NCBI GenBank assembly: GCA_014905635.1
Contig: CM026548.1
Span: 868,001 to 932,000, forward strand
Direction: 5' to 3'
DNA: 64,000 nucleotides
DNA from: Scenedesmus sp. PABB004
Lineage: Eukaryota
The position numbers were made by a program, and so were the translations under genes. The notes beneath the pieces are model-generated. The model saw nothing but the letters and a program-made list of their open reading frames with translations, had not been told where the DNA came from and did not search any database. Numbering within the stretch: the first letter of the stretch is position 1; each line of letters opens with the position of its first letter. This document shows positions 1 through 64,000 of the stretch, piece after piece.

Positions 1-908
1 TCTCCTGCCAGCAGCGCGCGTCGATCGAGAGCTGGCGCGCGCAAAACCCGGGGTGGACGCACCGGCTCTGGGACGACGCAGAGATGCGGGCCTTTGTGGC
101 GGAGCGCTACCCCCAGCTGCTGCCGCTGCCGTACGACGCGTTCCTGTCCGGCGCGGAGCGCGCCGACGTGTGGCGCGTGCTCGTGCTGCACGCGGTGCGG
201 CGGCGCGCGGCGCGGCGCCGGGGGCGGGCGTGCGCCCCCGACCTGACCTGGCGCGCGCGCCGCGCGCCGTGCGCCGCCGCAGCTGGGCGGCGTGTACGCG
301 GACGTCGACGTCGTGTGCCTGAAGCCAGTCGAGGCGTGGAGCGCGGAGCACGGCCACGACGCGGCCGTGCTGCTGGGCGTCGAGAACTATGACGAGGCGC
401 GGCTGCACCCGCTGCACGTCGTCAACTGGGCGCTCGCGGCGGTGCCGGGGCACCCGCTGCTCGGGCGCGCCTTCCCCGCCGCCGTGTCGGCGGCGGTGCA
501 GCGCCAGTTCTTCGCGGCCGCGGCGGACGGCAAGCCCGTCAGCGGCGCCGCGTACGAGGCCGGCATCATCGACCGCACGGGCCCAGCCGCGCTCTCGGCC
601 GCGCTCTACGCCTGGTTTGCCGCGGCTGGCGTGCCCGACCCGGCCGCGCTCACATACGCCAACGTCACGTCCGCCGGTGGGCTCGCGGTCGGCGGCGTGC
701 GCGTCGCGCCGATTGACCGCCTCGGCGCGGGCTGGGAAACCGCCGCGGCGCGGCGCGAGGGCGGCAACGTCACTTGCGCCGACGTCGCCGCGAAGCACCC
801 GCGCGCGTGGGTGTGCCACCAGTTCCACGGTCAGCGCGTGGCGCGCGCCGGCGCGCAGGCCGCCGCCGGACGCCGCCGGGCGGCGACGCTGCCGGCGCTC
901 CCGCCTTA

Positions 909-941
<33 letters not shown>

Positions 942-999
942 AGGCTCTTGGCGCGCAAAGTGGAGCTTCGCGGAGCGGCACACGTGGGACGACTGCTGA
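1..999 (+). CDS. Glycosyltransferase family 32 (OCH1-like, DxD motif), 5' end outside window
   Basis: Spliced ERADVWRVLVLHA|LGGVYADVDV...WALAAVPGHPLL...TGPAALS...HQFH|GSW; introns 195-282 and 830-943 (GT-AG); TGA 997-999. Confidence 0.88.
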
Positions 1000-1408
1000 C
1001 GCGCGGGGGGAAGGGGACGGGAGACTCGTGGGCGCATCCCTCACGCATGCCACGCTCGTCAACGTTAAGGCTGGGGCTGAGAGAGAGATGGGTATTGGTT
1101 TGTGGGAAAGGGGCCGTCGGTTGAAGGAGACGCTTCATCTGTCACGCGCGCGCGAGCAGCGGGGGGGCGCGTTTGCTTGCGCAGGCGGCGCAGCGGCGGC
1201 AACAAACGAAGGTGCCGTGCCCCTCCGACCTGCGCCCTCCAGGGCGCGCAGCAGCCGCTCTCACGCAAGCGGCTGCGCGCCAGGGATTCAAAACCGCCGC
1301 GCGGCCGCCCGTCCGCCGACCTGCCGCGCCGCCGCTGCGCCCAGTTCGCCAGTTCGCACCCCTGCGCCCCTGGCACGCGCTCCCCCGCCCCGTGGCAACA
1401 CCACGGCC

Positions 1409-2837
1409 ATGGACTGGATCGCACGGCAGTTCGGCCGGCAGCGCCGCGGCGGTGCGGCGGCGCCGCCGACGCCCCCGCGGCGCCCGCCGCAGCGCGCGAG
1501 CTCGCGCCTGGCGCGCGGCGCGGCGCCCCGCTGGACCTCACCAGCCCCCTGGAGGCGGGCTTGCCCGCTGCGCCGCCGCCCGGCGCCAAGCCCGCGGACG
1601 GCTCGCCTGCCGCGCGAGCGCCGGCGCACGGCGCGCGTGCAAGCCTGCGCCGCAGCAGCGCGTCGTTCTGGCGGCTGGCGGAGGAGCTGGGCGGCAGCGG
1701 CAACCAGGGCGACGACGCGGCCCCCTCGCCCGCGGCGGCCGCAGGCGGGGGTGACTCGGGCCTGCAGCAGCACCTGCTCGCGCCAGACAGCCCGCCGCCA
1801 GCAGCAGCAGGGGGCGAGCAGCCCGGCGCCGTGTCAGCGGCGGCGGCGAGCGCGCTGCTGGCGGCCGCGAGCGACGTGCGCGTCGTCGCCGCCCTGGCGG
1901 CGCTTTCGCGCTCCGATTTGATCCCCCTGAGGCGCGACGACGACGGCTCGGGCAGCATCGACGCAACGCTGGCCTGGTGCCTTGAGGTCGGCCGCCGCGC
2001 CGGAGTGCTGGACCAGCTGGAGCCGCACGCCGTGCTGACCCTGGTGCGTGCGCGGCAGCAATGTGTATGCTTGCGCTGCCAGCTTGCTGCAGCAAGCAGC
2101 TGCCCGCCGCCCGCTGCTCGCAGCTCTGGATGGCGGAGTCGTTTCACTCGCAGTACCGCAGCTCCGCGGGCTGGTCGCTGTACGAGTTCTCCTTCACTGC
2201 GACCGGTTTGCCGGTGGGCGACGCGCGCGTGCAGGCGTGCCTGCGCGACGAGCTGCCGCGGCTGCTCGCGTGGCAGCGCCGCATCCTGCAGGGCTGCGCC
2301 TTCCGCGTGTGGGTCGAGGCGCCGGCGCTGGCCGCCGCGGAGGCCGCACTGCGCGGCGGCGGCGGCGGCGCGGCGCTCGCCGCGCTGCGCGGCGCCGTGG
2401 CGGCGCGGCAGCGGGCGGACGGCGAGGCGCTCGCCGCGCTGGGGCCGCGCGCGCTCGTCGGCGAGGCCGGCGGCGAGCAGGGCGAGGCGCCAGCGGAGGA
2501 CGGGCGCGCGAGCTCGCCAGAGTTTGGCTCGCGCCGCTCGCACGCGACCGGCCGGCAGGAGCTCAAGGGGGCGCCCGACGCGGGCGCGCGGCCGGCCGCG
2601 GCGGCAGGGGGCGGTCGCAGGCCGCTCGGCCCCAAGCAGCAGCTGCTGCACCTGACCACCAGCGCCGGCGCGCAGCAGCACGCGCCCCGCAAGCGCGCCC
2701 GCAGCGAGAGCGGCGGCGGCCGCGGCGCGGCGGGCCAGGCGGCGAGCGCGCGGCCCGGCAAGGCGGCGCGCGGCGGCGGGGGCGCGCGGCACGTGGTGCT
2801 GGGCGCGGCGCTGCCGACCGGCGGCGGCCAGCCCTGA
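1409..2837 (+). CDS. Hypothetical protein
   Basis: ATG 1409; probable introns 1452-1492 and 2044-2123 join protein-like segments (DATLAWCLEVG...VLTL|LWMAESFHSQYRSSAGWSLYEFSF); TGA 2835-2837; no recognised domain. Confidence 0.55.
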
Positions 2838-3069
2838 GAGCCTGGGTGCAGGCGCTCCAAGTGCTGTCGGCTCGGCTCGGCTGTGACGCGCCGCTGCTCG
2901 CCTCGCGGTTCACCGCCAGCTCCGCAGCTGGGCCGGGCGCCAGCCGGCCGCACTTTACAGCGCCCGCCGAGGCGGCACACGCATACGCTCTCGCAGCGCG
3001 GCCGCGGCGCAGCGTCGGCGCGGGCGCAACCGCTGGCGGCCGCCCGGGCTCAGCTGACATGGGCGAGCC

Positions 3070-3213
3070 CAGCCGCGGCGCGGGCGGCGCGGCGCTCGGG
3101 CGGGGCTGCTCAGCCGCGCGGGCGGCGCGGCGCTCGGGCGGGGCCGCTCAGCCGCGCGGGCGGCGCGGCGCTCGGGCTGGGCCGCTCAGCCGCGCGGGCG
3201 GCAAGGCGCTCAG
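3070..3213. repeat. 38-bp minisatellite, about 4 copies, at the RPA3 3' end
   Basis: Unit cagccgcgcgggcggcgcggcgctcgggcggggccgct starting near 3070, 3111, 3149 and 3187. Confidence 0.85.
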
Positions 3214-3688
3214 GCGCGGGCGTGGAAGAGCTCCGCGTGCGCGCCGTTGGCGAGCTTGAGGAACTCGCCATAGAGGTTGAGGTCTGCCGGGCGGGCGCGG
3301 GTGTGGGCATGGGGCGCAGGGCGGGGCGGTTGGCGGCGGTGGGCGCGCCGCGCGCCGCGCTGTGGCGCTGCTGCCGGCGCGCGCGCAGCGGGCGCTCGCG
3401 CCAGCGCTGCCGCCCGCGCGCCGCCGGCGGCGCACCAAACGCGTCGCCGTAGTTGACGTGGCTCTCCTCCCGGATGGTGCACGGGTCCACCACGACGCCG
3501 GTGATCTCCGCGAACTGCGTGTCGTACGGCGAGTTGGCCTGCACCAGCACCTTGCTGCCGTCCGGCGCGACCATGTTCACCACGCCGTTTCCCATGCTCT
3601 CGATCTTGCCCACGAACACCACGGTCTGGCCGATCATGTTCTTGAGCTGCGGGAACCCCACCCGCGGCGTGCAGGCGTCCGCGGCCAT
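3210..3688 (-). CDS. RPA3: Replication protein A 14 kDa subunit
   Basis: TPRV...IGQTVVFVGKI...FAEITGVV...YGDAF|DLNLYGEFLKL; one intron 3284-3435; about 108 aa OB-fold. Confidence 0.9.
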
Positions 3689-4972
3689 CGTGCTGCTGCC
3701 GGTGCTGCGCGGGCCGCGCGGGCGCGGCGGGGCTCCGGCGGGCCGGGAGGGCGCGCGGACGGCGCGAAGGCGTCGCCGGCACGGCTGGGGCGCCCGGGCG
3801 GGACCTGGCAGCGGCCGAGCGGCGAGCTGGGGATGCGGGCCTGGCGGGCGCTGCCGGGCCTGCTGGCCGCTGGCGGAGGCGCTTGGGTGCGGAGTGCGTG
3901 GCGGCTGGGAGTGTGGGAGGGCGAGCGGGGGGCGGGGAGGCCTCGTGCGCGGCGATTCAATTCAAAACCGCGCGCTGCGCTGCTGTGCCGCCGGGCGGCG
4001 CCGGCATGAGCACACCGGCTCAGCGCAGCCTGCGCCGCCGCCGCCGCCGCCGCCGCCGCCGTCGCTGAACTCAACCGTCGCCGCCGCGCCACGCGCGTCC
4101 GCTGCGGCAGCGGCAGCGGCAGCTGCGCGCGCGCGCCGCCCGGCGACGCCGCCGCCGCCGCGAGTCCCTGCGTGCCGCCCGGCGCCCTGGGCGTCCCAGA
4201 CGCAGCGTCGCGCCGGCTGCGCAGCTGCAGGCCCAGCGCCAGCAGGGGCGCAGAGCAGCAGCAGCGCCAGCCGGGTCGCCCTGCGCCGCCGCGCCGGCGC
4301 CATCCGCGCCTCCATGGCGCGCGGGGCCCGGCTGCCGCTGCGGCGCCTGGCGCGGGCGGGCTGGGCGGCGCTGCGCAGTTGTCAGGCGGGGCACAGGGGT
4401 TCGATTTGAGCGCGGCGCGCCAGGTGGCGCGGCGCCGCGCGGCGCGCAGCCCCCGAGCTCCGCCGCTGGCGCGCGAGCGGCCCCGCGCGCCGCACACCAC
4501 CGGCGCACCTGGCGCCGCCGGCGCTCAGTCGTTGCCGCCGCGGCTGCCGTACCCGGGCGGCGGGCAGTCCGGCAGCGCGTCGCAGTGGCTCGCGCGCGGG
4601 TCGGGGCAGGGGTCGGTCGGTGCAGCGCCCGCCGCGAGCCACGCAGCCGTCTCCGGCGCGCCCTCGACCGGGCCGCACGGCGCCTCGATCGACGCGCACG
4701 CTGCGGCGGCGCCGCCCGCCGCCGGCGCGGCGCCGGGCGCGGGGCTCTGACTCGTGGGCTCCATCCTGCCGCGAGTGGAGGGGCAGCGGTGTGCGCCGCT
4801 GCGGCCGCCGGGGCCACGCTGTCGTCGCCGCGCGTGCCGCGACGCGTGACGCGGTTTGCGCAACCGCGATCCAGCGGCGTGCAGCGGTGGTGCGAGCACG
4901 CGCGCTCGACTCGCCCGCTGCACCGCTGCGCCAGGCAGGGCGCCTGCGGCGGGCGCGCTCGCCGCGCTGTCG

Positions 4973-6626
4973 ATGTCCGCCGCCGCCGCCGCCCTCCCGC
5001 TCACCGACGCCGACGGCGACGCTCCCACCGCCGATCAGGTGCGGGCGCGCGGCCCTGGCACCTGCAGAGCAGCGGCTGGCGACGAGCAGCGCCGGCAGCG
5101 GCGCCGGCAGCGGCGCCGGCAGCAGCGCCGGCAGCAGCGGCGCCGCGCCGCGCCCCAGCGCCCGCCCACGCGCCGCGCGCCCGCAGCTCCAGGCCCTGGC
5201 CGACCTCCCCTGCGCCCTGAGCGAGGCCGCCGAGCACGAAGTGCTCAGCGTGGCGGCCGCGCACGTGGCGCGGCTCGCGCCCGCGGCGTACGTCCGGTGC
5301 GCGCCGGGCGGCGCCGCCGCCCGGCCGCGCCGCAGGGCGCCGGCGCGCCGCCGCCGCGCCCGCGCCCGCGGCGGCGCTGATCGGCGCGCGGGGGCGCACC
5401 GCTCGCAGGATTCTGCTCGCGGGCGGCGACTGCCAGCCGGTCGAGGTGCTGGAGTGGGGCTCCGACGCCGCGCTTGTGGCGGCTGCGCGCGGCGCGGCGG
5501 ACGGCAACGCCAGCCAGCAGGCGGCGATGCGGCGCGGCGCGGCGCTGCACGTGCAGCAGCTGCACGCGCGGTGAGCGCGGCGCGCGCGCGCGGCCGGCCG
5601 GGCGGCGGCCGCGGCCCAGCGCCTGCGCGGCGGCCCGCGCGACGCTGGCGCGCGCGCCCCCGCCGCGGCGGCGCACGCACAGGCACGGCGAGTACGCCGA
5701 CTGGCGCGCGCTGGCGCAGCGCTGCGGCATGCGGAGCGTCGGTGTCGTGCCGCTGACCCTCGCGGGCAGCGTGCACGGCGCGCTGCTCGCGGCGTCGCCG
5801 GCGCCGCGCTGCTTCACGCCCAGGTGTGTGTGCGCGAGCCCTGCGGCCGCCGCGGCAGGGCCGGCAGCAGCAGCTGGAGAGCGGCGGCGGCGGCAGCGGG
5901 AGCTGCGCGGCGGCGGCGGCAGCGCCCGCGCGCGCCGCCCGACCGCGCCGCCGCCGCCGCCGCCGCTGCCGCTCCGCCGCCGCGCAGCGCCATGGCGCGC
6001 CTCGCGGCGGCGGCGCAGCTCCTCGCGCCCTACGCCGCGCTGCTGGCCAAGCACGAGCAGGCCGGGCGCACGCGCGGCCTGCTGCACCAGCTGCTGCCGG
6101 CGCGCGTCGTGCGCGCGGCGATCGATCGCGTCGCGGGGGCAGGCTTGGCGCGGTCGACCTCTTCGCCCCCAGCGCGGACGCCCTCGCGGGCGACGGCTGA
6201 CGCGGCCGCCGCATCGCTCCGCGCGGCCCTCCCTCTCCGCCCCGTGACCCCCCCCCCCTCCCCCTGGCACACGCGCATGCGGCACGCCCGCGGCCCGCGA
6301 GGTTGGGCGCGCGCGCGCCGCGCTGTGGTGCGCAGGCGCCGGCGGCGTCGGGCGTTCGGACGTCGGGCGCGAGCACGTGCGCCGCCTGCCTGCCTGCCTG
6401 CCTGCCCGCAGGCGCTGCGCTGGCCGCGGGCGTCGCGGCTGGCGATCGGCTGCCTCGCGCGCCGCCCGGCGTCGCGGACTGGAGTGTTACGGCAGGCACG
6501 CCCCGGCCCCGCCTCCTCCTGGGGCGGCGGAGCCCCCCCCCCCCCCCCCCCCACCCTCCACCCGTCCGGCGCTCGCTCGTTCTGGCGACAAGAGATGGCG
6601 CGTTCAACGCCAGACGGCAACGATGA
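4973..6626 (+). CDS. GAF-like domain protein followed by an LLHQLLP helix; both ends uncertain
   Basis: Spliced LQALADLPCALSE...AYVR|ILLAGG...LHVQQLHA|RHGEYADWRALAQRCGMRSVGVVPL...GALLAAS...F|...LLHQLLPARVV; further upstream exons possible from about 4006. Confidence 0.5.
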
Positions 6627-7495
6627 CGACAACGACGACGACAACGGCGGCGGGGGGCTCACAGAAACAACGGTGCACGCGCGCGCGCGCGCGAGACGCG
6701 CGCGCCGTGCCCTGCCTTGCGGCGCGCGGCAGGCCGGCACGCCGCGGCGGCGGCGGATTGGTGAGCGCAAGTGTGTGTGGGCGGCTGCACGTGTAGCATG
6801 ATGAGTGTATCAGTATCCTCGGGGCCCCTCGCCCCCGCCACGTGGCGCGGCGCCCAGGCAGTTCCATCACGCAGCGCCAACGGTGCAGCCTGTCCTGCTG
6901 GCTGAGTGAAAAGTGATTCCCCCGCGCTCCTCCTCCGGCCGGGCGCCGGCCTGGCGCCGGCGCAGTCGTTATTCGTGCGCCCACGCCTCGGTTCAGGGCC
7001 GCGCGCGCGCGGCGCGCGCCTGCCCATCATGCGCCTGGGGCGGCGCGCAGCGCAGCGGCTGCGCCGCGGGCCCGCCGCCCGCCGCCGGCAAGCATCCCGC
7101 CGCGCCGCGCTCTCCGCGAGCGGGCGCCGGCCGGGAGCAATGCGCTCAGTTCATTGCGGTCCTGCGAGCTCCCCCGCGCGCGCGCGCGACGGCGCAAATG
7201 CCGGCACGCGTCCGTGGGGCGGCGAGGCGCGCGCGCCTCCTCCTGGTCCTAGTCGGCGCGGGCGGTGCTGGGCGTTAGCGCTCACGCCGCGCCGAGCGCC
7301 CAGCAAGTGCACGTCATGCGCGGCGCGCGGTGCCGCTCGCTCAAGTGCTGCTAGCTCGCCGTCGTTCTGCCAGGTTTCCTCCGTGCGCCGCGCGCCGCGG
7401 GCGCGCCGCCGTTCCGTTCCGGTTTTTTCCCGCGCGGCGCGCCCGCGTGCTGTTTTCGGCCGCGCGGCGCGCGCGTCAGACGCCGTCAGACGCCG

Positions 7496-7714
7496 TCAGA
7501 CGCCGTAGTAGTGCCCCGTCCAGAGCGTGCCGTACGACGCCGCCGCAAAGGCGAGGCCGAGCAGCGGGACCGCGAACGAGAGGCCCATGAGCACCGTCAG
7601 AATGTTCCAGCGGCTGCCCACGTACACGTCGCCCTGCCTGCGCGGCGCGCGGCGTGTGAGGTGCTCAGCGCGCCGCGCGCGCTGTGCTCGCTGCGGCGGC
7701 GCGCTGTGCTCGCT

Positions 7715-7745
<31 letters not shown>

Positions 7746-8338
7746 ACCAGTTTTTGGAGTAGAGGTGCTCGTGCAGCTCGCGGTCCTTGTCCACCTCGTC
7801 CGCGACGTACGCGTCGTGCAGCAGCGCTGCGAAGGCGGCGCGGCGGGGTCAGCGAGCCTGCCGCCTGCCGCGCCGGCTGCCGCGCCGCGCCGCGCCGCCC
7901 GCCGCCGGCCCGGCCCCGGCCCCGGCGCAGCCCCGCTCACAGAGCTCCTCGCCGAGCGTCTTCCCGCCGAGCTGCGGGCCGCGCGGCAGCTTCTCGGGGT
8001 CGTGCTCCGGCAGGCGGCCGCTGAAGATGGGCAGCACGTCGTCGGCCTCGTCGTGGGCGCGCACGCGCACGGCCAGGCCTGGCGGCGGCGCGCGCGGCGG
8101 CGGCGGCGTCGTGAGCGGGCGCGGGCAGCGCGCGGCGGTGACGCTCCCCACGCCGGCGCCCCCCCCCCGGGGCGCGCCCTGCCGCCTGAACGCGCGATGC
8201 CAGCCCGGGACTGGCCGTTGGCCGGGCGCCGCGCAGCGCACCGTGGCCGGGGCGCGCGGGCCGGGCGCCGCGCGGCCGCGCAAGCCGGGACGCTCTCGGC
8301 AGCGCGATGCGGGAGGAGAGGACCAGGGTGAGCGCCAT
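7496..8338 (-). CDS. Small, probably plastid-targeted single-pass membrane protein
   Basis: Arg/Ala/Ser-rich N-terminus with VRVRA-like cleavage site; C-terminal WQGDVYVGSRWNILTVLMGLSFAVPLLGLAFAAASYG; 3 introns. Confidence 0.7.
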
Positions 8339-8905
8339 GGCGGGTCTGCGGGGCGCGTGCGCGGCGGGCGGTGGCGGGCGCGCGACGCAATCGCTCCGGG
8401 ACTGCCCGCGGCCAATTCGCGCCGCCGCGAGACCGGCACGGCGCCTGAGATGCGCACGATACTCCCGTCCCAGCGTCCGGCATGCCGCTGAGGCTTTTCG
8501 ACGCGAGCCCGCGCCGCGGCCGGGCTGCGAAATCGCTGCTGCTGCTCCCGCCGCATGCGCGCGTCACCGCTGCCCCGCGCCGCACCGGCAGTCAATTCAG
8601 CGCAGTTTGGGCTTGCGTGCGTAGTTTTCAGGGCGCCTGCGCGCCCAGGGGCTGCGACCAGTCTTGCGGTGTCGGTGGTGGGCGCGCGGCGCGCAGGGGT
8701 GGGCGTCGTGAGCACACGAGTGGCGCGGCGTGGCTCGAGACTGGCGGGGCGCCGCGGCGGCTTTGGAGCTGTCATTTTGCTGCGCTCCCGTGTTCGCGCA
8801 CCGCCCCCCGCCCTCGCCACACCTCCGTTGCTGTCTCGCCGTGCTGCCGCCCTGCCCGCCAGGTCGGCCGGCGCCGCGGCAGCAGCAGCAGCAGGCCGCG
8901 GCGCG

Positions 8906-11286
8906 ATGGCGGCCGGCGCGCTCGCGGACGACGCCGCCGCGTTGGCGGCGCTGGCCGCAAAGTTTGGGGACGACAGCGATGACGCCGAGGGCGCGGTGGC
9001 GCCGGGCGCGCCGGCCCCGCCGCGCGGCGCCGGCGCCGGCGGCAGCGGCGGCGGCAGCGGCGGCGTGGCGGCGCCCGGCCCGCCGCCTCCCGACAGCGAC
9101 GAGGACGAGGACTGGGACGAGGACGACGACGCGGACCTGGACGACGACGACGACCTGTACGCGGCGCTGGAGTGGGCGGACGCGCAGGAGGGTGAGCGCT
9201 GACGCCGCTCACCGTCGCACAAGGCAGCGCCGCGCACAGCGCCCGCCGGCCGGCCGGCGCCTCCGCTGACGTTCCCCGCCCGCAGGGCACGCGGCGCGCG
9301 GGCACGGCGCGCTCGCGTTTGCGGCGGCCGCCGCCGGCGGCGCCGGCGGCGCGCCGCCGCGCCCCAACGCCGCCGGCGGCGCGGCGGCGCGGCGCGCGCT
9401 GCAGCCGGCCGCCAACGCGGCGCAGCGGCTGAGCAGCCGCATCCGCGTGCGCGACGACCCGCTCGACGGCCTCGCCCCCGGCGTGCGCCTCGGCGCGGGC
9501 GTCGCGAACGAGCTGCGCGCCGCGGGCGCCAAGGCCGCGGCGGCGCGGCTGCGTGCGGGCGACAAGAGCGACCGCGCGACAGTCGAGCAGGCGCTCGACC
9601 CGCGCACGCGCATGGTGCGCCGCGCACGCGCCGCGCCACACGCGCGTGCGCCGGCCCGCCGCCGCAACCGCCGCGGCCGCCGCCGGCGGCCCTCCCCCCT
9701 CCCCCGCGCGCGGCCGCCGGCCCGCCCGCCGCCGCCGCCGCCGCCGCATCACCGCCCTCGGCCCGCCTCACCGCCCTCGGCCCACCGCCGCGCCGCCCGC
9801 GCCCCGTGCCGCGCCCCGCCGCGCCCGGCCGCAGGTGCTGTTCAAGATGCTGAACCGCGGCGTGTTCAGCGAGATCCACGGCTGCGTGTCGACGGGCAAG
9901 GAGGCCAACGTGTACAGCGCGCTCAGCCCGGCGGGGGAGCACCTGGCCATCAAGGTCTACAAGACCTCCATCCTGGTCTTCAAGGACCGCGACAGGTGGG
10001 CGAGAGGGAGAGCGGGGGAGAGAGTGCGTGTCCGAGCTGTGCGTGCGGGCTGCGCGTGCGTGTGCGGTGGGCGCGCGGGCGGCGCGCTGCTGCGCTGGGT
10101 GGCGGCGCACGCCCGACGGCCCCCCACCACCACACACACACGCGCGCCGCGCCGCGCCGCCCCAGGTACGTCTCCGGTGACTTTCGCTTCCGCTCGGGCT
10201 ACTGCCGCTCCAACCCGCGCAAGATGGTGCAGACCTGGGCCGAGAAGGAGCTGCGCAACCTGGCGCGCCTGCGCGCCGCGGGCGTGCCCGCGCCCGCGCC
10301 GCTGCTGCTGCGCAGCCACGTGCTGGTCATGGAGCTCATCGGCACAGACGGCGTCGCCGCGCCGCGGCTAAAGGTGGGCGCGCGCGCGGGCCGCGCCGCC
10401 GGCGCCGCTGCCGCCGCCGCGCTCTGCCACTGCCGCTGCCACCGCCGAGCGCTGACGCGCGCCGCTGGCGCCGCGCTCGCAGGACGCGGGCCTGCCGCTC
10501 GCCCGGCTGTGCGCCGCGTACGCGCAGCTCGTGCGCATCGTGCGCACGCTCTACCAGGCCTGCCGCCTCGTGCACGCCGACCTCAGCGAGTACAACATAC
10601 TCGTGCACCAGGCGCGACGCGCGCGCTGCGCGCGCCGTGCGCGCCGTGCGCGCCGTGCGGAGAGGGCCTCGCCGCTGCGGGCCTCCCGGCGGCGGCGCGG
10701 CGCTCGCGGCGCGCCCAGCGCTCGGAGCGCAGCGCGCGCACACAGCAGCGCCGGGGGCGGACAGCGCGCGCGGACTGCGGACCGCCCCTGTTAATCCCTC
10801 CCGCCCAGAGCCTCCACGGGCGCGGGAGTTTCAGATGGGGCGCACAGCGACCGGGAAGATTCGCTGACAGCGCCCGACGCCCGTGGGCGTGCTCTGATAG
10901 TAGCTTCCCCACACCTCTTCCTCCCTCCCTCCCTCCCTCCCGCCCTCCCTCCCTCACCCCCTCCCGCACGCACGCATCCAGCGCCCCCCCCCCACCGCCG
11001 CGGCGCCGCGCCCCACCACCCCCGCCCCGCCGCGGCCGCCGTAAACCCTCGTGCCACGCGCCCCAAACCCTGAACCCCCCAGGGCTCGCTCGTGATCATC
11101 GACGTCAGCCAGGCGGTCGACCTGGACCACCCCAAGGCCCTCGACTTCCTGCGCGAGGACTGCGCCCACGTCAACGACTTTTTCAGGCGCGCCGGCGGCG
11201 GCCTCGGCTGTGGCTGTGCTTTGCCGCCGGCCAGCAGCGCAGCGGGGGCCGCGCGCGGGCCCAGCCTGCGCGCAGGGGCAGCGGCA

Positions 11287-11331
<45 letters not shown>

Positions 11332-12416
11332 GCGCCTCGCCCTCACGGCCCCCGCGCCCGCCCCCGCCTGACCCCGCCCCCGCCTGCCCCCGCGCCCGCC
11401 GCGCGCGCGCGCAGGCGCGGCGGCGTGGCGGTGCTGACGCACCGCGAGCTCTTTGATTTTGCTGTCGACCCACACATCAACGCAGACAACGAGGCCCACG
11501 TGCTCGACGCGCTGCAGGAGCGCGCGGCGAGGTGCGGCGCGGCCAAGGTCGATCGTGCGCGGCACACCGCCGGCCGCCCGCACGCCGCGCGCCGCGCGCG
11601 CTCCGCCGCCGGGGGCTGGCGCGACGCCGCCGCGCGCCCGCGCGCCCCGCGCGCGCCCGCCGCCGCAGCCGGCCGCTCGAGCGCGGCGCCGAGGCGGACG
11701 TCGCGGCGGCGGTGTTCCAGCAGGCGTTCATCCCCCGCAAGCTTGACGAGGTGGCACACTATGAGCGCGACCGCGAGCGCCTCGCCGGCGGCGGCGGCAG
11801 CGAGGGCATCTACTACCAGGCAGTGACCGGCATGGCCGCCGACCTCTCCGGCGCGGGCGGCGCGCCCGCGGTGCTGCAGCAGCAGCGCGGCGGCGGGGAG
11901 GCCAGTGGCGCGCCGGGCGCGCCGCAGCAGGCGGCGGCGGCGGCTCAGCAGGCAGGGCAGCAGGAGCAGCTGGAGCAGCAGCGGGAGCAGGAGCAGCAGC
12001 GGGAGCAGGAGCAGCAGCAGCAGCAGCAGCAGCAGGCCGGGCCAGGGCCGGGGCCGGGCGACGGCGGCGGCGGCGGCGCCAACCGCGCGGCCGCGCTCGC
12101 GGCGGCGGCGGCGACCGCGGCGGCGGCGGCGGCCAAGGTCAAGCCCAAGGCCGGCAAGGGCCCCGCCTTCATGGCCTTCCTGCCCAAGGCGGAGGACCAG
12201 CTGCCCCTCGCGGCGGCGCCCGGCGGCGGCAGGGCCGGCAGGAGCCGGGGCGCGGCGTCCGCCGCGAGCGGCGCCGGCGCCGGCGCCGGCGCCGACGTGG
12301 CGGGCAGCAGCGGCTGCGCGCCGCCGGCCGGCGCGGCGGCGCCCGGCGCCGGGGCGGCAGCGGCGGCGGCAGCAGCAGCAGCAGCAGCAGCGACAGCGAC
12401 GACAGCAGCGGCAGCG

Positions 12417-12450
<34 letters not shown>

Positions 12451-12640
12451 CGGCAGCGGCAGCGAGGGCGCGGGGGCCGGGCGCGCGCGCGGCGGCGGCG
12501 CGGGGGTCGACCGCGAGGCGGCGCAGGCGGCGCGCAAGGAGCACAAACGCGCTGTCAAGGAGGCGGCGCGCGAGAAGCGCAAGACCAAGACGCCCAAGCA
12601 CGTCAAGAAGCACCACAAGGCCAAGAACAAGAAGAAGTGA
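8906..12640 (+). CDS. RIO1: RIO1 atypical Ser/Thr kinase (40S ribosome maturation)
   Basis: [64 protein letters not shown]-terminal [25 protein letters not shown]; 7 introns; apparent frameshift near 12351. Confidence 0.96.
10784..10916 (+). ncRNA. Intronic box H/ACA snoRNA candidate
   Basis: Two hairpins (gcccc 10784/ggggc 10837; gggaag 10853/cttccc 10904), each followed by ACA (10844, 10911); the second pocket is complementary to LSU rRNA CUACUAUCUAGCGAA. Confidence 0.72.
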
Positions 12641-13076
12641 GCCGGCGAAGGGCGGCCGGGACGCGCGGCGTGCGCGGCGCGGCGCGGCCGGCGCGGCCGG
12701 CCAGCTCTCGGCCGCGGCGGCGGCGGCGGCGACGGTGACGGGTGGGAGCCGCGTGCTCGGACTGCGCAACCGAGCTGAACGTGCGAGGGCGCGCCGCTGA
12801 GCCCCACAGACCCGGCGCGCTCGCAGCTGCCAAGCGGCCGCCGGCGCGTCCGCGGCCGCGGAATCCGCGCACCGGCCACGCACCGCACGCCGACCCGCGC
12901 GACGCGCGCCGCCCCGGACGCCGCAGGCGCCGCTCGACCGCCACCCGCCCGCCCCGCGCCCGCGATCCGAGGCCCCCCGCCCTGCCGCCGCTTGTGCAGT
13001 CGTATCATCGCAATCAACGTCACCTCGCGCGCCCGGGCGGCGCGGCGTGGCGCGAGCGCGCGGGGCGGGCGCCGCG

Positions 13077-15649
13077 ATGGCGGGCGCAGAGCTGGACATC
13101 ACGAGCCTGCCCTCGCTGGAGCGCTTCGACAGCGCGCTGCTGGACAACTACAACCGCGAGATAGGCCCGGCACCCGTGATGGACGAGGCGCAGGCGCCCT
13201 GCGACGACCTCGCGCTGCAGCGCCTCATGGTGCTCAAGCACAGCAGCTACGACGCGCAGGTGCGTCGCAAAGGGCGGTTATAGACGCCCCGGGCGCGCCC
13301 AGCGCGGCGCAGGCGCGCCGGGGCCGCGCCGGGGCCGCGCCGGGCGCCGGCGGCATGCCGACGGCGCGGGGCCGCCCGGCGCGCCACGCGCGCCTGCATG
13401 GACGGCGTGCGCGCGCCGCCGTCGTGCATTGAGTCGCCCGGAGCAGCTTTCGAGCGGCGGCGGCGCCGGCGCGGCGCCGGGCGCGGCCGCAACTGCCGCG
13501 CAACCGCCGCAACCGCCGCGCTGCGCGCGCCGCGCGCGCGCGCCCGCCGCGCGCAGGCCGCCCCCGGCGGCGCGCCCGCCGCGCCGCTGATGCTGACCAA
13601 GCTGGAGGACGTGCCACCGACGCCGGACGCCGCGCTGCGCCGCCGCGGCGCGCACCGCGCGGCCGAGCCCGAGGCGCCGGCGCCGGGCTCGCTGCAGGCC
13701 GCCGCCGCCGCGGCCGCAGCCGCGGCCGTGCCGGGGCTGGACCCGGCCGCCGCGGCGGCGCTGGCGCAGCACTACCTCGCCGCGGCGGCGTACGGCGTCG
13801 AGGGCCTGCCCGGGTCGGACCTGCTGGCCGGCCTGGGGCTCGGCGCCGCGCCGCCGCACGCCGCGCCCGCGTCCCGCACGTCCGCGTTTGCCGCCGCCGC
13901 GGGCGCGCCGTACGACGCCGGCGACGACGCCGGCGGCGACGGCGGCTGGCCCGGCGCCGAGCCGTCGCCCAGCCCCAGCAGCACGAGCGCCGGCAGCAAG
14001 CGGCGCGGCCGCGGCGCCCGCCTGGGGCACATCCTGGCGAGCGAGTGCTACGACGACGACGACGACGACGAAGAGTGGACCATGGACGAGCAGCGCCCGC
14101 GCAGGTGCGCGCCGCGCGCGCTGCCAGCGCGGCGCGGCGCGCGGCGCGCCCCGGCCGGCGCGCGGCGGCCCCGCGCCCACGCCGGTGGCGCCGCCGCGCA
14201 GCGGCACCAAGCGCGCGCGCGGCCGCGGCGCCGGCGGCGCGCGCCACGCGCACGAGGACAGCGACTATGAGGGTGAGAGGGGTTGAGGGGAGAGTGAGGC
14301 GTGCTGGCTCGCGCGCTGCGGCTGCTGCGCGCCACGCCTGCGGGCCAGCGCCGCGCGCGTGCCGCGTGCGGTGCCGAGCCCGCCGCCGCCCTCTGTGCGC
14401 GCAGTCGCGGCGGCGCTGCACGTCACGCCCGACATGGACGAGCAGACCAAGGCGGCGGTGCGGCGCGAGAAGAACCGCGAGGCCGCGCGCAAGTGCAGGC
14501 GCGCCCTGCCGCCGCTCGCGCCGCCCGCCGCGCGACTGGCGCCGCGACACCTGGCGCGACGCCCGCCGCTGCGCGCGTCCCACACGCCGCGCGCGCGGCC
14601 GCCGCCGTGCGCCGGCGCAGGGCCAAGAAGCAGAAGCTGCAGGACGACCTCAAGACCACGGCGCGCGAGCTGTACCGCAAGAACCGCGAGTACTCGGAGC
14701 AGGTGCGTGCGTTACTGACGCGTCAGTTTGAACTCCCCCCGCACGCGTTACGTTTGCCGCCGCCGCGTGGCGAGCCCCGCGCGCCGGCGCCGGCGGCGGC
14801 GGCGGCCCCCGACGCGCCCCCTGTGTCGCGGCCGGCGCGCAGGTGCAGTCGTGGCAGCGCATGTGCGTGCGCGAGGCGGGGCTGCGCCAGGCGGTGCAGC
14901 GCGTGCTCGCCGTGGTGTGGGCGGCGGGCGCGCCGCCGGCGGCGTGCGGCTACTCTGCGCAGGAGATCATCGCCGGCCTGGAGCAGGGTGCGTGCGGCGC
15001 GCCGCGGAGGGCGGGGGGAGGGGCCGCCCGGCGCGCCGCGCGCGCGGGCCCGGGGCACGGCGCCCGCGCGCCGGCCGCCCGAGCTCCCGCGCCGCGCCGC
15101 ACCGCGCCGCGCCTGCTCCGCTCAGGCTCGCTCGGCGTCGACAGCATCATCCGGGCCCTCGCCGCGCACAGCGTGCCGCACAGCGTGCCGCACGGCGTGC
15201 CGCACGGCGACGCCGGCCCGGCGATGGCGCCGGCGCACGGCGCACTCGCGGCGCCGCCGCCGCTCATGCTGCGCGGCGCGTCGCCGCCCGGCGGCGGCGC
15301 CGGCCCCGCGGCCGCGCCGCCGGCGACGCCGCACGGCGGCGCCGGCCTCGCCCGCGTTCGCGCCACGGACAGCTACGACGAGCTCACGCAGCTGCGCGGC
15401 AGCCCCGCCGCGGCGGTGTCGAGCCTCGAGTCCGCGGCGCCGCCGCCCCCGGCGGCCGCCGAGCTCTCCGCCGCCGCCACCGCGGCCGCGGCCGCCGCGC
15501 GGCTGACCGGCATGCGCTCCAGCAGCCTGGGGCTGCAGCACCTGGACCTCGCCAGCGCCATGCAGGGCGCGCCCAGCCTCGCCGCGGTGCTGGCGGGCCT
15601 GGCCGACCTCGCGCCCGGCGCCGGCGCGGGCCTCGAGGGCTGGGCCTGA
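13077..15649 (+). CDS. bZIP transcription factor
   Basis: Basic region RREKNREAARKCR|AKKQ followed by heptads LQDDLKTTARELYRKNREYSEQ|V; about 6 introns; TGA 15647-15649. Confidence 0.85.
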
Positions 15650-16836
15650 GCCGCACGCCGCACGGCTGCGCCGCCATGGGCGGCCAGGATTGAGCCGGCG
15701 CCGGCGGCACAGCGGCGGGGCGGGGGATGGGGGCCGGGGCGGGCGGGCGGGCGGCGGGCGGCGGCAGCAGGCTCTGCTGGCGGCTGGCCGCCGTGCTTGC
15801 AGGGGCGAGGAGAGGGGGGGTGAGTGTCGGGCGAGGCCGTGAGGCGGCGGGAGGCTCCTACGCCAAGTTGTCAGCCGCGACGGCGGCCGTTTGTCGCTGT
15901 TTGCCTGCTTGCCTGCTCAACTCCGCGCACGGCGGCGAGGCTCGGCCCCCGGCCCCGCTCGCTCGTGCTCGGGCGCCGTGCTCGCGCCGCGGCTGTGCCG
16001 GCCAGGGCCGAGGCTTTCCTGTTGCGCGCGCTGAGCGTGCCGTGACTGCTGCGCGCGCGCTCTCTGTGCGCTGCCGACGTTTCCACGTGTGAGGGGGCGT
16101 TTGTGGGCGGGGCACTGCCGATCCATTGCACGCTGCCGCTGCAGTGTGGGCCGCGCCGCGCGGCGGTTGCGCGTCTGGCAGCACTTGCGCGCGTTCCGGG
16201 GGCCCGTCGGCGGCACTGGTTGGTCGGCGTTTGGGCACGTTTGAGGGTTTGTGTCGGCGCGCCGCTGCCTTGCACGCGGCGCGTGCCCCGCTGCTGCCGC
16301 CGCGGCGCGCGCGCGCGCACGACTGCCTCCACGCCACTGCACGCGCGCCACAGCTGACGACGACAGCGCACACGTGTGCACACAGCTGGCGGCCAGTTCT
16401 TGGGGCGGCGCTGGGCGGCGCTGGGCACTCCACTCCACTCCACGACAGCCTGCCCGCGTCGATGCACGGGCCTGCCGCGGTCGCACAAGGTGGCGCGCTC
16501 AGGCGAGCGAAAGAGGAGGCGCGCGCGGTAAAGTTGAGTTGCGCGCTCGTCTTTCAGCGCCGGCGGCGGCGGGGCGAGGGCGGCGGCGAGCCACAGCTGC
16601 TGCTGCTGCGGCTTCTGCAAGGCGCCGGGCGGCGCGCGGCCAGGGTTCAGGGCCGCACGCAGACAAGCGCCCCAGCCGCTGGCGAGCAGCTCGAGCGCGC
16701 AACAGCGCACCGCAGCAGCCCGTGGCGCTGCACTGCTCACGGTCGATCGATCGCGGCGGCACCGGCAGGTGCGGCGCCGCCCTGTGACGGCCCGCTGGCG
16801 CTCCCAAATCACGCCGATCGGCCGACAGCGCAGCCC

Positions 16837-18393
16837 ATGCAGCTCCACAGTGCCTCAGGCGCGCAGGTGGGCGGCGAGGAGGCGGGGCGGGCTGGCCGCA
16901 CGGCGCCGTCGCCGACGAGCGCTGCTGCCGCGCGCAGGCGCTCCCGTTGCCGCGCCGGCCGGCCTGCGCGCCGCCGCTGCGCGCGGCGGCGGTGCAGGCA
17001 CAGGCGCAGGAGCAGCCTCCGGCCGACGCCGCGGCCTGGCGCGAGCGCGCGGCCGGCGCGCGGCGCGCGGCGCGGCGCGGCGGCCAGGCCGCGCGCGGCG
17101 ACGCGGCGCGGCCGGTCATCGCCGCCAGCCTGGCGCTGCTGCCGGGCTTCGGGCTCGCGGACTTTCGCTCCCTCCTGCGCCTCTGCGCCGCCGCGCGCTA
17201 CGTGCCGGACGCCGAGGCGCTGGCAGCCGCCTTCTATTCCGACACGGGCGGCCTGGAGCGCCTCCTGCCGGCGGCGGCAGAGGTGGGCGCGGCACGCGCG
17301 CGCGTGCGGCCGCCTCGCAGCGCGGCGGCCGCCGACGCGCCCGCGCCCGTGCCGGCCCCCGCGCCCAGGCGGCGCCGCGCGAGGCGGCGCACCTCCTGGC
17401 TGACCTTGGCGCCGTGCTGGCGAGCCCGACCGCGCTCGCGCTGGAGGCGCAGCGCCAGCTCGCGCTGCTGCAGCTGCAGCAGCAGCAGCTGCCCGGCTCT
17501 GGCGCAGCCGCGGAGCTCGCGGCGCTGCAGGCGGCGCTCGAGACGGCCACGCACCACGTGGCGGCCATCCGCCAGCACCGCCTGCTGGCCGGGGAGCTGT
17601 CGGCAATGGGCGGCTACTGGCTGCTGCGCCGCCTGCTGCCGCGGCTCGCGGGCGGCGGGCCGGCGCAGCGCGGCGCCGCGGCGCGCGGCTTCGGCGCGCT
17701 CGCCGCCGACAGGCTTGGCTACCGGGTGCGGCGCGGGCACGGCGCGGGTGGAGGTGGAGGAAGCGGGGCAGCGCTTGAGCAGGCGGGGGCCGGAGGAGGG
17801 GGGGGTGCCCGGGGGCGCGCCGCGCGGCGGCCCCCGCCGCTCCGCGCGTCGCCGCCGCCACGCGAGCGCATTGCCCCCGCCGCAGGTGCTCGACCCCGAG
17901 GACGCTGACCTGCTGGTGCGGCTGCTGGCCCAGCACCTGCCCGCGTGGCGCGCCGGCGAGCTCGCGGCGGCGCTGTCCGCCGCGCTGCCGTGCCTCGGCG
18001 GCGTGCCGCCGTCGCGCGGCGACGATCTCGCGCTGCTCTTTGCTGCCGCGGGGGCCGCCGCGGGCGGCATGCAGCCGAGAGAGGCGGCGCGGCTGCTGCT
18101 GGTGCTGTGTCAGCTGCCTGGCTACGCGCCAGACCCCAAGGTGGGCTGCGCCGGTGGCCGCGGCGCGCCACGCGCGGCGGCCGAGCGGGGGCGCGCCGCG
18201 CCCAGCGTCGCCGCCGCCCGCCCGCCTGCCCGCCCAGGTCGCGCAGGCGCTGCTGGACGCCGCGCTGGCGCCGCCGCTGGCCGGCAATGCGCGGTCGCTG
18301 TACGGCCTGCTGTCGGCGGCGGCGGAGCTGGGCGCCGCGCCGCGGCCGGAGCAGCTCTTGCGCGTGCAGGGCGTGCTGCAGGGCCAGCGCTGA
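16837..18393 (+). CDS. Probable organelle-targeted helical-repeat (degenerate OPR-like) protein
   Basis: Transit-peptide-like start; repeats FGLADFRSLLRLCAAARYVP, MQPREAARLLLVLCQLPGYAP, ARSLYGLLSAAAELGAAP; 4 GT-AG introns. Confidence 0.55.
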
Positions 18394-18521
18394 GCCCTGA
18401 TCGGGGCTCGGCGCAGTAACACACGTGTTCTGCGCGCAGCAGCCCTGCGAGGGGCGAGCTTTGGCGGGCGCTGTCATGCGGCGCGGTTACCCGCCAACCC
18501 GAACGCAACGACCGCGCCGCC

Positions 18522-21041
18522 TCATGGCTGCTGCTGCTCCGCGGGCGCCGCTGGCTCGGCCGGCGCGGGCGCCGCTGGCCCGGCCGGCGCCGGCGCCGCT
18601 GACTCGGCCGCCGGCGCGGGCGCGCTCGCCTCCGCCGCGGTGCCGCCGCCGCCGCCGCCCGCGGCCGGGAGCTTGAGCTTCAGCTTGTGCTTGTGCTGCC
18701 CCGCCTCGCCGCCGCCGCCGCCGCCGGGCTCGGCCGCGCCGCCGAGGCCCGGCGGCGCGTCCACCGCCATCGGCTCCACGCCGGGCAGCTGCGGCGAGCC
18801 CGGCGGCGGCGCCGCGGCCGCGCCGCCGCCGCTGGCACCGCCGCCGCCGCCGGGGCTGTCGGCCTCCGCGCCGTGCCCGTCTGCGCGCCACGCCGCAATC
18901 TCCCGCTCGTACCTGCGCGGCGGGGGCGGCAACAGGAGCGTGAGCGGCGGGGACGTGGGGGCGGCGGGCGGGGCACCGCGCCGCCGCGCCGCAGCGCCGC
19001 CGCGCGCGCCTGGCCCTGTCGTCGCCGTGCCGCGCGAGGTAGGGCGCGCGCTCGGCCTCGCTCGCGCGCCCCCACGCCTCGCCGAGCGCGCGCGAGACGT
19101 CCTGCGGCACCGCCGACGGGCCGAGCTTGGCCTTCATGCCCGCCCACTGCTCGGCGGCGTAGTAGTTGAACGCGCTCTGTGCGGGTGCCACGGGGGCGGC
19201 CACGGGGGCGGTGAGGGGCCGCCGTGCGCGGACGCGGGCGCGGCGGGCGCGGGCGCGGGCGCGGGCGACGCGCGCGCACCTTGGGCGCCTTCGGCCGCGC
19301 GGCCGCCGCGGGGTCCGCCGCGCCGCCGGGCGCCGCCGCCGACTTGCGGCGCTTCACGGCCTTCCCGCCGTCGCCGCCGCCGCCGTCCAGCCCCGCCGCG
19401 CCGGCCTCGCGCTTGACGGCGGCGCCGCCGCCGGCGCCGCCGGCCTCGCCGGCCTCGCCGCCGCGGCCGGCGCCGCGGCCGCCGCCGCCGGCCGCCGCCG
19501 CCGCCGCCACGGCGGCGGGGCAATAGAGGATGCCGCTGAAGTGCTGGCCGCCGATGGAGAGGCTCACAAAGTAGCCGCAGTCGAAGCGCGCGTCCACGCG
19601 CCCCGACACCGCCTGGCCCGTGAGGTCGCGCTTGTTCTTGCCCGACTTGACGAAGCCCACGAGGTCGGGCGGCCCGCCCGGCGCGCCGCCGGACCCGCCC
19701 GCGGCGGCGCGCTTGCGCGGCCCGCGCGGGCCGCGCGGCCGCGGGCCGCCCGGCGGCGCCGAGCCGGGCTCGCCGGCGCCTGCGCCAGGGCCGGCGCCGG
19801 CCGCGCCGGCCGCGCCGGCCGCGCCGGCCGCGCCAGCCGCGCCGCCGCCGCCGCCGCCGTCGCCGTCGCCGTCCGCCGCGCCGCCGCCGTCCGCCACGGC
19901 GCCGCCGCCGGCCGCGCGCGGCGGCACCGCGTCGCCGTCGCCGGCGTCGCCGCCGCCGCCGGACGGCGGCTCCGGCTCGTCGTCCGAGTACATCTGGCCC
20001 GCCAGGAACGCGGCGAGGCCGCTGCCGCGCTTGCTGCGCGCGGGGCGGGGGTCGCCGACGCCCGCAATCGCGGCGGCGTCGACCTCGCTGCCGCGCGCCG
20101 CGGCCGAGAGCTCGGGCGGCTCGCGCAGCGGCGTCCCGCCCGCGGCGTGGAGGTACGTCTGCTCAAAGTGCCAGAGCAGCGTGGAGTAGATGCGGCGCAG
20201 CGCGTGCATGTTGACCTTGGTGGCGAAGCCAAAGGGCTTGAGCACCTCCTGCAAACGGCGCGGCAGGCGCGGCAGCGCGAGCGGGCGCGGTCGGCGGCAC
20301 GCGGCAGCGGGCGGGCGCGGTCGGCGGCACGCAGCAGCGGGCGGGCGCGGTCGGCGCCGCGCGGCGGGCGGGGGCGGGGGCGGGCGGGCGGGCGGCGTCG
20401 CGGCGGCGCTGCCAGCGCTGCTGCTCTGTTCTGCCCTGCCCGCACCTGCCACTTGCCGCCCGCCGCGACCGCGTGCACGCCGCCGAGGCCCGCGACAGTG
20501 ACATAGAGCAGGTGAAGGTCCAGGTTGTGACCCGACACTGCAGTGCGTGGCGCGGCGCGAGGAGCGTGCGCGTGGGCGCGGGGCGTGCGCGTGGGCGCGG
20601 GGCGCGCGCGTGGGCGCGGGGCGTGCGCGGGGCGTGCGCGGGGCGGCTGCCCTCGCTGCCCCCAGGCGTCCGGCGCTGCCGCTGCGGGCGCGCGCCGCTG
20701 CCCACGCGCGGTGCAGTGCGCCGCTGCCGCCCGCCGCCGCCGCTGCCGCGCGCCGCGCCGCGCCACGCGGTCGCCGCCGCACCGATGGGCGTGCGGTGCT
20801 TGGAGGGCCGGTACTTCTTGGGGGCGCAGGTCTGCAGCTGGGCGTTGAGGTCCTGCACCAGCGCCGTGAAGAGGCCGGCGTCGGCGCAGACCTGCTCCTG
20901 GCTCGCCAGCGCCGCCGGGTACGTCGTCAGCCCCCCCTCGCTGCCCAGCACGTGCTTGCGCGCCTCGGCGCCGGCCGCCGGCGCCGCGGGCGCGGGCGGG
21001 GGCGCCTCGGCGGGCGCGGGGGCGGGCTCGGGGTCGGCCAT
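18522..21041 (-). CDS. ARID-HMG box protein (plant HMGB9/10/11/15 type)
   Basis: ARID (LDLHLLYVTVAGLGG...KWQ|EV...LRRIYSTLLWHFE), linker GQAVSGRVDARFDCGYFVSL, HMG box (RPKAPK|SAFNYY...VSRALGEAW...ERAPY...DRAR|YERE). Confidence 0.92.
20282..20357. repeat. Intronic 30-bp tandem repeat, about 2.5 copies
   Basis: cgggcgcggtcggcggcacgcggcagcggg repeated within an ARID-HMG intron. Confidence 0.75.
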
Positions 21042-21299
21042 CTCGATCAGGCCCCTGATCCGCAGGGCCGGGCGGCCGAGGCGGACGGGCGGGGCGGCGG
21101 CGGTGGCGCCCGAGCGGTGCGGCACGGCCGGGCTCGGCGCGGGAGCTCGAGGCGCGCTCGCGCCGGCGCCGCGCGGCGCCACAACCGCCGCGTCTCACGG
21201 CGCCGCCGCGCGGCGTAACAACGCCCATTCCTTGCCGCCGCTTCCCAGTTGGACAGAGGGACGCAGCAGCAGCTGCCACAGGGACGCCCCTGCAGCGCC

Positions 21300-21557
21300 A
21301 TGGCCGCCAGGCGAGCGCCGCGCCGTGGCGCTGCTGCTGCGCGTCGCTGCTCGGGGCGCCACGCCTCGCCGCCGGCCCAGCCCCCGCCCGCACGCCCCGC
21401 CGCAGGTGCCACCCGCAGCCGCAGCAGCACCGGCAGCAGCGCTGCGCCTGCCGCGCGGCTGCGTCGCGCGCGCGGCCGCCGCGCGGCGCCCGCCCCGCGC
21501 GGCAGGCGCCGGGCGGCGGCCGCGCCGCGCACTGCGCCGCGCAGCAGTCTCAGCCCC

Positions 21558-21589
<32 letters not shown>

Positions 21590-23213
21590 TCACAGCAGCA
21601 GCAGGGCGGGGCGGCGCTGGCCGAGGCGGTGCGCGCGGTGCGCGGGCGATTCGTGATCCCCGCCGACGAGGTGGCCGCGCTGCAGGCGGCGGCGGGCGTC
21701 GGCATGGACGCCCTGCTGCTCGCCATGCTCGGCGAGGCCGCGCACGCGTCGCGCTCGGCGATCTCAAACTACAAAGTCGGGTGCGTTCGGCACGCCGCGC
21801 CGCGCGCCGCGCCGCGCCGCGCCGGCCGCGAGCACGGGAGCGCGCGCGCGTGCGCCGCCTGTGATGACACCGCCGCCTGCAACGCCGCAGCGCGGTGGGT
21901 CTGGGTGGCTCCGGCGCCGTGTACCTGGGAGCCAACCTCGAGTTCCCGGGCAACGCGCTCAACCAGTCGGTGCGCCACGCCGCCCCGCCCCGCCCGCGCC
22001 CCGTCCGCGCCCCTCCCCGCGGCGGCGCGAGCCCGCCGCCGCCCCCAACAACCCGCGTGCGTGCGCGCAGGTGCACGGGGAGCAGTTTGTGCTGGCCAAC
22101 CTGCTGCTGCACCGCGAGCGCAGCCTGCACAGCCTCGCGATCAGCGCGGCGCCGTGCGGGCACTGCCGCCAGTTTTACAGCGAGCTCGCCTGCGCGGTGC
22201 GGCGGGCAGGGGAGGGCCGCGGACCCGGTCGCGCTCGCGGGCTGCGCGCGGCGCGGCGCAGGGGGGCGGCCCCGGCGCGCGTGCCGCCGACCGGCGCCGC
22301 CGCTGATCGTCGCCCGGCCGCTGCCGCGCAGGACTCTGTGCGCTTCGTGTTTGGCTACCGCGGCCACGCGGAGCCTGCGGTGTTCAGCCTTGACCAGCTG
22401 CTGCCGGCGCGGTGGGGCGCGGCCGCGGGCGCAGCCTCGCAGCTGCTGCTGCTGCGGCGGCGGCCGGCGGGCGCTCACGCGCGCCGCCCCCGGCTGCGGC
22501 GCGCGCAGGTTTGGGCCGCTCGACCTGCTCGAAGACCCCTCGGCGCCGCTGCTGCTGGAGGAGCAGCGCCACGCGCTCGCCTGGGCGCCCGCCGCGGCCG
22601 ACGCGCTCGCGGCGCGGCGCGGCGACGCGGCGTTCGTCGCCGCCGCCGACGCGGCGCTGGCGGCGGCGCAGTCGGTGCGTGCGCGTTGCTTTCTCTTTGG
22701 CGGGCGCGCTGCGCGCTGCGCGGCCCCGGCCCACCTCACCCCGCCGCGCCGCGTGCCGCGCCGCAGTCGTACGCCCCCTACACGCGCTGCCCCTCCGGCG
22801 TGGCCCTCGTCACGCGCGGCGGCGCCGTCGCGGCGGGCGGCTACGTCGAGAGCGCGGCGCACAACCCGGGCCTGCCGCCGCTGCAGGCCGCGGTCGCGGC
22901 CGGCATCATCACCGGCGCGCTCGGCTCCTACGCCGAGGTGCCGCGCCACGGCGGCGGCGGCCGGGCGCGCGCCGCGGCTGGGCGCAGGGAGGGGGCGGGC
23001 GCGCTGGCCTCGGGGCCGGGGCGTGGGCCCGCGCGCGCGCGGCCGGCCGACCGGCGTGCCGCCGCCGCCGCTGCGCCGCGCGCGCAGATCCAGGAGGTGG
23101 TCGTGGCGGAGGTCGGCGGCGGCCTGGTGTCGCACGCGCGCGCGGCGCGGGCGGTCGCGGCCAGCATCTCGCCAGACGTCGCCGTCACGGTGCTGCACGT
23201 GGCGCGGCAGTGA
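21300..23213 (+). CDS. CDA: Two-domain (plant/E. coli type) cytidine deaminase
   Basis: [31 protein letters not shown] zinc motifs, [45 protein letters not shown]; start uncertain. Confidence 0.93.
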
Positions 23214-23819
23214 CGCGGCGGCTCGCGCGCGCGGGCAGGCGGGCGGCGGGTAACGCCGACTGCTGGGGGCCGGACACGCAGCAGTTTGCCTGGTTGATTT
23301 GTCAGTCTTTCGGCGCGCGCCGCCGCCGCCGCCGCACGCGCGGCGCGCGTCGCCGCCCTCGCCGGCCCACACAGGGTGGCCGCGCTTGCTTGTGGGCTCG
23401 GGCTTGCGCCGTCATCAACGCCGACGGCGTCAGTGCTCGCAGTCTCGCATCCCCCTTCCCCCGGATGCGTTGAAAACAGATCGCCGGGCGGGGCTGCCGG
23501 TCTCGCCGCGCCAGCGGCGGCCGCCCGAGCGCCCGAAGCAGGCAGGCCTCAACGGTCGCACCGTCAACCACGCTACGCGCACAAACAAGGAGGGGCGGCG
23601 CGGCGCGGCGTGCGCTGCCGCCGCCGCGCGCGCCCCCCGCTATGGACAACAATCAACGCTCGCCCCGTCCGCCCCGGTTCGCAGCCCCTCATGCAACCCC
23701 CCGGCCGCGCAAACCGCGCCGGAGGGCGCGCGACACTGGTGGTACAGACGGCCTGCGGCGCCGCAACGCCGCCGCCACGCAAGGGGAGGGGCCTGCCCCC
23801 CCCCTCCCCCCCTGGCCCC

Positions 23820-26800
23820 TCAAAACACGAGCGCGCCGGCGCCGCCGCCCGCCGCCGCGCCGGGCCCCGCGCCCGCCCCCGCCGCGTCGGCAGTCGGCGG
23901 CGCGGGCGGCGCCGCCGCGGCGGCCTTGGCCGCCGACGCGCGCGCCTTGACCGCCTTGACCTTTGCCACGAGGCCCGCCGTCAGCACGAGCGCGCCCGGC
24001 GCGCCCTGGCGCAGCAGGTCCACCTCCACCTGCAGGCCGTGCACGCAAGGGCGCGGGGCGATGCGCGCCGCTGAGGGGCAACCCGGCGCGGCGGCGCGGA
24101 GCGGGGCGCGCTCGCCCGAGCGCATGCGGGCGCGCGCGCGCGCCTGGCCGAAGAGGCGAAGGTTGCGCAGGCACAGCCGGCACACCGCGTCCTCCTGGCG
24201 GTCGGTGCCCACCTGCGCGCGCGAGGCAGCGCGGCGGAACGCCGCGTCGGCGGCGGCGGCCGACGCGGTGCGCGCCGCCGCCGCGGCGCCGGCCGCGCGC
24301 CGCCCGCGGCGCCAGCGGCGGCGGGCCGCAAACGCGCGCGCGCGGGCGCGGCGCGGCGCGGCGCACGAGCTTGATGGCGCGCCAGCCGTGCGCCGCGGGG
24401 TTGCTCTGCTGCGTGACGTGGACCTCGAATGGCTCGTTGACGCTCGAGCGCGCGTGGATCGGCGTGTACGGCCCGCCGCCGTCCGGCGCGGTCAGCGTCG
24501 CCCAGTTGCGCATGCGCCAGTAGCCGCTGCGCCGGTGGCCATGGCTGAACAGGTAGCGCGAAAAGTTGAGCATCTTGACGTTGGGCGGCAGCGTGACCTC
24601 GATCCAGGGCTGCGGTGGCGGGCCGCCGGCGCGTCAGCCGCGCGCGGCGGCGTTCCGCGCCGCGCCCGCGGCGCGCCGCCACGCCCGGCCGCCTCTGGCC
24701 CGCCGCGCGCCGCCTCTGGCCCGCCGCGCTCCGGCCGCGGCGCACCATGGGGTCGGCGCTGTCGTTGGTCTCAAAGTACGCGTCCGGGTCGGCCGAGAGC
24801 ACATGCGCGGGCACGCCCTCGCTCACGCCCGACACGCGCACCGAGCACAGCGGCGCGACCTGCGAGCGCGCGCGCGCGCGGCGCGGGCGGCGGCGTCGGC
24901 GCGGCGCGCGCCCGCACCCGCGCGCAGCAGCGCCGCCGGTTCCGCGCCGCGCCTCCCGCGCCCGCCCCGCGCCGCGCGGCGCACGCACGTGCTGCCAGAT
25001 CTCCCCCAGCTCCAGCGTGAGCGTGCGGCAGCCGCCCGGCAGGCCGTAGCGCTCGTCGCAGACGTAGCTGTCGCGCGGCGGCGGGGTCTGCCGCGCGAGC
25101 GGCAGCCCCGGGCGGTCCATGGCGGTCAGGCGCGTCATCGCGCCGCGCAGCAGCAGCTCCTGCGGCAGCTGCGGGTGCTCGGCGAGGCTGCCGATCGTCT
25201 GGTTGTCCAGGTAGGGCAGGCGGACCTGCGGGGTTTGGAGAGGTGGTTGAGGCGGTGTTTGAAACACGAAAGGAACAGCGGCGAGAGCCGCGCGCGCGCG
25301 GGCCCGGCGCAGCGTGCGCACTCGCCTCGCTGCAGATCGCCTCAGCGTCGGCCGCGTCGGTCTGTGTCGTCGCGAGGTAGCGCAGCACGAAGCGCAGCAC
25401 CTGCCGCGCGTTTGCGTGCGAGGGGAGAGGGAGGGGGAGGGGCGAGAGTGAGACAGAGGGGGTGGGCGTGCGCAGGCCGCGTGCCGCCGCCGCCGCAGCG
25501 CGGCCCCGCCAGCACCACGCGTCCACGCCCGACCTGCTGCTCGCAGTGCACCAGCAGCGCCGGGTGGCGCAGGATGGCCAGCACCTGCGCAGGTGGGGAC
25601 GGGAGCGGGAGGGACACGCGCGCGCGCGCGAGCAGGGCGGCGTGTCAGCCGGGCGCGGCCGCGGCCGCCGCGCCGCAGCGCCCGGAGGAGTCTCCGCGCG
25701 CGCCTGCGCGGGGCCGAGGCCGGCGACGTCGGCGTCAAAGATGAACTGAAAGCCTGCCGGGGGCGGCGGCGGCACGTGAGAGTCGGCCGACCTCCACGCG
25801 CGGACGGGTGCGAGGGGCGGGGGCCGCGCCGCGCGGCGGCGGCGGCGGCGATGGCGGCGGCGGCGGCGGCGCGCCACCGCACCCTGGGCCGCGAGCTCGA
25901 TGCAGGTCTGCTGGATGTCGTCGATGGCATACTTTGCGGCGCGGCGCAGGTAGCTGCGCGGCGGGCGCGTGCGGCGCGTGTGTGAATGCAGGTGGTCGCG
26001 CGGCGGGCGAGGGTCGGCGGCAGACGCCGCGGCGCTGGCTGGGCAGGCGACGCAGGGTGCGCGGCGGCGCAGGGGCGCGCGCCTGATGCAGTTGTCGACC
26101 GAGAGGCGGCTGGACACAAAGTCCAGGCAGAAGCTGCGCGGGGGCGTGGCGCGGGCGGGCGGCCGTGAGCCGCGCGGCGGCGGCGGCGGCGCCGCGGCCG
26201 CGCGGCGGCGGGCATCGGCAGGGCCGCGCGCCTGTCGACGGTCGGCACGAGCAGCTGGCGCGCGAGGGAGAGGAGCGGGAGGACGTTGTCGTCGTTGATG
26301 GGGATTGTGTCGCTGTAAAAGTAATCCACGAGCGCCGGCCACACCTGTGCGCACGTGGCGCGGTGCCGCGGCGGCCGTTGGCCGGCTGCGTCCCGGCAGC
26401 GCGCCGCGCCGGGCTCGGGCCCGGGCCCCGGCCGCCCCGGCGCGCCGCGGCGGCCCGCGGCGGCGCGCGCGCGCCTCCTCGGACTTGTCGAGGTGCAGCT
26501 CGATCACGCGCGTGCTGCTCTCGCTGAAGCCGCCGGCGAGGGCGCGGTAGAAGAACTCCGAGCGCCGGGCCACGAGCAGCGAGTGCAGGCGCCACTGCCC
26601 GGACGCCGTCTCCACGAGCAGGTCGGCGAACTCGCCGCTGCCGACGCGGTCCTGGAACCTGCGGCGCGCGTGCGCGGCGGAGCGGGGCGCGGCGCGCGGC
26701 GGCGTCGGTGGCCTCGCCGCCGGCCGCTGGTCGTGCTGCGGCATGCTGCGGCAGCTTGCTCGGCCAGCGGCAGCTGGCCCGGCGGCGGCGGCGCGCGGCG

Positions 26801-26937
26801 CCGGGCGACGACACAGTGGGCGCTGTGTCGCCCGGCTCGAACGCCGTCGCCGCCGCGCACCTGCTGAATCCGCTGAGCGCGGCCTCGCCGTAGACGCGCT
26901 CGAGACCCTGGCGGTCCTCCGGCCGCGGGCGCTCCAT
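23820..26937 (-). CDS. BTB/POZ-BACK protein with C-terminal discoidin/galactose-binding-like domain
   Basis: FADLLV...LHSLLVARRSEFFYRALAGGFSES, LVDYFYSDTI, LSVDNCI, VRLPYL, YFETND...PWIEV...MRNW; 12 introns, 6 with GC donors. Confidence 0.88.
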
Positions 26938-27354
26938 TGTGCGTCAGGGAACGGGCCCGGACCCGATGCCGCAGCCTGGCGCGGCGCCCGGCTGCCCCGC
27001 TGCCCGTGCCGCGCGAGCGGGTGCGCGGTGGCGATGTCGGCGATGCGGATTGCGCGCCACCGGCCTCCGGGAGGTGCTCACGAGCTCTGCCCTGTCCTGC
27101 TGGCCCCGCTTCAGCAGGCGCCCGCCCGCGACGACGGCGCTGCGCGACCCCAGGCTCCTGCGTGAGTTGCGGGCTGGCCGGCAGCCAACGGCCGGCGTCT
27201 GGCGTTGGCGGCGTCGGCGGTTGCGCAGCGTGACGAGCGACCGCTGCGCCGCCGCTCGCGGCCGACGGCGGCCGGCTTCACGAAGGATTCCCCTGGACTC
27301 CACACCACCGCCCTGAGCACCTGCCACACAACGCTGGGGGCAATTGCAGGCGCG

Positions 27355-29268
27355 ATGGCCGCGACCGACGCGGCGCCGCCGGCGCAGCAGTCTGCGCTCG
27401 CGCCGTTCCCGCTCCTCGCGGCACCCGGGGCATACGTCGCCGGCACGTTTGACTACTACTCCAACTGCAGCAGGCAAGGGGGCGCTGCCCAGCACGCCCG
27501 CCAGCCGCCCCGCTCCTGCCCAGCCGCCGCCGCGCTCCGCGCGCGCCGCCGCCGCCCCGTTCCGGACCCAGGGACCCGGCGCGGCGCGTGGACTTTGTGG
27601 CCTGGCTCGACGTCTTCAGGGCGAGCACGCCGACGTTCACGTCGCACGCGGCGCGCGACGCGAGCGTGCCCGACGCGGCGGCGGGCGCAGAGCGCTTCGC
27701 ACAGGCGTTCACCGCCGCGCTCGACGCGCTCGCCGCCGCGCCGACGCGCGAGCTGCCGGGCTTCTCCGCGCAGCCGGTCAGCTGCGCGACGCTCTGCCAC
27801 GTCCGGGAGCGCTGCCTGCAGGACGCCGGCTTCCGGGACATTTTCAAGGCCGTCAAGCAGACGGAGGACGCCGCCGCGCTGCAGCTGCTGCCGCAGGTGC
27901 TGCGCGCGCGGGGGGGGGGGGGGGGGGGGCGCCGGCCGCGGCCGGCCGCGCGGCGGCGCCGGCGGCTCACCGCCCCCCCCCCCCCCCCCCTCCGCCCCGC
28001 GCCAGGTGCTGCGGGCGCTCGACGCGCAGCCCAGCCGGCGCGACGCGCTGGAGGCGGCGCTGCGCGGCGTCTTCGCAGGAAATATCTTTGATCTCGGCGC
28101 TGCGGCGTCGGCGGCGCGCTACGAGTCCGGCGCGGGCGCCGGGTTTCACTGCGCGCTCGACGCGCTGCTGCCGCGGCCGTGGGTGCGGTCGCGCGCGCGC
28201 GGCGCGCCGGGCCGGCCCGGCCAGGCCGCCGCGGCGCTGGGCGCGCGGGACCGCCCCGCCGCCGGCACCGCACCCGCGCGCACCCGCCGGCGCCCCGCCG
28301 GCGTCAGGTGGTGGACGACCTGGACGCCCTGCTGGCGCGGCTCACCGAGGGGCCGCGTTACGCCAAGGCGGTCGCCTACGTGGACAATGCGGGCGCCGAC
28401 GTGCTGCTCGGCATGCTCCCGCTCGCGCGCGAGCTGGTCAAGGCCGGCACGCAGGCGCGCGTGGCGCGGCGCGGCGCGGCGCGGGCCGGCGGCCGGGCGG
28501 CGGCGCGGCGCGGCGTGCCTGCGCGGCGCAGGCCTACATGCCGCGCCGCCGCGCGGCCTGCAGGTTGTCCTCGCGGCCAACAGCGCGCCGAGCATCAACG
28601 ACACGACCGCGGAGGAGCTTCGCCCGCTGCTCGCCGCGGCGGCGGCGGGCGACGAGCTGCTCGCGGCCGCGACGGCGAGCGGCGCGCTGCGCGTGGTCGC
28701 GAGCGGCAACGAGCTGCCCGTGGTGGACCTGCGCGAGGTGGGCCCGCACCCATGAGTGGCCACAGCCGCGCGCGTGCGAGCAGAGCGCGCTGCCGCCGGC
28801 CCCTCGCTGCCGCGGCGCGGCTGGCCATGCCGCGCGCGCGCGCGGGCCGGCTGCGCAGGTGTCGGCCGAGCTCGCGGCGGAGGCGGCCGACGCGGACCTG
28901 CTCATCCTCGAGGGCATGGGGCGCGCGATCGAGACCAACCTCTGCGCCACGTTCACCGTGGACAGCATCAAGGCGCGCGCGGGCGCCGCGCCGTGCCGCG
29001 CCGCGCCGCGCCGCGCACCCCGGCGCGCCGCGCCGCGGCGCCGGCTGGCACGCGCGCGAGGGAACGGCCGCGCCGCTTTGCGCCACGCCGCCGCGCTGCG
29101 GCGCAACCCGCGGGTCCCCCGCCGCCGCCGCCGCCGCCGCAGCTGGGCATGATCAAGCACCCGGAGGTCGCGGCGTGCCTCGGCGGCCGCCTCTATGACT
29201 GCGTATGCAAGTTCGACGCTGCCGGCACCACGCGGAGCCTCGAGTCGCTGACCGCGCACCTAAACTGA
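27355..29268 (+). CDS. DUF89/ARMT1-like damage-control phosphatase (PANK4 C-terminal type)
   Basis: RERCLQDAGFRDIFKAVKQTE, GVFAGNIFDLGA, RPW|VVDD, YVDNAGADVLLGMLP, LAANSAPSINDTT, LEGMGRAIETN; 6 introns. Confidence 0.93.
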
Positions 29269-29323
29269 CTGCGCCGCAGCCGCGGCGGTGGAGGCGGGCG
29301 GGCCGGGCTCGGCAGCAGCAGGC

Positions 29324-29345
29324 ACTGTCACTCTAGAGTGACAGT
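29324..29345. terminator. Perfect 22-bp palindrome between convergent genes; possible bidirectional 3'-end signal
   Basis: actgtcactctagagtgacagt equals its own reverse complement; function is inferred. Confidence 0.45.
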
Positions 29346-29603
29346 CGCAGATCTGCGCGCTGCGCCCGCCCGCCCGCGCGGCCGCCGGCAGGCGCCCGCT
29401 CCGCCCGGGCGCGGCAGCTGTGCGCGCCGCGCCGCCGCCAGGTCGCCGCCGCCCGCCCCGCCCGGTTCTTCGCTGCCCCGTGGCACGCTACACCCCCGCC
29501 ACCCCAGTCAGTCAGCAGGGCACCCGGTCCCGCCGCTCTCTGCTGCTCACGCACCGCCCGCGCGGCGCCGCTGGCGCGCGGGCTCAGTTCGCCGCAGCCG
29601 GGC

Positions 29604-30075
29604 TCAGTTCTCCGGTTTCTGGCCAAAGCGCGCGTACTGCTCCTCGATCCGCTTGACCATGCTGTCCTCCTGCTCCGCGATCCACGTGAAGCCGTACGCC
29701 CCGAGGCCGCCGGCGATGAGGTGCTCCCACGGCTTCCTGCGCACGCGGGCGGCGGCGACACACGCGGGCGCGCCGCGGCGCGTGGGCGAAGCACGCGGGG
29801 GTGCGAGGCCGGCGCCGGCCGCTGCCCCGGCGCCGGCCGCGCAGCACGGCGCGGCGCGGCGGCAGCAGCAGCAGCAGCAGCATCAGCGGCGCCCGCGCCG
29901 CGGGCGCGCCGGGGCGCCGGCCGCTCGGAATTGCCCGCCGCGGCGCCGCCCGGCGCGCGGGGGGGTCGGGGGCGGGCGGGGCGCACCTATAGACGGGCAG
30001 GTACTGCAGCCCGTTCTTGAAGCAGGTGATGCCCACCCCGACCAGCGCGCCCAGCGTGCTGGCAACGGCCGGCAT
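29604..30075 (-). CDS. NDUFC2: Mitochondrial complex I subunit B14.5b
   Basis: MPAVASTLGALVGVGITCFKNGLQYLPVYR|KPWEHLIAGGLGA resembles the plant B14.5b N-x-L-x-x-L-P...PWEH pattern; intron 29737-29986. Confidence 0.82.
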
Positions 30076-31003
30076 GGCGGGAGCTGGCGGCGGCGGACTC
30101 AGCGCCCCGGCACGGCGCGCCCTGGAGCCGCCCGGCGGGGCGCCTGGCGCGGCCTCGCGGGCAGCAGCAGCAGGCCGGGCGCTGCCGAGGTGGCGGGGCC
30201 GATCAGGCCGCGTGTGGGCGTGCGGTGGGCGTGCGGGTGCCGGTTCTGCGCCGGGCGCACGGCGGGGGGAGGCAGGCGGCGGCGCCGGCGGCGGCGCTGG
30301 ACCGCGCCGCTGCGCCGCCGCGGCGCCCGCTCGAGGTCGAGCTGCGGCCGCGCCAGTCTCCCGGTCAACACAGCACCGTCTGGGACTCGGCCCGCACCGC
30401 CAGCCCTGCGCGCGAGCGCGCGGCGCCGAGAGAGGCGACCGGGGGCGAGCAATTGACTGATCCCCGCTCTGCGAAGACGGTCGTGCGTCACAGGCTGCGG
30501 CGGAGGCGCGCGGGCGTCGCAGGTGGGCGCGGGCGCGTAGGATGCGCCGCTGTCGGCGCCTCCCCCGGCCGCCCCGCGGTGCCGCGAGGGCTGCGCCGCC
30601 GCCCAGGCGCAGCCGGGATCACGGCGGAGGCGCACGCCGAGCGGGCGCGCAGGGTGGGCGCGCAGGCGGCAGCATCAGCCCGCGCGGGCGCTGCCGGCGC
30701 TGTCGGAGCGCGCGCGGCTCCCGCGCGCCGGGCCCGCCCGCTTGCGTCGTTGCGCGAGCTCCTGCGGCGCGCAGCGGCTGCGCCACCGGCGCGGGGACAG
30801 CAGCAGCGGCGGCGCTGCGCGGACCGCGCGCCGCCAGCTTGTCGCGGCGCCTGCCGCGGTGCCGCCCACGCGCCCGCCGCCCCGCCCACCGCGCAGGCAC
30901 TCCACGCGGCGCGCGCCGGCAGCGAGCGAAGCTGGCGTAGCCGAGCCGGGGCGCGGCGCGGCGCGCGCGGCCGGCCGCCGCTCGGCGGCGGGCCGTCGGC
31001 GGC

Positions 31004-33728
31004 ATGGGCAACGTGTGCGGCTCCGCGCGCGCCGCCGGCGACGTTGGCGCCGCCGGCGTCCAGGAGGCGGCGCCCGCGCCGGCGCCGGCGGACGACATCG
31101 AGCGCGCGCTCGCCGCGGCGCGGGCGGAGCTCGACGCGGGCGCCGCTGGCGCCGCGCTGGCGGACGACTACGAGGTCGGGCGCATCATCGGGCACGGCGC
31201 GTTCGCCAAGGTCCAGGCGTGCACGCACCGCGCGAGCGGCGCCGAGTTTGCGGTCAAGACGGTGCCCAAGCGGTCCGACGACCTCAAGCAGCGCGAGGGT
31301 GCGCCCTCCCTCTGTCTCCCTCCCTCTCCCCCTCTCTCTCGCTCTCTCGCGCGCGCGTGCGGACCGCAGGCCGCGGGGCAGCAGACCCCGGCGGCGACGA
31401 CGGCAGGCCGCCGCGCCTCACCCCCGCGCCTCACCCCCGCGCCCGCGCCGCGCAGGCGTGGTGAAGGAGGTCGCGATCATGCGCCTGCTGCAGGGCCACC
31501 CGCACACCGTGCAGCTGTCGCGCGTGTACGAGGACGCCGCCGCGTTCCACCTGGTGATGGAGCTCTGCGCCGGCGGCGAGCTCTTCAACCGCATCATACG
31601 CGCCGGCCAGTTTGGCGAGCGCGACGCCGCGGCCGTCATGCGCGCGCTGCTGAGCTTCGTGCAGCACGCGCACGCGCGCCACGTCGTGCACCGGTGCGCC
31701 GCGCCCCGCGCGCCGCCGCCGCGCCGCGGCAAGCGCGCCGCCGGGCGCGCTCGCGGCGGCGCTCTCGCTCACCCGCGCCGCGCCGCGTCCCGCCGTCCCC
31801 CCCCCCCCCCCTTCCCCTGCAGGGACCTGAAGCCCGAGAACATCCTGCTCACCTCGGCGGGGCCGGAGGGGCAGCTGCGCGTCGTCGACTTTGGGACGTC
31901 CGAGTTCTGCCGCCCCGGGGAGCGCCTCACGCAGAAGTTCGGCACGCCCTACTACGTCGCGCCAGAGGTGCGCCGCGCGGCGGGGCTCCCCGGGAGGGTC
32001 CAAGGGTCCAAGGCAGCGGCGGCGCGGGGCGTCTGCGGCGAGCCCGGCGTGACGCGCGCGCGCCTTGCCCCACCGCGGCCGCGCAGGTGCTGCAGTGCGA
32101 CTACGGCCCCGCCGCGGACGTGTGGAGCTGCGGCGTGGTGCTCTACATCCTACTGTGTGGCTACCCGCCCTTTGCGGGCGCGAGCGACGCGCGCATCCTG
32201 CAAAAGGTCGCGGCCGGCGCCTACTCGTTCGCCAACCGCGAGGCGCGGCGCGGCGCGGCGCGCGGCGCGCGGCGCGGCGGGAGGCGCGGCGGCGCGCGCG
32301 GAGGGCGCGACAGCGGGCGGGCGGCCGCGCTCGCGCCGCGCCGCCGACGGCCTGCCTGCTCCGCCGCGCGCCGCCGCGCAGTGGCAGTGCGTGACGGAGG
32401 GCGCCAAGCAGGCGGTGACGGCCATGCTGGCGGTGGACCCGCGCGAGCGCGCGTCCGCGGCCGAGCTGCTCGCGACGCCGTGGCTCGTCGACAGCAGCGG
32501 CGGCTCGCCCGGCGGCTCGCAGGACGGGTCGCCGGGCGGGTCGCCGCGCGCCGCCGCCGCGGCGGCCGCGCCCGCGGCGCCCGCGACGCGCCGCGCGCGC
32601 AGCTCCGGCGACGGCGCGGCGCTGGGCACGCACATGGTGCGCCGGCTGCGCGCCTTTGCTGCCATGAGCCACATGAAGCGCCTCGCCCTCGTGGTGCTCG
32701 CGCGCAGCCTGACGAGCAGGGACGTCGCGCGCCTGCGGGTGCGTCGCGCGCGAAAGAGAGGAGAGGGAGATCGGGAGGGAGTTTGTTTGGGCGGCGGGGC
32801 GCGCGCGCGGGCGGGGGAGGGAGCGCGCGCGCGCGCGGGGCGGTCAGCGCTGACCGCCCGCCGTTGTTTGCCGCGCGCGATGCGGCTGGCAGGAGCTCTT
32901 CCTGGCGATGGACAAGGACGAGGACGGCCACATCAACGCGGCCGACCTGCACGCCGCGCTCACCCACGTGCGCGCCGCCGCCGCCGCCGCCGCCCTCCCT
33001 CGCCCTCCCTCGCCCTCCCTCGCCCTCCCTCGCCCTCCCTCGCCCTCCCTCGCCCTCCCTCGCCCTCCCTCGCCCTCCCTCGCCCGCGTCACCCACGCCC
33101 ACGCCCGCCGCGCTGCGTGCCGCGCGCCGCCCGCAGGTCGGCGGCGTGCTCGCGCCGGGCGAGCTCGACGAGCTGCTGCGCCTCTCTGACGTGAGCGGGC
33201 GGGGGAGCATCGACTACGAGATGTTCCTCGCCGCCATGCTTGACAGCGGCCGCGTCGCGGCGCGGCGCGACGCGGTGCGGCGGTCGTTCGAGACGCTCGA
33301 CCGCGACGGCGACGGCTTCATCTCGGTCGAGGACCTCGCCCAGGCGCGCGGCGCGGCGGCGGCGCGACGCGGCGGCGGCGCGACGCGGCGGCGGCGCGCG
33401 GCGGCGCGGGGTCGCGGCGGCGGCGCGGGGTCGCGGCGGCGGCGCGGGGCCGCCGCGCGAGTGCCGGCGCGGGAGGGCGCGCGGCGCCGACGCCCGCCGC
33501 GGCCGAACACGCGTCGCGCAGGTGCTGCAGGACGAGCGGCCCGCGATGCGCGGCCCGGGCGGGCGCAAGCTGTCGATGGAGGTCGCGCACGTCATGGTGC
33601 GCGAGGTCGACGCCGACTGCGACGGCACCGTGAGCTACGAGGACTTCCGCGCCATGTGGGGCGCCGCGACGCCCCGCGGCGCGCCCTCGCCCGCGCCCGC
33701 GCCCGCGCCCGCGGCGGTCACCGCGTGA
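31004..33728 (+). CDS. CDPK: Calcium-dependent protein kinase
   Basis: MGNVCGS acylation motif; GHGAFAKV, HRDLKPEN, DFG, GTPYYVAPE; junction RLRAFAAMSHMKRLAL; four EF hands (DKDEDGHIN, DVSGRGSID, DRDGDGFIS, DADCDGTVS). Confidence 0.96.
32991..33080. repeat. Perfect (CGCCCTCCCT)9 intronic tandem repeat
   Basis: Nine identical 10-mers in a CDPK intron. Confidence 0.95.
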
Positions 33729-35411
33729 GCGCGCCCGCGCGGGCGCTCACGCGGCGGCGCGGGCGCGCCGCAGCGGGGCGCGGCTTATTGACGCGGCGCG
33801 CTGCCGCCCGGGCGGGGCCTGCGACGCCGCCCGGGAGGCGGCGCAGCGTGCGTAGCAGCGGGCACATGCCCGCCTGCCTTGACCGCGCGCGTGCGTGCGC
33901 GCGCGTGGCGCGCCAAGCTGTGCCGCGGCGCGCGCGCACTGCCGCGCGGCGCATAGCGCACCGCAGCGCACTGATGATGGCGGCACTGCAGGCGGCGACG
34001 GCGGCCACTTGGCGCCGCGCCGAGCGAGCGGGGCGGCGGGGCTTGAGACGGGACAGGGGCGGCGGGGGCGTGTGTTGGTGTCCACGGCGCGGCGCCGGTG
34101 GCTGCAGCGGGGGCGGCGGGGCCGCGCGCCGCGGCCGCCCGCGCGGCGGCCAGCGCGCGCGGCGCCCGCATGCCCCCGCATCAGCGCGCCCGGCGCCGCC
34201 GCCGCGGCGGCTGGTTGGAGGCGCGAGCACTGTCTGATGGCACTTCTCCATGACGGCGGGTGTGCGACTCCGAGGCAGCCCTGTGAGCAACTCAGTCTGT
34301 GAGCGACTCTGTCTGCGTGGGCCCGAGGTGCGTGGCGGCTCCACCCCCCTGGTCGGCACGCGGCGCAGCAGCATCGTTTTTTGCTCGACGGGGGGCGCGG
34401 TTTTTTTTCCAGGCCTTCCCCGCCGACCGACGATCGACTGACTTCAGCAAGAGATTGCATGATGTGTCAGGGCCAGCTCGAGTAGCACCAGCGCGCGGCA
34501 GGACGTGAGCGCCGCGCCGCCGGCGGCGTGATGGTGTGTGTGTGTCTGTGGGCCTGCACGCGTGCACTGCTGCCATTCGCCTGTGCACGCAGTCGCGCTC
34601 CGCTCCACTCGGTCGTGGTCGCCATTCAGCGACTCACAATCAAAATGACCACGGCGCGTGCCCAGTGGGGGCAGTTCGTTTCCGAGGCCTGGCCTTTGAG
34701 CAGCGCGCGCCTCCCTGCATCGTGACGTGGTGGAACCTCGGCGGCGGCAACGCATGTGAATGGTGAATTGTGGCGCCGCGCGGCGGCCCACCCTGTTCTG
34801 CCAGTGTGCCTGTGTGTGCTCCGAGCCTGAGCTCTGCCTTGCGCGCCGGTGTAACTCTGTCTGCTGTGCTGCGCGCTGTGGGCGGCCGCGCGCACTGTTT
34901 GCGGGGGGGCTGGCGTCACCGCCGCAGCCGCCGCTGGCTTTTGCGACCGCTGCTGCTGCCGCTGGTGCCGCGCGCTGCGGCGGCGGCTGGCCGGCCTGCG
35001 CGATGCAATGACATGGATTCAGCACGCCGTGCGCCTCCGCCCTGGGCGCTGCCGCGGCGCGAGGGCGCGCGGGCTGCCGGCGGCGGCCGGCCGACGCTGC
35101 GCTGCTGCGCCCGGTGCCGCGGCGGCGCAGACAGAGCCGCGCGCCCGCGCAGCGCTGCAGAGTAGTCGCGGCGAGCGGCACGGCGCTGCGGGGGCTCGAT
35201 TGCTGCGCGGCTCAGGGCGGGCTTGGACCGCAAGTGACGACGGCGCCCGCCGACGAACGAACGCGCCGCCTCTCCCACCCGGCCGCCACACCGCCGCCAC
35301 TCGCCACCGCCGCCGCCGCCACCGGCACAACCAAAGCCGCCAGCTGCACTCCCCCGCGCCGCGCCGCGCCGCGCCCGCGTCTGCTGCGGCCGCGGCAGCG
35401 GCCGGCGCGCG

Positions 35412-37026
35412 ATGGCGGCGGCGGCGCCGCCGCCGCCGCCGGGGCACGTGGCGCGCAGCGGCTACCGTGGCTTTGGCAGCTTCATGGGTGAGGACGTGGA
35501 GGCGCTGGTGCGGCAGGGGCCCGCCGCCTACGTGGCGCCGGCGCTGCCGTTTGACGACCCCGCCGACGCCGACGGCGCGGCGTGCCCCGCCGCCGAGTTT
35601 GGCGCCGCCGCGCGGCGCCACTTTGCGGTCGACTTTGCCGCGTGGGCGTTTGTCAACCACGGCGCGTTCGGCGCGCCCGCCGCGCCCGCGCGCCGCGCCG
35701 CCGACGCGTGGCGCGCGCGCTGCGAGGCGCAGCCGCTGCGCTTCATCGACAGGCGCGGCGCGGCCGCCCAGCGGCGCGGGTGCTGAGCAGCGCGGCCGCC
35801 GACCGGCGCGCCGAGCGGCGCGGCGAGCGGCGCGGCGCGGAGCCGCAGCCGAGGCTGCCGAGCGCCGCACGCGGCGTGTGTGCGCGCGCGCGCAGGGAGC
35901 TGTTCCCGCACCTGGTCCGTGTCATCCGCGAGCTCGCCGCCCTTGTCAACTGCCCGCCCGAGGCGCGCGCCGCACCGCAAGCGCTGCGCCGCGCCGCGCC
36001 GCGCCACGGGCGCCGCGCCGCAAACGCCGCGCCACGAGCGCCGCGCCGCGAACGCCGCACCACGCATGCCGCGCCGCGCCACGCCGCGCCGCGCAGGACC
36101 TCGTGCTGCTGCCCAACGCCACCACGGGGCTGAACGCCGTCATCGCCAGCACGCGCCTCGGCGCGGGCGACACGGTGTTCAGCCTAGACCTCGGGTGCGC
36201 GCGCCGCGCGGCCGCGCCGCGGCCGGCCGGCCTTGGTCCGCGCCCGCCGCGCCCGCCGCCCCGGCGCCGCCGCCGCCGCAATGGGCTTGAAGCGGGGAGC
36301 CCGTGTCAAGCCCAGTGTCCCTGTCCCGCCAGGTACGGTTCGGTGAAAAAGATGATTGCGGCCGCGTGCGAGGCGGCCGGCGCGCGGCACGTGGAGGGCC
36401 GGGTGCCCTTCCCTCCCAGGTGAGCCCGCCCGCCGGCGCGCGACGCTGCGCGACGCTGCGCCGCCGGCCCGAGCGACCGCCACCACCGCCGCGCCCGCGG
36501 CCGCGGCCGCGGCCGCGGCGCAGCGGGCCGCAGGCCGTCGTCGACGCCGTCGCCGCCAGCCTGCCGGCCGGCGCGCGGCTGGCCGTCTTTGACGCCGTGA
36601 CGAGCAACACCGCGCTCGTGCTGCCGCTGCCGGAGCTCGTCGCGCTCTGCCGCAGCAGGTGCGTGCATGTGTGTTTGGCGCCGCCCCGCGCACCGCCCCA
36701 CCGCGCCGCGCCCTACCTCAGCGCCGCGGCGCGCGCGTGGCGCAGGGGCGTGCCCGTGCTCGTCGACGGCGCGCACGCGCTGGGCATGCTGCCGCTCGAC
36801 CTGGCCGCGCTCGGGGCCGACTACTTCGTTGCCAACTGCCACAAGTGGCTGTGCGGCGCGCGCGGCAGCGCGATGCTCTACGCCGCGCCGGCGCGCCAGG
36901 CGGCGCTGCGGCCGGCCGTGCTCTCGCACGGCGCGGGCGGCGGGCTGCTCAGCCGCTTCATCTGGGACGGCTGCCGCGACTACGCGCCGCTGCTCGCGGC
37001 GTCGAGCGCGGTGCGCTGGTGGCGGC

Positions 37027-37074
<48 letters not shown>

Positions 37075-37638
37075 CGCCGCCGCTCGACGCGTGCTGCGAC
37101 CCGGGGCGGCTCGCGCACGGCGGCGACGGCGGCGCCGCGGCGCGGCGGTACATGTTCCGCCTGCTCCGCGACGCCGCGGCGCTGCTGGCGCGGCGCTGGG
37201 GCACGGTGGCGCCCGCGCCGCGGAGCATGACCGCAGCGATGACCCTCGTGGCGCTGCCGGCGGGCGGGCCGCTGCCCCCGGCCGGCAGCGCGACCTCGGA
37301 TGACGCCAAGTACGTCCAGGTGAGCGGGGCGGCATCGTGGCGGCGGCGGGCGGTGGCCCGCCGGCGGCGGCCGGCCCATGGCCTGGCCAGGGCGGGCCGC
37401 GGCAGCCCGCGCTGAGCGCCCCGCGCGGCGGCCGGGCGCGCCGCGCCGCGCCGCGTCGCGTGCAGGACCTGCTGCACTTCCGCCACGCCGTCGAGGCGCC
37501 GGTCAAGTGCGTGGACGGGGCGCTGTGCGTCCGCATCAGCGCGCACGTCTACAACGAGCTGGCTGACTACGAGGCCCTGGCGGCCGCGGTCGAGGCGATC
37601 GCGGCGGGCCCCGCCGCCGAGGAGGCGGCGCACGCCGA

Positions 37639-37670
<32 letters not shown>

Positions 37671-37675
37671 CGTGA
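35412..37675 (+). CDS. Class V PLP-dependent enzyme (L-cysteine desulfhydrase / isopenicillin-N epimerase / Egt2-like)
   Basis: FVNHGAFGA, PNATTGLN, DAVTSNTALVLP, VLVDGAHALG, ADYFVANCHKWL, VRISAHVYN; 6 introns. Confidence 0.92.
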
Positions 37676-37765
37676 CGGCGGCATGCGCGCGGGCCGCTCC
37701 CGCGATGGATCGCCCCTGTTACCTGCCGTCCGCCCCCGGCCCGGTCGCCGCACCGCGCCGCCGCG

Positions 37766-40700
37766 TCAGCTGCGGGCCGGCTTGTCGCCAAACTTGGGGC
37801 CGCCAGCGCCGCCGGCGCCGCCGCCGCGCCCCGGCCGCGGCACGGGCTTGAAGCGCGGCAGCGCGCAGAGCGCGGGGTGGTACAGCACCACCACGTAGCG
37901 GCAGAACTCGGGCTCGCGCACGAGCATGCGCCAGCCGCGCGGCGCCGCGGGGCTGCACGCGAGCCGCAGCTCAACCTGGCGCGGCCGGCCGCCGCCCTCG
38001 CCGGTGCAGGCCTCGCCGTCGGTGTAGAGCTGGCGGTGGAAGGGCCACCACGCGTCGACCATGGAGGGTGTGTCGGGCAGATAGTCCAAGAGGTCGAGGA
38101 ACGGCGGCGGCACGCCGCCCGCGCCGGGCGCGGCGGCCGCTGCGGCCGCGCCGCCGGCCTTGGCGTCCGCGGCCTTTGCGGACGCCGTGGCCTCGGCGGC
38201 TTTCGCCGGCTTTGCGTCGGCGGCCTTGGCCGCCTTGGCCTCAGCAGCCTTGGCCTCAGCAGCCTTGGCCGCCGGCTTGGCATCGGCGGCCTTGGCCGCC
38301 TTGGCCGCCTCAGCAGCCTTGGCCTTGGCGTCGCCGGCCTTGGCGCCCTTGGCGTCGGCCGCGGCCTCGGCGCCCGCGGCCGCGCCGCCGCCGCGCAGCT
38401 GCGCAGCCCACGCCTCGCCCGCCTCGCCCGGCGGGACCGCGGCGTCGAGCGCGGCGGCGCGCGCGGTCGCCTCTGGCGAGAACAGCCCCAGCACATGCTC
38501 CTCCGTGACCTGCCCGCTCGCCGGGTCGCGGTGGAACTGGTACACTCGCTGCGCGGCACAGGCAGGGCGGGCGCGGCGGCACGGGCAGGGCGGCGGGCTC
38601 GGCGCGCGGCGGTGGCGGGCTGGGCGCGCGGCGGCGGCGACCCGGGCCGCGCGACGCCGGGCGGCCTGGCGCGGCGGGGCGCGGCGCGGCGCCGCGGCGC
38701 TCACTGTGCCGTAGTGGAGCTGATACACGAAAAAGTCATCCATGCCTGGGATGGACACCAGCTGCCCCGCCAGGCCGCCGTCGCCGCCCGCGGCCAGCGC
38801 GGCCTCGAGGTCGTCGGCCGGCGCCGCGGCGGTGCCGCCCTTGGCCGCGGGCTTGGCCTTGGCCTTGGCCGCGGCGGCCGCGGCGGCGCCGGGCGCGGGC
38901 GCGACCTCCGGCACTCCCCAGAATGGCTTGCCCAGCACAAAGCCTGGGCGCGGCGGCGGGGACGGGGGCGGGGCAGGGGCCGGGGAGGCGGCGGGGAGGT
39001 CGGCGCTGAGCGGGCACGGACGCCAGCAGCGGCCAGCAGGGGGCAGCGGCGGCCGCCGCGCACCGTCGATCTTGGCGAGGGCCGCGCCCGGCAGGACGCC
39101 CGCGTTCGCCACGAGCGCCGCGTCGCCGCCCGGCGTCGTCGTCGCGCCGCCGCCGGCGAGGCAGGCCTTGCCGCTCGTGCACGCGCTGCCGCGCAGCACG
39201 CCCAGCAGCGAGCTCGACGTCGCGGCGAGCTCCTTCTCGGCGAGTGGGTGCTGCGCCCAGGTCGCGTCTGCGCGCAGACGCCGGTGGGCGGCGCGCGCGG
39301 GGTGCGCTCGGGCGCCGCGCGCCGGGCGGGGCGCGCCGGTGCCGCGCGCCGCGCCGTGCCGCAGCCGCCGCGCCGTGCCGCAGCCGCCGCGGGGCCGCAC
39401 CGCGCGTGCAGCGCCCGCAGCTCGCGCGGCAGTGGCCCAGCTTGCGGTGGGTGCCGACCATGTACTTTGGGTTGGCCGTGCACTCGCCCAGGCTCGCCCA
39501 CAGCGGGCACAGCAGCTCCAGGTCGAGGCACAGCGCTGCGCGGCCGGGGGCACGGCGGGTCGGGAGGCAACGCGGCGAGCCGGCGAGGCAGCAGCGCGGC
39601 GCGGCGCGGCGTGGGGGTCGCGCACCCTCGTACGGCAGCAGCTTGCTCTCGGGGATGTGCAGCAGCGCGGAGCGCTCCAGGCCCTCGTCGTCCTCGTCCG
39701 CTGCGGGCGCGGTGCGGGCGCGGCGCCGCGCATCGGCGGCGCGGCCCGCAGCGCGCCCGGCGGGCCCGGGCCAGGCGGGCGGGCGGCGGCGGCGGCGCGG
39801 CGGCGCCGCTGGCTCACGCTCGGGGTCGTCGTACTCGTCGTCTGCCGCCTCGGCCGCGTCATTGCGCAGCTTGCTCGCGAGCTTGCGCGCGAGGTTGCGG
39901 CGAGCCACAAAGTAGTCGCCCGTCGCCTTCCACAGCGGCTTGACCAGCGCCGCCTGGTGGTGGTCCACCAGGCCCTGCGCGCGCGGCGCCCGCGGCGGCG
40001 GCGGCGGCGGCGGCGGCGGGGGGGGGGGGGGTCGCTGCAGGCGGCGCGGCGCGCGGGCCGCCCGCCGCGGGTGCGCCGCCGCGCAGGCGGGCCGCCCGGC
40101 GGCGCCGCCGCCGCCGCCGTACCCGGCACGACTTCTGCGTCGCAGAGACCTCCGCGTCGCTGCCCGGGTGCGCCTTGGCGACGGCCTTGGCCGTACCCTT
40201 GCCCTCCCCGCCAGCGCCCTCGCCGTCGCCGCCGCCGGCGCCGCCGCCGTCCTCGCCCTCGCCGGCCGCCGCGGCGGGCGCGGCGCGCGACGGCGCCGGG
40301 CGGTTGCGCACGACAAAGAGGCTGACGCCCGCCTCGGGCGCCTCCACGCGGACGATGCGGAACTTGGTCAGCACCTTGGCGGGCGCCTGCGCGGCGCAGG
40401 GGCGTGTCACGGCGCCACGGGCGCGGGCGCCGGCCCGCTGCGCGGCCGCGGCCCCCGGCGCGGCGCAGGCGTGGCGGCGGGCGGGCGGGCTCACGTGCGC
40501 CTCCTCGCAGGCCTCGTCCAGCATGTCTCGCACCGCGTCCTCGTTCACCGGCTCCGCCGCGTCGACCGCGGCGACGAGCTGCGCCCACACGTGCGTCACC
40601 GCGGCTGCGGCGGCGGCGGCGGCGGCGGCGTCAGGAGAGAGGCGAGCCCCGGCCGCTTGCCGGCGTCGCGCCGCGCTGCGCAGGGGGACCCGCACCGCGG

Positions 40701-41164
40701 CGCGGCGCCGCACCGTGGCAGACCGTGCAGGTCATTGCCTCTGCCGCCGCGTCGACCGCGTCGTCGTCGGGCGCGGCGACCAGCGTGCCATCCTCGAGCG
40801 ACCACAGCCTGGGGCCGCGCGGCGTGCGGCGGCGCTCGCGCGGCAGCAGCGGCGGCGTGCTGTCCCGCGCAGCGCTGCCGGGCGCCGCCGCGCACCCGGG
40901 CGGCTTCTCCTCCGCGCTGCGCTCCTCGGGGCCGTCCACGCTGTTGAGCCGCGCCAGGGCGAGCGCCTCGCGCAGCTCCGGGCTGCGCACGGCCTCGTCG
41001 GAGGGGGGCTGCTCCCAGTTGTGCGAGTACGGGAGCTGGTACTTGTGCCAGTCGACCTTCGTCCACCCCACCTCATCGTACAGAACGTTCACCGCGCCCA
41101 CGGCGCCGCAGAGCAGCAGCGCCGCCGCAAGCGCGCAGGCGACGGACCGCGCCGGCACGCCCAT
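37766..41164 (-). CDS. Secretory-pathway protein: signal peptide, saposin-like region, ShKT and OS-9/PRKCSH-like MRH domain
   Basis: Signal MGVPARSVACALAAALLLCG; CTVCH; ShKT CLDLELLCPLWASLGECTANPKYM...CRASCGRC; MRH VYQFH...QLYTDGEAC...RPRQVELRLAC...VREPEFCRYVVVLYHPALC; about 8 introns. Confidence 0.78.
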
Positions 41165-41486
41165 CGCGGCAGCGCCGCTGCTGCTGCTGCCGCGGCCGCT
41201 GCTGCCGCCGGCCCTGCTGATCCAGGCAGTGGCACTCCGGGTGTGCGATCGGCAGGGCGATCGAGACCTTTCCCCAACAGGCCGTTGCTCTGCGAGGGAC
41301 GCCGTCGTTTTCGCCGGCGGCGGCGCGCGGGCCGCGCGCGGCGCGGCGCCGCTCCGGACCAAGCGCCCGCGCCTCCCGCAAAACGCAGCCCACACGCTGC
41401 ACGAGCCGCTCGCGAGCCGCTGCAAGCCTCCCGCCGTCTGCGCGGCCGCGCCAGCCACACGCGCCGCCCTGCCGCTCGGGGGCGCG

Positions 41487-43794
41487 ATGCTGGGCCACGC
41501 CCCGATGCCGCGGCAATGCGCCAGGTGCGCTGGACCACGCGCCGGCCGCCGTGGCGGGCCGCGGCGGGCCGCGGTGGGCCGCCGGCCGCCGACGCCCGCC
41601 GCTGCCGCCGCCGCCGCCGCGCAGCAGGCGCTGCTCCGCGCCGCCGTCGCGGGCTGGCGTGCCCGGCACCAGGCCGCTGGCGCCGCGAGAGCGGCGGCGC
41701 GGCGCGACGCTGGCGGCTGCCGCGGCCGGCGGCGGCTCGGGCAGCGGCGGCGCCGACGACGGCCCAGCGTACACCAGCGACGAGGCGGCGGCGTACGCAG
41801 AGGTGCTGGCCGCCAAGCGTGAGTGGGGGCGGGCCCTGGGGCCGAGGCGCGCGGGCCCTGCCGCGCATGCGCGCGCACGCGCCACCCCGCCCCGTCGTGC
41901 CGGCAGGCGCGGCGAAGGAGGCGGCGCTGGCGGAGGTGCGGCGCAAGCGGAGCTTCAACCCGCTCCACGCAAAGCTGCGCGTCTCGCCCGCCGACGGCGA
42001 CGACGGCGGCGACGGCGCGCCGGCCCCGCCCGCGCGCCCGCGGCCAGGCGGCGCGGCGTTTGCGGCGCGGCCGCGTGCCGGCCCCGCGGCGCTGCAGCTG
42101 CCGCCGCTGCCGCAGCAGCAGCAGCAGCAGCCACCGCAGCAGCCGCAGCAGCAGGAGCAGGCGCCGGACGACGACCCCAGCGACGCGGAGCTGGGGCGAT
42201 GCTGGCGGAGCTGCTGGCGGGCGGGGAGGACGACATCCCCGACGTCACGCCGCTCACGGTCAAGGCGGAGCGCCGCCGCAGCCCCGCGCAGCTCAAGGCC
42301 GCGGCCGCGGCGCGGCGCGCGGACGGCGCGCGCGTGCAGCGCGCGCTGCGCGCCGCGCAGTTGGGCGCCGCCGCCGACGGCCCCGTCGCGCAGCCGAGGT
42401 ACCGGCGCCCGGGCGCCGCGCCGCCGCCGCCGAGGCCCGGCGCGGGGCTGCCCGGCCTGCTTGCGGCGGCGGCGGCGGCGGACGAGGGGGAGGAGGAGGA
42501 GGACGGCGGGGCGGACGGCGGCGACGACGAGCTCGACTGGGACGCGCTGGGGCAGTACGAGCAGCTGGAGCGCTACGTCGACGGGCTCAACCGGCCCCAG
42601 CCCCCCGCGCGGCGCGCGCCCAGCGGCGCGCCACCGGCGGCGGCGGCGGCGCCGCCGGCGCTCGTGCCGCCCGCGCCCACCACGCGGGCGCCGGCGGCGC
42701 CGCGGCCGCCGAGCGGCGCGCCGCCGGCCGCGCCGGGCGCCGGCGCGCCCGCGAGCCGGGCGGCAGCAGCGGCGCCGCCGGGCGGCAAGCAGCAGCGGCG
42801 CGTCAAGCGCTCGGAGCGGGTGGCGCGCATGGAGAAAGACCTGGACGAGCTGGAGCAGATGGTCGGCCTCCTGGAGGCGCTGGAGGCGGGCGGCGGCGGC
42901 GCGCCCGCGCGGCAGCAGGCCGGCGGCGCGGGCGCCGCGGCGGGCGCCGCGGCGGGCGGCGCGGACGCGGCCGGCGCGGCCGACCCCGGCGAGGCGCTGC
43001 TCAAGGCGCTGCTGGGCGCCGACTGGGAGGCAGAGCTGCTCGATGACCTGGCATCGGCCGTCGACGACGAGGACGAGGACGCAAACGGCGGCGCCGGCGG
43101 CGTCGGCGAGGCGGGCGCGGCCGCCGGGGCGCGCGCGCCGGCGGGCGCGGCCGCCGCCGCCGGCGGCGCGGCCGACGGCGAGGAGGCGCCGTGGGCGGAC
43201 GACATCACGGGCCTGCTGCTCGGCCTCGTCACGATCAGCCACCAAAAGTACCTGCAGGCGCCTCTGCCGCTGCCGGGCGGCGTGGCGTCGGTGCCCGAGG
43301 AGGGCCGCTGCGCCGCGTTCTGGGGCGCGCCGTGGGCGCTGCTCGTCGTCGACGACTCGCGGGAGGCGTGCGTGGAGTATGTCAACGCCGCCGCGGCCGA
43401 CATGCTGGGCGGGACGTACCTCGATCTCTTTGGGCGCCCCGCGCACGAGGCGGTCGCGCCGGGCATGGCCGCGCAGGTGCGTGCGTGCGCGCGCGGCGGG
43501 GCGACGCGGGGCAGTACGGGCGGCGGCGCGCGCTCTGCGCCCGCGGCTGCGCGCTGACGCCGCGCGCGCGCGCGCGGGCCGCAGGCCGACTGGGCCTACG
43601 CGGCGCGCAAGGTCGAGGAGTCGGCGGCCGCGTGCGCGACGCTGCCCGCGCTCGAGCTGCGCGGCGCGATCGGGCGGGCGGTGCTCGCGCGCGACGTCAC
43701 GCTGTGGCGCGTCGACAGCCTCGAGGACACGCCCGTCGGCATGGCCGTGCTCGTGCGCAGCTGGGAGCCGGCGCCGGCGGCGGCGGCCGAGTGA
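41487..43794 (+). CDS. Probable plastid-targeted protein with C-terminal MEKHLA (PAS-like) domain
   Basis: FWGAPWALLV...EYVNAAAADMLGGTYLDLFGRP...RGAIGRAVLARDVTLWRV...GMAVLVRSWE; 3 introns; apparent frameshift at 42193-42196. Confidence 0.78.
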
Positions 43795-44138
43795 GCGCGG
43801 CGGCGCGGGCGGGGCAAGTCGCGCGTTTCAACGCTTCTCCCTGTGTGACACCGTCACGGCGGACCGCCACCGGGCCCGCACCTCCCGGCGCCGTCGCCCG
43901 CGCCCGCGCTGTGCCTCGCCGCCGCACGCGCTCGCTCGCCAGCCGCTCCGCGCCGCCGCCCATGTGTTCTCGCAGCCACGCCGCCGCCGCCCGCGCCAGC
44001 CCCCCGCGCCTGTGTGCGCTGACGGGTGCGCCCGGCGCTCCTAGCGCCGGCTCGTATGTACGCTGCGCATGTCCTCCCCAAAGCCGGCGTGGGGCGCCCT
44101 GTGCCCTCAGCGCCTCGGCCGCCCGCCACGCCCCTGCC

Positions 44139-46395
44139 TCAGCCCATGCCGGCGCTCGCGGCGGGCGCCGGCCCGACCGGCGCAAAGGGCAGCCGCGGCG
44201 CCTGCTTCGCCTTGCGCTGCTGCGCGCCGCGCCTGCCCGCGCCGCGCGCCTCCTCCAGCCACTGCAGCTGCGCCCGGTGCGAGCGGCGCGTGAGCGGCGG
44301 CCGGCGAGCGAGGCCGCGCCTCGCGGCGGGCCGCAGCGCCCGCGGCGGCGCGCCGCGGCTCACCCCGCCTGCATTGACCGCGACCGCGCCGAGCGCCGCC
44401 GCCGCGGTGGCCGTGCCGACGACCGCCCTGACCGCCGAGCCCCACCACGACCGGCGCTTGCGCGGCGCGAGGCAGCGCGGCACCACGGGCACCGTCGCGT
44501 GCGCCTCCGCCTTGCGCGCGACTGCGCGGACGGTGGGCAGGCGCTCGGCGCGGCGGCGGCGGGACGCGGCCGCGGCCGCAGCGCCTGCCCCCGAAGCAGC
44601 AGCAGCAGCGCAGCCTCTGCCGCGCCTCTGCCGCGCCGCGCACCTCCCTCCTGGAGGATGTGCACGCGCGACGCGTTGCTGCTGAGGAAGGCGGCCTCGG
44701 CGACGCCGCTGCTGCGCAGCGCGCGCGACACGTCCCACGACGTGCGCAGGCTGGCCGCGGCGGCGCCGGGCGCCTGCTGGCGCAGGTGCGCGACGGCGTC
44801 CCACCCCGCGGCCACGGGCGGCAGTTCGGCCAGCGCGTCGTCGTCGACGGGCTCGGAGTAGCGCGCGACGCCGCCGGGGCGCCGCCGCGCTCCCCCTCGC
44901 CCGGCGCGCCCGCCACCGACGCGCTCAGCGAGGCGTCGGCGGCCCTGCCGTGCGCGGCGGCGCGCGCGTTGTGAGCTGGCCGGTGGTGCAAGCTCGCGGC
45001 TGCCGCTGCTGCGGAGCAGGCGGTGAGCTCCCCCCCCCCCCCCCCCCCCCCCCCGCGCCGCCCCTCTCCCCCCGCGCCCCGCGGCCCCACCTGTCCAGGT
45101 GCAGGAACGGCCGCGCCGCGCGCTTGGCGCTCAGCTGCTGCATGATTTGCTGCGCGTGGCTCAGCTGCCCCCGCCAGCTGGCCTCCGGCCCCTCGGTCGA
45201 GCTGCGCTGCGCCGAGAGGCGCGCCGCCGTGGCGCGCGCGTCGCCGAGCGCCTGCTGCGTGCTGGTGGGCCCCGCCGGGCCGCCGCCCGACTGGTCGCTG
45301 TCCAGGTCGCCGCTGGCGGCGCCGGGGTGCTGCGGCGGCCGCGGCGCGCGCACGGGCGTGAGCTTGGCGCCGCCGCCGCTGCTGCTCCGGCCCGACCCGC
45401 CGCCGCTGACGGGGCGCCGTGCCGCGCGCGACTCCCAGTCGGCGATGCCGCTCGCGGCGCGGCCGCCGCCGTCGCCGGCCTTGCTCTGCGTGCGCGAGCT
45501 CGCCGCGTGGCTCTGCGGCGGCGGCGGCGGCGGCGCCGGGGTCGGTCGCGCGTGCGCGCTCCGCAGCCGCCGCGGCTCAGCGCGCCGCGCGCCGCCGCCG
45601 CACCTGCACCCACACGCAGCTCGCGCGTGCCACGTCGGCGGCGGCGCTCGCCGGCGCGTCCATGGCGTCCTGGGGCGCCTCCACCGCGGCGGCGCCCTCC
45701 TTGAGCTCGCACCAGTCCAGAATCTCCTCGATGAGGCCCTGCGACGTTCAAACGCGCGCGCGACAGCTCTGCGCGCGTCGCCCCGCGCGCGCGCGCCCGC
45801 GCCGCCGGCGGACCGCGCGGCTGCCCCCGGCGTTGCTGCTGCTGCTCCTGCGGCGCCGCGCCGCGCGCGCGCCGCGGCGCCGCACCTGCACGCTGTACGT
45901 CTTGACGGCGCCTTGGTGCTCGCAGCACGTCTCGATCACCTTGCGCCGCAGCGGGTCCACGCCGTTGATCAGCTCCGCCTGCACCACCAGCAGAGCGTCG
46001 TGCTGGGACGCCGCCGCAGGCACGTCGGGCCGCGCCGCGCGGCGGGCGGCTGCCAGGCGGCGCGGCCGGCGGCGGCGGCGCGCCGCACCTTGCGCGCCTC
46101 GTCGCCGCAGACCTTGGCCTCGCGCACCTGGCCCTCCAGGTAGCCGATGCTGTCCCTGAGAGACCCGGGAGCGCGCCGGGCGGGCGGTTCGCGGGGCGGC
46201 TGGCGCGCGGCGCCCCAACCGACCGCGCGCCCGCAGCGGCGCCCCCAACCGACCGCGCGGCGCCGCGCGCCTGAGCTGCAGCAGCACGTCCGCGTCGGCC
46301 GCCACCAGACCCCGGTTCTGCAGCGCTGCATCTGTGAGGCGGTAGAAGTAAGAGGCCTTGCGCAGAGCGGCGTTGATGCCCGAGTCGGCGGCCAT
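44139..46395 (-). CDS. Hypothetical protein with helical N-terminus and C-terminal hydrophobic segment
   Basis: MAADSGINAALRKASYFYRLTD...; spliceable exons; WWGSAVRAVVGTATAAAALGAVAV near the end; ends SAGMG*. Confidence 0.6.
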
Positions 46396-46538
46396 TTTCA
46401 GCAGCGGCTCGCTGCCAGCTCGCTGCCGCCGCTCGCTCGCGGGGCGGCGATCGACTGGCCGAGCTGGGCTGGCGGCCGCGGGTCGGCCGGCGGGCGAGCG
46501 ACGGTTCAACGCGCGCCCCGGCCGTCCGCGCGCGCAGC

Positions 46539-46712
46539 TCAGCTCTCGGCGGCCGCCGCCGCCGCCGCCACCGCCGCCGCGGTCTGCGTGTCGTCATCGT
46601 CGAGCGGCGCCGGCGCTGGCGGCGCCGGCGGCGGCGCGGGGCGCACCAAGCCGCTCGCCGCCAGCCGCCGCGGTGCGGGTCGCGCAGCGCGTCCCCAGCC
46701 CAGCTCGGCGGC

Positions 46713-46748
<36 letters not shown>

Positions 46749-47322
46749 CTCGTCGCGGCTGGCCCAGGCGCTGCCGCCGGCGCCGGGGCTGCCCGGGCTG
46801 CCGGGCGCGGGCGGCTCGGCGGGCTCGCCCGCGCCGCTCGCGGCGCTCCCAAGCTCCTCGTAGCTGCCGCCCATGCTGCCCAGCACGCCGCGGCTGCCGC
46901 CGAGGCCGTCCATCACGCCCCAGTCGCCGCTGCGCAGCGCGGCGGGCACGCCGCCGCCGCGGGCGCCGCCGCCGCCGCCGCCGGCGCCGGCCGGCAGCTC
47001 GCGCGCGCCGGCTCCGCGCCGCCCGAAGCGCCGGCGCGGGCTGTACGGCGGCGGCGCCGCCGGCGACGCGGCGCGCACGCGCTGGCGCCAGTTGTGGTAC
47101 TTGTAGAGCTTGTAGCCTGCTGCTGCGTAGAGCTCCCGCCGCCACATGTCCATGCGGGGGACCTTGAAGCTGTCGAGCGCGACGAGCACCTGCGTGAGCA
47201 GCGCCTTCTGGCGCCACAGGCCGGCCTTGTGCCGCAGCAGCAGCGTGCAGTAGCGGCGCAGCCACGTCTGCGGCGGGCGCAGCCCGAGCCGCGCGAGCGC
47301 GTAGCCAATGAGGGCGAGGTCC

Positions 47323-47361
<39 letters not shown>

Positions 47362-50161
47362 GTGGCGGCGCGGCGGCGGGGCTGTGAGTTTGCCCGCGCG
47401 CAGCACACGCCGCGCGCGCAGCGCCCGGCCCGGCCCGCGCGGCCGCGGCCCGCGGCGCGGCGCCCGTGCAGCCGCCACCGCCGCCGGCCGCTGCACCTTG
47501 AGGCTGAACGCCAGCAGCTTGGCCTCGCTCTGGTCAAAGAACTCGTCAAGCCACTCGTCGCCCGGCTCGAGGCGCAGCCGGCCGAGCGCCCACGCGCCGA
47601 CCGCGAGCTCCGCGGGCGTCATGCTGTGCAGCAGCTGCAGCGTCGCGCCGAAATAGGCACCCAGCCACGCGCGGTCCGGGAGGCAGCCGAGGTGGCTCAG
47701 CGCCCACAGCACGTTGCTGAGCGCCTGCGGGCCCATCGCGTCGAAGCGGCCCCGCAGCGCCGCCATCACGGCGTCCAGCCAGCCGCGGCTCGGCCGGACC
47801 TGCGGCGCGGGACGGCCGGCGTCGGGGCGCGTCGCGGCGCGGCGCGGCGCGGCGGCGCGGCGCGGCGCGGCGGCGCGGGGCGGGCGCCCGCCCGCCCGCG
47901 CGGGCGCGCCAGGCCGGCGGCACTCCCGCGCGCGTGCGCCGCAGCGGCGCACCTCCATGTGCGCCAGCCCGACCAGCAGCATGGCGAGGGCTTTGGGATC
48001 CATGCCCTCCAGATGCTCCTCGGCGTGCCCCAGCAGCGCGCCCAGCCACGCCTGCGGCGGCGGCGCGGCCTGCAGCGGCGGCGACGGCAGCGGCGGCACG
48101 GCGCCGCGTCAGCCGAGCACAGCCGCGGGGCGCGCCCAGCGGCGGCGCCGGCGCGGCGCGCGCAGGGCCGCGGCTCGGCACCCACCCGCACGGCCGACAG
48201 CCCGCGCAGCAGCACCGCCACCTCGTCGCCGCGCAGCGCGGCCAGCGTTGGCTGCGTGTCCGCATAGAGCGCGGCAAGCCACGCGTCGCTGGGGCGGTGC
48301 TGCAGCCGTCCCAGCGCCCACAGGGTGCCCGCGAGGTGGCGCGGCGACAGCCCGGCCAGCTGGTGCTGCATGTGCAGCAGCAGCGAGTCCACAAACTCGC
48401 CGGCGCGCTCCAGCTGCGCGGCGCGGCAAGGCGGCGGCGGCTGAGCCCGTGCGGGCGGCGGGCGGCGCGGCCGCGCGGCGCCGCGCTGCGCGCGCCGCGC
48501 TGGCGCACCTTGCCGGCGGCCTGCAGCCGCGCGACGCTCGTCAGCAGCGCCGCGCCCGTCGCGCCGTCCACGCTCGGCAGGAGCGCGGCGGTCGCGGCCA
48601 GCACCTCGCCCAAGAAGGCCTGCGCGCGCGGGGAGGCGGCGGCGGCGCGCGGTCAGGCCCCGGCCCGCGGCGCGCCGCGCTGCTGCTGGCCGCGCCGCTC
48701 GCCGCGCCGCTCGCCGCGCCGCTCGCCGCGCGCCGCCCGCGCACCTGCAGCGCGGCGTTCTCCTTGCGCAGCAGGCGGCGCCCCGCAAACGGCTCCAGGA
48801 GCTGCGCGAGGCGCGCGAGGCAGCAGGCGAGGCTGACCACGTTGAGCCGCCAGGCGTAGCGCTCAAACACCTGCGGCCGGCCGCGCCGAGCGAGCGCGCA
48901 GGCGGGCGGGCGTCGGCGACGCGGCGGCGACGCGGCGGCGTCGCGGCGGCGGCGCCGCGCCGGGCCGGCAGCGCGCGCGCGCGCGTCGCCCGCTGCCCGC
49001 CGCGCACCGAGCGGACTTTGAACCAGTCCGGCGCCTCCTTGATCCAGCGGCTCAGCGCGCGCTCAAACCCGGGGTCCCGGAAGTTTGCGGCGGGGCCACG
49101 CTGCACCCACAGCAGCGCGTCCGCATCGACGCCCTCGGGCCACGCGAGCGCGCCTTCGCCCGCGCCCGCCGCGTCGCTGCCGCCGCCGCCTTGCGGCCGC
49201 CCGCTGCTGCTCGCCGCGGCGTGCGACGCCGCGCGCTCCTCCAGCAGCGTGAACTCTGCCGGCTCCCAGGCGGCGGCCTGCTGCCACGCCTGCTCGTCCG
49301 GCTGCAGGTCCTCCAGCTGCTGCTCCAGCTGCTCCAGCTGCTGCTCCAGCTGCTGCGCCCCCTGCTGCTGCGCTGCCGGCGCCAACGCCGGCGCCGGCGC
49401 CCCGCCCGTGGCGTCCGCCGCTGCGGGCGCCTGCAGGGCGCTCAGGATGGCGACCGCCGCCTGCTGCGCGACCCAGTCGTCGTCGCCGATGCCCGCCGTC
49501 GACGACAGGGGCTCGCCGCCGCCGCCGCTGCGTCGCCGTGCGTGCCACGCCACGCCCGGCGGGCTGCCGAGCACCAGCGCCGTCGCGCGCGGCCCGGGCG
49601 GCGGCGGCGCGACGGCGGCCGCGAGCCAGTCCGGCTGCTGCGGCTGCAGCTGCGGCTGCGGCTGCTGCGCGGGTGGGGGCGGTGGCGGCGGCGGCAGCTG
49701 CTGCTGCTGCGGCGGCTGCTGCTGCTGCTCCGGCGGCGCCGCGTCGCTGGCGGCCGCGAGCTGCTCCGGCGCCACGCACGCCGCCGCGCACGGGCTGCCG
49801 CGCTGCGACCGCCGGCGCACCTGCGACGCGGGCGCGGGGTGACGCAGGGTGACGGCGGCGCGGGCGCCAGGGCGGGCGGCGCGGCGGCGCGCGGGCGGCG
49901 CGCGGGCGGCGCGCGGGCGGCGCGCACCCGTGCGGCCGCAGCGGCAGCGGTCGCCGCGCCGGTGGCGGCGCCGCGGCGCGCCGGCGCGGCGGCGGGCGAG
50001 CCATGGGGCCTGGGGCGCGCGCAGGTGCGGGGGCGCGCGGTGGGCAGCCGCGCCCGCGCCGCAATGGGCGCGTGGCGCGGGCGAGGGCGCGCCCACCTGT
50101 GGCTGCCTGCTGCTGCACCCGGCGCCGCCCGGCGCGGCGCCGGCGCGGCGCCGCGCAGCAT
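46539..50161 (-). CDS. Octotricopeptide-repeat (OPR) organellar RNA-binding protein
   Basis: About 38-aa repeats LSPRHLAGTLWALGRLQHRPSDAWL, MGPQALSNVLWALSHLGCLPDRAWL, MTPAELAVGAWALGRLRLEPGDEWL; transit-peptide-like start. Confidence 0.9.
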
Positions 50162-50454
50162 CCCGGAGCGCGCGAGGGCGCTACTGAACGGGCCGGCGCG
50201 GTCTGCGGGCCATGCGGGAGATCGCTCCCCGGCCTGGCGGGCTGGCGCGGAGTCCGGGCAGCCTGCCGCGTGGCTGGATGCGCCGTTCGCGGGCAATTGG
50301 CGTCGCTGGCGGGCAGCAGCGCGCAGCAGCACGCGGGAGGCGAGCGGGCAGGCGAGCGGGTGCAGCGCAGTTTTGCGGAGAAACGAGCTCCCGATCAGGC
50401 GTGGGCCCAGAGCGCGCCCCCGCCGCTGCACAGCGCGCCGCGCCGCGCGCCGCG

Positions 50455-51465
50455 ATGGAGCAGCAGCGCGCGCCGCCGCCGCCGCCACCGGGCGCCGAGC
50501 CGGCCGGCGGCCCGCACCCGCCCGAATCGGCCCTTGACTTCACGAGCCCGGCCTTTGACGCCGCAGCGGCGCTGGCGGCGACCGATCTGCAGCCGCCCGT
50601 GCCGGGGGCGCCGCTGCTGGACAACGTGAGCAAGTGCGCGGCGCTGCTGCCGCCAGAGGCGGGCGGCCCGACCGCGGCGCCGGCGGCGCCGACGCCAGCA
50701 GAGGTGCGCGCAGCGGCGCGCAGCGCCGGCAGCGGCGCCGCTGCCGCGCGGCCCCGTGCGCCGGCGCCAGCCCGCGCGCGCCCACCGCCCCCGACGGCCG
50801 CGGGTGCCGCCCGCGCGCGCCGCGCCGAGCAGGAGCAGGAGCGCGCGGCGCGCCGGGCCAAGGCGGCGGCGCTCAAGGCGCGCGCCGCGGCGGCCGCCGC
50901 GCGCGCCGAGGCGAGCGTCGCGGCCAGCAGCCTCGGCGCCATCATGTCGCGCGCGGCGGTCGGCCCGCTCGCGCCGCTCGCGCGCTGGGCGGCCGAGGGG
51001 CGCCGCGTGCTGGTCGTCACGCGCCACGCGGCCGGCGTGCGCGGCCGCGCGGTCGGCGTGCTGCGGGGCTTTGACAAGCACCTCAACCTCCTGCTGGCCG
51101 ACGTGGAGGAGAGCTACACGGTCATGTCGCGCGTGCGGCGCGAGCGCGGCGGCGCACGCGGCGCCGAGCAGCAGCAGGCGCGGCCGCTGGAGCAGGAGCA
51201 GCTGGGCCAGCAGCAGCAGGGGCAGCAGCAGCAGGGCCAGCAGCAGCAGGAGCTGGAGCAGCTGGACCTGGAGCAGCAGCAGGGGCAGCAGGGGCAGCAG
51301 CAGCCAGGCCAGCAGGCTGCGCCGGCCCGCGGCGGGCCGCGGCCGCGCGCGCGCTGGTGCCGCAAGCAGGAGCACCGCTTCAGGCGGCTGGAGCAGGTGC
51401 TGATTGTGGGCGACAGCGTCGTGCTGCTCGCCAGCGAGCCGCCGCTGGCGCTGGCGGGCGGGTGA
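50455..51465 (+). CDS. LSM11: U7 snRNP-specific Sm-like protein LSm11 homologue, intronless
   Basis: N-terminal LDFTSPAFDAAAAL...P...DN; GPL...Sm1 (VRGRAVGVLRGFDKHLNLLLADVEESY); long Gln-rich insert; Sm2 (RRLEQVLIVGDSVVLL). Confidence 0.85.
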   Translation: MEQQRAPPPPPPGAEPAGGPHPPESALDFTSPAFDAAAALAATDLQPPVPGAPLLDNVSKCAALLPPEAGGPTAAPAAPTPAEVRAAARSAGSGAAAARPRAPAPARARPPPPTAAGAARARRAEQEQERAARRAKAAALKARAAAAAARAEASVAASSLGAIMSRAAVGPLAPLARWAAEGRRVLVVTRHAAGVRGRAVGVLRGFDKHLNLLLADVEESYTVMSRVRRERGGARGAEQQQARPLEQEQLGQQQQGQQQQGQQQQELEQLDLEQQQGQQGQQQPGQQAAPARGGPRPRARWCRKQEHRFRRLEQVLIVGDSVVLLASEPPLALAGG

Positions 51466-51692
51466 GCGCGCGCGCGTGAGGCTGGCCGCTCTGCGACACG
51501 AGCCGCCGCCGGCGCCGCGAACGTGCGGCCGGGCGCTGCGAGACGCGCCGAGAAACGCGTGCGTTACGATGGAAAGCGCGTTGGAACACCCCCAGACATG
51601 CACTCACACAGCCCGGCTGTGACACCCGCCCACGCTGCGGCGCGTGTCGCAGCGCTCGGCGCGTTCAACTCTCCCCCCCCCTGGGGCGGTGC

Positions 51693-52800
51693 TCACCGCC
51701 CCCGCCCCCCGCTGCCGCTGCCGCTGCCGCCGCTCGGCTTCTTGGCATGCCGCGCCGCCGGCCGCCGGCCGGGCGTGCGCGCGAGGCCCGCGGCGTGCCA
51801 GCCGTCGTGGTCGTGATCGTGCCCGGCCGCCCAGTCCTCGGAGACCTCCTCCGAGTGCGAGTCCTCGTCCTGCTGCCACCAGCGCTGCCGCTGCTGCCCC
51901 CCGCCGCCCGGCAGCAGCGCGCTCGCGCCGCCGGGCTGCTGCTGCAGCTCGCCGCGCGCGACGCCGCTCTGGACCGCCGTGAGCTGCCGGTCCAGGCTGT
52001 ACAGATCCTGCAGCAGCGCCTGCGGATCGAAGCGCACCTCCTCCGCCAGGCTGCTCCTGCGCGCGCGCGGCGGCGGCAGCGGCGGCGGCCGGCCGGTCGC
52101 GCCCGCCCCCGACGCCGCGCGGCACCGCCTGCCGCGCCGCCTGCCGCTCCGCGCGGCGCGCCGCGCGGCGCGCCCCCGGCGCGCTCACTGGAGGCTGCCC
52201 AGCACGCCCAGCATGTCTTGCAGCGCGTCAAGCCCCGCCTCGGCCGCAGCGCCGCCGCCCTTGCGGCCGCAGCCGTACGCGTCGCCCAGGAGTCGATTGT
52301 GCGCGCTGCGCGCGCGAGAGAACAGCCGGTCGACCTCGCCACCAAAGAAGGCATGGTCAAGGCAGCTTAGGTCGGGCTCTTCGTCTGCACCGCCTGCCGC
52401 CGCGGCCGGTGCCGGCGCGGCCGCCTCCTCGTCGCCGCTCGCGAGCACCAGCGCCGTGATCGGCTCGCGGCAGATGGGACAGAGCGGCGTGCGCCGGCTG
52501 CTCGTCCAGGTGTGCAGACACAGGTAGCTGCGCGGCGGCGGCGGCGCCGGCGGCGCTCAGGCGCCGCGGCGCGCCGCGCGGGCGCCGCCGCTGCCGTTGC
52601 TGCCCGCCGCTGCTGGCGGCGCGCGGCCGCGCGGGCGCCGCCGCTGCCGTCGCTGCGCCTCACCAGAACGCGTGGCCGCAGCCCTTCACCGCCGCTGGGT
52701 CGCCCATAGGCGACATGCAGATGCGGCACGACGCCGGGCAGCTCGGCGCGTCCGGCGCCGCCGCCGCCGCGGCGCTCGAGGGGCTGGCCGGCGACGCCAT
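51693..52800 (-). CDS. C3HC4 RING finger protein
   Basis: CRICMSPMGDPAAVKGCGHAF|CYLCLHTW...CPICR; 2 introns. Confidence 0.85.
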
Positions 52801-53049
52801 GGCGTCGTCGTGACCTGGCCGTCTGGGCCCGGCGGAAATGCGCAGCGCGATCGGGAGCGGCGCCACCGGCCTTGGCAGCGGTCGCGCGCTGCGCTTCTGC
52901 GGCCGCTCGCCAACCCCTGCCGCCGGCAAGCTCCGACATGCAGTCCCGGCGCGGCTCGTGTCTGCGCCCCGTCTCTGCCAACCGCCGGCAACCGCTGCAA
53001 GCAACCGCGCGTGCCCGCCGCTGCCGCTGCTCGGCGGCGCGGCGCGGGC

Positions 53050-55431
53050 ATGGCGCCCCGCCGGCGCAGCAGCCGGCTGCCGCTGTGCCTGCTCCTTGCG
53101 GTCCTGGAGCTGCGGTGGGCGCCGGCGACGGCGGCGGCGCAGCAGCAGCAGACGGCCGCGGGCGCCGGCGGCGAAGCGGGCGGCCAGGCGGCGCTCGAGC
53201 GCGACGCGGTGCAGCTGCGGCGCCTGCTCGAGGCGCAGCCCGGCAACGCCATGGCGCACCTGCAGCTGGCCACGACGCTGCACCGGCTGAACCACCTCGC
53301 GCCCGACGGCGGGCAGCGCCTCAACGAGGCGGAGCGCGCGTACCGGTGCGCCGCGCCGCCGCGGCGGCGGCGCCGCTCCGCCGCGGGCGGCGCCCCTGCG
53401 CGGGCGGCGGCCGGCCACCGCCAGCGCGCCCACGCCGCGCCCGCGCGCGCGCGCGCCCGCCCGCGCCGCAGGGCGGCGCTCGACGGCCTGGCCGGCGACG
53501 GCGCGCTCGCGGCGCACGTGCGGGGCAACCTCGGCGCGCTGCTGCTCAGCGGGCCCGACCCCGCCGCGGCGATCGTGGAGCTGCGCGCCGCGCTCGACGG
53601 CGCGGAGCGCGCGGGCCTGCCGCCGGGCGAGCGCGGCGCGGTGCTGTTTAACCTGGGCAAGGGCCTCACCACGCTGGGCGAGCTCGACGCCGCCGACGAC
53701 GCGTACGCCCGTGCCGCGGCCGTGGCGCGCGGCGCCGACTTCGCGTCGTACGCCAAGGCCGTCGCCGCGCCGCGCGCGCTGCCCGACGCCGACGCGGCCG
53801 CCGCGGCGCGCGTCGCGGCGGCGGCGCGCCGCGTCTTCGCCGCGCGCCCGGGGCTCGCCTGGCTCGCCGAGGCGGCGCCCGACGGCGACGGCGAGGCCGG
53901 CGCGGGCGGCGGCGAGGAGGAGGGCATGGCGTGGATCGAGGCGTCGTCGCCGGTGGAGGCGGTGTGGCTCCACTTCGCGCTGCACAAGCACCACCACGCC
54001 GCCAAGTGCGCCGCGGCGCGCACGAGCGCCGCCGCCGCGTCGCGCCGCCCCGCCCCGCCCCGCCCCGCCCCGCCCACCCCGTCCCGCGCTGCCGCGCGGC
54101 CGCGCCGCGCAGGCGCTACGCCCGCGCCTGGCCCTACCTCGCGCTCGGCAACCGGCTCATGTCGGCGCTCGCGCCGCACGACGCGGCGCGCGAGGCGGCT
54201 AACTACGCGCACGTGCGGTCCATCTTTGTGCCGCCGCTGCCGAGCAGCGGCCTGCCCGACGAGAGCGCCGTGTTCATCGTCGGCATGCCCCGCTCCGGCA
54301 GCACGCTCGTGGAGCAGATCCTCGCGAGTCACTCGCAGGCACGCGCTGCGCCGCGCTGCGCCGCGCTGCGCCGCGCTGCATCGTGCTGTGCTGCGCTGCG
54401 CTGCGCTGTGAGCGCTGTGCGCGCTGCCGACGGCGGCCGCCGCGGCGCAGGTCTTTGCCGCGGGCGAGGACACCGCGCTCGCGCCGCTCACGCCGGGGCT
54501 CAACAAGGCGCTCGCGGCGCCCGGCGCCGACGCGGCGGCGTCGCTCGCGCGCTACGGGCGGCGCTACCTGAAGCGCATGTCCGCGCGCGTGCCGCGCGGC
54601 GACGGCTCGCGCTGGCCCACACCCGCCGACGGCCCCGCGCGCGTCGCCGACAAGATGCTGCGCAACCTCTGGCTCGTGGGGTACGTCGAGATGCTGCTCC
54701 CGCGGTCGTGCGTGCTGCACGTCGCGCGGCACCCGCTCGACGTCGCGCTCTCGTGCTTCAGCCAGCCCTTTGGCTACTCCGCGAGCTCGCTCTCGTGGGC
54801 GTGGGACCTGACAGACATCGCGGCGCAGCTGCGCATGGCGTGGGGCCTCGCGGAGCACTGGGACGCCCACTTCCCGGGCCGCGTCCACACGGTGCTCTAC
54901 GAGGAGCTCGTCGCGCACCCGCGCGCCGTCGCGGCGGAGCTGCTCGCCGCGTGCGGCCTGCCCTGGGAGGAGGGCGTGCTCGCGTTCCAGCACACGCGCC
55001 GCCCCGTGCACACCGCGAGCGTGGTGCAGGTGCGCCAGCCGCTCTACGCCTCGTCGGTCGGGCGCTGGCGCGACTACGGCGAGCAGCTGCGCGGCCTGGC
55101 GGAGGAGCTCGCGCCGCTGGTCGAGCGCTACGAGGCGCGGCTCGCCGCGCGCCTCGCGGCGCGTGCTGCCGCCGAGCCGGGCGGCGGCGCCGAGCCGGGC
55201 GGCGGCGGCGACGAAGCGGGCGGCGGCGGTAAAGACGAGCTCTGCGCCGCCGCGCAGCCGCGTTGCAGCCGGCTCTCAGGGCCAGGCCCGCGCGCTGATG
55301 CGCAGCCCCCGCCGACGTGTCCCCCAGCCCCGGCAGTGTCGCCACATTGCCCCCCCCCCCCTCCCGCCCGTTGCCTCGTGCGTTGGCGGCAGCCGCAGCC
55401 CGCTCAGGGGCGCGTCAGCCCTGCAGCCTGA
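53050..55431 (+). CDS. Signal peptide plus TPR plus sulfotransferase; probably ends at KDEL (55231-55242)
   Basis: TPR helices (AVLFNLGKGLTTLGELDAADDAYARA); PAPS motif VFIVGMPRSGSTLVEQILASH; DKM..N, RHPLDVALSCF, YEELV, TASVVQVRQPLY..SVGRW. Confidence 0.92.
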
Positions 55432-55541
55432 CCAGGCTGACCAGGCTGGCTTGCAGCAGGCTGAGCTGATCAGGCTGAGCTGCAGCTCAGCCTGATCAGC
55501 TGATGAGGCCGAGCTGATTTGATCAGGTCTGGACCTGATCA
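55424..55541. repeat. Cluster of short palindromes built from CTGATCAG/CAGGCTG/CAGCTG words
   Basis: 38-bp perfect palindrome 55464-55501; 10-bp stem 55520-55541; 7-bp stem 55424-55439. Confidence 0.9.
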
Positions 55542-55549
55542 GCCCCGTG

Positions 55550-56753
55550 TCAGCGCGGCGCCTGGTCGTGGAAGATCTCGTCCACCAGCGTGGCCAGCGC
55601 TATCACAAACGCAGCGTCGACGCCGGGCTCAATCGTCACAAAATACTTGCCCGCGTCCTTCGCCACCATGCTCCTGCGAGCGCCGCGCGTTTGGCGGCGG
55701 CGGTGGTCAGGGGCGGGCGGGGCAGGGGCTGCCCGCGCGGCGCGGCGGCGCGGCGGCGCGGCGGCGCACGGCGCACATGAGGAACGCGGTCTTGCTGGCG
55801 AAGCGCGACTCCTGCGCCGCCGCGGCGGGCGCGGCGGGCATGCTGCGCGTTGTGCGCGGCGCGCGCGGCGCGCGGCCCGCGCGCGGGCACGCTGCGCGCT
55901 GCGCGTACGCGCCTTGTGCACGGTCGCGATCGCGGCGTGCCCGCCGCCGGGGCGTCCGCGCAGCTGCACGATCGTGAACTTCTTGGCGCGCAGGTCGCCC
56001 TGGATGACGTAGTCCTCGTTGTCGTCGCCGTCGTTGAGGAAGACCTTGACGCCTGGCAGCGGGCGGGGCGGCGCGGCGCGGCGGGCGCACGCGTGTGCCA
56101 CACGAACCCGCCCGGCTCAGCGCGCGCGGCGGCGGTCGCTGGCTGGCCGCCGCGGCGCGGCGCCGCCTCCCCGCGCACCGACGCCGAGGCCCATCGACGG
56201 CCGCACGGACGCGATGAGCTTGCGGTCCGCCGCGCGCGCGACGAGCCACGTGCCGCGCAGGGACGGGACCTTGCGCTCGATGAGCACGCAGGGATGACCG
56301 TAGGCATCGAACAACGCGCGCGGAGCGGTCAGCGCGCCGTACCCGGCGGCCTGCAGGCGAAAGTACGGCGTGCCTTTCTCGTCGGTGATGGAAAAGTTGT
56401 CGGTCGTGCGGTACATGCCGAGCTGCGTGGCGCGGCGCGGTGGTCCACCGCCACCGGGGGGGGGGGGCGCCGCACACGTGGCGGCGCGCGACCCCCCGGC
56501 GCAGAGGGCGTGCCGGGCACGGCACGCCCAGGGGGGCACCGCTGCGACCCGGCCGGGCGGCGCCAGCCGCCGGCGCACCTGCTCCTGCATTATGAGCACC
56601 GTCTGCGTCGGCAGGCAGAACCGCGGGTCCACCAGCGCTGCGCGCGGCGGGCGGGCGGCACCGGTGACGTTGCTGCTGCGCCGCGACCACGCGCCGCCGC
56701 CGCCGAAGGCGCGACACCACGACGCGCTCACGCATGCTGAGGACGGCGGCCAT
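55550..56753 (-). CDS. LURP-one-related (Tubby C-2/LOR) protein
   Basis: LVDPRFCLP, DNFSITDEKGTPYFR, RALFDAYGHP, DYVIQGDLRAKKFTI, YFVTIEPGVDAAFVIAL. Confidence 0.9.
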
Positions 56754-57005
56754 GGCGAGGGCGGGCGGTTGGAGCTTGCGCAGGCCCACGTGCGCGGGGG
56801 GCTGGGAGCGTGGCGGCGAGGGCTGCTCGCGCGAGCGCAGCCTGCTGCCGAGACGCGACCGGCCGATGAGTGCGGCGGCTCTCGAGCGCGGCGGACGCGC
56901 GGGCGCAGCAGGCGGTCGCAGGCCGCGGCGCCGCAAACCGATCGAGCTGACGCCGAGGTGAGCGGGTGCGCCGGCGCGCACGGGGCCCCCCGCACGTGGC
57001 TCTAC

Positions 57006-58936
57006 CTAGGTGCCCAGCACAGCCCAGCAAGCGCCCACCGCCATATGGTACAAGGCACCCGCCTCAGCTGGCCGCCGCGCTGGTGGCGGTGGCGTCGCCG
57101 CCGCGGCGGCGCCGCCGGCGCCTAAGCTGCCGCCCGCAGCGCTCGACGCCGCGTCGCCCCCGCCTCGGGCAGCGCCGGCCGCTGCGCCGCTGCTGCTGCT
57201 GCTCACGCCCGGCGCCGGCGCGCCGCTGGCGGGCGCCGGCGCCGCGCCCGCGCCCGCGCCCGGGCCGGCAGCGCCCGCCGCGGGCGCCACGTGGTCGCCG
57301 AGCGCGGTGCCCGGGCGGCTGCCGAGCGGCGTCGGCGCGGCCGTGCTGGTCGGGCTGAGCACGCCCTGCCCGCCGGTGAGGTCCGAGAGGTGCCGGAAGC
57401 GCCTGAAGTCGCTGCGGAAGATGCGGCCGCACCCGAGCAGCTGCTCCGGAAGCTCCTCGAGGCCGTTGCCCTGCGCCGCGGCGGCGGGCGGCGGGCGCGC
57501 GTCGGCGGGCCGCGCGCCGCCGCCCGCCGCCGCCGCCGGCGGCCACCACTGCCCACCGCCGCCCGCCGCCGCTCCCCGGCCGCCGCCGCCGCCTGCCCGC
57601 CGCCGCCCGCTGGCGCCCGCCGCCGCTGCCGCCTGCCCGCCGCGCCGCGCCGCGCCGCGGGCGCGCCTGTATGACAAACGCGTTGTCCCACACGACCGTG
57701 GGCAGGCGGTCGTGGTAGCTCCAGAGCGCCTTGCGCGCGAGGAAGGCGTACGCGTGGACGTCGAGGTCGACCTCCAGGTAGTTGGGGCCGACATAAAACA
57801 TCTGGCGGCGGCGGCGGCGGCGGACGCCAGGGTTCAGGGTTGAGGGTTCACGGCCCGGGGCGGGCGGGCGGGTTAACGGCGTTTTGCCGGGGCGGCGGCC
57901 CCACGCGGTTGGCCGCAGGCGCCGCCTGCGCAGGGCGCTCCGCGTTTGCGATCGCCGTGCAGCAGCACGGCGCTGCTCCAGAGCGCCCTGCGCGGCGCGG
58001 CGCGGGCCGGCGGCGGCGCGGGCCGCCGCGCGCGCCTGCTGCGGGCGCGTGAGCACGGGCTTCTCGTTGTAGTTGAGCAGCAGCTTGTACTCGGTGCTGC
58101 TCAGCGGCGCCGCGCGCGCCCACTCCTCCAGGTTGGCCACGCTGCGGCGCGGCGCCCAGGGCCGGCGGCGCGTGAGGCGCGGCGCGGGCAGCGGCGAGGC
58201 GGCGGCCGGGCCGGCACCCGCCGCCGCTGCCGCCCAGGGTGCCCCTGCCGCACCGCGGGATCATCTTGAGCCGGTCGCGCGTGGGCGAGCCGTCCGCCTC
58301 GCGCCCGTTGCTCACGAAGCGCTGCAGCAGCCCCAGCGCGGCGGGGTTGTCGCAGCGGTCGGGGTCAAAGTCCTCGCTGCGCGGCGGCGGCGGCGGCGGC
58401 GGTCAGTGGCGGCGGCGCCAGCGTTTCGCCCGTCAGCCCTGCTGCGGCGCGCAGCTCATGGCCCGCGCGCGCGCACTGCCGCCGCCCGGGGCGGCCCCTG
58501 GCGCCGCACGCACGCACACACGCGCGCATGCGCGCCCACCTGAGTGCAAAGTAGTACACGATGCTCTGCCCCGGGCCGTCGTTGGCGCCCCAGAACGCGG
58601 CGGGGTAGTCTGGGAGCTGCACGTTCATCACCAGCAGTGGCGGCAGCACGACCTCCGGCCCGCCGCCCACGGGGCTGCGGCACACGACGGGCGGGCCTGC
58701 CGCGCGCGGCGCGCGGCGAAAGTTGGGCCCCGCCGCGCCGCCCCGCGCGGCCGCCGGCACGGCCGCCGGCGCCGCACCCGCGGGCGGCAGAGCAAACTGC
58801 TTGGCGACGTGGAAGGCCTTGGCGTCCGTGGCAAAGAGGTCCATCGCGACGAGGCGGTAAAAGGCCTTCCCGCTCGGCTGCTTCACCTTGGTGCGCATGT
58901 AGTCGGCGCTGCGGATCTGCGGCGGGCCGAGAGAGC

Positions 58937-58981
<45 letters not shown>

Positions 58982-60089
58982 CGCGCGTTGCGGCGGGCGC
59001 GGTGCGGCCGGCCGCGCGGGGCGCCGCGGCGGCGGCGGCGTGCCGCCGGGCGCACCTGGAAGTTGCTCGCCTCGCACTCGTCCCAGCAGAGCACTGCGGA
59101 GCCCACGTCCTCGCTCGCGCTGCGCCGCTGCGCGCCGCGGCGGCGCGGCGGCGCAGCGGCGGTGAGCGGCCGCTCCGTGCCGAGGCGCACACGGCGCCGC
59201 GCCGCGCCGCGCCGCGCCGCGCCGCGCCGCACCGCAAACGTGCAGCCCGCGGGCAGGCGCTCGCGGCCGCTGCGGCTGACGTGCAGCCCCGGCGCGTGGT
59301 GGCCGCCGGGCGCGTACGCGGCCTCGCCCGGCGAGCTGGCACGCATGATGGCGAGGCAGCTGACGATGCGCGCGCCAAAGCCCGTGCTGCTCTCGCTCGC
59401 CTCGCTGCCCGACTCGCTGCCGCCCTCGCTCGGGCCGAGCTCCTGGTATGCATCATGCTGGCGGCGGCGGCGGCGGCGGTGCGGGGGCGCGGGCCGTCGC
59501 CGGGCGCAGGCAGAGCGCGCGAGCGCGCCCCGCGTGCTCGGGCCGGGGGCGGCGGCGCCGCGCGCCGCTGCCGCCGCTGCTGGCTCCCCGCCGCACCTCA
59601 AAGCTCGCCGCGCGCGGCGACACCTGCGCCGAGCTAAGCGGCGACTGGTCTGTGGGCGGCGCCCGCGCGGCAGCGGGGCGCGGGTCGGGCGCGGGTCGGG
59701 CGCGGGTCCGGCGCGGAAGCAGCGGCGCAGCGCCGGAATCTGCGCGTGGCGGCGGGGAACCTTGCCGCCGCCGCGCACCCGCCTCGCCGACCGAAAACGC
59801 CTCGCGCGCGTCGTGGTACTCCGAGTCTGCGGCGGCGCGTCGCCGGCGTGGGCGGGCGGGGCCGCGCAGCGCCACGCGCGCCGCGCGCGCCGGCAGCAGC
59901 GGCGGTTGGCAGCGCACCAGACGCGACCGACGCCGCGCGCCCGCCGCCGCCTGGCTCCGCGCGCCCCGCCGCCCCGCGGCCGCCGGGACCCTGCTGCGCG
60001 TGGGCGCCGTGGCGCCGGCGGTGCCGCCTGCTGTGGCGGCGCGGCGGCCGCGGGCGGGCGGGGCCGCAGCAGAAGAGCCGCCGCAGCAT
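57006..60089 (-). CDS. DUF1336 (EDR2 C-terminal domain) protein
   Basis: NFQ|IRSADYMRTKVKQPS, MDLF, VMNVQLP, RLKMIP, KPVL, NYLEVDLDVH, FVIQ|GNGLEELPEQLLGC; N-terminal exons uncertain. Confidence 0.88.
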
Positions 60090-60492
60090 GGTGCGGTCGT
60101 GCCTTACGCCGCCGCGGCGCTGGGGCGCTCCCGGAAGCGGCCCGACATCGGGGTGGCTCTGCGACGGCGCGGGGCTGGGCGACGAGCTGAGCAGCGGCTG
60201 CCGCGCGCTGGAGGCCCGTCCACGTCGCAGCAGCGAGGCGAGCGAGGCGAGCGGCCGGGACAGGCGGCCAGGCATGGACACGGAGAGTACGGATCTGGCA
60301 GCAGGCGCCAGCCGGGCACCGGCACACGCGCGCGTTGGCTTGTCAGAACCGCGAGCGTCGCGGCACGATGCAGCGCCGCCCGGTTTCCTCACGCCCACTT
60401 CCCCACATCTCTGTGCCGCACCGCCACACCTGAGCGCGCTGGCGGGCGGCGCCGTCCGTGGGCTGGCACTCCAGCGCCGTGCTGTCTCCTTT

Positions 60493-61556
60493 ATGGGGGC
60501 TCCCACGGCGACCCTGGGCGCGCTGCTGGCGATCTGCGCCCTCCATGCCGTGGCGGGCGGCCCGGACACCACCTGGGTGAGCCCGCCTCGCCGACGGCGC
60601 GCCGCCGGCGCTGCGGAAGGTTCGGCGCCAACCGCTGCCGCCGCCGCGCAGGTCACGTGCGGCAGCACGATCAAGCTCGCTCACGGCGCCACCGGCGTGC
60701 GCCTGCACTCCCACGAGGTGGCCTACAGCCGCGGCAGCCAGCAGCAGTCGGTCACGGGCTACCCCGAGGCCGACGACGGGCAGAGCTACTGGGTCGTCCA
60801 CGGCCCCGTGGTGAGCGCGGCGGCGGCGCGCGCGCGGCGACCCACGCCGCGCCGGCGGCGACTCACGTGGCCGCCGTCGCGCCGGCCGCCGCCGCGCGCG
60901 TGCAGGATGCGCCGTGCGCGCCCGGGTCGCCGCTGAAGCGGAGCGCGCCCGTGCGGCTGCAGCACGCGCCGACGCGCAAGTGGCTGCACAGCCACCACTT
61001 TTACTCGCCGATCTCGGGCAACCAGGAGGTGCGGCGGCGGCGGCCGCGTGGCCGGCCGCGGGCGCGGCGAGGGGGCGGGGCCGCGCCGTGGCCGCCCGCG
61101 CGGCGGCCGACCGCGCGCGCGTGCGCCGCAGGTCAGCGCGTTTGGCAGCGACACGCAGAGCGACGGCGGCGACGTGTGGCTCGTGGAGTGGGACAGCAAG
61201 TCGAAGCACTGGAAGCAGGACAACAAGGTGCGGCTCAAGCACCGCGACACGGGCATGTTCATGTGCTCGAGCAAGGACTTCCGCTTCGGGCAGCCCATCC
61301 ACGGCCAGCAGGAGGTGCGCCGCGCGCGAGGGCCTCGCAGGGCGCTGCGCGCGCGGCCGCCGCCGCCGCGGCCGGCCGGCCCCCCGCCGCCGCCGAGCCG
61401 CCCGGCCGCGCGGCGCCTCGCGCGCCGCAGATCTACGGCGTCGCGGAGAAGGGCCGTCCCGCGGAGTGGTACGCCGCCGAGGGCGTGTATCTGCCCCGCA
61501 ACGACCGGAAAAAGGCCCGGGCCGCCAAGGGCGAGGCGGCGAAGGAAGAGTTGTGA
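60493..61556 (+). CDS. SDF2: Stromal cell-derived factor 2-like MIR-domain ER protein
   Basis: Signal peptide; VTCGSTIKL, RLHSHEVAY, QQSVTG, WLHSHHFYSPISGNQE|VSAFG; ends KEEL*. Confidence 0.96.
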
Positions 61557-61742
61557 CGAGCGGCGTGATTTCGGCGCGGGGTGGCTGTGACCGGCGAGCC
61601 GTGGCCCACACAACGTCGCACCGGGCTCCCGCTCTCGCACGGCACCGCAGCGCCAGCGCCGACGCCACGCGGCGCCCGCGCGGCGGCCGCGCGACAGCGC
61701 CGCGCTGCTGCAGCGGAGCAGCAGGCGCCGCCCGCCCGCCGC

Positions 61743-63800
61743 ATGCCGGGCGACGCGCGTCGTGCCGTGCCGCCCAACGCAGCGCTGCGCCTGCTGCAGC
61801 GCGAGCTGGTGGCGCACAGGGGCGCGCCGGTGAGCTGCTGGCCGCGAGCTGGCCACGCGCTCGCGCCGCGGCTCGCCCGGGCCCGGCGCAATGCCTGCCA
61901 GCGGCAGGGGAGGCCGCGCGAATGGCGACGCCAGCAATGAGACGTCGCAGACGCCGGCTGCCGCGCTGCGCGCGGCGCGGGGGCAGGCGCCTACACGCGC
62001 GCCGCTGCTGCCGCCGCGCCGCGCCGCGCCGCGCAGGTCCACACCGCCAGGGCGTTCGCCGAGTGCATCCTGCCGACCGACAAGGTGGGGCGCAGCTTGC
62101 TGGCCCAGCAGCGCGCCGCCGCCACGAGCGTTCTCTCGCGCGCGGGCCACATGCTGCCGCCTCCTCTCCGCGCGCAGGTGCTCGAGGTCGAGTCGCCGGA
62201 CGTGCACGTGGGCCGCTTCACGCCCGACGGCACCCACCTGGTGCGCGCTCCCGCGGCCTGCCGCCAGAGCCGCGGAGCAGCTGGTCAGGCGTGCCAGCCG
62301 CGGTCGCCCGGCCGCGGTGGCCCGGCCGTTGGAGCGCCGAGCCGTGGCCGCGCCTCGCCGCGCAGGTGTGCTTCTCGCTGCAGCTACAGAGCCTCGTGCT
62401 CTATGCCTACACCGGCCCCGCGCCCTGCCCGGCGCCGGCGCCCGGCGCGGCGCCCGGCTTTGCGAGCTTCTTTTGCGAGCGCGGCCGCGTGCCGCTCTGC
62501 AGCGGCGGCGAGCAGCTGAGCCGCGACTTCTGCCTCGCGCTGCGGCGGGGCGCGTACCTGCTGCTCGCGTCCAGCGTGCCGAGCCGGCGCGAGGCGGGCG
62601 GCGGCACCGCCGACAACGCCGCGGCGGCGGGCGTCGCGCCCACGGGCGAGCCAGGGCCGGCGCCCGCGCCGCAGCAGGCGGCGGCGGCGGCGGCGGGCGG
62701 CCTGCAGCAGCAGGCTGCGCCCCGACCGCCGGTCAACCCTGGGGCAGCCAGCAGCGACTGGTGCGAGGCGACCACCTTCCACGTGGTGAGGGCTGCGTGG
62801 CGCTGCCGGTCGTGCGCCCCAGCGGCCGAGGTGTCTCATGCCAGCGTGTCGCATGCCCCCCCCCCTCGCAGGTCGACGTGCAGCGCTGCATGAAGGTTGA
62901 GGAGCGCCGCTTCGCGAGCGACTTTTTCGAGCTCGCCGGCAACGGCTGCGCCAGCCTGTTTGACGACATGCTCGCGCTCACCTCGGTGCGCCGCGCGCCG
63001 CGCCGCGCAGCCCGGCTGCGGCGACGCGCGGCGGCGCCTTGCTGACGCCGCCCCGCTCGGCCAACGCGTCCGCTGCAGCTCTACACGCAGACCATCCACC
63101 TGCTGCGAGTGAATGCAGACGGCAGCCTGACCGAGGCGCAGAGCATCGGGCGCTTGACCCAGGCCGACGACCAGCTGCCCATCCAGCTGGCCGCCGAGGC
63201 GGAGGAGCGGTGGCAGCTGGCGCAGGCGCGCGCGCGCATGCGGGCGCACGCTGACAAGATGGCGGCAGTGGGGCAGCAGGTGCTGCAGAACCTGCCGCAG
63301 CTCGCGCAGGCGCAGCAGGCGCAGCAGGCGCAGCAGGCGCAGCAGGCGCAGCAAGCGCAGCAGGCGCAGCAGAGGCCGCCGCCTCCCGCAGCCAGTCGGC
63401 AGCAGCCGCCGCCCCAGGAGCCGGCGCCAGCGCTGCAGGAGCAGCCAGGGCAGCCGGAGCAGCCAGGGCAGCCGGAGCAGCAGCCGGCAGTCGCTCAAGC
63501 GGCGGCGCCGCAGCAGGCGTCGGCGCCACCCGCCAACTCGCTGTGGGCCCAGGTCACGGCGGCCGCGATGGGCGCGGCCGCCGGCGGCCTGGGCAGCGCA
63601 GCGACGGGCCTGGCCCCCGCTGCAGACGCTGCGGCCGCGGCGGCCAGGGCCACCGCCAGGACCCGGGGCAGGGGCGACAGTGCGTCGGACGAGTCTGATG
63701 ACGAGATGGAGCGGCGAGAGCGGCGGCGGCGCGTGCCGGCCGGCCGGCGCCAGCAGGAGCAGCAGGAGCAGCAGGAGCAGGAGCAGCTGCAGCAGCAGTT

Positions 63801-63845
<45 letters not shown>

Positions 63846-64000
63846 GCCGACGGACCTGCAGCAGCGCACGCCGCCGCCTGGCGCGGGGGTGGCGCTGCCG
63901 ATAGGCAGCGCGATTGCAGCTGAGGCCGCCGCCGCCGCGGCCGCGGCCGCGGCGGTGCTCGACCCCGGCGGGCAGCTCATTCAGGGGCTGCGCCAGCGCC
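61743..64000 (+). CDS. DET1: De-etiolated 1 (DET1), 3' end outside window
   Basis: NAALRLLQRE...ARAF...VLEVESPD...RFTPDGTHL|VCFS...LSRDFCL...EATTFHV...FDDMLALTS|LYTQTIHLL...IGR; then a long Gln/Ala-rich insertion. Confidence 0.88.
63302..63843 (+). repeat. Coding microsatellites in DET1: (GCGCAGCAG)n and a poly-CAG tract
   Basis: AQQ repeats about 63304-63372; CAG run about 63802-63843. Confidence 0.85.

Follow-up and report, generated by a model that had tools for sequence, protein, structure and literature searches.

Box H/ACA snoRNAs are stable nucleolar RNAs bound by dyskerin/Cbf5, Nop10, Nhp2 and Gar1. They carry an ANANNA hinge box and an ACA that lies 3 nt before the mature RNA's 3′ end, and about 14–16 nt separate the top of each pocket from the H or ACA box. 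Guides made of a single hairpin ending in ACA belong to the trypanosomatid/archaeal type.

Several described RNAs are relevant to the locus reported here. Ot-HAsno1 of Ostreococcus tauri is described as an intronic RNA, sequenced with a length of 144 nt and placed among the top-20 most abundant snoRNAs of O. tauri, with snoGPS targets at 25S U2157 (5′ stem) and U2194 (3′ stem); its authors list human SNORA62 (E2) as the counterpart (PMC7671301). The sequence of CrACA46 from Chlamydomonas reinhardtii is contained in the supplement of a second study, which records snoR83 solely in angiosperms (PMC5122169). A full-text literature search did not find CrACA46 by name, and the literature matches for the name snoR83 held no information on its targets. 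Two published surveys give the family lineage-restricted status. In the yeast 25S table of a review, Psi2314 stands under snR86 and both Psi2349 and Psi2351 stand under snR82 (PMC5699541), which agrees with a first-pass annotation of the present locus that had named snR82 as the guide of the latter two sites. The length of snR86 is about 1000 nt (PMC2551606).

We analyzed a 64-kb window, by which we mean the whole stretch of DNA under study. On the evidence of its sequence, the plus-strand segment 10784–10916 is very probably a box H/ACA snoRNA for LSU rRNA and a diverged member of the CrACA46/Ot-HAsno1/snoR83 group. A guide family of Chlamydomonas, Ostreococcus and flowering plants was already known; what is new is the predicted diverged copy in this intron.

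Host intron and architecture of the predicted snoRNA

The first-pass annotation had described a 471-nt RIO1 intron, and the boundaries of this intron matched a break in the Pfam RIO-domain profile, with RIO1 profile positions 108–141 stopping at about 10611–10614 and positions 141–178 restarting at 11083. The 10612–11082 intron interrupts the host's RIO domain, and its 5′ splice dinucleotide is GC, not GT. The intron had also been called unusually long, and this was borne out by the gaps between neighbouring RIO profile pieces, which limit the two upstream introns to at most about 130–150 nt and make the present one roughly three times as long. The less GC-rich island reported inside it was measured as a drop in windowed GC content to 0.68–0.75 at 10750–10949, compared to 0.85–0.86 at 10600–10749 and 0.83 at 10950–11049. 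Relative to its host gene the predicted snoRNA is in sense orientation, within the Pfam-supported intron, and its features are the following (both ends of the mature RNA are predictions, the 5′ one placed where hairpin 1 has its base and the 3′ one 3 nt past ACA).

10612–11082 (+): intron of the host, a RIO-domain kinase gene; length 471 nt, ends GC..AG (Pfam RIO1 profile and sequence)
10784–10916 (+): predicted mature box H/ACA snoRNA, about 133 nt (covariance model, 10782–10919; Rfam snoR83, 10784–10918)
10784–10788 (+): hairpin 1 basal stem, 5′ strand GCCCC, partner 10837–10841 (alignment columns 4–8 with 63–67)
10789–10797 (+): hairpin 1 pocket 5′ arm TGTTAATCC, predicted to pair with GGAUUAAC(G), which adjoins the target U on its 3′ side
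10798–10828 (+): hairpin 1 upper stem and loop, CTCCCGC 10798–10804 with GCGGGAG 10822–10828 (fold, covariation)
10829–10836 (+): hairpin 1 pocket 3′ arm TTTCAGAT, its TTCA predicted to pair with UGAA, which adjoins the target U on its 5′ side
10837–10841 (+): hairpin 1 basal stem, 3′ strand GGGGC (covariation)
10844–10850 (+): hinge (H) box variant ACAGCG, then A, 15 nt past the hairpin 1 upper stem
10853–10858 (+): hairpin 2 basal stem, 5′ strand GGGAAG, partner 10904–10909 (covariation)
10859–10867 (+): hairpin 2 pocket 5′ arm ATTCGCTGA, predicted to pair with (U)AGCGAA
10868–10896 (+): hairpin 2 upper stem and loop, 10868–10875 with 10885–10896 (helices 4–6)
10897–10903 (+): hairpin 2 pocket 3′ arm ATAGTAG, to which the alternative register adds G10896, predicted to pair with CUACUA(UC)
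10904–10909 (+): hairpin 2 basal stem, 3′ strand CTTCCC (covariation)
10911–10913 (+): ACA box, 14 nt past the hairpin 2 upper stem

Several of these elements had been given by the first-pass annotation and were found again in the sequence, with every stated coordinate correct, namely the ACA triplets at 10844–10846 and 10911–10913, the hairpin 2 basal stem GGGAAG/CTTCCC (here placed at 10853–10858 and 10904–10909) and the hairpin 2 arms TTCGCTG (10860–10866) and GATAGTAG (10896–10903). The minimum-free-energy fold yielded both of the hairpins that it had proposed, with open pockets and an ACA after each. The distance from pocket to ACA was 14–15 nt in both hairpins (15 nt in hairpin 1 and 14 nt in hairpin 2), within the 14–16 nt of the class rule.

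Homologous loci, covariation and the hinge box

We searched metagenome contigs with a pattern composed of three of the window's four pocket arms. This three-arm pattern retrieved 106 environmental loci, against an estimate of about one chance match, and the full two-hairpin layout was present at all of them. RIO motifs were found in the 600-nt flanks of none of the 106 loci, so that the host gene is evidently not conserved among the relatives. An alignment of 65 sequences (the window plus 64 relatives) was used to analyze covariation. The H/ACA structure paired 88.2% of the alignment cells, compared to 34–46% when partners were slid by 1–3 columns. Changes on both sides were observed in 20 of the 26 pairs, and none of 500 shuffles reached any of the five measures. 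By helix, such changes affected four of the five pairs of the hairpin 1 basal stem, six of seven in its upper stem (helix 2) and five of six in the hairpin 2 basal stem (helix 3). The window itself forms 25 of the 26 modelled pairs, several of them through both-side changes relative to the consensus. The exception lies in the upper stem of hairpin 2, where seven of eight pairs form and column pair 113/157 is G-G.

A covariance model of 148 positions was built from the 64 relatives, with the window left out. When both strands of the 64-kb window were searched, this model produced a single, full-length match at 10782–10919 (+) with an E-value of 1.3e-28 and a score of 110.1 bits, which is partly circular, since about 25 of the 148 positions were preset by the window-derived pattern. 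For the same reason the invariance of TTAATCCC in hairpin 1 does not count as independent evidence. In hairpin 2, TTCGCTGA was likewise preset, and the C that follows it is invariant though not imposed. The TTCA of the fourth arm (hairpin 1, 3′ side), which was not part of the pattern, was found in 64 of the 65 sequences. Other conserved features that had not been imposed were the A-N-A of the hinge, the C-A of the 3′ box and both spacings, that of hairpin 1 being 15 nt in all 65 sequences and that of hairpin 2 being 14 nt in 61 and 15 nt in four. ACA occupied the aligned 3′-box position in 46 of the 65. One clade of relatives has CCA at this position.

Searches against Rfam at gathering thresholds gave no match in the whole 64-kb window. 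In a search of 581 bases, the best match for the region was snoR83, at full length, with 29.5 bits and an E-value of 0.0017; this score is below the gathering threshold of 40 bits of RF01227, an angiosperm-derived model. Six Rfam matches with E ≤ 10 were obtained for the region, among which SNORA52 scored 20.7 bits and SNORA62 was absent. In the whole-window scan at E ≤ 0.05, snoR83 was not listed; the sole match, isrG at 63777–63847, was judged to be a chance one.

Homology, covariation and the covariance model that excluded the window thus back the claim of the first-pass annotation that the RIO1 intron hides an H/ACA guide, and the other explanations can be weighed against them. Folding energy was unremarkable for the base composition (z = −1.17), with 24 of 200 shuffled sequences folding equally well or better. 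This result, together with arm complementarity that on its own is not rare, would suit a chance pair of hairpins in a GC-rich intron, devoid of function. The case against chance is built on homology and covariation, not on folding energy, and in view of the 106 homologous loci, the strong covariation and the match of the window-free model at 110 bits such a pair has next to no probability. Two independent single-hairpin guides, each with its own ACA, had been offered as a fallback, and the ACA at 10844–10846 does follow hairpin 1 at 15 nt from its pocket, where a canonical H box is missing. However, both hairpins stand in one unit with a short hinge in all 65 sequences, the 64 relatives join them through an A-N-A hinge of fixed spacing, the hinge is a normal ANANNA, often starting with ACA, in 45 of the 65, and the Ostreococcus relative was sequenced as one RNA of 144 nt (PMC7671301). 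The fallback is not favoured and we consider it very improbable.

The hinge also bears on a further explanation, in which the intron copy would be a decayed, non-functional relic and another locus of the genome would supply the real guide. As the first-pass annotation had pointed out, the window lacks a canonical ANANNA: its hinge reads ACAGCG, with the last A one position late. Against the main reading, the two relatives known from published snoRNA sets, CrACA46 and Ot-HAsno1 (the latter with RNA-seq read counts), carry canonical boxes here, ACAGCA and ACATCA. The window's departure at the final position and the G-G pair in an upper stem are what decay might leave behind. However, all four pocket arms agree with the family consensus, 25 of the 26 modelled pairs form, several by both-side changes, and neither the ACA box nor either of the spacings is altered. 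Moreover, the window is one of 20 sequences out of 65 that deviate from ANANNA, the final A being missing in 19 of the 64 relatives too. The first A and the third vary little or not at all. One relative (L049) has an ACAGCGA identical to that of the window. These deviations suggest tolerance of the variant, not decay, and a relic is improbable, though less so than a pair of single-hairpin guides. A functional H/ACA snoRNA remains the preferred reading by far.

Predicted rRNA targets

The hairpin 2 pocket had been proposed to flank the CUACUAUCUAGCGAA site of the LSU rRNA with base pairs to either side, and arm complementarity and a scan of rDNA agree with this prediction. Two registers would be available at CUACUAUCUAGCGAA, one with U-C unpaired (6 + 7 pairs) and the other with U-A unpaired (8 + 5 pairs). 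Hairpin 1, for which the first-pass annotation had given no target, can be assigned on sequence grounds to the U of GAA-U-GGAUUAAC, which it would fit with 4 + 8 base pairs. From this predicted site, those of hairpin 2 lie 35 and 37 nt downstream. Both target motifs were intact in 18 of 23 eukaryotic LSU fragments, and the 35/37-nt separation was found in all four loci measured. In viral contigs, the 15-nt target motif occurred at 38 loci, two of which are rDNA-like; one of these is cut at the target motif (L122), and the other is divergent, with an A replacing the hairpin 1 target U (L141).

When every U of one complete eukaryotic rDNA unit, not taken from the host, was scored, the predicted sites ranked first for both hairpins. 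At some place in the rRNA, shuffled arms scored as high as the real ones in 45 of 300 hairpin 1 trials and in 11 of 300 for hairpin 2. Complementarity on its own is weak evidence, and the 3′ arm of hairpin 1 gives just four base pairs. By spacing, the three target uridines would correspond to yeast Psi2314 and Psi2349/Psi2351; we take the yeast-numbered sites to lie here from the 35/37-nt spacing and the first-pass annotation, not from a yeast sequence.

The predicted path to modification would start with splicing of the RIO-kinase intron, followed by debranching and exonucleolytic trimming to the mature snoRNA. The RNA would then join the dyskerin/Cbf5 pseudouridine synthase complex, in which each pocket would hold its target U 14–15 nt upstream of the hinge (hairpin 1) or of ACA (hairpin 2), and the complex would convert these LSU rRNA uridines to pseudouridine.

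Relation to known guide RNAs

The RIO-intron snoRNA reveals no new kind of system. In a genome very rich in GC, it supplies the annotation with a probable guide of rRNA pseudouridylation that the curated Rfam thresholds missed, and ties both of its pockets to a cluster of conserved LSU rRNA pseudouridines as predicted targets. It also unites snoR83, CrACA46 and Ot-HAsno1 as one family with many environmental members and differing host genes. A tentative extension, which we regard as possible but on balance doubtful, is that the window RNA belongs to a single ancient dual-guide family whose protein-binding boxes are seemingly looser than the textbook consensus. So read, the family would span angiosperms (snoR83), Chlorophyceae (CrACA46), Mamiellophyceae (Ot-HAsno1) and many uncultured eukaryotes of marine and saline-lake origin. 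Several lineages have a hinge box whose last A is shifted by one position, as it is in the window. The variants of the hinge and ACA boxes offer a natural series for testing how strict these boxes are, and if the RNAs that carry them are functional, algal H/ACA particles would tolerate variants that standard snoRNA finders reject.

With Ot-HAsno1 the window RNA shares the two-hairpin H/ACA form, the location in an intron and the four arms, bar a single difference (A for G) in hairpin 1's 3′ arm. The two predicted LSU target uridines of Ot-HAsno1 are 37 nt apart, and the motifs of the window 35/37 nt. The host gene of Ot-HAsno1 is a lysine methyltransferase, whereas that of the window is RIO1; it has a canonical hinge box, ACATCA, its stems and loops differ with compensating changes, and it measures 144 nt versus about 133 nt in the window. 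CrACA46 has the same arms, including the A ahead of TTCGCTGA, and a hinge, GGGGCGCACAGCA, close to the GGGGCGCACAGCGA of the window, but its H box is canonical (ACAGCA), its hinge is longer, and it is listed in two copies.

The angiosperm snoR83 (RF01227), the best Rfam match of the window, has the same TTCGCTGA in the hairpin 2 5′ arm, and its hairpin 1 arms TAATCC and ATTCATG suit the same rRNA site. It differs in the hairpin 1 3′ arm, ATTCATG instead of the TTTCA of the window, and the match stays at 29.5 bits versus the 40-bit gathering threshold. In yeast, the sites listed for snR82 and snR86 would be, by spacing, those of hairpin 2 and hairpin 1 of the window, respectively (PMC5699541). 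There, however, the two jobs are split between separate RNAs, snR82 and snR86, of which snR82 guides Psi1110 as well.

The candidate snoRNA and its host intron

The predicted box H/ACA snoRNA at 10784-10916 (+) was re-read in the window sequence, and the coordinates given in the first-pass annotation for its ACA triplets, the arms of hairpin 2 and the basal stem were found to be exact.

Features of the candidate snoRNA, from the window sequence
10844-10846 and 10911-10913, + strand, ACA triplets
10860-10866, + strand, 5' arm of hairpin 2, TTCGCTG
10896-10903, + strand, 3' arm of hairpin 2, GATAGTAG
10853-10858 and 10904-10909, + strand, basal stem of hairpin 2, GGGAAG and CTTCCC

The minimum-free-energy fold produced the two hairpins that had been described. 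Since its energy was ordinary for the composition (z = -1.17), with 24 of 200 shuffled sequences equally stable, folding by itself proves nothing. The window carries the architecture, boxes and spacing of a putative H/ACA snoRNA.

The element is located on the sense strand of a RIO-domain kinase gene, inside a 471-nt intron (10612-11082) confirmed by the Pfam RIO1 profile, positions 108-141 of which matched in a frame ending at about 10611-10614 and positions 141-178 from 11083 in a different frame. Because the upstream profile pieces are separated by two gaps with room for introns of at most about 130-150 nt, this intron is about threefold longer than its neighbours. The less GC-rich island reported within it was also recovered, with a GC content of 0.68-0.75 over 10750-10949 versus 0.83-0.86 on both sides within the intron. 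The intron starts with GC (10612-10613) and not with GT; an alternative GT at 10603 would cost conserved V-H-Q residues covered by the Pfam match. Its 5' part (10620-10660) contains a unit resembling CGCGCCGTG, repeated in tandem about three times, and a C/T-rich tract with CCCT/CCTC repeats (10917-10990) lies directly 3' of the snoRNA.

Ribosome-biogenesis genes commonly host snoRNAs, and a RIO kinase gene with an rRNA guide fits this pattern; such residence is no evidence of co-regulation. No RIO motifs were found within 600 nt of any of 106 related loci, and a lysine methyltransferase gene carries the Ostreococcus tauri copy, Ot-HAsno1, in an intron (PMC7671301). As judged from these loci, residence in RIO1 is therefore lineage-specific and reflects no ancient linkage.

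Environmental relatives and structural conservation

Related loci were searched for with a pattern consisting of all four pocket arms except the 3' arm of hairpin 1 (TTAATCCC, gap, TTCGCTGA, gap, TGATAGTAG; 25 fixed bases), for which we estimated about one match by chance. In metagenome contigs the pattern matched 121 times at 106 loci, and all 64 distinct sequences with flanks for alignment were aligned with the window. Outside the pattern, TTCA of the hairpin 1 3' arm was kept in 64 of the 65 aligned sequences, two A residues of the hinge box, the first and the third, were invariant or nearly so, and the C-A of the 3' box was conserved, as were the bases adjoining the pattern-fixed arms. The closest relative was just 71% identical to the window, so that no near relative of Scenedesmus sp. 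PABB004 was sampled.

The structure tested on this alignment was an H/ACA structure of 26 pairs drawn from the window's own stems, 25 of which the window itself forms. Standard pairs were present in 88.2% of 1689 cells versus 34-46% with partners slid by 1-3 columns, both-sided changes were observed in 20 of the 26 pairs, and on each of five measures none of 500 shuffles matched the observed value. The distance from upper stem to box was 15 nt in all 65 sequences for hairpin 1, and 14 nt (61/65) or 15 nt (4/65) for hairpin 2. The 64 relatives, with the window left out, were also used to build a covariance model, which gave a single match when both strands of the window were searched (10782-10919 (+), full length, 110.1 bits, rough E 1.3e-28). 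Its score is in part circular because the pattern fixed about 25 of the 148 model positions, none of them in the fourth arm, the hinge, the loops or the stems.

The hinge of the window, ACAGCG followed by A, is non-canonical, as had been pointed out. Canonical ANANNA was found at this position in 45 of the 65 sequences; of the remaining 20, made up of 19 relatives and the window, most carry the final A one position further on (ACAGCGA, also in locus L049, ACATCGA, AAAGCGA and AGACTGA). This variant is probably tolerated, since it recurs in lineages whose arms and stems are otherwise intact. At the ACA-box position (alignment columns 178-180), CCA was present in 10 of the 65 sequences, ATA in six, GCA in two and TCA in one, with arms and stems otherwise intact; CCA, which to our knowledge is not a known ACA-box variant, was carried by loci L009 (four copies), L017, L038, L040, L072, L078 and L087. 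Tandem arrays of 3-4 snoRNA copies about 260-280 nt apart were seen in L009 (Ga0307975_1041697), L027 (Ga0307945_1006965), L064 (Ga0307963_1004604) and L078 (Ga0307972_1007214); the window holds a single intronic copy.

Predicted rRNA targets

The target motifs CATGAATGGATTAAC and CTACTATCTAGCGAA were read in eukaryotic LSU fragments contaminating bacterial assemblies, not in host rRNA. The upstream motif was intact in 18 of 23 LSU loci; two loci end short and three differ, L154 being interrupted, L165 having one change and L141 carrying A at the target U of hairpin 1 (CATGAAAGGATTAAC). L141 is a 104-kb contig filed as viral (IMGVR_UViG_638275798_000001) with a eukaryote-like LSU segment. For hairpin 1, to which no target had previously been assigned, the 5' arm, GUUAAUCC, is complementary to GGAUUAAC, and UGAA is matched by UUCA in the 3' arm; the U of GAA-U-GG is left at the pocket top. 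The pairing proposed for hairpin 2 on both sides of its LSU site fits in two registers, one (UAGUAG:CUACUA and UUCGCUG:UAGCGAA) with U-C free, and the other (GAUAGUAG with CUACUAUC, and UUCGC:GCGAA) with U-A free. The arms of the putative guide fit conserved rRNA motifs, and the target uridines were 35 and 37 nt apart in the four LSU loci measured.

When every U of one complete eukaryotic rDNA unit (L170; SSU, 5.8S and LSU placed by Rfam) was scanned with at most two skipped bases, the predicted sites ranked top for hairpin 1 (4 + 8 pairs) and for hairpin 2 (6 + 7 pairs, its second register lying outside the scoring). With shuffled arms, a score as high as the top one turned up at some place in the rRNA in 45 of 300 trials for hairpin 1 and in 11 of 300 for hairpin 2, so complementarity by itself is weak. 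From their spacing and the yeast numbering given in the first-pass annotation, we take the targets to correspond to yeast Psi2314 and Psi2349/Psi2351. The weight of the assignment lies in the coincidence with known yeast sites: in 25S rRNA, a review table places Psi2314 under snR86, and Psi2349 and Psi2351, 35 and 37 nt away as are the predicted target uridines, under snR82 (PMC5699541; PMC2551606). A spacing of 37 nt likewise separates the 25S uridines that snoGPS assigned to Ot-HAsno1, U2157 for the 5' stem and U2194 for the 3' stem (PMC7671301).

In the proposed mechanism, debranching and trimming of the spliced intron would release the snoRNA, which would assemble with dyskerin/Cbf5 and partners, and three LSU uridines would be pseudouridylated in Scenedesmus sp. 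PABB004. The observation made in the first-pass annotation was confirmed, and its interpretation as an H/ACA guide is supported.

Relation to known snoRNA families

At curated thresholds, Rfam gave no match in the whole 64-kb window. A permissive scan of 10560-11140 returned six weak matches, the best being to snoR83 (RF01227), an H/ACA family of plants, over its full length (10784-10918; 29.5 bits, where the threshold is 40; E 0.0017 in this 581-base search), and the second to SNORA52 (20.7 bits). The snoR83 match was absent from the whole-window scan at E <= 0.05 and, taken alone, is only a lead. A weak match to the bacterial sRNA isrG at 63777-63847 (-), which scored 29.3 bits where 100 are required, is most likely due to chance in GC-rich sequence.

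Ot-HAsno1 is a 144-nt RNA with sequence reads, among the twenty most abundant O. tauri snoRNAs, and has SNORA62 as human counterpart according to its authors (PMC7671301). Compared by eye, its printed sequence has CTGTTAATCCCT, GGAGTTTCA(A/G)ATG, TTCGCTGACAGC and TCTGATAGTAGCT in common with the window, whereas the stems differ by compensating changes (PMC7671301). CrACA46 of Chlamydomonas has, also by eye, the same arms as the window and a hinge (GGGGCGCACAGCA) nearly equal to that of the window (GGGGCGCACAGCGA), and the arms of angiosperm snoR83 fit the same rRNA sites (PMC5122169). In the surveys, snoR83 was scored absent beyond angiosperms (PMC5122169) and Ot-HAsno1 absent in Chlamydomonas and Picochlorum (PMC7671301). 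All four pocket arms are common to snoR83, CrACA46 and Ot-HAsno1 as printed (PMC5122169, PMC7671301), which by this comparison appear to be one family under three names. The family assignment, like the hairpin 1 target, goes beyond the first-pass annotation: the putative guide is homologous, as far as the printed sequences reach, to a snoRNA whose presence RNA sequencing has shown and, judged by its arms and stems, is a new, diverged member of this known family.

Follow-up and report, generated by a model that had tools for sequence, protein, structure and literature searches.

GC-AG introns with exonic AG are frequent among predicted introns in a 64-kb window of the G+C-rich green alga Scenedesmus sp. 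PABB004

Introduction

Do the genes of an extremely G+C-rich alga use GC in place of GT as an intron donor, and how often? This question was raised by a preliminary description of 64,000 nucleotides from Scenedesmus sp. PABB004 (GenBank assembly GCA_014905635.1, contig CM026548.1, positions 868,001 to 932,000; hereafter the window), in which the genes had been spliced by hand. In published tallies, GT-AG introns account for 97.9-98.7% per kingdom, and GC-AG introns for approximately 1.2% in plants.

According to a table in PMC12571836, the PABB004 genome is 39.8 Mb with 78.5% G+C. The G+C content of the window is 77-81%, above the approximately 65% that marks the GC-rich syndrome of Iwata and Gotoh (2011). 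Predicted introns have a G+C content of about 87%, and GC makes up 25% of their dinucleotides vs 2.5% for GT. Stop codons are scarce in all six frames, with 288 stop-free stretches of at least 150 aa in the window.

Results

Donor boundaries and motif

All 16 introns listed one by one in the preliminary description have AG/GC...AG boundaries (the slash marks the exon-intron boundary), and the six in a BTB gene likewise have GC at the start and AG at the end (Table 1). Most donors had been said to read GCGCG, which is true for 14 of the 16, the exceptions being GCAAG (27474) and GCACG (54339). The lengths of 17 of the 22 GC introns are not multiples of 3, so their removal is required to keep the frame.

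The GT donor consensus in predicted introns is (C or A)(A)G/GTGCGC. GC donors read AG/GCGCG(C or G), i.e., the GT donor signal with T changed to C. In the AG context, GC donors have G at +3 (0.91), C at +4 (0.87) and G at +5 (0.96); the corresponding frequencies for GT donors are 0.96, 0.70 and 0.94. The remaining donor positions of GC introns match the organism's GT donor consensus. Among 139 predicted introns, the GC and GT classes are alike in length (medians 116 and 122) and in G+C content. No U12-type, ATATCC-like donor (consensus as quoted in PMC3033335) was found among the GC introns, which read GCGCG, GCAAG, GCACG or GCGAG. On the sense strand of predicted genes, AGGCGCG is also present at 23 places that are not predicted donors, so the motif by itself is insufficient to define a donor.

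Table 1. GC-donor introns in the window. Exonic bases of the donor are in lower case. GC pair, blind best and best GT-AG are homology scores (bits); margin, best GC-AG minus best GT-AG (bits); drop, loss of gene-finder score with GC donors forbidden (nats); tie, in the blind optimum tie set; exact, same boundaries in the gene finder.
Position	Strand	Gene	Donor	NCBI model	GC pair	Blind best	Best GT-AG	Margin	Drop
10612..11082	+	RIO1 kinase	cag/GCGCGAC		141.9	tie	127.5 (donor 10603)	14.4	found, 0.2
11187..11414	+	RIO1 kinase	cag/GCGCGCC		112.8	113.5	61.7	51.1	found, 12.5
14499..14620	+		AG/GC...AG (ambiguous)
18913..19009	-	HMG-box	cag/GCGCGCG						exact, 5.0
24030..24143	-	BTB	cag/GCGCGCG						4.2
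25226..25325	-	BTB	gag/GCGAGTG						11.4
25585..25703	-	BTB	cag/GCGCGCG						7.0
25954..26082	-	BTB	cag/GCGCGCG						29.9
26134..26231	-	BTB	cag/GCGCGCG						36.2
26345..26474	-	BTB (inside BTB domain)	gag/GCGCGCG						27.7
27474..27571	+	ARMT1-like phosphatase	cag/GCAAGGG	P0122	36.6	42.8	29.0	7.6	12.5
28455..28563	+	ARMT1-like phosphatase	cag/GCGCGCG	P0122	114.8	tie	106.9	7.9
28973..29142	+	ARMT1-like phosphatase	aag/GCGCGCG	P0122	95.8	rank 1 of 4864	78.1	17.7
32243..32381	+	CDPK	gag/GCGCGGC	P0001	107.7	rank 1	75.4	32.3
33344..33521	+	CDPK	cag/GCGCGCG	P0001	51.5	54.1	41.6	11.8
35753..35895	+	class-V aminotransferase	cag/GCGCGGC	P0001	96.3	tie	80.2	16.1
35963..36096	+	class-V aminotransferase	gag/GCGCGCG	P0001	67.8	68.4	44.2	23.6
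46156..46270	-	unnamed	cag/GCGCGCG						exact, 4.6
54339..54450	+	TPR/sulfotransferase	cag/GCACGCG						exact, 4.8
55812..55912	-	LURP-one-related	aag/GCGCGTA						exact, 4.2
57471..57666	-	EDR2_C	cag/GCGCGCC
57802..58035	-	EDR2_C	cag/GCGCGCG						exact, 1.9 (weak)

Blind homology test of the junctions

Of about 23 GC introns in all, nine of the listed ones, in five genes, were examined by homology, and the other 13 (listed and BTB) were assessed by coding statistics only. All donor/acceptor combinations that kept the frame were listed within about 60 nt, whatever their boundary dinucleotides. The joined peptides were scored against profiles from 120, 23, 35 and 34 homologues, from which PABB004's own proteins were left out.

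The best GC-AG pair scored above the best GT-AG pair at all nine junctions, with margins of 7.6 to 51 bits. The claimed GC pair was at the blind optimum or within 0.7 bit of it in 7/9. Conservation is poor around the two others, 27474 and 33344; homology is weak at the N-terminal 27474 junction, and near 33344 another GC-AG pair (33362-33569) scored 53.4 bits. At the 16 GT junctions used as controls, the GT-AG pair was always at the blind optimum or at most 1.2 bits off. In the RIO1 gene, for example, the GC junction at 10612 gave a 25-residue stretch that aligned to the profile without a gap, and the GT alternative at 10603 deleted three residues from the segment that links the catalytic loop to the IDVSQ motif. 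The results indicate that removal at the predicted GC-AG boundaries restores frame and homology in the tested genes.

Existing gene models and gene prediction

Every residue of the NCBI protein CPK24 of Scenedesmus sp. PABB004 can be placed on 31004-37672 (model P0001), and the PABB004 protein named damage-control phosphatase maps to 27355-29265 (P0122). These two retrieved models, with 20 introns, use all seven GC-AG introns within them. The same seven account for 7/9 of the homology-tested GC introns, and the agreement of the NCBI models may not be independent evidence. When our gene finder was restricted to GT donors, it recovered 16/16 known GT introns and 0/9 known GC introns, and nearby in-frame GT donors were substituted. 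It had been predicted that standard gene predictors would mis-annotate these genes. This is true of the GT-only run, which misses all nine GC introns, and does not hold for the two NCBI proteins, whose models already use seven of them.

Gene finder and frequency in the window

The gene finder was self-trained, with composition and flank matrices taken from GT donors only. It gave 139 introns in 25 predicted genes of the window, approximately 5-6 introns per gene, and recovered 25/25 known introns. Thirty-one of the 139 introns had GC donors, 23 of them (16.5%) in the AG/GC context, which bears out the earlier estimate of about 22 in roughly 120. In the five homology-checked genes, GC donors account for 9/25 introns. 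Roughly one in six introns here would thus have a GC donor, a tally drawn from sequence and homology in 64 kb of the 39.8-Mb genome. With 23-31 of 139 predicted introns, the GC-AG share in the window is far above the eukaryotic norm of about 1%, as had been claimed.

Allowing GC donors gained 161 nats. With a decoy dinucleotide in place of GC (prior 0.15), the gain was 16-90 nats, compared with 172.6 for GC, and decoys were used 11-29 times. Allowed beside GC, a decoy was used 4-11 times, with a gain of -4 to +27 nats. Eight of the 31 predicted GC donors had no exonic AG, which is about the decoy level (4 to 11); the GC donors without exonic AG look like noise, at most at the false-positive level.

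Fourteen of the 16 listed introns were exact in the gene finder. For 57471-57666, the finder agreed on the GC donor (57666) and on the last acceptor (57471) but placed a 36-nt exon (57557-57592) between them, so that the donor is joined to a different acceptor; the GC donor is supported, and the internal structure is ambiguous. For 14499-14620, where a GT donor lying 6 nt upstream (14493) also keeps the frame, it preferred that donor and left the acceptor unchanged, so this intron is ambiguous. At 10612, the in-frame GT donor 9 nt upstream was rejected by homology only. When the exonic term was removed from the donor model, another GC donor (54324) was picked instead of 54339.

The claim of six GC introns in the BTB gene agrees with the prediction: on the minus strand, the finder gave six GC donors in a gene at 23823-26937, the exons of which match Pfam BTB. 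The exons flanking 26345-26474 cover Pfam BTB positions 7-56 and 66-98 and are contiguous within about one residue. In the HMG-box gene, the Pfam HMG_box match stops at the claimed donor. Score drops for GC introns were 0.2-12.5 nats, except for three BTB-gene introns at 28-36 nats, and ab initio support for the GC introns outside the homology-tested set is modest.

Exonic AG before GC donors

Exonic AG preceded 23/31 GC donors and 39/108 GT donors among the predicted introns (Fisher 2e-4), consistent with the description that GT donors often lack AG. Among AG-preceded donors, GC makes up roughly a third (23 GC vs 39 GT). When the donor model had no exonic term, AG still preceded 17/29 GC donors (binomial p 4e-19), against a background of 343/11,559 GC dinucleotides in gene spans (3.0%). 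At the homology-validated junctions, AG was found before 9/9 GC and 9/16 GT donors (Fisher p 0.027). These data indicate that the exonic AG requirement described earlier is real.

Discussion

We believe, with a probability of about 0.85, that these are ordinary U2-type spliceosomal introns in which donor position +2 is C instead of T; their splicing in vivo is what we infer from frame, homology and coding statistics. Strong G/C pressure, by mutation bias or biased gene conversion, would turn the donor T into C, and a donor would withstand the change if its other positions, chiefly -2A and -1G, pair well with the splicing machinery. The AG requirement fits a proposed compensation by U1 pairing. 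The proposed link to extreme G+C agrees with the published GC-rich algae. G+C alone is no predictor of the share: Micromonas RCC299, at 64.1% G+C, is given with 2.7% GC-AG (PMC3033335). Variants of U1 or U6 are, by analogy, unlikely, since the U1 5' end is reported as canonical in Aureococcus and Micromonas pusilla despite their 39.6% and 22.2% GC-AG (Iwata and Gotoh 2011, PMC3033335). An Rfam scan of the 64-kb window gave no match, hence no snRNA gene there.

Because GC is ubiquitous at 80% G+C, splicing by hand could always find a GC that fits the frame while the true introns had GT or other boundaries. GC is indeed ten-fold more frequent than GT within introns (25% vs 2.5%), stops are rare in all six frames (the 288 long stop-free stretches), decoys given the place of GC were used 11-29 times, and the 8/31 predicted GC donors without AG are noise-like. 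However, the blind homology optimum was AG/GC...AG in 7/9 GC junctions and never GT-AG there, while it was GT-AG in 16/16 controls. GC gained 161-173 nats against 16-90 for decoys, which add little once GC is allowed, and AG preceded 17/29 GC donors even when the exon was invisible to the model (background 3%). We therefore regard such an artefact as very improbable. A rather less improbable reading, still an unlikely one, is that a good share of the listed GC donors face competition from in-frame GT donors close by, which would yield alternative 5' splice-site isoforms a few codons apart and an effective GC share below one in six. In-frame GT donors do lie at 14493 (6 nt upstream of 14499), 10603 (9 nt upstream of 10612) and 28461 (6 nt downstream of 28455), and at 10612 the ab initio drop of 0.2 nats hardly separates GC from GT. 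On the other hand, the homology penalty for GT is 14.4 bits at 10603 and 7.9 bits at 28461, and the nearest in-frame GT-AG pair costs 16-51 bits for most GC introns.

We give hardly any credence to the idea that inserted intron-generating elements of one family (introners), themselves bearing a GC donor, gave rise to the GC donors. The GC donors are very uniform (AG/GCGCGCG), and introner elements are known from the two algae whose published GC-AG shares are highest. Nevertheless, when the 139 predicted introns were compared all against all, the only matches were out of register and of low complexity, with about 75-80% identity; one GC-GC pair was present among the 25 best pairs, and no end-to-end family was seen in this one window. 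GC and GT introns are also alike in length and G+C, and GT donors carry the same GCGC after the dinucleotide. A T-to-C change in ordinary donors remains our preferred reading.

GC-AG introns of animals and plants are ordinarily U2-type, with compensating strength at the other donor positions. The PABB004 introns resemble them in a stronger remaining donor consensus, with AG at -2/-1 in 9/9 validated introns. They differ in that the share is some 15 times higher than the usual 1% or so, and in that the intronic consensus is GCGCG and not of the GCAAGT type; only 27474 (GCAAGG) resembles the classic form.

Abundant GC-AG introns in GC-rich algae have been in print since 2011, for Aureococcus, Micromonas pusilla and Chlorella and later for Emiliania. 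Iwata and Gotoh gave GC-AG shares of 39.6% in Aureococcus anophagefferens, 22.2% in Micromonas pusilla CCMP1545 and 7.7% in Chlorella sp., and tied them to G+C (PMC3033335). PABB004 shares with these algae a very high nuclear G+C, a GC-AG share at least ten-fold above 1% and the retention of AG acceptors, and two of the three are green algae as well. Unlike them, PABB004 belongs to the Chlorophyceae (Sphaeropleales), its G+C of 78.5% is higher, and its share comes from one 64-kb window. In Emiliania huxleyi, GC was reported at 56% of 241 curated junctions, and RT-PCR verified nine of the GC ones (Feldmesser et al. 2014, PMC4028052), and the same source gives the GC-AG majority as 56-60% of junctions. 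There too, GC donors were ascribed to high G+C, acceptors were canonical and GT-only models mispredicted; in contrast to PABB004, with a GC minority of about 17% derived from sequence, E. huxleyi is a haptophyte with an RT-PCR-confirmed GC majority. For pelagophytes (Aureococcus strains and Pelagomonas calceolata), a GC-AG share of about 14-17% is given, nearly equal to that found here and likewise attributed to G+C, although these are stramenopiles with 0.1-0.9 introns per gene against approximately 5-6 in PABB004 (bioRxiv 10.1101/2024.10.30.620910). PABB004 adds a chlorophycean with 78.5% G+C to the algae with abundant GC-AG introns.

Genes of the window and deposited protein models

The G+C content of the window is 77-81% throughout, and the assembly GCA_014905635.1 has been reported with a size of 39.8 Mb, 78.5% G+C and 7,092 genes (PMC12571836). 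Open frames are uninformative in this window because the six frames together hold 288 stop-free frames of at least 150 aa. Codon-position periodicity showed many short exons, with non-periodic stretches of approximately 100-250 nt between them. Genes were named by Pfam matches on the periodic frames. They encode a RIO1 kinase, an HMG-box protein, a cytidine deaminase, an ARMT1-like phosphatase, a calcium-dependent protein kinase (CDPK) with EF hands, a class-V aminotransferase, an LSM protein, a TPR/sulfotransferase protein, a LURP-one-related protein, an EDR2_C protein, and Det1. This gene set is that of the green lineage. The Rfam scan of the window gave no family at the gathering score. When an unspliced 798-aa frame was used as a protein query, low-complexity words from translated introns dominated, and only the organism's own protein was returned.

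Two NCBI proteins of the same organism correspond to genes of the window. The protein search found P0001 ('CPK24', 1066 aa), which matches residue for residue, and P0122 ('damage-control phosphatase', ARMT1-like, 393 aa) is likewise an exact match. Together they contain 20 introns, and the seven GC-AG introns among them are exactly those named for these genes in the preliminary description; this agreement was not counted as proof of the boundaries. In P0001, a 1,674-nt GT-AG 'intron' links the CDPK gene with the class-V aminotransferase gene that lies downstream; its donor and the TGA that naturally terminates the CDPK frame overlap. Its best homologues are two separate proteins of 518 aa (residues 17-539) and 447 aa (residues 609-1043), and our gene finder splits the region into two genes. 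The joining is probably an annotation fusion. In the search for RIO1 homologues (415 found), a RIO1 model of PABB004 was absent among the 120 matches listed, perhaps as an effect of the length window.

Homology test blind to the boundary letters

Profile HMMs of four proteins were built from homologues of other organisms. The RIO1 profile used 120 of the 415 homologues and the ARMT1-like profile 23 sequences, with P0122 left out. The CDPK profile used 35 of 150 sequences, chosen by match location and length, and 34 from this set of 150 went into the aminotransferase profile. At every junction, all in-frame pairs of donor and acceptor within about 60 nt (45-75 nt) were allowed with any dinucleotide, which gave 3,000-6,000 candidates, and the joined peptide of each candidate was scored against the profile. 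The best-scoring pair is called the blind optimum. Among the GT-AG controls, all 16 junctions were in the top tie set or at most 1.2 bits below it, and their margin over the best GC-AG alternative was approximately 3-42 bits.

The preliminary description had listed 16 intervals as GC-AG introns, and all 16 read AG↓GC at the donor (the arrow marks the exon-intron boundary) and AG at the acceptor. Nine of them lie in the tested genes. The best GC-AG pair exceeded the best GT-AG pair in 9/9 of these, with the margins given in the table, and the claimed pair was in the blind optimum or within 0.7 bit of it in seven of the nine. In the RIO1 gene, the splice 10612/11082 matched the catalytic loop and the metal-binding motif without a gap; with the GT donor 9 nt upstream, three residues of this region are lost.

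Features of the window with their coordinates and results
Feature	Position	Strand	Result
RIO1 kinase gene			GC-over-GT margins 14.4 and 51.1 bits
ARMT1-like gene (P0122)	27355-29265		GC-over-GT margins 7.6, 7.9 and 17.7 bits
CDPK gene			GC-over-GT margins 32.3 and 11.8 bits
Class-V aminotransferase gene			GC-over-GT margins 16.1 and 23.6 bits
P0001 ('CPK24')	31004-37672		residue-for-residue match
'Intron' of P0001	33725-35398	+	joins CDPK and aminotransferase
GC-AG intron	27474-27571		36.6 vs 42.8 for the blind best; segment poorly conserved
GC-AG intron	33344-33521		51.5 vs 54.1 for the blind best; other GC-AG pair there 53.4; segment poorly conserved
Tandem donors	10603 and 10612	+	GT-like, then AG↓GCGCG 9 nt downstream
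Tandem donors	14493 and 14499	+	GT-like, then AG↓GCGCG 6 nt downstream
BTB gene	23823-26937	-	six GC donors among 12 introns
Listed GC-AG intron, EDR2_C gene	57471-57666	-	GC donor 57666 recovered; internal structure differs
Exon within that intron (gene finder)	57557-57592	-	36 nt; both structures in frame
Unlisted AG↓GC donor	16882-16997	+	gag↓GCGGGGC; drop 0.4 nats, weak
Unlisted AG↓GC donor	63364-63417	+	cag↓GCGCAGC; intron 54 nt; drop 1.9 nats, weak

Gene finder and the proportion of GC-AG introns

For the whole window, a hidden-Markov gene finder was used with three-periodic second-order coding states, phase-tracking intron states, position matrices for donors and acceptors, and opposite-strand shadow states, which were added because the single-strand version ran genes across genes of the opposite strand. 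Its own predictions, limited to GT donors, served to retrain the composition model and the flank matrices, so the gene finder is conservative towards GC. The GT-only run gave 136 introns in 25 genes. When GC was allowed with a prior of 0.08, there were 139 introns, 31 of them with GC donors, and the gain was 161 nats; with a prior of 0.02, 24/141 introns had GC. All 25 introns already established by homology or present in the annotation were recovered, their genes having seeded the first training round, and 14 of the 16 listed introns were recovered exactly. The length was not a multiple of three in 17/22 GC introns.

Other dinucleotides were allowed as donors in a noise control. In place of GC (prior 0.15), these decoys gained 16-90 nats vs 172.6 for GC, a comparison that is confounded because the decoys patch real GC introns, which accounts for part of their gain. 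Alongside GC, each decoy was used 4-11 times with a gain of -4 to +27 nats, which was taken as the noise level. Exonic AG preceded 23 of the 31 predicted GC donors. Because the other eight equal the noise level, the share of GC-AG introns is put at about 23/139 (16.5%). The sequence evidence thus suggests that approximately one intron in six of the 64-kb window is GC-AG with a strict requirement for exonic AG, in line with the earlier count of about 22 among some 120 introns.

Forbidding GC donors within 300 nt cost 28-36 nats at three introns of the BTB gene and 0.2-12.5 nats elsewhere, and the ab initio support for several individual GC sites is weak. The gene finder placed six GC donors in the BTB gene, the number described earlier, and the exons on either side of one of these introns match Pfam BTB. 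At 14499, the gene finder favours the in-frame GT donor 6 nt upstream. In both tandem pairs, the upstream donor reads GTGCA(C/G) and the two sites are in frame, so that isoforms differing by three codons (10603/10612) or two codons (14493/14499) could be produced, judging from the sequence.

Clustering of GC donors by gene was not significant (permutation p 0.35). GC and GT introns predicted in the window showed no difference in length or G+C content, and no repeat families were found among the predicted introns of the window. These introns average about 87% G+C, with median lengths of 116-122 nt.

Splice signals and the exonic AG

The gene finder gave (C/A)(A)G↓GTGCGC as the GT donor consensus and CGCAG↓G as the acceptor. 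The acceptor of the predicted introns is unusually rigid: 98% have C at -3 and 82% have G at -4. A pyrimidine tract is not evident at -10 to -5 of the predicted introns, where C and G are mixed. At the homology-validated junctions, the exon ended in AG in 9/9 GC vs 9/16 GT donors (Fisher p 0.027). Among the predictions, the numbers were 23/31 vs 39/108 (p 2e-4), although the donor matrix rewards AG and this comparison is biased. With the exonic positions removed from the model, AG still preceded 17/29 GC donors and 36/111 GT donors; the background before GC dinucleotides in gene spans was 343/11,559 (binomial p 4e-19 vs 17/29). Earlier, AG had been claimed before every GC donor, and this holds for all 16 listed intervals; that GT donors often lack AG is borne out as well. 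Positions +3 to +5 of the GC donors fit the GT consensus. AGGCGCG occurs 75 times on both strands, and 18 of these are predicted donors. It is insufficient as a donor by itself because 23 sense-strand copies within predicted genes are not donors. The strict need for AG yields AG↓GCGCG as a simple rule, which is usable as a prior for gene finders and testable by RNA-seq.

Discussion

Within the limits of such evidence, the observation of abundant GC-AG introns is confirmed, and the interpretation first offered for it is partly supported. The boundaries and their dependence on context are demonstrated. Pairing with U1 and a mutational cause are inferences drawn from what is generally known of how 5' splice sites are recognised. 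Splicing would be of the ordinary U2 type, with T at donor position +2 replaced by C under strong G/C pressure. This C would be tolerated where A(-2), G(-1), and G at both +3 and +5 still allow the donor to be recognised. AG-context donors comprise 23 GC vs 39 GT, so T is still favoured relative to intron base composition. This suggests that T remains under weak selection in the AG context too.

A stronger reading starts from the same numbers: about 37% of AG-context donors carry C and almost none elsewhere, as if position +2 were near neutral in donors with A(-2) and G(-1). We consider this unlikely. If true, reading of the 5' splice site would now rely less on +2 and more on the exon end and +3/+5, and the candidates would be the U1 snRNA or its modifications, U1C, or the U5/U6 hand-over. 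It would possibly be a case of altered U1 or U6, and this alga, the most GC-rich green alga sequenced, would serve as a natural titration series for selection at each donor position. A canonical U1 5' end AUACUUACCUG together with U6 ACAGAGA would fit plain mutation-selection balance, and a changed U1 5' end would fit the near-neutral reading. Orthologous donors were sought by scanning metagenomes with an alignment of 17 RIO1 sequences. All 80 loci were remote, with no more than 64% identity even in the best segment. They look intron-poor, with match spans close to the matched protein length, and they were not used for donor comparison. Relatives with lower G+C content are Tetradesmus obliquus (about 57%), Monoraphidium neglectum (65%) and Raphidocelis subcapitata (71.5%).

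Abundant GC-AG introns are already known in GC-rich algae, and the present case is a further, very GC-rich green alga. The reported shares are 39.6% in Aureococcus, 22.2% in Micromonas pusilla and 7.7% in Chlorella, and the U1 5' end is given as canonical in Aureococcus and both Micromonas strains (PMC3033335). In Emiliania, 56% of 241 curated junctions were GC-AG with RT-PCR support, and GT-only models were mispredicted (Feldmesser et al. 2014, PMC4028052). Pelagophytes are reported at approximately 14-17% (bioRxiv 10.1101/2024.10.30.620910). Among the papers searched, there was no report of GC-AG introns for Scenedesmus, Sphaeropleales or Chlorophyceae. Shares for other green algae may be given in supplementary tables (PMC3033335, Additional file 1; per-species files of PMC7072748 and PMC6310983).

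It had been expected that standard predictors would mis-annotate such genes. This is true of a predictor limited to GT: our GT-only run recovered 16/16 known GT introns and 0/9 known GC introns, and the nine were swapped for in-frame wrong boundaries, by which conserved domains lose or gain residues. It is not true of the retrieved NCBI models, which use all seven of their GC donors. The known picture of splicing is unchanged by the finding. It adds a chlorophycean point, with the highest G+C so far, to what is known of how donor choice varies with base composition, and is mildly interesting for splice-site evolution. Its use is in annotation: gene models are wrong in Scenedesmus PABB004 and other very GC-rich algae wherever the predictor demands GT donors.
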